DNA of 64,000 bases. Origin: Pseudogymnoascus verrucosus (taxonomy: Eukaryota). Made by a program: the position numbers and the translations under genes. The stretch lies in the NCBI GenBank assembly GCA_001662655.1, contig KV460227.1, one strand, 5' to 3'. Shown here piece after piece: positions 1-64,000 of the stretch. Below the pieces are notes generated by a model. That model had not been told where the DNA came from. It searched no databases and saw only the letters and a program-made list of their open reading frames with translations. Numbering within the stretch: the stretch's first letter is position 1; every line of letters begins with the position of its first letter.

Positions 1-228
1 GACTGCGACGACGATGGAGAAAGTGCTGCAGGAGGCCGGCTGCTCCATCTGATGCAACTCATGGACCTATGGAATGTCACCGTTGTCGTGACACGTTGGT
101 ACGGGGGACAAAAACTCGGCCCGGCTAGATTTGGCATAATTAACACTGTTGCTCGAGATGCATTTGTGAAAGGCGGCTTCGTGCATGAACAGGAACCAAC
201 GTCGGGCAAGAAGAGGGGAAAGCGATGA
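1..228 (+). CDS. YIH1: IMPACT/Yih1 family protein (UPF0029 domain), 3' end only
   Basis: Frame 1 reads DCDDDGESAAGGRLLHLMQLMDLWNVTVVVTRWYGGQKLGPARF...KR*; DDGE and VTRWYGG..LG are IMPACT/YigZ motifs. Truncated by the window edge. Confidence 0.88.
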   Translation, partial: DCDDDGESAAGGRLLHLMQLMDLWNVTVVVTRWYGGQKLGPARFGIINTVARDAFVKGGFVHEQEPTSGKKRGKR

Positions 229-954
229 ATCGAGATGGGTTCAGGACGACTCCGACGCCTGTGACGCTGTGGTACTATGCGAACCAGACGTGCCTTGCAG
301 GCTGGCTACGTGTCTGAATAACCAGGGCGAGGTGCATATAAGGTTTCAGATTGGCTGAGCGAGGCCACTCAACGGCTGTTTATCCTGTCCTGGTATACGG
401 GTTTTACTAAGATGATGTTGGGTGACCTGGGAAACGGCCCGCCAGCCACGTTTTGTTCCAAGACAATGCAAGGCGTTCAGGAGGCTGCCGCACCATCAGG
501 AAACTGTGTGAACGTGAGGTGATTACATGAGTACCGACCTGAAGTCTAGCCTGAAGCTCTGCTGAGATCGCGAGATGAGTGGGGGTAATTCTCCTCCTTC
601 GAATACTACTACGTCACTCACAAGGACCAGTATAATTAGACAAATTTGCCACTCTAGGCAACTGGCATACAACGAAGGCTAAAATAAATAACCCAAGTAC
701 ATATGCCTGTAGACTTTATCTATTCAGGTGAAATAATATATGCGCTTCCTTTGGTGAATCATGAAGGTGGGTGGATTGACTGCTAAGCGCCCGGAGCGAA
801 GCTTGGTGGGGGCTATCCGCACACGGACCCTTGATCTCCCTTTAGCCACCCGCCACATCGTCTTAGGGATCCACCCAACCCTGGCTTCCCCAGATTCACC
901 GCATCTCAACAAGAACCGCAAACACCCCAACTCTCTACGATTCAATGCTACGAC

Positions 955-2526
955 ATGCCTTCTTCCAACTCACCCCGTGATGACGGCGTGCCCGATTCCG
1001 CAAACTCTACCGAAAACCCGTTCGTCAGATTCAGAAACAACGTCGATAATCATGTCGGGTCAGTGCTCCAGGGCATCATCGGCTTACCCACGATCCTCTC
1101 GCGAGCTCCCAACAGCGACAACGGTCGCTGGGCTGGGTTAGAAGGCGACTCACAGCGAACCCAAGACGATTCGAGATGGCAGAACCCCCAGAGCAGTGCT
1201 GCTGAAAATACATCAGATGGGGAGGTTGAAATTCCCGTTAAGAAGTTTCAAGGGCGATCACCAGGAGGCGATGATGCATTTGGGCCATCACACCACGATG
1301 AGGACGACTACGACATCTTCTCTGCATTTGACGACTATATCATTGAACGCATTAAGCGTTCTACAAGAGGACACCCCTGGCTAGAGCTTCAGCCCGGCGA
1401 CAAATTCCGTTGGCGCTACGAATCATCCGATCATGGAGTACAAGAGGGCATGCAACAAAGATTGCATGCTTGCCTTATACAGGCGCGGACAACCCGTGGG
1501 GGCGTAGAACCATCGGAATTTCCGCACAAGTCAGTGGTGCCTTATTTGCTGTTCTCGTCTTACTCGCCGCTAAATATGACGGATATGCCGCCACTGCGAC
1601 CAAATGATGACCCTTGGGGTTGGGATAAGGACCAGTTTACTTATTGTGACGCCTTCGAGGACCTCTTACGAGAGAGCGCTGGCAAGCCAATGCGAGATAT
1701 ATCGGGTTCTCCGTTAGAAAGAATGATCGACTCAATCCACAAAATCAAACCCGACTGGCCAGGCCCACGATATGGATTATTTCCCGGCGCCGTTACAAGA
1801 ATGTCTCTCGCCGATATTGGCATGATGTGGATGGGATCTCTGGTGGATGAGAACATTTTGCAAGAGGATCCCATGCCTGAGCAAGTCCACTTCAACCCAT
1901 GGTTTGGGGAAATACGTACTATGACGCCTTCCCCGATAGCGGTGTTGCTTCGAACTTTCCAGTCACATATGCAACAGTACGGACTTTCCCAATCACATTT
2001 AGAAGAGACGGAACAAGATATGTATGACCGGTTCTTCGCGGCTGGCTCAGAGCCTGCTGGAGATGGCGAGCGTGTCGGTGGCATCGTTCACCAGCTTTTA
2101 GCCAGGCTAGAATCAGAAGGACAGGGTATTAGGGATGTTTTCGCTGGCACCGATACCACAAAACGAAGTGAGGTATCCGAGCAACCCTCCTCAAGCACCA
2201 CGCACGTTGAAAGCTCGAGAGCCAGTGGTCTCGGATCACCTGCAGGAGCAACATCAACGAGTGTGCCTAGTAGCGAACGAGTGGTTTCCTCGTCGACGTC
2301 CACAACGCAGCACACCGACCAAGATGGAACAGTTCGGACAACGATAGTCGTCGAGAAACGCTTCGAAGACGGACGAAAATCGGTTTCGGAAACGTCGCAT
2401 ATCCAGGCACCGTCGGGGGAGAAACAAGTACGGAGAACGGGAGATGTAGGGCGGGTTGATAGCGAACCCGGTAAGGATAATGGCAGAGGCGAAGGTGGGA
2501 AGAAGGGGGGATGGTTCTGGAACTGA
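955..2526 (+). CDS. Hypothetical protein, 523 aa
   Basis: Long uninterrupted ORF ending KKGGWFWN; no recognisable domain. Confidence 0.75.
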   Translation: MPSSNSPRDDGVPDSANSTENPFVRFRNNVDNHVGSVLQGIIGLPTILSRAPNSDNGRWAGLEGDSQRTQDDSRWQNPQSSAAENTSDGEVEIPVKKFQGRSPGGDDAFGPSHHDEDDYDIFSAFDDYIIERIKRSTRGHPWLELQPGDKFRWRYESSDHGVQEGMQQRLHACLIQARTTRGGVEPSEFPHKSVVPYLLFSSYSPLNMTDMPPLRPNDDPWGWDKDQFTYCDAFEDLLRESAGKPMRDISGSPLERMIDSIHKIKPDWPGPRYGLFPGAVTRMSLADIGMMWMGSLVDENILQEDPMPEQVHFNPWFGEIRTMTPSPIAVLLRTFQSHMQQYGLSQSHLEETEQDMYDRFFAAGSEPAGDGERVGGIVHQLLARLESEGQGIRDVFAGTDTTKRSEVSEQPSSSTTHVESSRASGLGSPAGATSTSVPSSERVVSSSTSTTQHTDQDGTVRTTIVVEKRFEDGRKSVSETSHIQAPSGEKQVRRTGDVGRVDSEPGKDNGRGEGGKKGGWFWN

Positions 2527-2800
2527 AATATTAGTATGAATCTAGGGGTTGCTGTAACTTGTGATCATTATGGAGGACTCTCCGGGGCGTTTGAAAGCGT
2601 TGTGCAACAAATTTGAATAGGTTTATCTATATATGATACTGAAAATACGAACGATATGAACAATAAGTTGGGCAATACGCAGGTTTATTAACGTATAAAA
2701 CTATGATATGAATTTAATAATCTTCTCATCGATATAAACTATCAATTCCGCAACCGGCCCCCCTGTTCCCATCCCTTTCCTACAACCCAGTTTTATCCCG

Positions 2801-2973
2801 AGGAAGCTACGACCGAGCTCGCTTCGTAATCGTTCTTTCCCTAGTATACAGTCTGAAAGTTTCGAGGAAGCTGCAGCCGACGTTGCTTGGTAATCGTTCT
2901 TTCCATATATCTTGCTTGAAGGTTCCAAGGAAGCTACGACTGAGCTTGCTTGGTAATCGTTCTTTCCATATAT
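2801..2973. repeat. Three-copy degenerate tandem repeat, about 63-64 bp unit
   Basis: AGGAAGCT...GCTT(C/G)GTAATCGTTCTTTCC starts at 2801, 2865 and 2928. Confidence 0.85.
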
Positions 2974-3259
2974 AGGGCTGAATACTAGCTCTACCAGTCT
3001 TGAACCTTAAGTCTAACTGTCACTGGGGGCTTTTGAGTCGCAATTCTGGGCCAGCGCGTCGAATGCGCTCTGATATGACGGCCCATCGAGGCCGAGCCTC
3101 AGACCCCCGAGCGAAGAACTTGTCATTCTTTGGCGCTGAAAACCCTGGATAGTTCGAATCACATATCAACCTTGACCTCTGCACTGGCTCCGATCTCCGG
3201 CCCCTTAATTCCGAACGAGCGTCTGTCTCTAATAATCTCTTAACAGCCCCCCTAGCTGC

Positions 3260-4831
3260 TCACCCATCTTCGCGGTTCACACCCTTGCCTTTCCGATCGC
3301 TCCGATCATTATCCTGTGGCCCCAACAGTTGCCTCAAACTGCCCTCCGCACTAGACAATGCCTTCTGACGCATGAATTCCTGCGGAGAGACAGGTCCATC
3401 GCCATTCTCAGACGTTTTATTCCACGGGAGCCAACTCGAGAAATTCGCAAGCACAGATGCCCTGGTCTCGGGCTGATCGATCGGCATTGAAAATTTCGCG
3501 TGAGGGGTAGTTGTTGATGATTTAGGCACGTATGGCGGGGGTGCTATAGTTGCTGGAGGGGCGGGTGGTATGGATTCCCCTTGGATCTTCCGCTCGAGTG
3601 TGTTGCTTGTCCGTGGAAGTAGAGGTTCGCTGACTAGAGACGATGGATTGGCTCGGTGGGAACCGGCTTCGCTGCGTGAAGCTTGCGCGCTATCCATGAC
3701 CATCGAAGCAAATGTTGTAGACTGTGAGCGTGCTTGCTTGTGCTTCTGTGTCGATTTCCTTCGACCGTATCCGCTGCCGTTAACTTCGGACTGCTCAGCA
3801 TCTGCATCCGCGTCCGTAGCTTCTTCACCCCTACTACTTTCGCCAATCAGTTTCCGGGCCTGTCTCCCTCTTACTTCTTCTGCGAGCGCTCCTGCGCTCT
3901 TCTTCTTTGCCTTCTCTTCCTCGCTACTCCTGCTGCTTGAATAAATAGTTTCGAGAGTATCAAATGCCTTTGATTTTGGTTTCCTCGCCCCTCTTGCCCT
4001 TCCTGCAAGAGTTGTCCTGCCAACCTCTTCGTCTCCTACGGGTCGTAGGAATGCTTCGCCTTCACCGTGAGGCGGCATGTGCACCTCGTACTGGTTGCTC
4101 AGGCTGTACCTGCTCCTCGCACAGATCTCGGCTATGCGATCCAAGTCATCTGCCACAGAACCTTGGATGCTATCCATAATCCCCTTAAATGTAAAAGCCT
4201 CGACTGGGGGTAGCTCGGCCTTCGTCATCTTGTAGATTGACTTCTTGATCCGAGGCGAGGACGGCTGTCGCGATGATGGGCGCGAGGAGGGAGAGGAGTA
4301 TGTCCTCACGATCACGGGCTGCGAGAACGTGGAATTACGGGCGCTGGCAGACTTCGTGTATCGATGAGACGAGAACTCCGCATTCGCGGGATTGGGAAAC
4401 CTCGACGGAGATCGCGGTGGCGTGGAAGCGTGCAGCTGGTGGAGCACTGCGAACGGACGCTCAAGGCTCGGGGTGTGTTCGCCTTGCGCAACCCCAGCGG
4501 CGCCTTCGACGAGAGATATCTCAGCCTTGGATGAGCTGGAAATCAGGTGCGAATCGCCGCTCCAGAGATTCGCCTGGAAATTCAGTGGTAGCGACCGCCT
4601 CCGATGGTGGGAAGCCACCGAGGATCGTGTCGCTTTCATAGCCGCGCCGTTCTGGCTGCTTACTGCCGCGTGCGCCATTTGCGCCGAGTCAGAGCTCGAG
4701 TTTGTGACTGCCATTGTGCAGCGCCTCGGCGGTGCTCCAATATAATTCTCATCCGGACAGGGAGACAAAGAATTGTTGAGAGATGGGCGGATGGGAGCAC
4801 CTAAGTAATGCAAGATGTGCTGTTCTCGCAC
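3260..4831 (-). CDS. Hypothetical Ser-rich protein (start codon uncertain)
   Basis: 523-codon ORF with a structured-looking core (LPPVEAFTFKGIM...IAEICARSRYSLSNQYEVHMPPHGEG). Confidence 0.72.
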   Translation of the reverse strand: MREQHILHYLGAPIRPSLNNSLSPCPDENYIGAPPRRCTMAVTNSSSDSAQMAHAAVSSQNGAAMKATRSSVASHHRRRSLPLNFQANLWSGDSHLISSSSKAEISLVEGAAGVAQGEHTPSLERPFAVLHQLHASTPPRSPSRFPNPANAEFSSHRYTKSASARNSTFSQPVIVRTYSSPSSRPSSRQPSSPRIKKSIYKMTKAELPPVEAFTFKGIMDSIQGSVADDLDRIAEICARSRYSLSNQYEVHMPPHGEGEAFLRPVGDEEVGRTTLAGRARGARKPKSKAFDTLETIYSSSRSSEEEKAKKKSAGALAEEVRGRQARKLIGESSRGEEATDADADAEQSEVNGSGYGRRKSTQKHKQARSQSTTFASMVMDSAQASRSEAGSHRANPSSLVSEPLLPRTSNTLERKIQGESIPPAPPATIAPPPYVPKSSTTTPHAKFSMPIDQPETRASVLANFSSWLPWNKTSENGDGPVSPQEFMRQKALSSAEGSLRQLLGPQDNDRSDRKGKGVNREDG

Positions 4832-5276
4832 GGTGCAGCTGTCAGGGTGGCAGGGATGCGGGGTCAGACAGCGGGGATTGGTGCGGCAACGTCATGAGTT
4901 CTATGCGTGAGGGAACAAGCGGCCATTGATAGGGAGAATATAAAAAGTCGGAGAAGGCCGACGATTTGATGGGTCGAGGACTTGTATGCAATATATCGAT
5001 GTGATCGGATATATACGAATCAACTTTGCATTTCTCCATATATTTTGCCGTGTTTCATAAATCATCTTTTAAGCATGATAAAGCCGCAAAGAGCCAATAT
5101 AGATAGAGCACGATGGTAAACTGCAATTGGGTATTACTTCGTGCAAAAATAGTAACAGACATCATAAGTATTTTTCTCTCTTTTTGACTTCAAAATGTGA
5201 TGAAACAATGCCATCTTCCAGCCTTGCATTGCGTATATTTCAACATACTCATCTAAGGCCAGTCATAGCCTCACGT

Positions 5277-7096
5277 TTACAGATACGCAAGCGTATTATC
5301 TTCGTTGATTCTTCCAACTATCCCCAAGCTAGCCTCGCCGCCAACAACGGCAGGTCCTCTGGCAACAACCTTGGCATCGTCAGCACAGTGTCACATCAGT
5401 GGGGTCAAGTGAGCTTACCTCTCCCTGTATTTCTTCGTCTGTCACCTTCCTATGTTTGGTATCCTTCAACAACACCTCCACGCTGCTGACAGGTGCTCCG
5501 AAGTGTGAGTATTGTCCGGGCTCCTTAGGATCGACTCGGTAATCGTAAAACGAGGTCTGTGTCACTGCACCCGCAACCTTTGCTGCAGTTAAAGCATAGA
5601 CGACACGCGCACCTGTGAAGATCCTCAAGTCATTCAACGCCAATGCGCTCAAAGGCGGCGAGTTGCCACCAGCCTGCTCAGAGACGAAAACCAAGCGCAG
5701 CTTTCCTGGAGTCGTTCCGATGGATGGCCTTAGACCATCGTTAAATCGTGAGAAAATGGAGGCAACCGGCATCACACCGTTTTCGGTGAGCGTGCGGGTT
5801 TGGAACCAGTGGATCAGGTTATACACAACATTCGACAGTTTGGCTGCGGTGTTGGCATGGACCTGAGCAAGCGTATGTGCTGATGCTACGATGATAGTAG
5901 GAGCGACGGCACGGGTGGCATTGCGGAGGTCAGTTTCACGGCCAGCGACTGAGTTGAGGGCCAGAGAAGCATTGTAGTACAAGGCGGCTAGGGTAAGGAC
6001 GAGGGTGTAATTCGAAGAAAGCGAGTCGGCTGGGAAGAAGAGGTCGGAGGGACCAATTTTCTGGGTGGTGGGGATAGCAGAGATCTGGGCGGAGATGGCG
6101 GACACAAGATTGCCATGAGTGTATTCGACTAATTCCCCTGGCTCGTGAATCTCAGGAAACCAGAACGAAAGGACATTCTTTGGTGTGGTTTTGTCAAGTG
6201 GCGGAAGCTCAGCGGAAACGTTAGATTGTTCTTCAACAACCTCCTGCCATGTAGAAACGTTGATTGCGCCCCCAGATCCCGTTGGGATCTCGTCCCAGTC
6301 CAAGTGCTTGCTGCCCTCGTCGACCACCCAGATCAGGTTCTTCAATCCTGCATAGTCCTTGGTGACTGCATCGAATGGTAGATTTCCCACAGCTGTAACC
6401 AATGTATCCGCCTCAGAAGTCCTTAGCATATCAACAACAACATGCCCGGGTTGGTCGTAGGGTAAAAGGATGGGCGTTAAATCGTAGAATGTGCACGCAA
6501 ACAGCGCTGCCAGTAGTTCGATTGAGTTCGGTAGGTATATTGCCACACGGCTTCCTCCATGGTGCTTGATATATTGGCCGATAATGTTGATTTGTTTCGA
6601 GACCTTATCTGTTTTACATTAGACCAGTGTAACTACAGAACGGAGGCCAGAATGTAAGCTTACCAAGATCATGGTCAACGGTCTGCTCCGTGCCTACGAT
6701 TGTAACAATGCGTCCCTTCTCGCCGGTAGGATTGCCCTCGGGATCAGTCCTCCCTTTAACAGCCTTCCTCCATACGTCTCTCAGATCTCCATTGCGGCCC
6801 CTCGACCACTTGTTCTGTCCTGGATCTTTGACATTCAACCCAGTGTTTAATTCCATGCCATGGGGCGAAGAATGAGACCTGTAGACAGACGACTCTCCCG
6901 GATTTCGAACTGGTGAAGGTTGCGCCTGGCGCGACAGTAGCATAGGGTGGGTATCGGGGTCTCGTCCCCAGACCGTGAGGACCGTAACAAATATGATAAG
7001 GCCGCCGACGAGGCCGGTGGAGTAAACATCCCAATCGCTGAAGATGCGGGTGACGAGCTCGTCCGTGGCGAGCAGCATATTATCGAAGGTTACCAT
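5277..7096 (-). CDS. AMP-binding/long-chain acyl-CoA synthetase-like protein with N-terminal membrane anchor
   Basis: Exons about 7096-6664, 6608-5419 and 5369-5277 with GT..AG introns; VAIYLPNSIE, THGNL, GAP....EVLLKD, GEVVARGPAV motifs. Confidence 0.78.
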
Positions 7097-7586
7097 CTTG
7101 CCGGCTATGAGTTTGAGCTGGGCAACAAACGTTGAGAAAGAACAAGTTTACGACACATGAGATAGCTGCAAGGGAATCTTGTAGAGCTTGGTCGATGGGC
7201 ACTGATGTAGCACTCTCTATGTGGCAGGGCCCGACTCCCCCGAAGGCGGATGTGGGTGGCAGAATTGATTAGCGTTGCAGGGGGCCAGCTTTGAATCTCA
7301 CGAGCCATAACAAAACAAAGCTACAAGCATTCTAGATGGGTGACAACTGATCAACGACAATAATGATAATCTCGACGAAGTACTAACCACGCAGGAATTC
7401 GATTTGAACGCCCCGAGGAGACGCCTGACTAACCGAATCGCAAGGTACTTGTCTCTCACCACCCAATGTCAAAGACCTCCGTAACTGACAAGCCATAGCA
7501 ACATAAATCAACGACCTCCCCCCAATGCAGTAGAAAGGAAACTCGAGACGAAACACCCGTGTAATAGAAACTCTTGAGGCGTCATC

Positions 7587-8463
7587 ATGTCGGCCCCTGT
7601 CATGAGGCTTTCAACTCCCTCGAAAGCCCCGTCAACACCAACTGCGCAAACAACACCATCCACGCCCCAAACAGGAACATGGCAACATCCACGCTTCGCT
7701 GAAATCGCGCGCCGCCAAAACGCCACGACCTTCTCCGACCGCAATGTCCGCTCCGTCGTCTACAACGTCGGGAGTCTTTTCGTCTGCTGGATTGGGGAAA
7801 ACTTCATCCAATCAAAGTAAGTCGACCCCATTGTCCCCTGCCGCCTCTATGAACAAAACCACTAACCTCCTCACCTCCAGACTCCCATCCCTAATCGACC
7901 TCACCTCCAGCCTCCAACCCTACCCCCAATACATCTACAACCTCCTCCGCCTCCTCTTCCTAGCCAACATCCTTATCGCCATCCTCCCCCTCCTCCGCCC
8001 CAAAGACACCCTCGCCGACATCCCCCTCACCCCCGCCCAACGCTCCCTCCTCGGCCTCCCCGCCTCCTCCACCCCCCCAACCCCCGGATCAACCTACATC
8101 ACTCCCCCCCGCTACGCGCGCTCTCCCGCGCCCCGCAACTCCGGCTCGAACACCAGCTCCCCGATCTCCGGCAGCCCGTTGAGCGGTCGCAATAGTCCGA
8201 TAAACGGCGTCGAGGGAGGGAGAGGGAGCCCGTTCAACCCGAATGCGAGTCCGTTGCTGCATAAGACTTTCAATAATCAGAGGAGGGATAGCTATGGGAG
8301 TCCCAGCCCGCTTGGGAGGGTTGGAGGGGGCGAGCCAGGGACGCCGAGTCCGAGTGGTGCGGGGAAGGCGAGCGTGGGGTTGAATAGCAAGTGGTTGTAT
8401 GAGAAAGGACGGAGGACGAGCCAGGGAGGGTCTGGTGGGCGGTTGTTCAATAAGTTGGATTAG
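7587..8463 (+). CDS. POM34: Pom34-like nuclear pore membrane protein (NPCC family)
   Basis: GTWQHPRFAEIARRQNATTF motif, two hydrophobic segments, DIPLTPAQRSLLGL, Ser/Pro-rich tail; one intron about 7818-7880. Confidence 0.75.
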
Positions 8464-8906
8464 TGGGTGGTTGTGGTGGTTTAATGGAAGCTTGGGGACG
8501 GAGGGTGCACTGGCGTATATGATTTTGCCATTTTAGAGTTTTGGTGCATGCATGGCTTGAGCCGCTACGGCAGCTCGGAGTTTTCTGTGTAGAAACACGA
8601 TCGATGATACACGTAAAAAACCTACATGCATATCCGTGTGCTTGGATCTTATGGGACTTTGAAGCGATGTTTGACTGATTTGTACAATTCTGTGTGCTTC
8701 TAGTTTACACTCTATGTAATGACCTGTAGACACTAAATATAGGAAATCCAAGGATATATCTTTCCCATCTATTTCTATACTATATCCGTTTATAAGTATT
8801 TCCCCAACCCCATCTATAATGCAATAATGCCGCAAAATCCAAATTCGCTCTTCCATCGCCAGATCCAGTTTGGCGACGGGGCAATTGATGATGAAAAACG
8901 CCTTCC

Positions 8907-10935
8907 CTACTCCTCCCAGATATAACCCCACCCCTCGACACCCATCCTGCGCTGCAGCCTCCTCCCCTTCTTCCTCCTCACCGGTTTCTCCTCCTTCTTC
9001 TTCCCCTTCGACTTCTCCGACGGCTCAACCGGTTCCTCACTCTGCTTCCCCTTCGAATCACCCTTCCACGTCCCAGCAAGCTCCTGGTCCGTATAATACC
9101 CCTCTTCCGTCTCCAACCTCCCATTCATCTCATCCAGCGACCCCCCAGCCGACAGCCCCTCAGGCGTCCACATAGTCGGCACAACCGTATCCGAGCTCCC
9201 CATATTCTCAGACATCTGCGGCCTCCGCAGCGCAAGATCAGCAGCATCGAGCTCCTCACCCTCATCGAAGAACCCGCCCTGCTTCTCACGGCCCTCCATA
9301 TACGACACCGCCTCCTCCAACCCCGCGCCCTGACCATCCTGCTTCCACACCGCCTTACTCAGCTCCCTCACACCCGCAACGATCGTCTCGGCATTCTCCC
9401 ACGGCAGACCAGGCAATCCCTTGCAGCGCGAAATATGCACAACGCGGTGTCTCGTCTCCGCCCACACCGGACTCCTAAAGCTGCCCGAATCGCCCAGCGC
9501 GCCCTCAAACGCAGTGATGGCTATCGGGCAGCCACCGCCGCTCGGGGCCGTCCTCTCAGCAGCCTCCTTCCTCACCTCTGAGTCTGCGCCGCTCCAGAGC
9601 CGCAGCGCGGCTTCGGGACCAGGTAGCCACGCGAGCTGGAGGATGGTTGTTATTTCCGCTTTGGTGAGGGTGTGGTTTGGGCAGATGCGCTCGAGGCCTA
9701 GGAGAGCGAGGGAGAGCATGCCGGTGGGGGAGTCGCAGAGGGCGTAGGCGAGGGTTAGGGTCAGGTCGCCTGAGAGGTGGCTTTTGGAGAGGCGCGTTGC
9801 TTCGTCGGTGGTGGAGAAGACGGGGCGTTTGAAGAGGGAGGGGCCTGTGCCTTGGCGGTCGAGGATTGGGCGACGGGGGGCGTTGTCGAGGGGCTCGGAG
9901 ACGGTGGTTGCGTCGAGTTCGGCGGGGCTGGGGGGGGAGATGCCGGGTTGGTCGGAGGGGCGGCGGGTTGAGGCTGCCCAGTCTGCGGAGGTGTAGCCGA
10001 AGATGGAGGCGTGGAAGAGTTTGGCGAAGGAGTATTTTAGGTAGCTTAGTGGTGCGGCTGTTGGACTCGGACTTAGGACTGCGGGATCGATGATGTGCAT
10101 TCCGAGGCAATTTGAGCTGTGCCTCTCGGCGATGAGACGGGGGAGGTGATAGTCGATGTTCGCTGGGCTGGCTGCCGCAGAGCCGGTGCCAGTGGCTAGG
10201 TATTGGTTATAACCCAGTATTGACATGAGGCGGTTGAAGATATAAGCTGTCGAAGCGAGGAGTGGGTCGTTCGGCGAGGTATTGAACGGGTCGCTGAAAC
10301 CGAGGCCGGGAATCGAGGGAACGACGAGGTCGTATGCTTGGCCTCCATCTGCCGGAGAGTGGAGGGCAGCAAAGAGCGGCGAGAATGAGAGGTTTGTGAA
10401 TGGAAAGGAGGGGAGAAGTAGCAGCGGGATAGCGTTCGCTGACTGCGACTTTATGTGGATGAAATGAATGCGGAGCGGTTTCCTGTTCTCAGCCCCAGGG
10501 GGGGTGATAGAGACGCGGAATTGCGGGAGGGTATCATTGAATAACTGTTCTTGTCCGCGCCAATCGTATGTTTCGAGCCTGCCAGTGAGTTAGCACCTCT
10601 ATAATCGGGTGTATATGAAGAGCGGTGGTTGTCATGGCGTACCAGTAGTCTACCAATGGCTCAATGATGGACTTGGGCGTGCCCATCTCCCACTCCCTCC
10701 CCTTGTCAAGCGTCAGATCATGCGGCAACCGCGTAACCTCGAGCTTCTTCCTCGTGAGCTCGAGATATTTTGATGATACCTAACATCCGGTGTTAGCATA
10801 CACCAACAACCTTCTTGGCCAGTCTGCCCCTGCCCCGCAACTCAGGTACAGGAGAACAGTAAAGTTACTTACATGGGCCCTATAAGTTCTAACCTCCTCT
10901 GGAGATCCTCCAACTTTTACAAAACTGTCATCCAT
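8907..10935 (-). CDS. Microsomal epoxide-hydrolase-like alpha/beta hydrolase (EHN N-terminus), catalytic motifs degenerate
   Basis: Spliced reading gives KKLEVTRLP..GTPKSIIEPLVDYW|LETYDWR..E..FN..LPQF..IHFIH..NAIPLLLL and VVPSIPGLGFSD; two 5' introns. Confidence 0.78.
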
Positions 10936-11522
10936 GTTGGGTAATTGCGTATTCCATATAAAAAATCGACAAAAGCGTATGGTAAAGAAGGAAGTGTATA
11001 CAAAAACGTGGTCAAACAGAACAAACGTCGCTGGAGCTCACATGGAAATTATCTGTTTCCAAGTTATTTCGACAAGCGGCCGTTTTATTTTCTAACCTAG
11101 AAGCTACTAAAATGGTGGCGAGGATGGGGCCGATATGGTACCTTAGAGAGGTTAGGGAGGAGCATATCTGGGCCTATCTGTGAGAATCTAAGCCAATCTT
11201 ATCTCTACGTGCCATTAGCGATGGCGTTCCCCCCACCTTTCGGCATAAACTAAATCAGCTCCGAAGGGGCTAAACTAGATATGGTTAGGGGTAATTGACT
11301 CGCGACCCCTCAACGACGTCACAGGGAGCAGGGGGTTACGTAGTTATAGCCGTGAGGTTCTCCACTGAGGTACTTATAAATGTACTGACGACTCTGTGTT
11401 GGAGCATGTACCTCCATGGATAGGCCGGGGAGCCGCATACGCTTCGTACAGCAGAGGAAAGATTTGAGGGATTAGAGTGCAGGGAGGCGCAATTAAGTGC
11501 GGAGTTATAGTAAGCGCTCAAC

Positions 11523-11828
11523 AATATAATAGGGCAGTAATCGACTTCACGGAGTATCTACGGGAGGATGTGATTGCTTTAGTCGTTGCCAGCACGTTGT
11601 GGTTGAAGCTGAACTCTCCCCCCCAAAGATAGAGCTCGGAAACGAAGTCCACACGACCAGATTCACGACTCGAGCCAATAATATAAGAGGACAATAATCA
11701 GACTTCATGGAGTATCTACTGAGGATGTGGTGGTTCCAGTTGTTGCCTGCATGTTGAGTTTGAAGCTGCAGTCTTCCCAGAAAATAGAGCTCGGGAAGTA
11801 TGGTCCACACAACCAAATTCACGACTCA
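11523..11828. repeat. Two-copy degenerate tandem duplication, about 155 bp unit
   Basis: GACTTCA(C/T)GGAGTATCTAC..GAGGATGTG...TTGAAGCTG...ATAGAGCTCGG...GTCCACAC..CCA.ATTCACGACTC occurs twice in tandem. Confidence 0.8.
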
Positions 11829-12024
11829 AAACACCCATCATTGAACCAACAAAACCCTCCTATCATGACTTATTTATCTCATAACTGCGACTATGTTCCG
11901 CTCATCGCGCTTCCTCACCCAGTCCAGCTCGGTTTCCCACCCCATGAACGCCAGCGCTGAAACGGTAGGTACTGAAGGAAACCCCAGCTCTGCACAATAG
12001 ACATAAACCTCTCATATCACCCCT

Positions 12025-14980
12025 TCAGACCACCGCACTTCTAGGCGACGCCGCCCTCGCTCCATTCCCATCGCCACCCTGCAATGTTCCCCTATTATTA
12101 CCCGCCTGCTGTGCATTCCCCGTACTGCCTCCCACCGCCAACTGCCCTACCCTCCCAAGATTCATGCTACCAATGCGGGACACGATGTTGCTCCCCACGG
12201 CATCAACCGCGCCTCTCGGGCTGGCCAAACTCGGTCCTGCCGCTGCAGTCTCCTGAACGCGGAAGAGTCGGATCGACGTCCCGTTCCATACGCCTACTGT
12301 CCCTTTGCTGACCTGCATCTCGCTGACGTACACGAAGCTCCATAGGAGGGACTCGTACCAGCCTAGGCTTAGTGGCGACCACTCGAAGGACTGGACGCGG
12401 ATGTCGGTTTGGTCGATGCCATGCGGTTGTGAGTCCTGGATGATGCGCAGGATGGATGTGCTTCCTTCAGTACCAGAGCCAGTGCGTGGGAGCAGCGGTG
12501 TAACTTGGTCGATGATGTTGAGGATGGTGTGGAGTGGTAGAATTGGGAGCCAGGATTCGATCCATTGCGCGGACGGTTCGAATTGGCCGTTGGTGTTTTG
12601 GGTTGGACCGCCGAGGCTGGTTGTGCTGTTTTGGCGTGAGAATGTGGGAGTGCCTGCTGGTCTTTTGCCGCGGGCTTTTTCGGACATGCCGCGGACCTGA
12701 GTTGGGACCGCGTCTTCGAAATCGGATGTTATTGATGACGCACGCGAGGGTTGGTCAGTGGGCGTAGAGTATGATGGTGTCATAGCATGGCCGTCGTCGG
12801 TCTCGTGGTCATCGTCGTCGTCGTCTCCGATGGCAAATGTGTTCTCTTCCTCGGGGATATTTTGCTGAGACGGGCGACGGTGCTGAGCTGTAGTTGGGCT
12901 CTGAATACTGTCCATCGAAAACCTGGGTAATTCGCTGTCGTTTGTTGTATCTCCGCTTTCATTTGCCTCCTTGCGGCGCTGGTTTTGCCGTTCAATTTCG
13001 GCCTGCCCACTTTCGAGCGTGAAGGATCGTAATGCTTGAAAGCGTTTCCTGTTCCGGATAACGGTATAGATGAAGTTTGCATTTTCTGTATGGTCAGTTG
13101 GTGTTTAAAGCCAAGATATGGATGTATCACATACTGTGGTATTGGTGCTCAATAATTGCGTTCATCGACTCCAGCAGTGATTGTAAGAGTTCATGATTAC
13201 TTTCGTTTGCGAGGAGGAATGAAGGCGCGGACATGGATGCGAATAGATGCTGGAGTTTCGAACTCGTGATGGCGTTAATGTTGACAAGATAACCTGAAAT
13301 GTTCGCGATGACTGCTAAAAGAGCAGGATAAACGGCCGATAGCTTGCCCTGACTCGTGGTAATGATCGAGAAAATAGACTGTATCAAAAAATCCGAGTAT
13401 GATCCATTAAAGGATTGGATCCTGATACTCGCCGGCAACGTATCCTGAGCTAGGAATTTCTTGTTCAGGCTGGTACCAAAATTTGGCTCCACGCTCAAGG
13501 TTTGCAGTAAGAAGGCGCACATCTTTACTACGCCCTGCTTCGCTGGATCTAACTTGTATTGGACAATGTAGAATATTAATAATATCACAAAGTCGTGCGA
13601 GCGATCCGTATCTATGATAAAGGACCGGAATCGCTTGTTGCATTGGGTTATTTCCCAGAACAACTAGGATAGTCAGTAAATATTAGACCTCACTTGATAT
13701 ATGTAACGTACCATGATTATTTCTGGTGCACACTTTGTCGATGCATGGCTCCCAGGCAGGTACGAGGTGTTTGCAACGATAGGCTGGTTTAATATCCTTG
13801 TCATGCCATCCACCATAAACTGGAAATCCTGAGGTCTATGGAGGCGCCCGAGGCTACAGGAGGTCAGCGCGTTATAATTTGACACAGGAAAAAGGCACTC
13901 ACAAATGGCGATAATAATTCTTTTGGAGGTTCGACGGCCCAGCCTCAGGCACAGGATAAACCAATGCAACAAGAAGAAACTGGATAGCGTAGGTGACGAG
14001 TATTTGCTTGGGGTCTTTGAAGACCATGTGGTTGTATGGAACTGTCCAGCTTGCTGGGTTATATTTCAAGGTCTATAAAGGTTAAAATGTGTACACTGTA
14101 GGACATGAAGCCAAACTTACAGTGTTGAGCAAAGAACAAAGCACTGACAGGACAACCTGCTTTTCGGGGCATGTTGTAATATAGGTGATTGCTTTGATCC
14201 CGACCACTGGCAGCATGTTGGCGCTCATATACATCGACTTGGATGTCAAGGTAAGGAGCAGCCGTAAGATTTCGCAGCGATTGCTTTCAAACTCCTTGCT
14301 CGTCCCAACGGGTGTGTTGCAACCGACCCCGCTCTGCCATATCGCATATGAAACCTTGTTCTTTCCCGTTGCCGGAATCGTGAATCCTCCGAAGAACAGA
14401 AGGTCGATGAGCGTGTCGATCAACTCTTCAGCAAGCGGTTTGGCATCCTCGTATTTCTCATCCTCGGATAATGCCTTGTTCGGCGGCAGAGACGCCTCGG
14501 TATCGTCGAACAGCACATCTGGCGATATGGAAGCCTTCCTCGTCAGCTTCCTTCGCGGGCCCCAAAATATCCTGTCTTCCCATTCGTGCAAACTGTCGGA
14601 CTCGTATAAATATGGTAGAATTCGAGTGAGGACCCTCACGCAGTTGAGAGCGTCTTGTTCGGGAGCGATTTCTGGATCTGGAAAGCTTGGATGGTTCCGT
14701 AGCATGGAAAGCTGTGTGACAGTGACCACCATTAGAGTTTCTAGGTTTTCTTTGGCGTCATCTCTAGTCCGGCGGACGTCGGCTGGAGAAAAAAGATTGA
14801 AGACATCTTCAGCGCTTTCAGGAAGTTCCCAAAACTGCCAACTATTAGCGGAGAGTAACCTTGGTGTGTATGATGATAGCTCACAGAAGTCCAGTAGGGG
14901 TCATCGGCAGCAATATTTCGCTCTTCAGAGAGCTTGAATATGCCCTTCTTGAAGACAAGCTTCGAGTCAGAGGCGCCCAT
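12025..14980 (-). CDS. HID1: HID1/Ecm30 family Golgi protein, multi-exon
   Basis: MGASDSKLVFKKGIFKL start (Gly2), ALNCVRVLTRILPYLYE, IWQSGVG, WIESWLP.LPLHTI and VWNGTSIRLFRVQ motifs across six or more exons. Confidence 0.9.
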
Positions 14981-15416
14981 GATGGTGGTTTCTGAGATTC
15001 ATCGATGTGGTGGTTGGCAGCAAGGAACCCCATATTGAGGCCATTCGATTGACCGGGGTTCTCGCCTCGGAGCTACCTTTCTCCGCAAATGGACAGGTCC
15101 AGATTCACATCAAGCTTGTAGATCACGATTATTCCCCATTTAAATTTAGTTTAGATAGGAGTTTAAGCTTCAATTTACTAACTTTGCAATGACTTTATTT
15201 ATAAAAAAATCCGTGGAATTGTACGTTTAATTCAATATTGTAAAAGCTTTGCCTATGAATGAGTTGTCATGTGATCTGCAGTTGACTTGCCCCTCTCGAG
15301 ATGGAAACCTCAACAACACATTCTTGGCAAGTTCATGTCACCATAATCGCCTGCAATGTTAGGGAAAGAAGCCAGAATCCAGTATACACTATCTTACTCG
15401 TCAAACATTCATCCCT

Positions 15417-17629
15417 ATGTCCCTTTCTAAGAAAAGCGCCTTCTCTTGTGACCAGTGCAGGAAGAGAAAGGTCCGATGTGGCGGGGAACAACCTTTCTGC
15501 AAGCGTTGTGTCGCACGAGAAGAAACATGTGAATATAAATTGCCGCCAACACTATCATATACCCAAAAGTTGGAAAGCAGAGTCGAAGAATTGGAGCGCC
15601 TTGTGTCACAGCTACAAATACCGCCAGCGAAGGAGTCCAGTGGGTCCCCGCAACCTGGATCCCCTAAGCCGAGAAGTGGGCTTCCACCGGTCTCCTTTGA
15701 AGGCTTGAAATTTGATAACCAGGGATCCATTACCTATCATGGGGCAACAAGCTTTTTCCATTTACCGAATGCTGCGTCGGACAAGCCGTCGACTGGTATT
15801 GTGTCAGATGACCCGTCAGCAAGCCTTGATGGCGAACGCATAAGGCAGAAGCTCGTCAGCAATGCATGGCACCAACGAGCTTTGGAGACCTTTGCAGAAA
15901 CGCCAGTAAGAACCTATCAAACAAGTTACATCTGGGAATGATAACTAAACAGCTGCAGGAACCGTTTCAGTTTTTGCTCAAAACCCACTGGTGTTGGATT
16001 CAGCCGCTGTTCAACTTTGTGTATAGGCCGGCTTTCACACGTAGGTATCTTCTCAAAATTTTACCAATGGTGGCTAATACAGAAAAAGGTGATATGGAGG
16101 TCTCGGGCCCGTATTATTCGCATGCATTGCTAAATACTATGCTATCGCATTCTATTCGTTGGTGTAAAAAGAGCCAAATCAGCCACCTGCTTGTGCCATA
16201 TGAGGACGGCGAAGTATTCTCTCGGCAGGCACGCACCTTGCTGTTTGATGAGCTGAGAACTGGTCAAAGCAGAATTCCTACAGTCCAAACTCTTCTCTTG
16301 TTAAGCGCACAAGAATGTAGCTATGGCAATCGTACCCAGGCGTGGCTTTACAGCGGCATGGCATTTAGGCTGATCGAGGATCTCGGTATCTGCATTGACG
16401 GCCAGAAATATGCCGGGTCAGTGCGGCTATCAGATGAAGATATTGAGATTAGACGACGTGTTTTCTGGAGCTGCTACTTCTGGGATAAGATGATAAGTCT
16501 CTATCTTGGCAGATCACCAACGTTACAGCATTCTAACGTTAGCCCGCCTCAGATCATGTGTGAGTACCCCTTCGAAGTTGTGCTACTATTGCTTATACGT
16601 ACTTGCAGTGGATGATTCGGCAGAAACCGAGCTTTGGAGCCCGCATGGTATTGTATATCCCGAAGGCATGGAATACGCACCAACACAGGCTCATTCTATA
16701 TCCTGCTTCGTGAGAATGTGCCAACTCTCCGAAATATTCAATCAGATCCTCATTCACATCTACGATCCGCTGCAAGAAAACTCCGAAGACGAAATTCAGA
16801 ATTGTATCATGGTTGAAGGGGAAGCTCTGAAATCGTGGTGGCAAGACCTTCCGAATTTTCTCAGGATCGATCCCAGAGAGATGCCACTTCAGTGCCCACC
16901 TAGCCATATTGTCACTCTGAAGTATGTACTGTAATTAAATGTGGTAGCGTATGCTAACGAATTCTAGCTGCTTATATCATACCTTTACGATTCTTCTTTA
17001 TCGGCCAATGCTATTTCAACGCTCAGAGGTCACCGACCAGAAACCAGATCCGAATCATCTAGTGGAGTGTATTTCGTCTGCCACTTCAATTATTGCGATC
17101 TTCGACCTATTTTGCAAAACATTTGGAGACAACTATTGTATTCTCTCACTGTCTTACAGTGTTTATACTGCAGCATCGATATTCTTGCTCCAAGTTCAAG
17201 CTGGGATGTCGCGGGATGAACAGACCTTAGCACGGCTGAAGTTCTCTATATACTCCCTCGAACGGGTAAAATCAACCAACCCAGGTAGGCATTCCCCATG
17301 CTTTATTTTGGCTCGGCTTACAGACTCGTATAGTAATTACCAGTGCATTGGACCTAATTACCAAGGCACTCTCCAAATTAGACATCGACCTATCAGGACT
17401 TGCCATCCATAGTCTTACCCCTACAGATTATACCCCGCCTGTCCAGGGTGAATTCCTCCCACTTCTACCCGATCCGGTGCCAATTGTACCGCAGGTAGGA
17501 GCAGATGGCAACCTACAGGATGCATACATTTACAATTTCAATCCTGACAACTTCGAGGTGACAAAGGAGATGCTCGAAGCCTTTTCATCTCTGGAGCCCG
17601 TCGATGCGACAGTGTCGCGATTGTGGTAA
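15417..17629 (+). CDS. Zn(II)2Cys6 transcription factor with fungal-specific TF domain
   Basis: CDQCRKRKVRCGGEQPFCKRCVAREETC; AWLYSGMAFRLIEDLG and RRRVFWSCYFWDKMISLYLGR; several GT-AG introns. Confidence 0.92.
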
Positions 17630-17882
17630 TAGGGCCATTAAAATAATGATGAATGCCAGTAATTCGTACTGGGATGCTTGTCAAAGGCTCTGGCAGCCCA
17701 TGCATAGAGTTCACACATCATCACTATGTCACTTCGGACACGCTGATACACGATGCAGTAACCTGCTATCTTGGCTTTGGGTATGTCTCGCTTTTCTAAA
17801 TTTTATCATCAATCGCTCCACTGTGGTCAGCTCTTTCGTGGTTATTATCACAAATCAGTCTGCTGTCTGTCTTGTGTAAATT

Positions 17883-18902
17883 CTATTTTTCATTGCTAAC
17901 TGACCACAGATCTTCAGCATTATATTTAAAAATCCTCTCTATAAGGGTATTATCTTCCCCGCACCACTCCACCACACTTTCCACAAATGGCTTGATGTCT
18001 AATCCTTCGAATCGTGTATGCGGCCAATCGGATGCAAACACTACCTGGTTCGGCGCAACTCTCAGCAGCTCTTTTGCCATAGGCTCCAAATCCAAATGTC
18101 CAGCATCTGGGCTCAGCCGATATGGTGCAGACATTTTCAAATATGTACTTCCTTGCGATAGAAGGTTGACGAGCGACGTAAATCCCGGGAGGGAGTATGG
18201 GTCACCAGCGACTGGATACCCCAAAGTACCGGATAGCGTTGGGCATCCAAAATGATCCAAGCAAACCTTCACTCCCAATTTCGGAACAACGGTCTCCAAT
18301 ATAGTTGCCGTATTGAGCGGGACATAAAGCTGCAACACCCAGCCATATGAGCGTATTATGTCCGCATATCGTTGCAAGGTGGCCGTGAGCTCAACTGGAT
18401 CCATCTGCTGGCCCACAGATTGCAGGTTGATTCTGACTCCTCGGACCCCTATCCTGTGCCACACATCGAGAGTTAAAGAATTGATTGATTTCGGATCGAA
18501 TGTTACAACAGCGCGCCCATTTTGGGGGCCAATCCTGCGTAACGCATCGAGCATGCACGAGTTATCGTTGCCATAAATTGATGGCTGGACGAGAACGATC
18601 TTTTGGATGCCTAGTGTCGACTCGAATGTTAAGGCGTCTGATAGAAGATGAGGTTCGGGGGTATATTGTGCCCCTTCGGCGAGAGGATATTGCGTTGGAT
18701 CGACTACGTGCATATGGCTATCCCATGATTTGTGGGGGATCTTTTGAAGGAGTAATTCTCGAATAGAGGCTTTCTGTGTTGGGCGTGAGCCGGTCCAGAA
18801 TTGTCTCCAAGATGATGCTCTGGCTAGAAAGAAAATAGGACGCATAAAGCGCCTCATGATGGATCTGGCTAGGCCAATCACAGATATGATCATTCTCCGC
18901 AC
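17883..18902 (-). CDS. Amidohydrolase_2 family lactonase (LigI/2-pyrone-4,6-dicarboxylate hydrolase-like); start uncertain
   Basis: Intronless ORF; WDSHMHV, VQPSIYGNDN, GVRGVRINL, DHFG, YLKMSAPYR, FASDWPHT. Confidence 0.85.
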   Translation of the reverse strand: MRRMIISVIGLARSIMRRFMRPIFFLARASSWRQFWTGSRPTQKASIRELLLQKIPHKSWDSHMHVVDPTQYPLAEGAQYTPEPHLLSDALTFESTLGIQKIVLVQPSIYGNDNSCMLDALRRIGPQNGRAVVTFDPKSINSLTLDVWHRIGVRGVRINLQSVGQQMDPVELTATLQRYADIIRSYGWVLQLYVPLNTATILETVVPKLGVKVCLDHFGCPTLSGTLGYPVAGDPYSLPGFTSLVNLLSQGSTYLKMSAPYRLSPDAGHLDLEPMAKELLRVAPNQVVFASDWPHTRFEGLDIKPFVESVVEWCGEDNTLIERIFKYNAEDLWSVSNEK

Positions 18903-19556
18903 AAGCTTTCAAGGGATATTATATAGAATATAGATGAGATAAAAGAGTTTGTAAAGGAGGCTCGACGAGAATTCGCGTGGCTACGGCATCACCAAGTCTT
19001 GTAAGAAGTGCGAAAATGAAGAAAAAGAGAATTACAAATATATACTTCCAATTAGTCCACCGGATAGATGACTCCGTAATGCGTAATTGCGTGTCCTCGG
19101 CATGTTAAGATACCACTAGCCACGTTGTGGGCAAAAATACGATTTTGCTAGGTCTGTAAGTGTTGAAGTCGGCAGTCGTTTGCCGCCTCGTTTGCCATCG
19201 GAAGTTGACCGAGAGCGTGGACTTGTGGGGTTTGTACAACGCGTGCACGGTCTCGGTCAACTTCCGAGGCGAGACTTCATCTCCCAACTTCTCTCCTGTC
19301 AGCCTCATGGTAGAGCATACACTGCTGGCGTCAGGTTAGCATTTCTGGGCAACTTCACTCTGGTGCCGAAATCGGGAATATATAACGGATACCACGCGAA
19401 GTTCACGTTTTACGCCCCCCGCAAAATCCGCAATGAACGTTGGGTCACAACTACCCCACATCTAACAGTTGAATAAAGCTGGGGTTGCTTCCCCAACTTT
19501 TGCTATTACATTTTTGGCACATTCGTTTCACATTGCTGCTTATTTACCGAGGCGCC

Positions 19557-21257
19557 ATGTTTGACATCAATCCGTACTATGTATTCACCATTCTGGTGAT
19601 TGCGTCAGGAAGTATTCCGAAAGGTAACCGCATCCCGAATCTTTGCCACTACAACCACTAACTGTATTATATAGGATACGACGAAGGAGGGTTCAGTGCC
19701 TCTGTTGGATTGAATTCATTCAAGAATGATTATGGGCTAGCAGCCTCGCTCTGGAAAAACGACCCATCAGGCCTCGCAGACCGCAAAGCCAACATATCAT
19801 CGTTTGGCGTCCTTGGTGCGGCGTTCGGCTCGTTAATCGCCCTTGCTCTCACCGATAGACTGGGTCGATTACGATGCTGGCAACTGTTTGTTGTGCTATG
19901 GGCTAGCGGTATCTTCATGCAGGTCTTTTCATCTGGTATTGTTGGCTTCATGCTATTTGCAAGAATTTGGGGCGGGTTGGGGTCCGGAGGACTTACTGTC
20001 GTTGCACCCCTTTATCTCTCTGAGATTGCTCCTGCAAAGACCAGAGGAATGATTGTCAGCATGTATATGGTGCTGCTTCTCACATTCCTGTCGATTGGTA
20101 GGTGTACCCGAAGCGTGATGCTAAGACAACAGCACTAACTATAACCAGGCTTCTTCATTAATTATGCTGTGAACGCCACTATGCCCGTCGGTGCTGCTCA
20201 ATATCGCCTTGTCCAGGCTATACCGCTTATTCCCGTTGGAATTGCCTTCATATGTTCGTTCTTCTTGTCCGATACGCCTCGATGGCTAGCATCAAAAGAC
20301 CGTGGCCAGGAGGCTCTTGCGGTTCTTGAACGTCTCCGCCACTCTGACAAGAGCGACCCTGCTCTGTCGTTGGAGTATGAAGAAATCCAGCAGCAAATAC
20401 AGTTGAGAGAGCAAAACCTTGATGGAGTCCCAATATGGACAATTTTAAAAGAGATTGCTACGATATCGACTTATCGCAAACGATTCTTACTGGGCGCTGC
20501 TATGCAGACTGTTGCACAGTGGAGCGGAGGAAACGGGATCACTTATTATATTCCCGAGGTACGATTTAACGTCTCCATGTCTGATATGTACTAACAATTA
20601 ATTTAGATTTTCACCTACGCAGGCGTAGTTGGAACCAATACCTCTCTGATTACTTCGGGCGCATACGGCATTGTGAAGCTTGTGTTTACACTTGTCTTTA
20701 CCTGGGGTCTTGTTGATGTATTTGGACGTCGCCGATGCATGCTTACTGGCCTCGGACTTCAATGCATCACCCACATCTACATGTCAATATACATGTCCAT
20801 CTTCGCTGACTCCGGCAACAAGTCAGCATCCGATGCAGCCATCGCCTCAGTATTCATCTACGCTGTTGGGTGGTCAATCGGTCTCTGCACGGTGCAGTAC
20901 CTCTATGGCACGGAAATATACCCCACGCGCATTCGCAGCGTGTGCTACGCAACAAACATGGCGCTGCACTGGTTCTTCCAATTTGCCGTGGTGCGCGTAA
21001 CGCCAAATATGTTCGGGAGTCTTGATGTGTGGGGCGCGTATATTTTCTGGGCGATAGTCTGCGCTGTTGGATTCGTCCTGCTTGGTATTTGGGCCCCTGA
21101 AACAAAGGGAATTCCAATGGAAAGAATGGAGGAGCTGTTTGACGGCCCCTGGTGGATGGGCTGGCGTGCGAAGGTCGATTTGTCAGAGGTCGGCGTGGAG
21201 AACCATGCAAGAAATGAAAAGGAGAAGCTTGCCCTAAAGGAGATGGAGAAGTTGTAG
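19557..21257 (+). CDS. MFS sugar-porter family transporter (quinate-permease-like)
   Basis: GYDEGG, DRLGR, YLSEIAP..RG, DTPRWL, QWSGGNGITYY, EIYPTRIR, PETKG; three introns. Confidence 0.92.
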
Positions 21258-21728
21258 GTTATATTTCATGTGGGAGTGATCATAGCTATATTTTTAATAT
21301 ATTTTTAATATTTCTATCGAAATCCTCTTACTCCTCGCAATTGCAATGCTCAAGCGGTTTCGGGTTCGGTGTTGATAAGTACGTGCTGGCCATGCTTACA
21401 ACTCCGCCGTTTCGGAGGAACCTATCCCTAATTCAGAAGGAGCAAGTCTTGGCATAAATGAATAATAGCTGGTGTGCCAGTGCTGACAAATTCTTCAAGC
21501 TTACATATGGCGATTAAGCTTTATAAGTTGGAAATAGCTAAATGATATGGCGTCCAATAAGAAGCTACACTTTTCTGTTCAAATAATGATCAGACCGAAT
21601 TAATATCATAGGAAACCATGTGTCGTTCGTAGCTGACCCTTCTATCCTTTGAACTCCGAAATCGCAGACACCATTTGCTGGCAACTCCGAGAGCTTCCTT
21701 CAATTTTGTCATCTACAAAAAGTATCTA

Positions 21729-22734
21729 ATGATGGCGTCGAGCGGGCTGGGGATAATCCAATTCATCAATACATCTCGTCAAGGAGAAGCTACGTCGGCG
21801 GAGGATCAGCGGCGAGCAAACTCGCACGCCGCTCGCATAGCTCATGCCAAAACAAGACGACTCCGTACAATTGAATACCAAGTTAGCAAAGCTAAAGAAG
21901 CACTGAAAGGTACCCAGAGTTGCGAAGACCGAAGTATAATAACTACGAGCGGCGTTCAGCCAATCCCCGGCGATATGATCGTCATAGAGCAATCGATATT
22001 GCCTAGTCCCACGAGCCTGTTGGCATCGGATCGGAAAGACCCCTTTGATAGTTTTGGGAGGGCCTTCAAACCAGTTGAACACTTCCTACTAGATCATTGT
22101 AAGTCATGCCACCGCCTTTATTGGTATTGTTGTGAGAGAATCAGCCTGCTTTGGATCTGTTATGAGAGAATCAGCCTGCTTTGGATCTATCTAACCCAGT
22201 ATAGACGTAAGGGTTGTAATACCACACATGGACCTAAAGTGCAACAAGCTTGTTGATTCAGGGAAGTATGTGAATTTGATGACAGGGGAGTGGGTGCGGC
22301 TTGCACTCACTAATGTTGGTACTCAGAGTGGCGTCTTTCTCGCCGCCTGCCGACATCTTGTAGAACAGCAGCAACAGCACAAGTACTCGCAGCTAGCAAC
22401 CCAATATAAGTTGTACTGCATACAGGCTCTACAGAACGCAATATCTTCCGAGGTATCATCGATGATTAGCGATGGGACCGTTGGTATTGGCTTATTAATG
22501 GCATATGACGAGGTGAGGAGAATGTAGCATTTGCTCTTCCAAGGTGAACCTGCTGACGAGATTATGAAACTCCAGTTGTGGATCGGCGACATCTCTATGA
22601 CTAGATGTCATTTGGAAGGCGTACGTAAGATGACAGAACATAATGGCGGGATGCATACGCTCGGTTTAAATGGCTTTCTAGAGCGCCTCATCCGCAAGTT
22701 TCTCTGGGAAATAAATCGACGTAATTTAAAGTAA
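21729..22734 (+). CDS. Hypothetical protein resembling fungal TF-associated domain proteins that lack the Zn cluster
   Basis: FIN...RRANSHAARIAH, RKDPFDSF and HLEGVRKMTEHNGGMHTLGLNGFL blocks; two introns. Confidence 0.65.
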
Positions 22735-23312
22735 AAATGTCAAATACAACGTCCTAGTTGTTTCAATATCCGTGTGTAAAAGCAAGGAAGTGTAATCGTT
22801 TAGGGGGGCTTCAAAAATATAATTTATGTGTTAGTAAATAGCACCATAGTTTTAATCCATATGTACCCAGATATCTAAAATACGCATCTCCACAACTCCA
22901 CAAACTAAGCTCTAATTTCGTCAGTACCTCAGATCAGATCGAGTTCCGTGGCACTAGAATGGCAGCGTTGAAAATGCCAAGACGTCCTCCTTCCGTTTTG
23001 GGATGAAGGTGGGTTGGCTCCTTTTCTACGAACCGCACCAGCTATCGAACACAACGAGAACCAGCGCTGGTATTCAACTTGAGGGGATTGGAAATCAAGG
23101 AGCGGAAAAGAACCTGAATTTGTCAGAGACGGCCATTTGTGCTCCGGAACCTACAATGCGAGCCATAAGAGGAAGCGTACTTGGGCCAGTCATGACTTCT
23201 ATAAGAATGAAGCCCCTCCTCAAAGTGACCCCAAATAAAATCGTCCCAAGCACAAGGACAACAAAGACAGCTTCTTCAAATACATATTCCAAGCAATCAA
23301 TCATTATTTACT

Positions 23313-24420
23313 ATGACTGAACCCGCAACAAACATTCCTAGAGGCTCTTGGGTCCTCGTCACAGGCGCAAATGGGTTCGTGGCATCACATGTCGCCCAGC
23401 AGTTCCTTCACCGGGGTTACAAAGTTCGAGGAACAATCCGAGACCTTGAAAAGTCCTCCTGGCTTATCCAAGACGTCTTCAAATCCTATGCAGACACTGG
23501 CGACTTCGAGCTGGTTGTTGTTCCCGATCTTGCTGTCGCAGGTGCCTTCGATGCTGTGATAAAGGGGGTGTCTATCATTGTCCATGCGGCTTCAATCGTC
23601 AATTTCTCTCCGGATCCAAACGAAGTCATACCTCAGACAGTTTCCGGTGCTACTTCCATCTTGGACGCTGCTCTGAAGGAGCCGTCGGTCAAGGCATTCG
23701 TCTATACCGGCTCAATCGCAGCTGCTGTGCTCTATGACCCAGAGAAGAGTGTCCATGTGGAGCGGGATACCTGGAATGAGGCCGCCGTACAGTTTGCCTG
23801 GGCTCCGCCACCCTACGACTCTTCGCGCAGTATGCATGTCTATCAAGCAAGTAAAACTGAAGCTGAAAAGGCCGTCTTGAAGTTCCTTGCTGAGAAAAAC
23901 CCGAACTTCAGCATCAATTCCGTCGATCCCTCAACTATTATGGGAGAAGCTCTTAATAAGAAGCACCTTGAAACCCCATATTCGTATCTCAAGGTATTAT
24001 ACGACGGAAATGTCGGCTTCCTAGCCGACATACCATCAAGTAGGCCCCCTTATTTCTAATCAGCAACCACAGGTTGAAACCGCAGTTCTATAGCTAACAG
24101 TTACTGTAGTAATACATATTGATGTCAAAGACGTTGCTCTGCTTCACGTTGCAGCGGCACTGGATCCCGAGGTTAATGGCGCACGCCTCCAAGCATGGGG
24201 AGATAACTGCAATTGGAACGATGTGCTTGCCATTGTGCGGCGGCTCTATCCTCAACGAAAATTTATGGATGATCTCCCTGTCCATCCACCACTTGCTGTG
24301 ACGACTGATTTCAGCCAACCTCTGGCTTTGCTGAAGAAATGGGGCCACCAGGATGGATGGAAGTCTTTGGAAGAAACCGTTGCCGATAATATGAAGAACA
24401 TCTTGGAATGGTATCCATAG
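23313..24420 (+). CDS. Extended SDR, aldehyde reductase II-like (NAD(P)-dependent epimerase/dehydratase family)
   Basis: VLVTGANGFVASH Rossmann motif, YQASK catalytic motif, |YIDVKDVALLHV after an intron at about 24040-24108. Confidence 0.9.
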
Positions 24421-25013
24421 AGCCTGTTTGGGTTGGGGGATTTGTTTGTATGAAAATGTAGATGGGCCAATGACTTCATAGTTCGGATTACCTATATTTA
24501 CATATATCTTACCCTCATAAATAGCTATCTCTCGTGGAAAGGAATTATTTGACCTACTTTTAATCTAATTGCATGCTGATTGTCTTTCAATAGTCTAATA
24601 GGCTATCCATGCTCCTTTGACCATGTTTTGTACACTCTACGGTCTGATAGGATTCTCATACTTCACAAGCAAGGAAAGGCGGTTATTTTAACTATACACT
24701 ATTTTCATTCATCTAGGAATGAATTTGTTCTTCAGGTAACTACTAAGACGCCTGCCGCCTCCTAAATCACGATGATTGGGGTGTGGTAATTAATCGTTCC
24801 ACTCGCCCATTTGATTACTGATATGACGTGTTGACCCAATCGGGATGTTCCGACTCGTGATTTATGACTATATTCGCTCATTCTCGAACTGAATAAGCTG
24901 TTACTTTATCTACGAATAAATAAATTCAAGGTTGAATCAAGTTATTACGTGAATGCTGCTGCAATATTTGCAAAGTCGACAACTTGGTCGATTTTGTGAA
25001 CAGTGTCCTGGAA

Positions 25014-28000
25014 ATGGCTTCGCCAACACCGGAATTGCATAATAACGGTCGCAACAACAACCCGAGAATCAACTTGGAATCTTCTCCAGGGTCTCTCAGG
25101 GCTAACAATAATGCTTGTTTGGATTCGAGGAATTCACCCACGCCGTTAGTCAACAATGAGACCAACTCTCATCCTACCCCGGCGCCCTCCATATTCAAAA
25201 GAGCATGGAGTAAACTGGGTATCGATAGAACCGTAGCGGCCTTAGTATTCAAAGGAGCGCTGGCACCCCTAATAGCAACGGCTATTTACCAGAGCAAATC
25301 TGTTGCAGAAATCTACGTGAATTTTGGGTATTTGATCATAGTGGTCTCTATCTTGGCTGTTCCGATTCTTCCACGGGGAAAATTCATGATGAACATGTCT
25401 ATATCTGTGGTAAGTACCATGTTCCAGTCGCAGTTGTGTGTCTTTAGTTTTATAAAGGAATACTGAAAGAGAATTTCCTTGAATAATGGATAAGAACTGA
25501 TCCGTTTTTAGCTACTAACTTGTTTGGCGATGGCAATGGTTTTGCTTGGCCAGTATGCTGGCATCAAGGCACGCCAGAACACGACTCCAGCTGGGGCATT
25601 GCCGGATATTGCACTTGGATATAACTCGTCTGCTGCAGCAGTTAACGCTATATTCTTAATGTTCAACCTCTTCGGGATAAATACACTACGGGCAGCTCGA
25701 CCGGCGTTTAGTATTCCTGCCGTGGGATACAATATCTTTGTTCTGCTTGGATTTACATATGGACCTCAAATGGCAACAATAACTAGTAGCCTCAGATTTT
25801 CCAAAGAGTTGTTTTATTCCTTCTTGACTGGCCAGGCTATTGGTTCAGGTGTATCATTACTCATCTTCCCGATTTCATCAAGAAAAGTATTCTTCGGGGA
25901 GGCCGCTGGGTTTCTTCAGAGCTGCCGTGGATTACTTAAGTCACAAGTAGCATTTGTTGAAGCATTGGAGTATTCGCAAATGGAATGCGCCCCTCATCCA
26001 AATACGAGATTGGCATCCGGGGGTGTGTCGGAGACGGATCATGCCGATGATAACCAAACCGAGGAATCTGAAAATACGCGCTTATACAATCAAAGAGCTT
26101 CTTCATTGAAAGCATCCTCGGCAGCTCTACTTGCATTGGCAGGGAAACTTCGAGACGACGTCGTCTTTGCAAAGCGAGAGATAGCATTTGGCCATTTCCA
26201 AAGCAATCATATTCACGAAATGCACAGACTCTTCATGGACATACTTATCCCGATCGTGGGGTTTTCTACAATTACGGACATATCGGAGCGGCTTAACTAC
26301 AGGTTTTGCACGGATACGGAGTGGACCGAAGAATTGGACTCCGCTGCGCCTACCCAGACTCAAGGTTCCTGGCGAAGGGGGGAAAGCGAGAGTGTTGAGT
26401 GGAGGGAATTGATTAGACCCTTACACGCGTCACTGAAGCCTTTTGTGCAAGTCCTTGACGATAGTATATTGCACATTTTGATTTTGCTTAAATTTGTTCC
26501 CAATCCTAACAAAACCAAATCGAAACCTAAAAAACCAACGGATGGTGCTGGAAGGGAAGGCGCCAGTTTTAACCAAGATATAGAAAAAGGTCTAAATCCC
26601 GGCGATATTGGCTTTGGGGACTACCTGGACAAAACAATCGACAGCTATCGTGCAGAACGGACAGAAAATCTTAAAACATGGGCTGCTGATAGGGGCCTTA
26701 GTTGTATTTTTCGGGACAGCCAGGAGCGAGCCCATTTACCGCCAAACCCCGACCAAGGAATGGACGGCCGCCATGGAGGTTCTAGAGACAGTCGATTTTC
26801 CGAGAGGATCCATCTTATATTTTATATGGAATACCTTATGTACTCCATTTCAAAAAGGATCCTAGCCGTCGTTCGATGTGCCGAGTCAAGGGCTACAGAC
26901 GGAACATTGGAGAGACGACAATTCATCTTTCCTTCTCTCAAGACCGTGACAAAGTTGGTAAAAGGGCTCATTGATGGCGAAGATTCGAACCCAGGAATCT
27001 ACAAAACCGGCGGCGTGGGAGCCGATGTCCAGACAGTCTCTCTTGGACACTCACTCCAGACTCCCAAAGACCCCGAGCATCTACCTCCCAAAGGCTCCTG
27101 GCAGGCGTTTGGCGATCGACTCAGAGTTATACCTAAATTCTTTGGATCTGATCCCTCCAAGTTTGGCGCGCGAGTGACAATTGCGTCGATGAGTATCGCA
27201 ATAATGGCATACTTACATCAAACACACATGTTTTTTATTGAACAGCGAGTGGTATGGGGGATAGTGATAATTTGCCTTGGGATGAACCCAACGACTGGCA
27301 GCGCCGTGTTCGCCTTGATAACAAATCTAGGCACAACCGTGCTAGCAACAGTCGCGGCATTCATTAACTGGTATATTGTTGGACAGAAGACGGCCGGAAT
27401 TATCGTTTTTCTCTTTCTTTTTCTTATGGTCTACTTTTACTTCCTTGTCAAGTACCCTAGATTTCTGGTCGCTATTGCTTCAGGGGCAATCACCCACGTA
27501 CTAATCGTTGGTATGTACCACAGCTTTCCGTTTCTGAAAATCTAACGCCATTGTATTCTTTGCGAATTAGCTCTGATGATAATTGAAATACAGGGTATGA
27601 ACTACAGGTCCGCGTGGAGGGTATAAAGGCAGCAACTTCGACGGGCCAGGCATTTTATGAGATATACTTGTTAGCCCCCTATCGGCTTCTCGCCGTTGGA
27701 GGTGGCGTTATCGTTGCCTACATATTCACTATCTTCCCTGTGCCAATTACGGAAGCTTCTGTCCTTCGCAGAGACTTGGGGACTTCATTATTCCTTCTCG
27801 CCAACTACGTCAACTCAACAACGTCTACTGTCGACAATCGATTGCAGGACAAGGAAGGCGACATGAGTCTTCCCTCCAGCCCAGGGCGGAGACTTGAAAA
27901 GTCACGACAGGATTTACTACAGAAGCAGTTTGCTTTGCAGAATTCGATGAGACGGAACTTGTCATTTATGGATTGGGGTCCCAACTTCGGAGGCGAATTT

Positions 28001-28532
28001 CCCAAGGAAATGTACACGTTGATTATTGATGAAGTTCAAAAGTAAGTAATACGATGAAGGACTATCATCGCCCCACATAGATGGGACGGAATCTAATGCT
28101 CGAATAAATTGCAGTATCATCAACTACCTTGCAGTAATTAGTTTCGCATCCGAAACATTTATAGCTGCACGCAGGGAGTCGCCCTCCCCGGTTTGGCTTT
28201 CCGAGTTTGCAAAATCGAGGCCAGAAACCAGCGCTGAAGCACATAAAACCACGTCCTTATTAATTCTTCTCTCTGCTTCCATCAAAAATGGAAGGCCTTT
28301 GCCGCCATATCTCGACGTGCCGTCCGATTCTCACCTCTCCCAGCAGATACATGGCGACAAGGCGGATATTATGACATTTAATAACCTGAATGAGCCGGGG
28401 TTTCGAGCTCTGGCTGCTATCAAGTTGGCACAAAGCTGTATGGCGGATTCGCTCTCAAGAATTGTTGACCCTGTGAGGGAACTGGTAGGAGAGGTGAATT
28501 TTAGCTATCAGATTGTCGACTCAAATGAATAA
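25014..28532 (+). CDS. Aromatic acid exporter/FUSC-like (ArAE_2, Bre4-type) multi-pass membrane protein
   Basis: N-terminal TM bundle (FKGALAPLIA, PILPRGKF), KDPEHLPP, second TM bundle, LAPYRL, IFPVPITE..LRRDLG; three introns. Confidence 0.8.
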
Positions 28533-28750
28533 GTGTGGAGCGAGGCGAAGCGAGGGTGAGCTGCATGAGTCGCATGTTTAACAGGGTGGTGAGGCGAAGA
28601 AATACTTTCGTGTCAATTTCGCGTTACTCGCGTCAATTTTGTAGTTCCGGAGTTTGTCCATTATAGCTTGGTTAGGTGCTTTGCTCTTATTTTCCATAAT
28701 TCGCCATTTGTGAGCCATAAGCGCCGAAATTGCACCTACGGTTGGCAATT

Positions 28751-30617
28751 ATGAAGGCCTCCTTTGTACGTTCATTCATGGTGGCAGTGGCAGCGGCAGC
28801 AACGCTCGATCTCACAGTCACGACGAGCGGGGGGCGTATTACAGGACATAAGGCGCCAGGGGCAGAGGGCGTGCATGAGTTTCTTGGTGTGCCGTTTGCG
28901 AAGCCGCCGGTCGGAGAGCTGAGGTTTGCGCCACCAGCGAAGTTGGGACCTGTGGCGTCGAGTGACGTGTTTGTCGCGGATAAATTTGTGAGTTTTTCTG
29001 GGAAGAGAGTTACGGAGAGAGTTGGGGGAGATATTTTGGCCAATAGATTCTACTAAATGGGAACTTTTGGTGACTTGAGTGATTTTAGTCGAGGTAAGGA
29101 ATCGTTTATGTCGGTAGGTTGAGGGTATGTGCTGATGAGCGTGTAGCGATTGTCCGCAGACAGGAGGTAAGGCGGTAGACTACCCAGAGCACACGCCGCA
29201 GTTCCAGAAGATCATTAATGCCTTTGCAAACACTCTTGGGAACCCGATGGGAGAGGATTGTTTGCATCTGAATGTGTGGAGCAAATCCACCGCGAAGAAG
29301 AACAAGCCTGTCCTGGTGTTCTTCCATGGAGGCAGTGAGAGTCTCCTTCGTCTTTGTCTGCTTTCTAAAGCTAATGCTACATTCTAGGATGGGCGTTTGG
29401 CGGCACAGACACCCCTTTTTTTACTGGCAAGTACCTCGCCGACGCCGAGGACGTTGTCGTCGTCACCGTGAATTTCCGCCTTAACATCTTCGGTTACCCT
29501 GGCGCCCCTGGCGAGTCCCAGAACCTAGGCATGCAAGATCAGCGCCTAGCCGTTGAATGGATCCACTCCAACATCGGCGCCTTTAACGGCGACTGCTCAA
29601 AGATCACCATCTTCGGACAGTCTTCAGGGGGGCTCGCCGTCGACTTCTGGGCTTACGCTTATAAGAGCGATCCCATTGTCGCGGGCGTTATCGCGCTCTC
29701 TGGTAACGCTTACAGCTTCCCGCTTAATACGCTCGAGTTAGCGGCGCAGAACTGGTATAATGTGTCAGACCAGCTCGGATGTGGAGCGCAGGGAAATACG
29801 ATGGCATGTATGCGCCAGGCGAACTGGGACGATATCCGTGCTGCGGCTGCAAAAGTCCCGGCACCGCCAGGAACGAGCCAGGCGCGCGCACAGTCACCGT
29901 TCCAGGCTACGATTGATGAGAAGCTCGTCTTCTCAGATTACTACGAGCGCGCACAGGCTGGGAATTTGGCCAAGATTGTGAGGAGACTCCCTTGCCGAAG
30001 TTATGTCTTTCGGAGACCTGAATAATGGGCTAACGATTGTAGCCATACATGGTTGGGAACAACCACAACGAGGCTGGGTACTACAAGGTACCAGCGTACG
30101 GACAGGGCAAGATTTTGAACCAATCCGTGTGGGACGACTTCAACCTCGAGAGTTTCACCTGCGCGACTGCTCTTGAGGCCGCGCAGCGTGTTGCGAGCGG
30201 TGTCCCGACGTGGCGTTATAGACACCACGGTGACTGGGACAACACTAGGTTCGTCCCTTATACTGCAGTATATCCACGAAGAGTAGACACTAACCGCCTT
30301 CTAGACTCTACCCCACCAGCGGCGCCTACCATGGTGTGGACCTAAACATGATATTTGGCGCCTCCGCCGACGTCAGCGGCCTCCCCGAAGTCGCCGCTCA
30401 GACAACGGCCAAGGGACACATCCAAAAGGCTTACGCTGCCTTCGCAGCTGACCCCGTCCATGGGCTCACCAAACAAGTTGGCTGGCCGGCCTACAACCCC
30501 AACAAGAATACATTGATCGAGCTGTCCCTGAACAATAACCCGCAGCCCGTGTATTCGAAGGCATCAACGTATGATGCGGAGTGTGCGCAGTTCTTAGATA
30601 ATTATAAGGCGACGTAA
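28751..30617 (+). CDS. Secreted type-B carboxylesterase
   Basis: Signal peptide, [39 protein letters not shown] nucleophile elbow, GAYHG; multiple introns. Confidence 0.9.
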
Positions 30618-31504
30618 ATGGAGCGGACCTTCTACTTCTACCGGCTTGTGTCACTGTTAAATGCACTATAAATGCAAGAGATCAGATATTGCCGCCAACT
30701 CCCCTATAATATCATTGATAAAGCGAAAAAAACAGTCAAAGATAGCTGATTAAAAATCGAATCGTTACTAAAGACAGACTCCCTATCAAACCTTGCTATG
30801 TGAGATCCGCATTGAGACTATAGCATATACTCTAGTATGCGAGTAGCTCTCACACGGGACCATAGACTCAAGAGATTAAGGCATCCCGTCCGTTCTGCCA
30901 TACACAAGCTTGTGTATCCTAATAGTCTCCTGAGCCCGCTATGGTTAGCTCGGAAGCATTGTAGTTGTTTTTGTTTTCCCTTAGAGGGGTAGAAGAGGTG
31001 CCCTGCCACCGGGATGCGGTCAGCTCAGTGGGATTGGTTTGAGAGGTTTGGGGACGGAACAAGGGTCATCTGGATATCCTCTCTTGCGGATGCAAACGAA
31101 TGCGGCGATGATCAACTCTACGATGGTAAAATTATTTATTACTAATCATCCAAAGACGAGATTGACCCCCTTTTCTCTACAAATGGTTCTCTAATCCACC
31201 TCCTCGCTCTCGTCACCCCATCGCCACACTACTTTAACGATCTCCCATGCTTGAGTAATATTTAGCATTCCCCATCTCCATCCCTGCACTAAATGATTCT
31301 GGTATTTAGTAGAGACACTGAGCTAAAATGAGACCTGCATGTGGAAAATTGAATATGTCACTCGTAGGTTGGTACAATTGAATGTAGAAAGCCCCCAATT
31401 CTACCCATCTATCTAATATTTGCGACTGTACTGGAACATAAATGAGAATTATTCAGAATACAAAATAGCAAGTCTTGTCACTCCACATGTAACTCGTCTA
31501 GTCA

Positions 31505-33534
31505 TCAGTAGAGGTTTGTGTACTGGGCCTTGATCATGTCGGCGGCCTAGATGCAGAATTAGTCAATCTGACAATAGTTGACGTTTTGGTCTGTTGAACT
31601 CACCTTCTCAGCAATCATATACACCGAGTTCTGAGGACGGCAGTCGGGGATGATTGGGATGACGGAAGCGTCAACGACACGGAGATTCCTGATGCCGTGA
31701 ACACGGAGCTGGGGATCTACCACACCCTGTTGGATGTTCTTGGACAGCCGGGTGGTGCCACAGGGGTCTGAATGGTATCCTTTGTCAGATCTAGCATCTA
31801 TAAAAAGGGGTCGGATTAGGACTTACGGAATCCAGTCTGTGATCTTTCCAATACGACCCTGTTCATGGCTTCGTCGGATTGGATGGGCATCTCCCAGGGA
31901 TAGTCTCCGACCACGATATCCTTAATGCCGTCACCCTTTGTAAGCACATCATATGTCCAGCGGACACCCTCGCGCATGGCTAGGATATCTAGGTCGTTAC
32001 CGAAGAAATTGAGGTTGATGAAGGGCTGTTCGAGCGCATCCGCCGAGTTCAACTTGACTTCTCCCGTGGATAGGGGGCGGAGCAGGTCCACAATTACCGT
32101 TAGGCTGCTGCCACTAGGAGGTGTAGGGTAATGCCACTGGAACGCCGAGGAGAACATGGGAACAAAATCCAATTCGAAGTGCGGCTGGCCACCAGGACCG
32201 AATGGATCAAGGCCTCCGTTGGCCTTCTTGGCATCCCTATATGCGGGGTACTTGTTCAGTCGCTCATCAATGCGTGGGAAACCGACCATCTCAAGTAGGG
32301 CGCTGCTTAGTGGGCCCGTCTTGTTGCGTCGGTAGGCCTCCACGGACCCATCACGGGCCTGGCCAGCGCGGAGGAGGTGGTCGTCAAGGCCATAGCCATC
32401 CTTCAAACGCAGAACGAAGGGCACGATGGGATGATCGAGCAGATTCTGTCCTACATGAGGGCTGTCCACCATGACATGGATGTTGTGCTTCTTGAGCTCA
32501 GCAGCAGGGCCGATACCAGAGAGCATCAGGAGCTTGGGGCTCTCGAAGACGCCTTGGGAGACGATGACTTCGTACTTAGCATTCAGAGTGATCTCGTCTC
32601 CTGTCTCGGGGTTGATCACGACGACGCCAGTGCAGACCTTAGTGGTGGGGTCGATGATGAGCTTTTTGGATTGGACCGACGCGAGGACAGTGACATTTGG
32701 CTTGCCCTTCAGGAAAAGAAAGCTTCCTTGACGGGTGCCGTTGTAGATGGTATCCATGCAGTGGGTCAGGCCAGCCATGGTACCGGAATAGATGTCCTCG
32801 GTGAGGGCATGTCCCTTGCTGGTCCAACCTTTGGTAAGGGCGTCACGGAATGGTTGCATCTCAGGCAGTAGGTGGGCATGAGAGATTTGAAGGGGTCCGC
32901 CAGTCCCAACTTTCGACAGATCGCTCGGGTAGAGCTTCTCATCGTCATGGTAAGTCGCGCACTAGATAATGCTGATTAGATGGAAATCTTAGGACATATT
33001 GTTGAAAGACCTCACTTTTCTGAGATATGCGACGCAGTTATCCCACGTCCAGTCCGCGCCACCATACTCTTCCCAGTCATCAAACGTTGCCTTGCTGCCG
33101 GGAATCCAGGTAAAGTAGTTAGCACAGCTGCTTCCTCCTAATACCTTGCCGCGGGTATTTGGTTTCTCAACACGTTCGTAATCATCGCGCTTGATCATGG
33201 TTGTCTTGTAAGCCCAATCATATTTGCTGCCTCTGAGATCAAAGGCCTTTGCGGGGGTGGTAATATCATCGATCTCCTCTGGATTGCTACATGCCGAACA
33301 TTGTCAGCATAATTAGAGAGGGATTGCTCCTCCGAAGCCTACTCACCTAACACCAGCTTCTATGACCAACACTTGCACCTTTGGGTTCTCTGCCAGGCGA
33401 CCAGCAACGGCGTTTCCTGCCGTTCCACCTTCTTGATGTTAGAGAGTACAGGATGGAGGAACAATTGGGGTAGTAAGCTTACCGCCAACGACGATGAAAT
33501 CAAAGCCCTGGTTGTCTGCAATTCTTTCGCCCAT
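31505..33534 (-). CDS. GMC flavoprotein, probable formate oxidase
   Basis: Exons 33534-33483, 33428-33347, 33286-33016, 32961-31827, 31767-31604, 31546-31505. DFIVVGGGTAG; RDDYERVEKPNTRGKVLGGSS; QTGFHPCG (His); IIPDCRPQNSVY (Arg in place of the usual His/Asn). Matches my recollection of Aspergillus oryzae formate oxidase. Confidence 0.85.
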
Positions 33535-33914
33535 GATGGTAATGTTATGGGTCGACCTAACGAAACTGGTATGAGAACAGTAGTATCTTAGAACAAACTT
33601 GATATATCAGCGGTAGATCTAGGTGCCTGATGTATTGTGGTGATAAAACTGCTGAAGAGGGGTCGGTGATGGGATATATATATTCAGCGCTCTACAAGCA
33701 ACTGACGCTACAAGCAACTGACGGAGAGAGAGCTTGGGCACATATTCACGCGTACACTTAATCCATCCATATTCGTACTTGGTAATTCATAGCATGTCCG
33801 GAAGGAGATTCCGGAGGCATACAAAGTGGCAAAGCCTTGGTTGATTTGTATGTATGCCCCGAATCACCACAAGATCTAGGCCCGCCACGGGAACGGCACA
33901 ACAATAAGACGCGC

Positions 33915-33958
33915 TAGTCAGCGCTTCGGAAAAGCGGTATATTCCAAGGCGCTGACTA
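33915..33958. promoter_or_regulatory. 17-bp imperfect inverted repeat in the oxidase/catalase divergent promoter
   Basis: TAGTCAGCGCTTCGGAA-N10-TTCCAAGGCGCTGACTA, two mismatches. Regulatory role inferred only. Confidence 0.4.
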
Positions 33959-34529
33959 TCTTGTCTGACTATGCCGTTTTAATATGGCCGTTGCAGTATA
34001 ACAAGATTAATAGGGCTAATGACGACTTGTTTACGGGTATTATGGACCCCAGACGCCAGAGCCGAGCTCCTCCCGCACGAGAAAGTGGGTCTCGCGCGAG
34101 AGATAGCTTTTACATCCGCGTTGCTCGATGGTGGCGCTACGAAGGTCAAGCACTTTTGGTAAGATTTAACTAACGCGGCTAGTGTCGCTGGATCGGATGT
34201 GCTAGTAGTAGTGGCAGGGGCGAACATCCACTTTTGAAACTAGCTATCATCAAGTTTACACCCACTGTCATCATATTTCATACTAGTAACTAACTATGCT
34301 GAGTAACTATCACTCATGTTCCTACGTATTCTCCATTTACGCATTTGCTTGGATGCGTTCCAGACTTTGGACAATGACTGGCTGCTCACAGTAGGAACTA
34401 ACATGAGACATTGTATAAATACCTGGCTGATAGCAGCAACCCTCATCCTACTTCTCCCAATTTATTCTTCTCTCCTCTAACAACTATCTCGTCGCTCGTC
34501 CTCCCAAACCCTGTTACAACTTTTTAGCC

Positions 34530-36523
34530 ATGGCTCATTCTCAGAACCCCCCCGTATTTACGCTGGCCGAAGGTGAGTTTGTTTAATAGATCTGGTCTCT
34601 AATACTCGCATACTTACAGCAAGAACCATAGGCCAGCCGATTGCCGACCCGTCAAACAGCACTGTTCTGCCAGCCCGATTTGGAGGTGGCAGCTTAGCGC
34701 TGCTCCAGGATACTCTCCTCATAGAAACTTTGGCGCACTTCAACCGCGAACGCATTCCAGAACGGTAAGCAAACAAAAAACCACCGGTCCTTGAGCCTAA
34801 GAATAACGTGTATCGGATAGTGTGGTCCACGCCCGAGCTGCAGCTGCCTGGGGCGAGTTTGAAGTTACCCATGACATCTCTCATTTGACAACCGCCAAAT
34901 TTCTTAATGGCATTGGCAAGAAGACTAAGGTCCTTCAACGCATCAGTACAGTCGGCGGCGCTACAGGTTCGGCCGAGACAGTCAGAGATGTTCGGGGGTT
35001 TTCAGTAAAGTTCTTTACTGAGGAAGGGAATCACGATATCGTCGGCAATGACATCGTACGTGAAATAAAACAAATTGCGATTAGGTCTCAAGTTGCTAAT
35101 GGTGACACCTACTACAGCCGGTTTTTTTTGTCAGAGATCCTGTCAAGTTCCCCTCCCTCAACCGGAGTCATAAGAAGAATCCAAGAAGCAATACCGCGGA
35201 TGAGACAATGGTAAAATTCCTCACCAACTAGATCGATATAATTAGAATACGCGCTGACCCGTACGCATTTTTAGTTTTGGGAGTAAGATATTCGCATCTT
35301 GACATGACCACACAAGCTAACATTGCAGTTTCCATGTCAACAATCAAGAGGGCGTGCACGCTCTCATGCATCTCTTCGGCTCACGGGGAATCCCCGCGTC
35401 GCTCCGAAACATCAATGGCTTTGGTGTTCACACCTATAAGCTCGTTGCGGTAGATGGGAGCTTCAAATACTGCAAGTTCCATTTCAAGCCTATTGGAGGC
35501 GTTCAGAATATGAGCCCTGAGGACGCTGCCAAGAATGCGGGTGAAAATGCCGATTATCACACTGCAGATCTGTTCAATGCTATTGAAAATGGCTACTATC
35601 CAGTTTGGACCCTTTATGTACAGGTCATGGAGCCTAAGGTTGCGGAGACGTACCCTGTGAATATCTTTGATATCACAAAGACCTGGCCTCACAAGGATTT
35701 CCCACTACTCCCTGTCGGAAATATGACCCTGAACAAAAATGTGAGTTGGCTATCGTCTGTATGTTTGCGGCCAATTAGATTGACTGGATATCTCAGCCAC
35801 ACAATTACTTCGAAGACGTCGAACAGGCTGCCTTCTCGCCGTCTAATATGGTTCCTGGAATCGCCGTCACTCCCGATCCTAGTGAGTATTATCCCTTGAG
35901 GTCAAATATCAACTCTAACAATCCGGGTAGTGCTTCAAGCACGCATGTTTGCCTACCCCGACGCTCAACGTTACCGTCTCGGCGTAAACTACCAACAACT
36001 GGCTAGCAACCGAGCCCTCTCACGTGTATACACGCCATACGAGCGTGACGGCGCCGCATCCTTCAACGGCAACTATGGTGGCGAACCCAACTACGTTCGT
36101 AGTGACTTTACCGTCGCCAATCCAGGCCAAAAGAGCATCGAACACGATGAGTGGGCTGGTGGAAAGGTAGGAATCCATGAAATACCAGTCTCAGATGCAG
36201 ATTTTGCACAGGCCACTGAATTATGGAATATCTTTGGCACGCAGCCTGGAGAGCAGGAGGGTTTTGTTAAGAACGTGGCGGGTGCTATACAGGATATTCC
36301 AAAGAAGTTGCAAGAGGGCACCATTGGTACGTTTTTCCCACCCGTCCACTTTCCAGTTCGTTGCCATGTCGCTCTGTGCTGACCATTGAATACAGCAATG
36401 TTCTCTAAGGTTCACCCTGATATTGGTAGAAAGCTCCAGGCAGAACTTAACAGTGCTGGGAAAATTAGCGCTTCTGCACAGAGCCAAGAAAGCGCCAGAA
36501 GTTATCAGGTAAAATACGTATAA
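34530..36523 (+). CDS. Monofunctional small-subunit heme catalase
   Basis: [17 protein letters not shown] (distal His), [41 protein letters not shown] (proximal Tyr); many introns including an 8-nt exon. Confidence 0.93.
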
Positions 36524-36879
36524 ATGAGGGGCTTATCCCCTCGTAGAGGATAAGCGAAGAGAAAACTGTTATGGGGACAAACGGTAGCACTCGCTCAAAT
36601 TGCAATGAATAGTCTATATAGCTCCAATTTATCATGCTTCGTCACATATTATATACTGGTATACTCTAAGTACTAGCACCCGTTCTTAGATTTTAATTTT
36701 TATACTCAACTCGAGGATTAGGTTTGTCATTAGAATACGAACTCGCAAAAACACTATGCGAAGTGGTGGTAGTCCTTGCTTGACCAAGGGCTTCCTATGA
36801 GTATTAAGGATATGATAGCAAATTTATGGATGATGATTTGCTGCAAGAACGGAAATACGTAGACGACTATAGTTATCAA

Positions 36880-37550
36880 GGATGCATAGGTCTATAATTA
36901 CCATATACAGCGATCGCGTTTCTCTACTTCCATTTGGTCCATTTCCACACTTACTCCATATGGAATCCAGATGGTATAAATTTTGGAGGCCTGGTCTCGT
37001 GCAGATATCGAGAGGAATATTGCCAGACCCACCAACTAGTTGTAGCCTACCCCTCGTAGAAAGTTTACTGGCCACTGCACGTTGACCCGTGACTCAGCTT
37101 GTTCGACTGCAAAGCTCTCGAGTTCATCTGTAGATAAAGTATCAAACTACCAACAAAGAAAGCCCGCAACGAATAGAGCGTCAGCCATATTCATGATATA
37201 AGACGAGACTAAATTTCGCGCAAGTTCACGCAAACTGGCCTTGCGTAGGCACGTGGTCAACACTACTACGAACAAGTTGGCGGTGGATAGCTTCCTCTTC
37301 AAAATTGTGATAATGACGAAGCCCGTAGGAAAGGTAAAGCTCGATACCAGAGTTGCGATTGAAGGGTTATTCACGCGTAGAGAGGTCGCCCCGCCGTCAA
37401 CTAAAATGCCGAAAAGAGTCCCAAGGGAAAAAATGCACCGGCGAGAAATGATTTGGGAAGTAAGTCGGCCCAAGATTAACGACCCGTTGCTGTACTAGTG
37501 TGGATGAGCATGGCGACAGTTTCTTTCGTGGGGTTGAAGGTTTTGTCCAT
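36880..37550 (-). pseudogene. Formate/nitrite transporter (FNT) pseudogene; 3' limit approximate
   Basis: KSFLAGAF / SLG.LFGILV, FTFPTGF, KLSTANLF (cf. ELFTGN), SYIMNMA, FLRGVGYN*LVGLA (cf. GIGCNWLVCLA), SKIYTIWIP. Stops at about 37476, 37147 and 37037, plus a frameshift at the A-run near 37430. Confidence 0.8.
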
Positions 37551-38291
37551 TTTGGCTCGTCGAGGTAGATTGACAACGAATAATAATATTTCAGGGACAG
37601 CAAGTGCTATATGCCAAAGCTTTCCATGCCAGGCGAGTGGCAATATGTTGTGAAGGCACCAGAAGACACTGTCGTGTCGGACAAATAAAGGGTTATGCGC
37701 GGACATGGGTGTGGATACCCATTTTTAGTGCTGTGGTATAGCCTGGACTTCGGGCCTCCGTACCGCATTATCTCGTCCGAGAGTGGTTGGACCACATCTG
37801 CGATGATTGCTAGCGAATCGGTCAAATGCGCAGCATATGGTTTACTTCATGACGTAGCCTCTCAAAGATTTTATGAAAGGCGAACGGCGCTCATCTACTC
37901 GAAGTTTGTGGGACAGTATACTAATATCAATGACAGTTAATTTTCGATGTGCAAGTCTCGCAGGATAGAACCGGAATATTCGTGGCTGCGAGACCGCTTA
38001 CTCCAATAGGGATCGTCTCGGGCGAAAGGTGTGGACCTCGTACGAGATGTATCGCTTATCACATCGCGCGACTAATACTACGTGATTTCACATCTCGGTG
38101 GCAGCGTGAATTCTAGATTAACTAGACTCTGACAACGAAAACATTTCAAAATGGGGCTATGAGGCGAGATGAGGCAAGCTGAGGCAAGCACCGAATTTTC
38201 TCGGCTTGTCTAATATCTGTATATATCCATTCCGAGCGTATCATTTTTGTAAATCTTTTTTTCTGATTATTTGTGAGGAAAATAGTAAATC

Positions 38292-39779
38292 ATGTCTCAT
38301 AGAAGCGAAAATGGGATCCATTCGGATATTTTCTTTGACGTTCAGCCGCGATGGTCTAAGATTACCACATCCTCAGGTGCCTCTTTGCCTGCTCCGACTG
38401 TCTTTACAGGACGTCCACTAAGAGGAACTCTGGTTATCTCTCACGACAAAAGGCAGGAGGAGGTCTTCGATGTTGTACAGCTCACCCTTCAAGGTATTGG
38501 GCATGAAATTGCGTATATTGGCCCTGAAAGGCTAATAATAAATTTTTAGGAGAAGTGCAGAGTATTATTAGACTATCAAGCGGTTCTTACTGCAAAATCA
38601 AGAAGCCTGTGAGTAGTATTTATTCTGATTGACTAAGACAGAAGCACTGACTAGAAAAACAAAAGCTGATTCTCATGTCATCCGTCAAAGTGGCAAATGA
38701 ATTCGAACAAATTGATGCTGAAGATCCTCATACGGTGACATATCAGACCGAGTTTTTCTTCGATATTCCTGACTTTACGACATTGCCATCGTCACATGGA
38801 AACAACACACCAAAGAGGTTACCACCTTCGATGCGTGTCGTCAAATCTAATTTTATATCTGCTGCCACTGCAGAAATCCACAACAGCGGCTCAATCGCAG
38901 GTACCTGTGATGTTACATACAAAATCGCGGCTTGCGTCTTCGCAGGTGGACGACTAAAAAGCGACGCGAGTCGAGAAATTATATTAATGCCAATCGAAGA
39001 TAAACCGCCCCCGCTAGAGCCCGAAGATTTCGGGAAGGAATATCGACTTGTTGGTGCAACTTCCTTGAGGCCGTCCTGGGGATTAAGAAAAAGTTTGATG
39101 GTCGTCGTATCGTCTATGGAGCCTCGGCCTTTAACATTTTCCAACCGCGAAGAAGGCTGCGAGAGTACCGAGGTGCTGCTCCACCTCAAAACCGAGGGAT
39201 TATCGGACGGAAGTAGTGAAAGAGCCTTCGTAGAGTCTCACCTGACTGACTGCGAGGTTCAGATAAATCTAGAAGCAGTGACATATTTTTCAGCGGAAGA
39301 GCAAAAGGCAGTTATGTCAATGGCAGAGGCACTGCGATCTCCGTCGGTTGTGTTGAAGAAGACAAAGTACGCAACAAATAGGAAAAAATTGCGCCTCGAG
39401 AGATGGATGAAAGGACGTGAGATAGCACGTAAGTCTACATTTTCTCTTACCAATTTTTTCAAGGGCCACACGTGCGGCTCGAAATTTTATACCTAGCTAA
39501 CTTGATACAGCTGGGATTTTCGAATGGGAAACAACAGTCTCGGTGACTACCATCCTCCCTACGAGTTTTTCTCGCCTTCCTTCATTCTTCACCAGCTTAG
39601 TAGCGAGAAGATATGCGTTTGATGTACAGATAACGTTTGGACATTGGTCTGGCATTAATGTCTTTCATAAGCCGATAAAACTTCGGATTCCACTGCAGAT
39701 AGTGCATTTTACAGCTGGAAAGTTCCTAGGTCACTCTCTAGAAGATGATGATCTAGACGCTCCGGTATATGTATCATAA
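38292..39779 (+). CDS. Arrestin/Bul1-like domain protein
   Basis: LRGTLVI..VQLTLQG, FFFDIP..RLPPSM, VTYKIAA, PSFFTSLVARRYAFDVQI; three GT-AG introns. Confidence 0.62.
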
Positions 39780-39963
39780 AGAGAGATTAGAGCCTTTTTT
39801 TATTGCAAAACGACCTCAGACAAGAAAACGCTGCTTACCTTTTACCCATTCTAAGTGTTGCGTCTCTCATCACACCCCCAGTTAGTGAAAACAATAGAAG
39901 CATTAATAACACAAATATTCTTAATAATGTAAACCTTAAATCTCGAGTTAACTATACTCTGAT

Positions 39964-42632
39964 CAGTGTTCGGCACGGATACCAAAATACCCGTGGTATC
40001 CGGGTATATCCTCGAGTAATTACCTACCCGGCGATATTTTAGGAGTATCCGGCGTATCCGGATACTCTCGAGTAGTATCCGGATACATGCCAAGAATAGC
40101 CAAGAATAGCCAAGACCTCTTTTTTCCAACGTCGTGAGACCTGTAGTAATGCTGTATAAAGTGATAATTATCCTCAGAATGAGCGACTCGTCGTTATCAG
40201 ATATACCGACAGAGCTTGAGGGCTATGATAGCTATGATACTCATAATGAGCCAAGTCTGCTGACGCTGCCGCCCCCTATTCATATTTAACAGGATTTTAA
40301 TCCTACACCGCTCCGACTTCAGCCTCTAGGACAAATGCTGCCACCGACGTCGTCAATACTATTTACAAAGCTATTGTATTCGCGATTGATACTTGATAGC
40401 CACCCACCTACAGTTAAAGTAACTTGCTTGCAACCAGACTGCGGATATTCACCTACTCCGCAGCCACTAAGTCAGACATCAACTGGTAATCTTTGGAAGC
40501 ACTATACCCTAAAGCATCCAACAGTAGCATATACAATGAAAGGTCCTACAATTACGCCGTCAAGCCCATCAAGTAGTGCATCGTCGTTTTTTGAGCCACG
40601 GCTGCGGAACCCGCAAGTCCAGCCTGCTCAAGCTCAAGCATCAAATCGTAGAGCAAAATACCGAGAGTTATTACTCTCATTTGTTGTATCGAATAACCTC
40701 TCCTTACGACTTATTGAGAGCTATTCGTTCCATCAATTAGTACACTTCTTAAGCCTAAGTACTCTGTCGATATCGTCACGAACGCTACACCGAGAGCTAC
40801 AGCGGCAATTCTCATATCACCGAGGATTGCTACAATTAGAACTCCAGTCTCATATTACCTGTGGCGGCCGGATATCTATTACAACAGATGCATGGACTGC
40901 GCGGAACTATACTGAGTACGCTGCTGTCACAGGTCATTGGATTAATGAGAAGTGGCAGCACCAGTGCGTATTACTTGATGTAATCCACCTTTAAGAGCCA
41001 ATTCATAGCGGTGAATATCTTGCTCAAGAGTTAGCTACAGTAACAGATAGCTTTGAAATTACAGGTGCTATCTTTACTTGTACGCGGGATAATGCCTCGG
41101 CGAATACTGTGATGCTTTCGGAATATGAGAAAATAGCTAGTAAGCAGCAGACGACTATTCAACAGCCATGGACGTTTACTGTAAAGGAAGGGGACGTTCG
41201 GTGTATTGCTCATATTATCAATCTTGCAGTTCAAGCTGCTCTAAAGAGCTTGAAAGCCAGCCCGGATACAGAAACAGAAGCGTACTGGTGTGAGCAAGGG
41301 CTTGCCTAGATTCCGCAGCGTATTAATAACGCTTCTACTAAAGTATCAGCTACGCTTGAGAAGCTCCGAAGGCATATTTATGTCTTTCGAAACCGAAGAG
41401 CATGGAAGGATGCTTTACAGAAGCAGATAAAAGCTGCAGGCTAGAAGCCACGCCGGTTATCACTTGATATGCCTATACGCTGGAATTCAACGTACTATAT
41501 GCTTGAAACAGCTATAAAGCTTCGAATACCAATTACTGCGGTATGCTCTACGCAGAAGCTTGATATTAGTATGAAGGATATTGCGTTAACAAGTAACGAT
41601 TGGGCTATTATTAAAGCTCTTAAACGATTATTCTTAGTATTCTTAAAGCCGTCAAGACGGCTACAAAGCGATTCATATCCAACGCTTAACTTTACTATTC
41701 CTCTTTACTTAAAGATGATAAATAAGATCACATCGCTATAAGAAGAGCTTAGTAGAAGCTCTGCAATCGGGGTAGCTTGTGGAGCTGCGCTTCAAAAGCT
41801 TAATGAGTATTATACTCTTACAACGAATCAGCAGTGTAAGCACTCAGCTGTTGCTACAATTTGCGACCCACGAATGAATCATACAGTATTTAAGAAGATA
41901 TATCTAAATGCTATAGACGATACACGAAGATTACGAGCAAGAGCGCAGTTTGAAGACGTTTGTAGAACGTACTAAAAGCGAGAGTATCACCTTGATACAG
42001 AGCGAATTACTCACGAAACAGCTCTTGCAGAAGCAATAGGTGCTACTGCCACAATAGATCAAGAACCCGATTCCGACGAAGATCTATTTGCGTCAGAAGG
42101 CTTAGCTTTTCAAGAGCCAGAATGGAGGCGCTAGATGCTTGAACCACGGCCTGGTGAGCATACTGATATTCTCAAATATTGGTGCGCAAAGCAATACCAA
42201 TATCTAGTTATTGCCCGTATTGCTCGAGATCATCTAGCAATTCCAGCGACCTCTGCAGCTTCTGAGCGGGTATTTAGTAATGGAAGTGATATTATCACAA
42301 AGAAGCGGAACAGGTTGTCACCGCCTACTATTAGATATTTACTGTGCTTACGGAATTGGGGTAAAATACAGGAGGCTGATAGCGATGGTGATGATGCTGA
42401 CGATGAAGCACCTGAATAGGGGCTTACGGAAAAGGGGGGGGTCTTGCGGAAAGGGGTTTACTATTATCAAAAGCTTCATTTTTTTTTATATACGCTATTC
42501 CTATTTTTATATACGATATTCAGCCTCATGTATCCGGATACTTACCTACCCTACCCGTCAGATCGTCGCCGGGTATATACCCTACCCGTGAGGTTCACGG
42601 ATACTACCCGGATACGTATCCGCCGAACACTG
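39964..42632 (+). mobile_element. hAT-superfamily DNA transposon, full length (2669 bp)
   Basis: TIR CAGTGTTCGGC (39964-39974) / GCCGAACACTG (42622-42632); 8-bp TSD ACTCTGAT at 39956-39963 and 42633-42640; subterminal GGATAC/GTATCC/TACCCG repeats. Confidence 0.96.
40179..42419 (+). pseudogene. hAT transposase inactivated by nonsense mutations
   Basis: Single frame with BED-like finger (C..C..STGNLWKH..H), TTDAWT, RDNASAN, CIAH, RWNSTY, PATSAASERVFS; seven in-frame TAA/TAG stops. Confidence 0.93.
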
Positions 42633-42916
42633 ACTCTGATAGTGTGCTGTATATCTACGCAATCCTTTAAACTGTACAAGGATTTTTTCTATTTACTACA
42701 ATCATACTGGAATCTCCCCACAAGTAATAGCCAGATTACTGCAAGTACATTTCATACCGGCGTTGAGTTATTCAAGTTGCTCGAGTAGTATTCTGTTAGG
42801 TGCCTAGGTAATTGACAGTTTTGAAGCATCTACCCCCTCCAGCCAGGTAATGTCAAAGTTCATCATTCACACATAACAATTTCTCCCTATATCATCACCT
42901 ACCCTAGTCTCGCGGT

Positions 42917-44362
42917 TTATCCCTTGGAAACTGGGGAGACAGCCTCACGATCTGTATGTGCACCGGTGAGTCTTTTCTTGCTGACGACTCGCAAACCACC
43001 AAACAATAAAACCAGCGTAGCCAATCCTAGAAGAACAGCTAGAGTTACCATCGCGCCAATGACACCCGCTGTAGCCTTGCTAATTCCTCCACTGTTAGAT
43101 CTAGCCGCGGACGAGTTGGAAGAGTCAGTCGAAGTGGAGGTGGCAGCACATGCACCCGTAGTATCACCGCAAGCTGAGCACCAAGAGGCTTTGTCACTGA
43201 TCGCAAACTTATTCATGCTGCTGACGAACGTATTCCACGGGAGAGAAGTAGCCGATTGGCCGAAGAGCGGGTACTCAGTCAACGGATTGTACGCCGCCGA
43301 GCCGTTGGTGAACAAGAATCTAACCGAGATCTGGTCTGTGGATGGGTACGACGACTCTGTAACGGTGGCGCTTGTCACGAGCTCGAATACCATAGCGGAG
43401 GCATAGTCAACAATGCCGGTGAAGTCATCCGACACACTGGGGAGCTGAGCGAGGCCGAAGAAGGAGAGGAATGAATTGTAGGCACCAAACTGGACAGCGA
43501 GGCTCGACGCTGACTTGCTAGTGATGGTGGCGTTGAGCTGTTGGACAATCTCGGCCGCAAGCGTAGAGCCAGCTATAGCACGAACGGGTTCGCTGCTGTT
43601 GTAGGCGAGGTTAAACTCATGCTGATTTGCGCGAGTCTGGAGTTGGTGGAGGACGTTATCAGTCAAGAGATCCCCAGATGGGATGGTCGAGTTGTGGATC
43701 TCGGAGACGTGAATATAATCGTAGATCGCGTAGGCGTTTTTATAAGTTACGTCAGAACTGCTAAATGTGGTTTTCACAACTGGGAGTAGGGACGCGTAGA
43801 AGTCCTTTGTGGAGGCGAGAGTGCTGGTGTAGTCATCTGAGATGAAGTAGCTGTTGGAACTGGTTATAGCATTATTGCAGCCAGAAGAGCCCTGGAGCCA
43901 TGTAGTGTCCTCAGGGTTGGCGCTACTGCTACGCGCAGAGGAGACGGTGTTCACAGGAATCAACTGGTAGCCGTTCATCGGGGCAGAGACAGAGGTGCCG
44001 TTGGCGAGCATCTGCGTGGCGACGGAGGTCCCCACGGGAGGATAGAGACCCTGGAGCCATCCTTGGGCAGAATTTTGGAGGACTGTGTCTACTGGAGCCT
44101 GGACGGTGAGCTGGGAGAGCTTGACGACATTCTGACTGATGCCGTAGATTTTGTTTCTGGAGGAGTCCTCAAGGTAACGGGCTCTGTAGAACGCACCCGC
44201 GCCGTAGATCTGCGCGTATCCGAGATCAGTGAGGCCAGCCGGAGGGAACTCTTTAGGGGTACGGTCGCCATGGCGATGGACGATATACGCGCCGAGAACA
44301 GTTTCCTGGGCTTGGACAACGAGAGAGAGAAGGGAAATGAGCAAGAGCTGGGTGGTCACCAT
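42917..44362 (-). CDS. Histidine acid phosphatase, secreted with C-terminal TM anchor
   Basis: Signal peptide, RHGDRTP motif, C-terminal hydrophobic helix; intronless. Confidence 0.9.
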   Translation of the reverse strand: MVTTQLLLISLLSLVVQAQETVLGAYIVHRHGDRTPKEFPPAGLTDLGYAQIYGAGAFYRARYLEDSSRNKIYGISQNVVKLSQLTVQAPVDTVLQNSAQGWLQGLYPPVGTSVATQMLANGTSVSAPMNGYQLIPVNTVSSARSSSANPEDTTWLQGSSGCNNAITSSNSYFISDDYTSTLASTKDFYASLLPVVKTTFSSSDVTYKNAYAIYDYIHVSEIHNSTIPSGDLLTDNVLHQLQTRANQHEFNLAYNSSEPVRAIAGSTLAAEIVQQLNATITSKSASSLAVQFGAYNSFLSFFGLAQLPSVSDDFTGIVDYASAMVFELVTSATVTESSYPSTDQISVRFLFTNGSAAYNPLTEYPLFGQSATSLPWNTFVSSMNKFAISDKASWCSACGDTTGACAATSTSTDSSNSSAARSNSGGISKATAGVIGAMVTLAVLLGLATLVLLFGGLRVVSKKRLTGAHTDREAVSPVSKG

Positions 44363-45494
44363 ATTAGCAAATGGCTGAATTCAACGCTCGGATGCAGAAG
44401 TGAGACTTTCTTATCGCAAGAGAGACAGTGGTGAGGGGCGGGGATGGGATGGGGAGAAAGATATACTTTGGAACCCACTGGAGGAAGGGGGATAGTTTGG
44501 GAATTTTTCCCAGTTCCATGCGATGCAACCCATGTCGACGGCTGGGACTGTTGCCGCGGGCACTATTTGGCAGCTGATCAACTAAGTGCTCATACAGTTA
44601 CGCATGCATGAGAAGACCATAGAGACCGTCCGGTCGCTCTATCCAGACCGACCTAAGTCGGCAATATCCCCCCTTTCAGGTGTAGTGCATATTGTCGTAA
44701 ATGGCGACAGGGATCCAGGCCACAAGCCATGCCAAGCTTGCACGAGTGGGGTAATCCCCACAACTAATAGATGTAACTCTATTTAAGTGTCTCGGGCGGG
44801 AAGTTGAAGATGAAACTGTAGAAAGATACCTAACTGTCTAATCATTGGCTACAGGGTATGATGCATCCTGTAGGAAGTAGAAAGTGAGGCGTGGGAAAGT
44901 TTTTGAGTTAGCGCAAGCTGACCAGTTGTATATCGCTTTTCTCAACATGACAACAAATCTTGACTACATCATCTCACTTCTTCATCCCGCGTTGACGTAA
45001 GATACAGCTCAACGTCATAACTATGGGATTGCGAAGGGTTAATACTCTGCGCGGCTACTAGCTGGTGATAAGTCAATTTAGTATCCATCCAAAATTACGG
45101 TTTCGGTTTTGGGTGAGACTTCTGGCCCGAGAGATCCCGCGAGACTAACGTTCAGCCCGTGCTTACTATGTGGAGACAAATAACCATGGTTGTGGACGGT
45201 TGGCACGGACGGCTGCCGCAGTTTGCAGTGAATAGCTGTCGAGGTGTATGGCATTATGGCACTATACCTAAATTAGGGGTGAAGGCCGCTGGTAGAGGGT
45301 GGGAGAAAATGTATTCCGTCTTCGTATGCATCCACGACCACTTACACAGGCGTGGGTTGTACATGCAGTACGGAATATGTCTTGACTGCTGTTCAGGCCA
45401 GTGTCTGCTTTAATTATCCGTCGCCAGCCGTAGGTGACATTCGGTGTGCTCTTTGCCTGAAAAAGAGTATATTTATTCATTGTCTGCTAATGGA

Positions 45495-46808
45495 ATGGCC
45501 GAAACAATCCATGGGCGCGTAGCAAATGGAGCTGCACAGCTTCTTAGGAGATCGGAACTGGGCTTTACTCGGCAGTTACAAGGAACTCTGCTGAGATCAC
45601 CACGACCTCGTCATCATGCCACTGCGTCAATTGCCAGTCCGCGTGCGGCGAAACTGAGAGATGCGAAGCCCTTTTCCTCGTTTCTCACGGACAGCTTCAA
45701 TCGACAGCATACATATCTGCGCATCTCCATAACAGAGAGATGTAATCTTCGCTGTCTCTACTGCATGCCGGAAGAGGGCGTCCCACTCTCGCCCCAACCT
45801 CACCTTCTCACAGCGCCTGAGATATCCTACATTTCGTCTGTTTTTGTGTCGCAAGGTGTCACAAAGATTCGACTCACTGGGGGTGAGCCTACGGTGCACC
45901 CCCAGATACTTCCTATGCTTCACGAAATCGGCCGTTTACGATCGTGCGGGCTCAAAGAGCTTTGCTTGACCACCAACGGGTTAACGCTTTCTCGAAAGCT
46001 AGATAGTATGGTTGACGCGGGCGTTACCGGCATAAACCTAAGTCTCGATACCCTCGACCCGGTCCAGTTTGAGCAAATGACCCGACGAAAAGGGTTCTCT
46101 GCAGTGATGAAATCCATCGATCACATCCTCGCTCTTAAGCGCTCTGGTGGAGCGAACAACTTAAAACTCAAGATCAACGTCGTGATTATGCGTGGTATGA
46201 ACGATCTCCAGCTCCTTCCCTTCGTGGAGATGACGCGTGAAAAGGACTTAGAGGTTAGATTTATCGAGTACATGCCTTTCAGCGGGAATAAATGGTCTGA
46301 GCAAAAGATGTTGGGCTACCAGGAGATGTTAGCCACAATACGAGAGCGATATCCTCAGGTTGAGCGAGTACAGGATCATCCAAATGATACCAGTAAGACC
46401 TTCAAAATTCCAGGCTTCGAAGGCCGTATTGGATTTATCACAAGCATGACAGACCATTTCTGTGGAACATGTAATAGACTACGTATCACATCCGATGGAA
46501 ATTTGAAGGTCTGCCTTTTTGGAAATGCGGAAGTAAGCTTGCGAGACATTCTCAGGAATGACCTGAATAACGGAGAGCCCATTGATGAAGAGGCGTGGGA
46601 AGGTATCAAGCAGCTTGAAATGGATGGAAGAGAAGGGCGCCTCACAGCTGGAGCTAGACCAGGCGGACGGCAGGCTTACCTTCGAGAGAACAAGCAACGT
46701 CTCTTGGACGTTATCGGAATGGCCGTGCACAGGAAGAAAGCTAGACACGCAGGTATTGGTCAGCTTGAGCACATGGATAACAGGCCTATGATTCTGATTG
46801 GGGGATGA
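45495..46808 (+). CDS. moaA: Molybdenum cofactor biosynthesis GTP 3',8-cyclase (MoaA/MOCS1A-type), stand-alone
   Basis: YLRISITERCNLRCLYC (radical SAM), RLTGGEP, FCGTCNRLR..DGNLKVC, C-terminal MILIGG*; intronless. Confidence 0.95.
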   Translation: MAETIHGRVANGAAQLLRRSELGFTRQLQGTLLRSPRPRHHATASIASPRAAKLRDAKPFSSFLTDSFNRQHTYLRISITERCNLRCLYCMPEEGVPLSPQPHLLTAPEISYISSVFVSQGVTKIRLTGGEPTVHPQILPMLHEIGRLRSCGLKELCLTTNGLTLSRKLDSMVDAGVTGINLSLDTLDPVQFEQMTRRKGFSAVMKSIDHILALKRSGGANNLKLKINVVIMRGMNDLQLLPFVEMTREKDLEVRFIEYMPFSGNKWSEQKMLGYQEMLATIRERYPQVERVQDHPNDTSKTFKIPGFEGRIGFITSMTDHFCGTCNRLRITSDGNLKVCLFGNAEVSLRDILRNDLNNGEPIDEEAWEGIKQLEMDGREGRLTAGARPGGRQAYLRENKQRLLDVIGMAVHRKKARHAGIGQLEHMDNRPMILIGG

Positions 46809-46978
46809 AGCTTAGGTAGAAGCATGCACAGTGGTACCGTATATTTTGTCAACTGTGGATTTAACACTTATCTTACGTTCATGGATATGTTTGCTTATCT
46901 TATTGAATGAAATGGAATTACTATATAAACCAATCATGCGAGAACACTTCGAACTCCACTAGCTTTTTCGGATACGAG

Positions 46979-48721
46979 TCAGTCATCTACATCTCGAGGT
47001 TCGTTTTCCCTCCAATACTTCTTGTAGTCCTCTAAACTCTGGGTCGGAAACTCCTCTGGCCAAGTGAGAGGGGCTAGAGGAGAACCCGTCTCCTCGAATT
47101 TGGCTAGTCGCTGCTTCGTTAGAGCCCGACTCTCGTTGACGCTGTAGACACTAATCCTGTGCGCCGAGCTTGTTACGTGAAGACCCCAATTCCATGCGGC
47201 GCGAATATTCAAAGGCTGCGTGTTAAGAGAATTATCCCAGCACCTGCAGACAATCTCTACCCAACCTTCGACATCGCAAGGAAGGTCGAACTCCCAAGTG
47301 CGCCATGTCCACTTGTGCTTCGCGGAGAGATTTTCGTTAGGAACAGCATACCAGCTAAATCCCCCATCAGCTGAAAGTTCCACCCTCTCAGGCCATCTCC
47401 CTCCTCCAGAATAGGCCCAACCCTTGCAGCGGATCTTGCCGTTATGGATAACAACCTGCTTCGTCCATGGAGACATGATGGCCGAACTAACAGGCATCTC
47501 TTGAATCTGGATTCCGTCGGTCGGTCGTTGATTGTGCTTACCAACCTGCTGGTTGAAGTACAGATACTCCTTGCTCTGGACTGGGGCAATAGTTGGGTTC
47601 TTAATCGCTTTAATGCGATAAAGCCACTTCACGCTTCGAGCACCAATGTAACCCAGGACGACAACTCTTAAGGGGTATCCATGGATCTTTGGCAGAGGCT
47701 CTCCATTCATCTCCCAAGCGAGGATGACCTCGTTTGCCTTGACTTTAGACCAAGGGACACTGACGAGGTAGTTCATAACTTCGTCACTCTTGAAATAGGT
47801 CTCTGCGCCGTAGAGTTCAAGGTGTTTCCCGCCCTTGATGAGCCCGCCACAATCCTTGATCACCTTCTTCAAGCTGATACCAACATACTTGGCCGTACCG
47901 ATAGCACCTTCGGCCCATGGAGCCTGCGGAACCTCGTCTCCCTGGCCCGGGTACAGGCTAATCTGCTCTATGCGGCGCGTTCCGGAGCACTGAATGGTGA
48001 CAAGCTTCTCCATTCGCGGAAATTTGGATTCGTCCATGAGATCATCCAAGGTGTAGGATTTGGGATTAGCAACCAGCCCATCGAGTGTAAGACTCCACTT
48101 GTCTTTCTCGATGAGCGGTATTCCGCCGTGATTTCGAACAAAGTGAAGCGGATTCGGGGTGATAGCTTTCGAGGTCACAAGTCGTTTAGGAGGCTCGCCG
48201 TTGTAGGGAAATTGAAGCAGATGCAGCATCTCAGGGTGTTTTTCGCGGAGAACCGTTTTCCAGGAATCCTCAGGAACGTCGGTAAGTTCGCCTCCAATGG
48301 CATGGTGCCACATCTTCCAATGGGTGCCGGGCAGCACGGGGTTTGTGTTTGGAATTGGCCCCATTTGGAACTCTGCGTTTGGGGGAAAGGTCTGAGACTT
48401 GAGTATCTTGTGTGCCTTTGCCTTCTTCTCCGGATATTTCTCCCATTCCACGTAGCTGCTCGAATGTCAGTCCTGCTGCAAGAAACTACTGCATATGATG
48501 GTGCATATGAGAACGTACCCTTTCCAGCCTTCGAGCTCTCGGCGGAACAGCTTGTTAGGGTCGCCAACGGCTTTGATGGCAGCTTCATCTTTTGTAGCTC
48601 CCTCCCATTGGTGCGGGGGGATGGCAATTATTTCATTCCCTGTCTGGTCTAAGAAGGGCAGCTTGGCCCCAGCCAGGCCTTGCTCGATTTTCCATTCATC
48701 TGGGCGGTTGACTGTCTCCAT
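46979..48721 (-). CDS. Sulfite-oxidase-family molybdoenzyme without a cytochrome b5 domain
   Basis: FVRNHGG, TIQCSGTRR (Mo-ligand Cys), HGYPLRVVV.GYIGARSVKWL, GWAYSGGGR..RVELSADGG; intron 48518-48456. Confidence 0.9.
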
Positions 48722-49390
48722 ATTGTTCTTTGCATAGGAAAGGATAACGAGTCCTACGATATGGTGCGGGGGTGCTTCCAAGCCTTATAGCGTCCATTTC
48801 CTAAGCTCCTAAGCCATCGGCAGGTAGAAGTCACCAGAGGCGCCAGATAGTGATGTAATCTTAGTTTGGCCGGAATCATTCGACGTTGACATCACCAGTC
48901 GGTGGCTTGCATACCAAGGTTGCGGTCTGTCATATTAGTGTGTTTCACTCCCGAGTATGGAAATAAACCTGTGCCTAGAACTAAAAGCGGAAGGCGGAGT
49001 AATACCTCTGCTGTGTCGCAAGTTTTACGGATGCAGCGCCATCTCTCGCACGAGAAAATGGGGTAAAATCACGGTACATGGCACACTATGACAGAATACA
49101 AATGAGAAATTTCTCAGTACCTGTAGCTAATTAGTAAGGATATTTCTTACCATGTAGGAAATATTTTCAAGGAGTGCGCATATCCTGCCCATGTTAGCCA
49201 CAAGAGTTTCTAGATAGATCGCACTGTGATTCGAAATAGTAGTCTTAACACAGTAAAGTTAGGTACAGCTCCATAAATTGGACAGTTAAACTAACAGTAG
49301 TACCTAACGCACACGGCATTTTGCGCTTGTTAAGTCCGCAAAAAGCTTCTTTCCACAGGCGATGTCGTCATAGATCGGAAGATGGCTTCT

Positions 49391-49419
49391 CCTATTGGTC
49401 CGTGTTACAGACCAATAGG
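49391..49419. promoter_or_regulatory. Perfect 10-bp inverted repeat carrying two opposed CCAAT boxes
   Basis: CCTATTGGTC-N9-GACCAATAGG between the divergent Mo-enzyme and TF genes. Confidence 0.45.
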
Positions 49420-49523
49420 CGCGCGCCATTGCAAACTTTAGTACCACTTGTACTGTACAAACAAGTCAGAGCTGCAACTGTCAACATCGTTCACTTTTGA
49501 CCGACTCTAGTCTTCACAAAGAG

Positions 49524-52052
49524 ATGGCATCGGCATCCCGTGCTCCTAAATTTTCGAGTATTCGTCGTTCGAGGCCGTCGTACAGTTGTAAAAGCTGCCG
49601 GGAGAGAAGAGTCAAATGCGATCACGTATATACATTCCTTGCTCCCCGTATCATCTATTGCCACACTTTTTGCTGACACAACATCATGCCTAGACTCATC
49701 CAAAATGCGCCAATTGCAACCGGAACGATTTAGAATGTATCTACGAGGGGGCGGACCTAAAGCGCAAAGACCCTCCAAGAGATGCAGCGGAGAGTGAATC
49801 TCCCGTAAAGGTAATGCGACATAGGTCTCTGGTTGAAGATCCTCAATCCAACCAGGGATACTTGATAATGCAGAATGGTGGTCGCTCGCGGTATGTTGAA
49901 AATACTTTTTGGGCATCAGTGGACATGGAGGTGAATAATCCCTGTGTTGCTGTCATCAGATACTGCTAGCTAAACTCACATTGTTTCAGGGCCTAGAGCT
50001 GGACTCTCTTCTTTTCGATCTCCCGCTATTCCCACTTGAAGATGCCTGTTGTGCCGACCAAGACACGGGCAGTTGTGGCTCGCACACTTCATGTCGGCAT
50101 TACACTGGCACAACCGAACCTAATTTTTCCTTCTGGTCTTCTCGCCCGGCCGTTATGAGAGCAAGTAACAAGGGCATCATGGACATCCTGTCAGAATTAC
50201 CACCTCAGGACACTTGCGACCAGATGTATAAAAATTTCGTGGAAACAGTGCACCCTCTTATTCCGCTTCTGCATCTGCCCACATTCGATAAACTGTATCG
50301 CCGGTTTTGGGATTGGCACAAGACTTGGGCCATCAGTGATTTTCCACAAGGGGTTTTGGCAGAAAACCCGAGTTTCCTGCCGATGCTCCTCGCAGTACTG
50401 TTTACAGGTTCCCTTTCCCATACAGGGTCGCCAAACATTTACATGCCTCTTGACGGTCAGAAAAAGTTGTTTGCGACGATCCCAGTCGCCTTGGCTATGG
50501 TTGGATTTCCGCATAGACCATCTCTATACTCATTGATGGCATTCGTTCTCCTAAATTCAATGTTGATTCGAGAAGAGGAATCTCTAAGCTCGTGCTCTTT
50601 CGTTGCCGTCGCGTTTCGAGTGTGCCAGGCCATGGGCATTCACAAAGACGGCACGGACTTTGGTCTCGATGAGATACAAACCGAGGAGAGAAGAAGAGTA
50701 TGGTGCCATCTGATGCATTTGGATGTCATGACGAGCATTCTATCTGGACTGCCTCTGATTGCGTCGAGCGAGATGTTCAGCGACACGCGCATGATCGGAG
50801 AGTTACGAGATGAGTATATCGGCAAGGTGCAATTGACGGAAGATATGGATGGTAGTCCGATTATTGACCCGAACTATATTGTCACTGCTGGGCGCTATGA
50901 CTCCACTTCTTGCATGCGAAACATCCTCCTCTGGCAGTTCTCACATAAGCCGGTAACCCTTGACAGTGTCAAAAATATGGAAGAGAGTATCGAGTGGTTG
51001 CAGATCCGAACAAAAACACGCGTCAAACGGCTCAGGCTGCATCCTCTGGAAGAATTAGGAAGTCCTTCGTCCCATTCATTCCAATCAACACCTCGTGGTG
51101 ATAACACCGAAGAATTATCCCCCCAGGCGCTTTGGGGAAAAGATTTGCTATGCCTAATGGTCGAGAAGGCTTACTGCCTTTTGTACCACCCAATAATGCA
51201 GCATTCGACTTTGTGGATAGAACTACGCACTAGGTAAGTAACGGACATAGATATTCTTCTAATTGTAACCCGGGAGCTGATAGTGTACAGGGCGATCCCT
51301 CGATTTCAATCCTTCCTATCAATTTTTATTAAGATGTGTACCACGGACAGCTACCTCCCATTCCAATGGCTCTACCCAGGCGCTTACCAGCCTCTCCAAT
51401 GTGTTGCTGTTCTGTTAATTGACCTGCTGAAGGCCCCTGTGTCTGAAGAAGCCGCAAAGTCTCGGAGTCTCCTCGAAAATATCTTCTCTCTTTTGGGCCC
51501 GGAAGGCCGAATTAGTAGTGGAACACTAAACGTTAGTTCTTGGCCCAATCAGAGGTATGCTTCAGCCGGAGCTAAGCAGGCCTGGATGAGACTCGAAAAG
51601 TTGAGATCAAAGGTCTGGCAGAAGTTGGGACTAGACCATAGTGTGCTTTGGGCGAGGACGATCGGAAAGACTTCTCAACAGTCATATAGTACTGATACAG
51701 CTCAAGCTGGGAGCTCTATGGGTCAAACCACAGCACAACAGCCCTTACCTCCTAATCAAAATGATTTTTTCTATTCTAATTTTCTCTTTTCTAGCGAGCA
51801 GCAGAAGTGAGTTTTCCGCCACTTAGGTACTCTCTATTAAGAAGCTGACATAGAAATAGAAATAGTATTCCGTCGACCGAATTTGGAGCTGCCAATTTTG
51901 ATGGTTTAGACCAGCAGAATTTATTGCAAGACCAAACTGCCATCGATAGCCTGCCTGAACAAGACTTAGAATCCTCGTGGCAAACTTCCACATTCCAAGG
52001 TAGCTTATCTGGTACTATACCGCCATTCGATAATATAAATTATCTAGGCTAG
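49524..52052 (+). CDS. Zn(II)2Cys6 transcription factor with fungal-specific TF domain
   Basis: CKSCRERRVKCDH|THPKCANCNRNDLECIY (cluster split by an intron), VHPLIPLLHLPTF, AMGIHKDG..EERRRVWCHL. Confidence 0.9.
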
Positions 52053-52501
52053 TCATTGCATTCAGCAAGGACACGAATAAAACACAGGTCATACCTTCGC
52101 GAGATATTTGCAAATTGGGGCTCAACCTAAATTCAAAGCATCTTCTGAGGCTGGGCTATGGGAGGTAAATTACATCTAGGTTAGGAATAGGTACTATACT
52201 ATCCTGTCAGCCTCGCCCGTCTTACCCGTAGCCTTCGCACTCCTGCTCTCCTTAGGTTTCCTCTGCCATATGCTGTCCAGATACCGTATGTTAACACGTG
52301 TGTTGCTTTTTGCGACCCAGGACGCCTCATTTCTAGTCGGATCCTCGTGAGCCTTCGGCTCGGCAAGCCTTGCCCTACATGACACTCATCCTCGGCATCT
52401 AACAGGCTCACCATGTCTGACAAGTCAATAGTTTCTTTTCCTTTACTTCCCTTAGTATTTAACTTATAATAGGTCAAAGGAGCAGTTATGTAGCCAACAT
52501 G

Positions 52502-52640
52502 NNNNNNNNNNNNNNNNNNNNNNNNNNNNNNNNNNNNNNNNNNNNNNNNNNNNNNNNNNNNNNNNNNNNNNNNNNNNNNNNNNNNNNNNNNNNNNNNNNN
52601 NNNNNNNNNNNNNNNNNNNNNNNNNNNNNNNNNNNNNNNN
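52502..52640. other. Assembly gap (N run) followed by a 14-nt A tract
   Basis: Ns in the sequence; A14 at 52641-52654. Confidence 0.99.
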
Positions 52641-53065
52641 AAAAAAAAAAAAAATAGCCTTGGGCCTCGTCTCTTGCATACTGGATGATTTCTGATCATT
52701 ATGATGTAGATTACTTATCGACGTCATCCCTTCAAAAAAGCCGAGACCAGATCAACTGTCAAAGGATTACTAATCTTTTATTCTAGTAAAGCGTCTACCA
52801 TATCACAATATTCTATAGATTACCAAATCGATTGCCAGTCCATCCCGCATCAGTGGCCATGGAAATCTTGCTGAGACACAGGTGTTGTGACGAATGACGC
52901 GAATATACGACCCTATACTGTCTAGCACAATGATATCGGCCGATAGACTTATATGGAAGATTTATACAAAATGGTGGATTACCCATAATGGCTCTTCTGT
53001 ATAAATAACGAACCAACTCTCTTCCACAGTTAAATATTTACCAAAGATCATTATTCAGGATTACC

Positions 53066-54162
53066 ATGGGTGCTCCTCTTGTAACCGTTCTTGTAATCGG
53101 AGGCACAGGTGCGCAAGGCCAGCCTGTTGTAAAAGGTGCGTCATATATCAACACTAATAGATAGATCCTTTATTAATATTATTAGAACTCTCCGCAGATG
53201 GCCGCTACAAAATCACTGTATTGACGCGCAGTGCACAATCCGAACCCGCACAGGAGCTTGCATCGCTGCCAAACGTCACAATACTGGAAGGCGAAACCTT
53301 CGACGAGCAAACCCTCATGAAAGCATTCAAAGGCATCGATGCGACTTTTGTCAATACCAACGGATTTGCCATCGGCGAGAAAGCCGAGGTCTACTGGGGA
53401 ATCCGCATCTACGAGATTGCATACGGAGCAGGAGTCAAGCACTTCATCTGGGCCTCGCTGGCCTACTCCTCGAAGCTAGCGCACTTCAACCCCGACTTCC
53501 ACTGTGGGCATTTAGATGGGAAAGGGAAAGTGACAGATTATCTTACCTCGCAGCCTACAGACCATATGGCGTGGTCAGTCCTTCTTTCTGCTCCATATGT
53601 GGATACGCTCTCTCAGCTATTGAGACCAAAGCCTGATCCGAATGACCCAAGTCTGATGGTCTTTTCAGCGCCACTTGGCAACACTGCCATGCCTCTCATT
53701 GAACTGGGAGACCTCGGAAAATATGCCAAATGGATGTTCGATCATGTGAAGCGCAGCAACGGCATGACGCTTAAGATAAGCACAGAGCATATCCGCTGGG
53801 CAGACCTGGCGAAGGATTACACTGCTGTTACCGGACGTAAATCAATCTACAGAGACGTTACCCTCGACGAGTATTTTGCATCCGGAGCCTTCCCTGACCC
53901 AGAATTGAAGGTAGGACATAGTGTAACACACGACGATCCGACGCTGCAGACATACCGGGAGAATTTCTCGGCTTTCTGGAGACTGTGGAAGTCTGGCCTT
54001 GATACGAGGGATTATAAGATCATGGACGAGATTTTACCTGGAAGGATTCGCAGTGTCAAGGAGTGGATGGTAAAGACTGGGTATACAGGCGAGCCTGGAA
54101 GAGTCCTAAAGGACTATATTGACAGGGAAAGGAAGAAAACTGGATGGCCACTTCTTGGATAA
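53066..54162 (+). CDS. NmrA-like atypical SDR
   Basis: VLVIGGTGAQGQPVV, intron about 53136-53185, GVKHFIWASL, GHLDGKGKV. Confidence 0.9.
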
Positions 54163-54849
54163 CCTCTCGAACTTCCTTCCACACCAAGTCTCTCACACAA
54201 ATACTTGGGTAATAGTAATGGAAAAATAAATACCATTTGCATCCAGCCTGCAAACCTGCAAATCCGCATCTATATACATGAACCCCATCAGCTGGGATCA
54301 AAATAGCACCCTGTGTTAGCTGCTCTTTTGAACGCTCCAACACCGACTCCCGTGCTTCCCCAATCTAGCCCCTTTCGCCGTGCTTTTCAATCTCCAGTGC
54401 TCCCGCGCTCTCGGTAATCCATGGAACTTCTCCTTGCTCCATCTTCTTCGCTCTTGAAGCCGTTCCGCGAGCAATCTTCCACCCCGGCGCCACGCACACC
54501 TACTCCAGTTAGCAAACCTCGCGGTCAAGGTAGCCATTGTCGCTGCAATTAGCCATCCCATTAGTAGCCGTCCTCATCAGCCGTCGTTTCATCGTTAGCT
54601 GCACCGGCGGTCGTCGCGAAGGGATCGACACCGTCTTCACACTGTGGGGTACGTGCGTTGCTGTTCGCGTGGCGCTGCCGAGGTGGGGTTCTGAGTCGGG
54701 AATAAACGTTATTTTGACGACACCAGGTCGTCTGCGAGGGCGGTCATGTTTTCTAGTCGGGGTCCGTGTAAGCATTCATGCTCGGATGACGGTTGGCGGT
54801 ACTTATATACCATTTGGAGGTCGTCGATCGTGATCGTTCTGATCGCGAT

Positions 54850-54966
54850 TTGGAGATCAATCCACGCATGTTGAAGATCTTTCCATGCGTGTTGAAGATC
54901 TTTCCATGCATGTTTTACCCATGTATGTTGAAGGTCTTGCCGCGCATGTTGAGGATCTTTCCACGC
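54850..54966. repeat. 21-bp minisatellite, about 5 degenerate copies
   Basis: (A/G)TGTTGAAGATCTTTCCATGC units. Confidence 0.8.
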
Positions 54967-55323
54967 GTGGTCGTTCTCGCGGCTAGGCCATGGCATAGCC
55001 ACACCATCTTCTGGTCCTGCCGCCTTGTCGTCTGCCCATCTTGCGGCTTTCCCAGCTTGTAGGCCATCCATCCGTCGCTGCCTCTTCGTGGCCACGTCCG
55101 CTTGCGGCTTTCCCACTTTGTGGTCCTGCCAGCTTGTGGTCCTGCCGCATCATATCCGCCCAACTTGCGGCTTTGCCAACTTGTAGACCTTTCTTCACTG
55201 CCTCCTCATGGCCTACTCAGCTCGTGGCCTCGCCTCTAGTGGCCTCTCATGGCCCTCCAGCTCGTAGCCTCTCCAACATGAGGCTTCCCCCTCTTGTGGC
55301 CTCTCCAGAGGCCTCCCTATAGC

Positions 55324-55546
55324 CTCTTTCAACATATGTTCTCGCGAACGCCTTGCGCCCGTCCGCAAAAACGAATGCTTCTTAACGATCGACCCAAAGA
55401 AAAAATCCGATTGATAAAATCAACGCGCAACAGACTCTTTCAACATATGTTCTGTCGAACGCCTTGCGCCCGTCCGCAAAAACGAATGCTTCTTAATCGA
55501 TCGACCCGAAGAAAAAATCCGATTGATAAAATCAACGCGCAACAGA
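55324..55546. repeat. Near-perfect 111-bp tandem duplication
   Basis: CTCTTTCAACATATGTTC...GATTGATAAAATCAACGCGCAACAGA at 55324 and 55435. Confidence 0.92.
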
Positions 55547-56327
55547 ACGAAATAGCCTCCTCACATCAAGCCCCTGCAACTCTTACCGCTCCTCTTCACT
55601 CCCAACGCCCAAACGTAACAAGCACTCGGATTTTTTGTCATTTTCTCAGCACATGGAGCAAAGAAGAGGAGGCCTTTCACACCCCGGGGAGGGGTATTTA
55701 TCTCCTTTGGTAAATGGTTTTATTGCTCTCTTTCGCGAATGTTCTCTCCGTCTTACCTTTGACGAATGTAAAACCTGCCCGCTTTGGCCTGACCAATATA
55801 ATTCTTACCCATCTTGTAATTGATGCCATAGCACAGACTGGAACCATGGGGGAGATTCAAAGCCCGTACTCTATCCCTGGTACCGAGGGAGATGAGATCA
55901 TATAGTCTCGTGACTTGAGGCGAAGCACTAATGTTATGCTTGTGGCAACCTTATGTCCCCCAGTAGTAGGTGCATGGGATCGATACCAATGGGTGCGAGA
56001 ATATGTTCGTTTGCCGCCCAATGCGACTTGTATTTCTGACACAGTGGTTTTGACATATCGAAACCAAGGATGAAGGATGGAAGGCCACGGATGTGGTGCC
56101 ACGGCGTGCGAATAGTGTATGTGATCCCGTGACTTCAGGACGTAAGGGGGTCTGCAGTGGCGAGGGTCATGTGAAGGTTGCTTATGCTGTGGATATGAGG
56201 CAAGGGACAGGCAAGGGGTAAATCTGATGTTGGATGAGGTATTATGGAACACAGGTAACAGGGTACTTTTTGGTGGTTACCAATCCAACAACAAAGGCTG
56301 CTGGATTTGGAGTCTTATAGCTGGTCA

Positions 56328-57631
56328 CTACTTTGCGTATCCTAACCACTTGACAAAGCTCCAAGGCACAACATCGTCTTTGCCCGGAACTAATCCTCGT
56401 GCAACAACCCAGACAAATCCTGGCCCAGTCCAAGCGGTCCATGCTAGGACCCATATGTAGCCCAGCACCTTAGTGACCCTCCTCGTGGTTACATTACTAG
56501 TTGTAGTTATACCTATTGCCGCCCAGATATAGAGCACCGTGCTCTCTATCATAATCCCAACAGCCTGCATTAAAAAGAACTTTGGCAAATCGAGTGCAAA
56601 CGGGCTTTCTCCGAGAATGACTACCCCAGGGAGGTGAAGGAGCGCAGTGACATAGAACGCGAGGAAGAGTCGAACATAGCGCGAGACTATTTTCCAGTGG
56701 GGAGGTATGCAGAGTACACGAGTAGTGACGAAAGAAGTGAAGGCCTCTAGAGATGACCGAAAGATCTGGTGCCAGGTTATCCTATAAATTTCTTCCGTTA
56801 ACGACCAGCCGCAATAAAATTAAGGAATTAGGCGCAGCCTTACCCCCAAAATCGACGCAATGTATAAGCTTCTCGAAAGCTACCAAATAGTGGAGGCCAG
56901 TTCCGTGGCTCACTTCTACCAGAGAAGACTGCGGTGACCGATGCAATATTGTATGCGATGGTAAAGATACCATAGATGGAGAATGCAGGGAGCAGGACGG
57001 TGATTGGCCGAGCAATGATCTCCTCGAGTGGGATATCCCCTATTCGAGAGAAAAGTGCTTGCTTATATTCAGGGACGTCTATTTCCGGGTTGGGAGCTGG
57101 TAGGGATGCGAATATTGCGTCTAGAGCCAGGTACGTAATGAGAATGTGGGCTATTCTTCCCCTCAGAAATTCGCCCTTGTTTGGAACGTGTTCTGGGTGA
57201 TCTCTCGAAAAGGTAGGTAGTCCCTTTATGGACCATGACGTGTTGACATTCCGGAGGTTAAATAGAAGACACCAAGCTGTAAAGGTTCGCCCAAGTCCTG
57301 ATCGAGACGCAGAGGATGCACTTTGCTTTGGTTTTGAAGTTGTTACCGCGCGCAAATAAACTGCTTTCCACAATAGCAAATCGAAAGCTCGTAGATGGAA
57401 TATCCAAACCAATGACATGAATACGCCATCATAAGTGCTATTCCCTGTAAACACTGGAACGGAGTACTGCAGTTGCGCGGCGATTGCTATTGATAGGAAA
57501 AGAATTGAGGCGCGCTGGAGGACATGTGATGGATCAATGAAAACAATGGCATATGCAAATACAAGAGGAGAAGTAAGAGCAATTGCTCCTAGGTATACCG
57601 CCGGGGATGTTACTACTAAAATAGACATCAT
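56328..57631 (-). CDS. MBOAT_2 family membrane O-acyltransferase (wax synthase/Tri7-like)
   Basis: WPPLFGSFREAYTLRRFWG|ITWHQ, AFYVTALLH, FFLMQAVGIMIE, LGYIWV; one intron about 56783-56841. Confidence 0.88.
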
Positions 57632-58468
57632 GAGACCATATGTTTGATTTCAAGATGATTTACAAATATTTATGAAGTTGTTGATAAACACGCTGCTGAT
57701 GTGAGATTTTAGTCGGTGCCAAGGCTGTAACAACACCTCAATAACTTTCAGATTTTTGACCACAGCCCATTTTACCATCCCCCCATAACAAATTTTTATG
57801 TATTTTACGATGTTTTAAGTGTTACGAAATCTGGTGTTGTGAGAAGACAGTCAGGTGAGGTGTGGGGGTGCAGAACGGGTTTGGGTATGTGCATCGAGGT
57901 AAGGAAGTGATACACCAAACATCTGAAGAAAGTAATACAGAATGCATCATCGCATATTGAAACTGCGAGAATAATTATGAGTTACATTGTCGCCTTGCAT
58001 ATGTCGTGGGGATAAGTACGACGATCGATGCTGCAGTACGTAGGGATGTCAAGATGTCATTAAAGGTTATCCTAACGACAATGCGGTGCTGGGAGGGGAA
58101 GCAAGGATGGTTTTGAGTCTGTGTAATTGAGCTGGGTGGAATAATAGAAGCAGATAAAAGACGATAATGTTCATCCGGTCGTGCACGTCACAACAATCGC
58201 AAGTAACTCAAGATCAATTTAATGAATCAATTTCAACTATCAATCCAATCTAGATATGATTTTCCGGCCATACAGCAGCGCGTCCGCTTCCTGTATTCCC
58301 AACTCCGCCACCTTCTAATCCGTCCCAATTTTCATTTAAATCCCAGTCGTTCAAAGCCGCAATCCAGCTGCGGCTCGAGTCCTTTTTCAGTAAAAACAAC
58401 GCCGGCCAAAATTCAAACTTTTTGTCGTTCTCTCAATCACGAGATTTGACTAGATGCACGAGGATGCT

Positions 58469-58984
58469 TTAGACGTAAAGCATATGCCTCGCGTGCCTGC
58501 GCTTGGCGCCGGCCTTGGTCCCGATCAGACACTCGAGCTCGGTCTCCGGTGTGGACAGCGTCTGGATGTCGTCTGGGAGGTTGTATGCGTTGCTGCAAGG
58601 GAAGGTTTGACACCCGCTCATCGGGGTCTTGCTGTTCTTCGGGTACAGCATCTTCACTCCGTCGTGGTCATCCGGGTTGACGATGGCGCTGACATCGAAG
58701 TAGTTCGAGCCGCTGAAACCGTCCCATCTCACTTCACCGAGCATGCCGGGCTTGTTCTCCTTGCCCTCCGAGACGGTGTACCAGTTGCCTACCCATCCGT
58801 CGGGGAAGGTGGCCTCTTTGGAAGCTCCACCGGGGAGGTCCATGGATGGGATTTCGGGCGAGCCCTCTTGAGGTGTGAAGATGACTTGGCGGTTTGTGCT
58901 GTCTTGCGAAACCATGTTAACGGTGTTCGCGGCGGCGGCGACGGCAAATAGCGTCGCGATCGGGAGAGATTGCCAGAATTGCAT
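58469..58984 (-). CDS. Small secreted Cys-containing protein with thaumatin-like motifs
   Basis: Signal peptide, FPDGWVGNW, YFDVSAI, SGC..FPC.NAY..PDD. Confidence 0.8.
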   Translation of the reverse strand: MQFWQSLPIATLFAVAAAANTVNMVSQDSTNRQVIFTPQEGSPEIPSMDLPGGASKEATFPDGWVGNWYTVSEGKENKPGMLGEVRWDGFSGSNYFDVSAIVNPDDHDGVKMLYPKNSKTPMSGCQTFPCSNAYNLPDDIQTLSTPETELECLIGTKAGAKRRHARHMLYV

Positions 58985-59904
58985 TGTGTCGGTTTGGTTG
59001 TGGGTTGAGTTGTTCGTATAGGTAGATTTAGGTTGCTGTGTGGCTGTATTTGAAACTCGTTTTTTTTAATGTTTTAATATAAACTTCGAGTTCGAACTGG
59101 AGAAAAGAAAGAGGACCGAAACGACACGGTGGAGGGGGTTTATATAGACATCAGGTCAGGGCCATCGAAAGGTGAGCGTTGTAAGCTTTGCCCGCGGAAT
59201 GGGGTGCGGATGGGGAGAGGAAATCGGCGCAATTCATTGTGGACACCCTTGCCTCCAACTTGACGTTGTATAGGCCGGTCCTGAGAGGGTGAAGGGTCTG
59301 GCTCGATGTTGGTTTACCAATGGGTATCTACATGACGGGAGAAGTTGAGCTGTCATGCTTGGTGGGGTCGAAGTCGTCCGAAAACGCCCTCGAATGTGCC
59401 TGGCGGGTGAGTGTCTAGAACTTTGGGTCCCGCTGTTCTGGGTGGACCGACTATTGGATCTTGACTCGGGTACCTGGACGGGTGAGGAACCCTGAAGAAT
59501 CGAACGAAGTGGACCGAGGTCGTTGAGACCGGGCGGCCAATGAGAATATCTTTTGGAACATTACTATGAATGCCCTATGATCTGTTGGCGGGAGGCGACA
59601 TGGAAATGGAAATCCCGTGATCTCCCTCCTGGTCACTTCATTTCACGGGTAACAGCCCCCTTGGTAGAATAGAGGACTGGCACAGAGCGTTTCTGGTAGA
59701 ATGCATATGGTTCTGGAGTGTTTTCTGGTAATATGCATCTGGTTCAGAGCGCAAGCGGTAGACAGTGTACCTGGTATAGAATGCATGCTGTTGGTGGTTT
59801 GTGCGGTGGAACCTGGTTAAGGGTAGTAAGACGTTCAGTTTGAGGGTATCTCACCCCTCACCTTCTTTACCCCTCGCCCCCTCCTGTTCCCTTCCTCCTG
59901 TTCC

Positions 59905-59962
59905 CTTCCTTCCTCCCTTCTTTCCTCCCTTCTTTCCTCCCTTCTTTCCTCCCTTCCTTCCC
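59905..59962. repeat. Pyrimidine-rich 12-bp tandem repeat (CCTCCCTTCTTT)n
   Basis: About four copies visible. Confidence 0.85.
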
Positions 59963-61680
59963 CTCCGAACAGTGCATCTCCACACCAAAATCAACGCGTG
60001 GCGATAGTGGATCGTGGCTTATCTTGGCAACGATCATCCGCTTGTGCCTGCCCTAATGCCCTACCTTAACCCGTCTGCGCCAGTCAGAAGCCGTAAATGG
60101 CTGTTGATGGGTTTTCGTCTCCACGCTCCTGCCGTACCGAAACATTGCCATGCCGCGATGATCGGGGATTTGAACTTTCATCGCTCCACAGGGCTGACCT
60201 ACCACCTCCTCCGTGCTTGGGGGAGCTTGGTGATACCCTCTACCTCCCATCCAACATTCCACAGAAAGAGTATCCGCTCTGGGAATGTACGTACTGCATC
60301 TGTATGTACATGTACGTATTGCACGGTAAGCATGCCGGCAAACACCACACACCACCACTGCCAACATCCCACAAGTCCCTTGCTTCCCATTCCGACATTC
60401 CGACAAACGATCGACTTCTCGACTGAGACACGCAACACAGTGGAGTTGAGTGAATAATGTGGACCCTGCAAAAAGAGCCTTCAAGAGCTTTTCATGTACC
60501 ACCTATCCTGACACGACGACCATGATGGGCCCACGGCCGCCGCGCAGTCGTTCCTTCCTCCTTCGGACCTTCCTCCCAACGGCAACTTCCACCACCACGA
60601 TGCCATTCTTCCCTTCCACCAAAAGTCTGTCGCTCACCGTGGGCAGACATATCACTTCACCCACCCCCACGCAACCCCGACTTCCCTCCGCTTCCGCTCC
60701 CTCTCCCTCGTATGCCCGTTATGGATCTTGCGCGCAGTGGACCTAACCCCCCCCACCACTTCCCACCTGTGTCTGTACAACGTATGTATATACGTATTCA
60801 TTCCTGTTATTGTTCTGGGCCCTGTGTACCTCGAGTTAGCTGCATCGTCGGTGGTCGACGGTCTAGATCTTTGCGAAGATGTTTCAAATAAGGTTACGTC
60901 AGCCGGATCTTTGCCACATTGGCTCGCCACCCGTTGTTGATCGTTGCTTGTTCCTGCGCCGCGGGACGAAAAATTGTCGATGCGCTGGCTTTTGCACGCT
61001 GATCTTGACCCTGTTCCTGGGAGGGAGGGCGAGAGGTGGGTCTGAAGGGGGGGTATTTGGGTCCTGTTCCTGGGACCCGGGTCGAGAAAGCTCTTTGCTG
61101 TGCCTTTTGGCTTGTTGATCTTGACCCTGTTCCTGTTGCGTGCAGGAGGGAGATCGCTGCCTGTTTCTCTCGCGCGGGTGAAGGGATCTCTGCCCGTTCC
61201 TCGTATCCCGATCGAGGAGGTCGATCGATGCCTGTTCCTGATTCGCATGTGGTTGAAGGTTTGTCCTATCTCGTCAATGCTATTATTCATGTTATTTGTA
61301 ATTGATTTTGGTCTGTTTTGACCTGGTGTCAGAGTAATCTGTGCCATGGCCGGATTGAGAGCTCCGTCTTCTTGGTGTCTACGGCCTCTCGCTCTCGAGA
61401 GCCATTCGCAGTGCGAAGGATTCTCGGAGGAAGCGGACTTCGTGTCATAGCTTGACATGCCCGTTGCAGGGGGCGGATTTTGTGTCATTGATCGGCCTGA
61501 TTCAATCCCTTTGATGAAGGTAAAGTGTTGGTTTGAAATGCTGTCGTGCAGGTTCCATAATTGTCGTTGTTGAGACTCGCCCAATGAGGCCTTCAAATTT
61601 CTTTCTTCCAAATTGGGATTTATAAGTTGTGAATTATCTATTTGAATTTTGATACAACTTAATATACAAGCCAATGCCCG

Positions 61681-61984
61681 AGTGGGGTTATGTATGTGGC
61701 TTTGGGTGGTGTTTGTGTGCTGAAGTCGATATTGAGCCTCATTGTTGTCAGCATCCACACACACGTCAACGCAAGTCGTATAAGTATAAACATATATATA
61801 AGCTATGCGACTCAATAGGCCTTAAAATACCCTAGTGGGATTATGTATGTGACTTTAGGTGTGGTTGCTGTGCTGAAGTGGAGGTTGGCGACGTCGATAT
61901 TGAGGTCTTAGAGCCCCATTGTTGATAGTATCCACAGCCACGTCAACATAAGCCATATAAGTATAAACATCTATATAAGCTATA
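61681..61984. repeat. Two-copy degenerate direct repeat, about 130-150 bp
   Basis: AGTGGG.TTATGTATGTG.CTTT.GGTG...GTCGATATTGAG...CACGTCAAC...TATAAGTATAAACAT.TATATAAGCTAT at 61681 and about 61834. Confidence 0.82.
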
Positions 61985-62109
61985 TAACTTCATCTACATT
62001 CAAAGAAAAGGGCAAAAATATAGCTCGATATCTAAAAATGCAAAAGACCCATCAGATCTCGTCGTTTTGAGATCCGATGGTAGAAAATCACTTGATTTTA
62101 CTTTTTTTT

Positions 62110-62205
62110 GTTGATTGGTGGGAGTCGAATTGGTGACCTTTTTTATTCATTCCAAGCCCTGGCCAGATTGTCCAGACAGTGGTACTTCCACTGCGCCACT
62201 GTGCC
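62110..62205 (-). pseudogene. Possible degenerate tRNA or tRNA-derived relic
   Basis: Minus strand GGCACAGTGGCGCAGTGGAAG (A-box/D-arm-like) ... GGTCACCAATTCGACTCC (B-box/T-loop-like); the stems do not pair well. Confidence 0.3.
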
Positions 62206-62681
62206 GCTTGATTTAAAGGCGACTTGAGTTGCATTATAAGGGTTGGGTTGTTTCGCTTGGTGTTGTGGTGTTGTGGTGTTGTGGTGTTGTGGGATTGTTG
62301 TTGGGAAAGGGGGGAAATAGGTGGGAATTCCCCCCTATCCCCCCAACTATCCCCAACTCTCCCATATAAGCGCGACAGATAGTAAATACAGGCGCTTAAC
62401 GTTTTCACCCACCTCCTTTTCGGTTGAGGGCTACAGGGCTAGCCTATTTATTTACCGCACACTTCCAGACGCGCCTCTTCTTCTTTTCATCCTCCACATC
62501 ACAACTTCACAACTTCCACCTTCGTCTTTCGTTACAACACAACAACAACTTTCATTTCGTCCGTCGTTACAACTTCACTCTACACTATCGTTTCATCACC
62601 CTTTCATTTGTTTCCAATCAATTCAAACTTCAACCACACTCGTTATTTGATCTCATCAATTCAATCTTCCAATCCATCAAG

Positions 62682-63728
62682 ATGAAGATCATCCAGGCCA
62701 TCCTTTCCGCCTTCTGGCTTCTGACTCTCGTCCATGGCGTATTCGGAGTTGGAGTCGGTGGATTTCTCAACCTCGGCGGCGCTGGAGGTGGCGGCGGTAG
62801 TGATAAAGCTGCCGTTGGTCATGAGGTTCTTCCTTGGTTCACCATCACCCCTCCCTCTCCTCCAACGATCACCCCTTTCCCTCCTGACTTTGGTGGAACC
62901 AACAACATCTACAAGACCACTCCTGATGTTCCATCAACCCCGACTGAGACTGAAGCTTCCGCCACTCCTGTCGACACTGCTGTCAGCACCGAGGTCACCG
63001 CTAACACTGCTGCCATCACTGGGCCCAGCGAGTATCCAACTGCTGCCATCACCGAGGTCGTCAACACTCCAATTGCCAGCGAGGTCGTTAACACTCCAGT
63101 TGCCAGCGAGACTGTCGATATCTGGGTCATCACCACCGTTTCTGCCTACGTCACGATCTGCCCCAGCCCAACCACCTTCACTCAGGGAGTCCAGACCTAC
63201 ACCATCACCGAGGCCACGACGCTGACCATCTCCAGTAAGTACACCCCCTCCCCAACCCATCCGATCTAGACTAACCCTCCTCCAGACTGCCCATGCACCA
63301 TCAGCTACCCCGCTCCGCCAACCGTTGCCACCAACCCTCCATCCGTCGAATCTGTCCCTGTCCAGCCCATTGGAACTGCTCCCGTCCAACCCGTTGGAAC
63401 CGGTGTAACCCCCGGTGGCAACCCAATCATCAACACCAACAACACCGTCACCCCAGTCGTCAATCCCCCAGCTGTCTCCTCCAACTCCACGCGCACGACC
63501 TTCATCGCCGTCACCGCACCTCCACCACACGCCACCCAGCCACTCATCACCCTCGGTGGTAGCACGCCTGTCATTCCCACCCCCGTCGCTGAGACTCCCG
63601 TCCCAGTGCCCAACACCCCGGTGGTCCCTGTGCTGCCTACCCCGACTCCTGCTACTGGAGGCGCGGGTCGCGTTTTCATCGGCCTTGGGGCTGCGTTTCT
63701 CAGTGGTATCGTCGCTGTCTTCCTCTGA
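62682..63728 (+). CDS. Thr/Pro-rich, probably GPI-anchored cell-wall protein
   Basis: Signal peptide, YVTICPSPTTFTQG..YTITEATTLTI..|DCPCT motif, hydrophobic C-terminus; one intron about 63235-63285. Confidence 0.85.
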
Positions 63729-64000
63729 GCGGCCGACGTGCACCGCCCCTGCGCACATGTTTCATCTGTGTGTGGCTGGTGTGTTTACTAGCCTCGTTGC
63801 TGTGGAAAAGATAGGATTTGAGCTTACGAATAATGGATATTTTTAATGGGATATGAGGATAATGGATGCAGTTTGTTTTTGTGCTCTACTGGACCTGATC
63901 TTGATGCTTTTTGTTCGGATTCGCTCGATTACTATGGACATGCTGATGATGAGAGATCTGTTATGAATGGGCTCAGATAGGCTATGGTAACTACTTCAAT

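Follow-up and report, generated by a model that had tools for sequence, protein, structure and literature searches.

A formate oxidase-catalase pair adjoins a heme-less molybdenum enzyme in Pseudogymnoascus: two candidate O2-dependent modules

Gene content of the locus

The window analyzed here is a 64,000-nt stretch of Pseudogymnoascus verrucosus DNA (GCA_001662655.1, contig KV460227.1), of which the region from 31505 to 54162 was studied (Table 1). The seven genes named in the original prediction, coding for an oxidase, a catalase, an FNT channel, MoaA, a Mo enzyme, a transcription factor (TF) and an NmrA-like protein, were each found in place. Several finer points of that prediction also held: the catalase gene is divergent from the formate oxidase gene (FOX), head-to-head with 995 bp between them, the FNT gene is a relic, MoaA stands alone, the Mo enzyme is heme-less, and the Zn2Cys6 TF gene diverges from it. 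FOX is the one gene for which a spliced model was built; tblastn of annotated relatives indicates that the catalase and Mo-enzyme genes are intact, and the TF and NmrA calls are long open frames only. The CGG/CCG pairs in the spacers revealed no common motif.

Table 1. Features of the region studied (window coordinates)
Feature	Position	Strand	Remarks
Formate oxidase (FOX, GMC flavoprotein)	31505..33534	-	six exons, 581 aa, 0 stops, no PTS1
Monofunctional heme catalase	34530..36523	+	~510 aa, no PTS1, formate-oxidase-partner clade, head-to-head with FOX
FNT pseudogene	36900..37550	-	in-frame stops at 37478, 37149, 37038; frameshift near 37455; 3′ part missing
Arrestin-like open frames	38292..39779	+	ESM-Atlas lead 0.87-0.90
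Defective hAT DNA transposon	39964..42632		2669 bp, 11-bp inverted ends, six internal stops
Histidine phosphatase (branch 2)	42917..44362	-	hydrophobic N- and C-terminal stretches, RHG kept
MoaA-only gene (GTP 3′,8-cyclase, NIT-7A/MOCS1A-like)	45495..46808	+	437 aa, C-terminal GG
Sulfite-oxidase-family Mo enzyme, heme-less	46979..48721	-	559 aa, one 63-nt intron, no PTS1
Zn2Cys6 TF	49524..52050	+	divergent from Mo enzyme across 802 bp; 3′ end approximate
Assembly gap (run of N)	52502..52640		139 N, separates TF from NmrA
NmrA-like protein	53066..54162	+	long open frame, beyond the 139-N gap

Comparative data split the block into module A (FOX and its catalase) and module B (the Mo enzyme and its neighbors), in line with the caveat that its halves might be separate units. 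Between them, the FNT relic matches Pfam Form_Nir_trans (E 1e-16), with no open frame intact over the whole family profile; its site carries 442 extra bases at 36961 in sequencing runs X3 and X4 of relatives and a different deletion in X6. The arrestin-like gene, with 0 Pfam matches, is conserved in related Pseudogymnoascus and occurs in none of 80 Mo-enzyme loci. The hAT element is a recent insertion, flanked by an 8-bp target-site duplication (39956-39963 and 42633-42640), and its site is empty, with a skip of 2677, in X3, X4 and X6. Because it is missing at the same site in these three relatives, the block is contiguous in Pseudogymnoascus and the element is not the true break it had been taken for. 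RIP indices of the FNT relic and the hAT element showed no clear shift. The NmrA-like gene, proposed as a module member, was seen at 0 of the 80 related loci.

The formate oxidase and its head-to-head catalase

The window FOX matches the formate oxidase of Aspergillus oryzae (AoFOx) over its full length (E 1e-272) and is closest to it among the families compared, with 909 bits versus 239 for the next one. Its R90 and S97 correspond to R87 and S94 of AoFOx, and the C-terminal His/Arg pair is kept as H514 and R557. The conserved active site thus argues for formate oxidase activity.

FOX and catalase genes follow each other directly in tag or accession order in 7 Pseudogymnoascus assemblies, in Scytalidium (twice) and in A. 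karnatakaensis, and lie on equally sized contigs in 10 further records. The partner catalases form a single 41-row clade (SH-aLRT 100) whose deepest split parallels the FOX tree. A PTS1 terminates 85 of 94 FOX proteins of the 593-aa type and 27 of the 41 partner-clade catalases, as against 0 of 11 window-type FOX; the window-type catalase also lacks it. On sequence evidence, the pairing is ancient and common, and FOX and catalase have co-diverged, the peroxisomal signal being gained or lacking jointly. No gene partner is mentioned in the titles and abstract openings of 40 of the 63 formate oxidase papers matched. A spliced contig for the window catalase is present in a probable RNA run of a relative.

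The molybdenum enzyme and its neighbors

The Mo enzyme matches Pfam Oxidored_molyb and Mo-co_dimer, with no Cyt-b5 match, and carries an N-terminal extension of ~120-140 aa that is folded in the predicted model. Of 120 clade members, none shows the b5 heme motif and none ends in a PTS1 of the consensus pattern. R175, H177, C224, R229, W248 and Y365 are kept, C224, the Mo-binding Cys, being invariant. Of the three Arg of the anion pocket, two are retained; at the third site (R450 in chicken numbering), which reads WNWGLH, the Arg is replaced by G492. The residues W491-G492-L493-H494 are invariant in 81/81 aligned clade members at the place of the Arg of sulfite oxidase (SO), whereas Arg follows WNx in all 16 aligned b5-type SOs; the substrate may therefore differ. 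Y365 is as in SO and is Asn in the three nitrate reductase rows. A nitrate reductase identity was rejected, as the protein lacks the b5 and FAD/NAD domains as well as Asn at the SO Tyr site.

The model predicted from a deep alignment has an SO fold (pLDDT 94.5; best Z 44.7, rmsd 1.9 Å over 364 residues). It replaced a first model from 81 close rows, which had pLDDT 71 and misplaced domains. In whole-model structure searches the N-terminal extension aligned with nothing, and its Atlas matches were sub-threshold; we claim no new fold for it.

At E <= 1e-30 the clade counts 2,950 relatives, other SO-family proteins included, and its named top matches are ascomycetes in every case. A P. atrosanguineum Mo enzyme that bears the label 'GMC oxidoreductase' was set aside as evidence. 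A quick tree, built without a named plant sequence or a clade test, places the clade outside the b5/short-SO group, with heme-less proteins of 360-380 aa as nearest neighbors. Of the 'plant-type' SO assignment, the missing heme domain thus stands; the replaced third Arg and the lack of PTS1 throughout the clade speak against the rest, as may the position in this quick tree.

Fungal synteny was judged from accession order, contig size and 10-kb flanks. The survey covered 80 Mo-enzyme loci, 25 of them at least 8 kb long; the other 55 are shorter than 8 kb or outside the clade. In the window, the MoaA protein has the CX3CX2C and CX2CX13C motifs and the terminal GG, and its gene lies 170 bp from the Mo-enzyme stop, which leaves no room for MoaC. 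Among the 25 long loci, three of these neighbors turn up again next to the Mo enzyme, each of them twice: MoaA (L001, L006), the histidine phosphatase (L005 and L006, two classes, 49-50% identity) and a related TF (L001, E 5e-45; L043, weakly). The phosphatase, in which the usual HD motif was not seen, is hence a recurrent Mo-enzyme neighbor rather than the interruption it was first thought to be.

A catalase gene lies <=10 kb from the Mo enzyme in 5 of the 25 long loci (rough chance 1e-8) and adjoins it in Myriangium. These catalases occupy four tree positions other than the FOX-partner clade, and PTS1 was found at none of the ends read; no FOX accompanies the five metagenome catalases next to the Mo enzyme. 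A DyP peroxidase is near the Mo enzyme in L046. Neither catalase nor DyP was seen in 19 of the 25 long loci, most of which place the enzyme among unrelated genes. In two Pseudogymnoascus strains, at another locus, a TauD-type dioxygenase gene lies directly upstream of a close Mo-enzyme paralogue. These data lend support to the predicted combination of O2-dependent oxidase, peroxide sink and Moco supply: in other fungi catalases occur near both halves, and the Mo enzyme is found repeatedly with MoaA, the phosphatase or a related TF.

Linkage of the modules and candidate explanations

The block is contiguous in at least 4 Pseudogymnoascus organisms, and one 25.9-kb contig of a relative runs from FOX to the TF; in strains 24MN13 and F-4518 the halves are on separate short contigs. 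Linkage in other genomes, on which the original prediction hinged, is conserved within the genus, but the modules are apart in 13 of the 14 other species where both are visible. The exception is A. udagawae, with FOX and the Mo enzyme on one 66,686-bp contig; A. floccosus and A. ambiguus offer indirect linkage, a FOX-type catalase lying six accessions from the Mo enzyme. In A. germanicus, FOX and Mo-enzyme accessions 13 apart were discarded as linkage because the contigs differ in size. FOX is at 0 of the 80 Mo-enzyme loci, which is weak evidence, as most loci are short or of another clade and the window FOX, at 13.4 kb from the Mo enzyme (10.8 kb without the hAT element), would itself lie beyond the 10-kb flank. 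The union of A and B is so far mostly a genus-level feature. Quick trees give no support to a recent horizontal transfer, an older one being conceivable: they place the Mo enzyme as the sister of Hyaloscypha (support 90), with FOX inside a Leotiomycete clade (support 100). The gene trees look vertical within Leotiomycetes.

We favor, at a rough probability of 0.55, two O2-dependent detoxification oxidases that share one non-peroxisomal catalase, encoded by separately evolved modules that became adjoined in Pseudogymnoascus. FOX would convert formate and O2 to CO2 and H2O2, which the head-to-head catalase would remove. The Mo enzyme, judging from its residues and fold, most likely passes electrons from sulfite to O2, forming sulfate together with superoxide or H2O2; the MoaA-only gene would boost the first, limiting step in making Moco, and module B is probably under the control of the divergent TF. 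Since none of FOX, catalase and Mo enzyme carries a peroxisomal tripeptide here, a single catalase could handle the peroxide of both oxidases outside the peroxisome, and the modules may have been kept together since both would release peroxide in the same compartment. A missing PTS1 does not prove a cytosolic location, and this mechanism assigns no role to the phosphatase. In A. udagawae, A. floccosus and A. ambiguus, FOX or catalase is of the PTS1 type and the Mo clade lacks PTS1, so that the same-compartment argument fails there.

It is unlikely, though not negligibly so, that the modules, each of them real, came together by a single accident within an accessory-gene region of an ancestral Pseudogymnoascus and have nothing in common. 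Their separation in most other species, the dead channel, arrestin-like gene and transposon between them, the partnerless metagenome catalases and the ~8% chance of a single 67-kb co-occurrence over 40 comparisons fit such an accident. Two further meetings in another class, through the catalase in A. floccosus/A. ambiguus and through FOX in A. udagawae, do not, and the module B of the window has no catalase of its own, yet its relatives repeatedly acquire one.

A single pathway, close to the one substrate yielding formate plus an oxyanion that was first proposed, appears improbable. Here hydroxymethanesulfonate, methanesulfonate or a similar C1-sulfur compound would give formaldehyde/formate and sulfite, and FOX and the Mo enzyme would finish both under one TF. 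Contiguity within the genus and the recurrence in Aspergillus fit this scheme, as does the TauD-type neighbor of the paralogue; the TauD family frees sulfite from sulfonates. However, that copy lies at a different locus, most genomes show no linkage of the halves, the FNT gene is dead, and the block holds no gene for C-S cleavage, formaldehyde oxidation or uptake and no enzyme that would produce both formate and an oxyanion. One run of a relative, probably RNA, contains contigs for FOX and its catalase and for the phosphatase, the Mo enzyme and the TF, but presence in one library is not co-induction; run X12 has no cover over FNT, the arrestin-like gene and most of MoaA, which is not evidence of silence. 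A bolder extension is about as doubtful: a widespread heme-less Mo oxidase subfamily of ascomycetes, distinct in active site and N-terminal domain, would make peroxide outside the peroxisome and so keep recruiting catalases, a peroxidase and a MoaA booster, and together with FOX and catalase (here and in some aspergilli) would form a route destroying C1-sulfonates, e.g., the formaldehyde-bisulfite adduct.

Least probable is a Mo enzyme acting, through a remodelled pocket, on another oxo-transfer substrate (nitrite/NO, an S- or P-oxyanion that the linked phosphatase releases, or an organic N/S-oxide, with FNT once a nitrite carrier), for although the invariant W491-G492-L493-H494, the unexplained folded extension and the phosphatase recurrent in two classes would suit it, Y365, the top sequence and fold matches to sulfite oxidases, the TauD neighbor and the lack of a reductase or electron-input domain speak against it.

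What is new here is the uncharacterized clade of the Mo enzyme, which may represent one more way of removing sulfite with O2 and may bear on how fungi tolerate sulfite and use sulfonates and on sulfur turnover in soil. Repeated, independent catalase recruitment, together with the matching peroxisomal tails of the FOX-catalase pair, offers a testable instance of a toxic by-product driving genes to cluster; the mostly genus-level union of A and B limits the wider interest of the locus itself. This gene set was not found among the papers listed; supplements such as Starship cargo tables may hold it.

Among known systems, AoFOx (PDB 3Q9T, 5ZU2, 5ZU3) requires for 8-formyl-FAD the R87 and S94 that are conserved in the window FOX, which differs in belonging to a 581-aa Leotiomycete clade of putative formate oxidases. 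The mobile formate cluster mentioned in the original prediction was not found: two Starship papers lack the word 'formate' in the main text, and no captain (DUF3435) is among the long frames scanned in the window. The Starship cluster ssf (PMC11623301) likewise groups fungal C1-detoxification genes in a pathway ending in formate, but it is a different gene set, with no window gene in its Table 1, and its main text mentions neither catalase nor molybdenum nor sulfite. Neurospora nit-7 and Aspergillus cnxABC share the radical-SAM MoaA with a terminal double glycine, whereas the window has the A part alone, beside a client enzyme; one source, in the part considered here, describes NIT-7A as the Moco transcript increased on demand (PMC7232280). 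In the passages considered, a review of SO covers the animal and plant enzymes, its fungal passages concerning other enzymes, and attributes the use of O2 to plant SO and to mammalian SO with its heme deleted (PMC10574614). Arabidopsis SO (1OGP) resembles the Mo enzyme in its SO fold without a heme domain, the Mo-Cys, most pocket residues and, in the source passages considered, a functional link to catalase; at 33% identity, the Mo enzyme differs in lacking PTS1, in its N-terminal extension and in Gly for the third Arg. Chicken SO (1SOX) and SorA/SorT are its best structural matches (Z 44.7, 39.5 and 38.7), but unlike them it has neither a b5 domain nor a nearby cytochrome partner gene, and its neighbors instead remove peroxide.

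Block layout in Pseudogymnoascus

The window is intron-rich fungal DNA, and every gene named in the original prediction was located in it, in the order formate oxidase (FOX)(-), catalase(+), FNT relic(-), arrestin-like(+), hAT, phosphatase(-), MoaA(+), Mo enzyme(-), TF(+), a gap and NmrA(+). We refer to FOX and its head-to-head catalase as module A, and to the heme-less Mo enzyme with MoaA, phosphatase and TF as module B. An exon-by-exon model was built for FOX only; annotated relatives span the catalase and the Mo enzyme from end to end. An annotated Pseudogymnoascus protein equals the window FOX in length (581 aa) and is 100% identical over the long exon, and the window MoaA matches a database protein letter for letter.

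Four of 23 listed sequencing runs were aligned to window positions 31450-51449: X3, X4 and X6, genomic-looking and from three organisms, and X12, probably RNA of a relative. A single 25.9-kb X3 contig covers FOX through TF. At the hAT site, contigs of X3, X4 and X6 jump exactly 2,677 bases; the element is therefore a recent insertion, not the true interruption of the block it had been taken for. X12 yielded a catalase contig with GT-AG joints and contigs covering FOX, phosphatase, Mo enzyme and TF, which indicate presence only. The FNT gene is decaying: the window copy has a frameshift, a deletion and three stops, and X6 shows a different deletion.

Annotated assemblies agree with a contiguous block, namely F-4519 (FOX 06855, catalase 06856, MoaA 06858) and F-3775 (catalase 03596, MoaA 03592), and a single 40.7-kb contig of WSF 3629 holds FOX 10038, catalase 10039, Mo enzyme 10044, catalase 10052 and FOX 10053. 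Modules A and B lie on separate short contigs in 24MN13 and F-4518. The two FOX-catalase pairs flanking the Mo enzyme in WSF 3629 (VE00_10038-10053) are identical, reflecting local duplication or an assembly artefact. Two public gene models (P0314, P0439) join the catalase to the arrestin-like gene via intergenic/FNT-antisense pieces, probably annotation errors.

Elsewhere in the window, the accessory group resembles a catabolic unit for lactones or sugar acids; the best solved matches of its amidohydrolase are 2-pyrone-4,6-dicarboxylate hydrolases. The tandem repeats, for which a family scan found no protein family match, are possibly a decayed mobile element. The carboxylesterase could release methanol/formate from esters, or its position may be chance.

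Positions of features in the window and in metagenome loci (L numbers) holding Mo-enzyme relatives
Feature	Position	Remarks
Accessory group	15363-24564	Separate; Zn2Cys6 TF, amidohydrolase, sugar transporter, small TF-like frames, SDR
ArAE/FUSC-type transporter	24936-28532	Upstream of esterase
Carboxylesterase	28721-30617	Secreted type; convergent with FOX
hAT	39964-42632	8-bp target duplication
Histidine phosphatase	42917-44362	RHG kept
Short tandem repeats	54840-55550	21, about 61 and about 111 bp
MBOAT-type acyltransferase	56328-57649	Downstream of NmrA
Histidine phosphatase	L005:6540-7991	RHG kept
Histidine phosphatase	L006:3693-5210	RHG kept
More distant Mo-enzyme branch	L042:91-1443	60-63%; also L030, L031, L032, L052; acyl-CoA oxidase and subtilase nearby at several loci
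DyP-type peroxidase	L046:6155-7249	Head-to-head with Mo enzyme

Module A and its linkage to module B

The Aspergillus oryzae formate oxidase matches the window FOX over its full length, and R87 and S94, needed for 8-formyl-FAD according to PMC11236828, are kept. FOX and catalase carry consecutive tags or accessions in seven Pseudogymnoascus assemblies, Scytalidium (twice) and A. karnatakaensis. Equal contig size, an indirect sign of linkage that is weak on megabase contigs, was seen in A. granulosus, Monascus purpureus, P. variotii No. 5, P. maclennaniae, A. thermomutatus, A. coremiiformis, A. affinis, A. brunneoviolaceus, P. subrubescens and one JGI contig; sizes were unequal in A. wentii, A. 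sclerotiicarbonarius, A. ellipticus, Fusarium sp. DS 682 and Sporothrix eucalyptigena. A quick tree of 106 catalases gathers every FOX partner into one 41-row clade (SH-aLRT 100). The first division of this clade, with Pseudogymnoascus plus Scytalidium g414 on one side and the 490-aa forms on the other, parallels the separation of 581-aa from 593-aa FOX. The peroxisomal targeting tripeptide (PTS1) ends 85/94 FOX of the 593-aa type versus 0/11 of the 581-aa type, and 27 of the 41 catalases but none of the window type; by these counts, peroxisomal targeting co-varies between the partners. Heme catalases can also oxidize formate peroxidatically.

Linkage of the modules was compared by hand count in 14 non-Pseudogymnoascus species with both proteins visible in apparently one assembly, excluding four mixed-assembly species; unseen paralogues might alter the count. 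Only A. udagawae has both on a common short contig (66,686 bp; 2.08 Mb in a second record). The remaining 13 separate them, by contig or by a distance of 459 accessions (P. manginii, A. insuetus, A. germanicus, P. pancosmium, A. ibericus, P. lividum, A. homomorphus, Pu. lavendulum, A. affinis, A. fijiensis, P. nucicola, P. lagena, H. variabilis). A. floccosus and A. ambiguus each carry a FOX-clade catalase at a distance of six accessions from the Mo enzyme, but no FOX was seen with it. The union thus recurs yet is exceptional.

Because the window FOX, catalase and Mo enzyme all lack PTS1, it is plausible that the catalase serves both oxidases there; PTS1 on FOX or catalase in the Aspergillus cases argues against a general rule of this kind. 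The proposed single substrate yielding formate plus an oxyanion is not supported, as the block encodes no enzyme expected to yield formate together with sulfite.

The Mo enzyme and its neighbors

The Mo enzyme is strongly conserved over ascomycete classes (73-90% identity to 119 further proteins among the 120 best matches). Its predicted structure (pLDDT 94.5) shows the sulfite oxidase (SO) fold over 364 residues (Z 44.7, rmsd 1.9 A); about 120 N-terminal residues ahead of it are folded and lack a structural match. SO-pocket residues are matched by R175, H177, C224, R229, W248 and Y365; a domain scan, with a motif check of relatives, found no b5 domain. The loop that follows reads WNWGLH in 118/120 relatives, its Gly being replaced by Arg in all 16 aligned b5-type SOs and by Lys in many short heme-less rows. 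In a quick 65-row tree the clade groups with neither nitrate reductases nor the b5/short eukaryotic SOs; its closest rows are unnamed heme-less proteins. PMC6400420 recognizes a group of eukaryotic SUOX that lack b5, and the part consulted does not describe this clade.

From 575 metagenome matches 80 loci were kept, of which 25 (about 22 independent) belong to the clade and span at least 8 kb. A catalase occurs in 5/25 (L001, L006, L027, L043, L061), a DyP peroxidase in one (L046), and in two each MoaA with terminal GG (L001, L006), a window-type histidine phosphatase (L005, L006) and a related TF (L001, L043). The Pfam scans behind these counts took in frames no shorter than 130-150 aa and passed over L017, L031 and L032. 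The phosphatase shows no HD motif. Order and orientation differ among loci. FOX, FNT, arrestin-like and NmrA genes occurred in 0/80, which gives the predicted NmrA membership no support. In Myriangium, catalase and Mo enzyme have consecutive accessions. The six catalases beside Mo enzymes occupy four positions in the catalase tree, all outside the FOX-partner clade, which suggests repeated recruitment.

In Pseudogymnoascus F-4514 and F-3557 (P0245, P0254), a second, close Mo-enzyme copy lies directly 3' of a TauD/Jlp1-type gene, annotated as a single 938-978-aa protein, either a fusion or a mis-joined model; the best solved match of the dioxygenase is E. coli taurine dioxygenase.

Proposed role and known systems

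The likeliest reading of module B is a sulfite:O2 oxidase whose catalase or peroxidase neighbors would act as peroxide sink and whose MoaA would boost Moco supply. It draws on these neighbors, on the O2 reactivity of plant SO and heme-deleted mammalian SO (PMC10574614) and on Neurospora, where the MoaA-encoding transcript alone increases with Moco demand (PMC7232280). The observation behind the original prediction is confirmed, and its interpretation partly supported.

We found no literature on the combined gene set in titles and abstract openings, mostly outside subscription papers. The mobile formate clusters that the original prediction mentions as reported from other ascomycetes were not recovered: "formate" is absent from the main text of PMC9156397 and PMC11162782. 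The enzyme families in the block are known; their arrangement in two modules has no prior description in the literature searched, and the notable part is one uncharacterised Mo-enzyme clade. The ssf formaldehyde cluster, as described in PMC11623301, is made of other genes.
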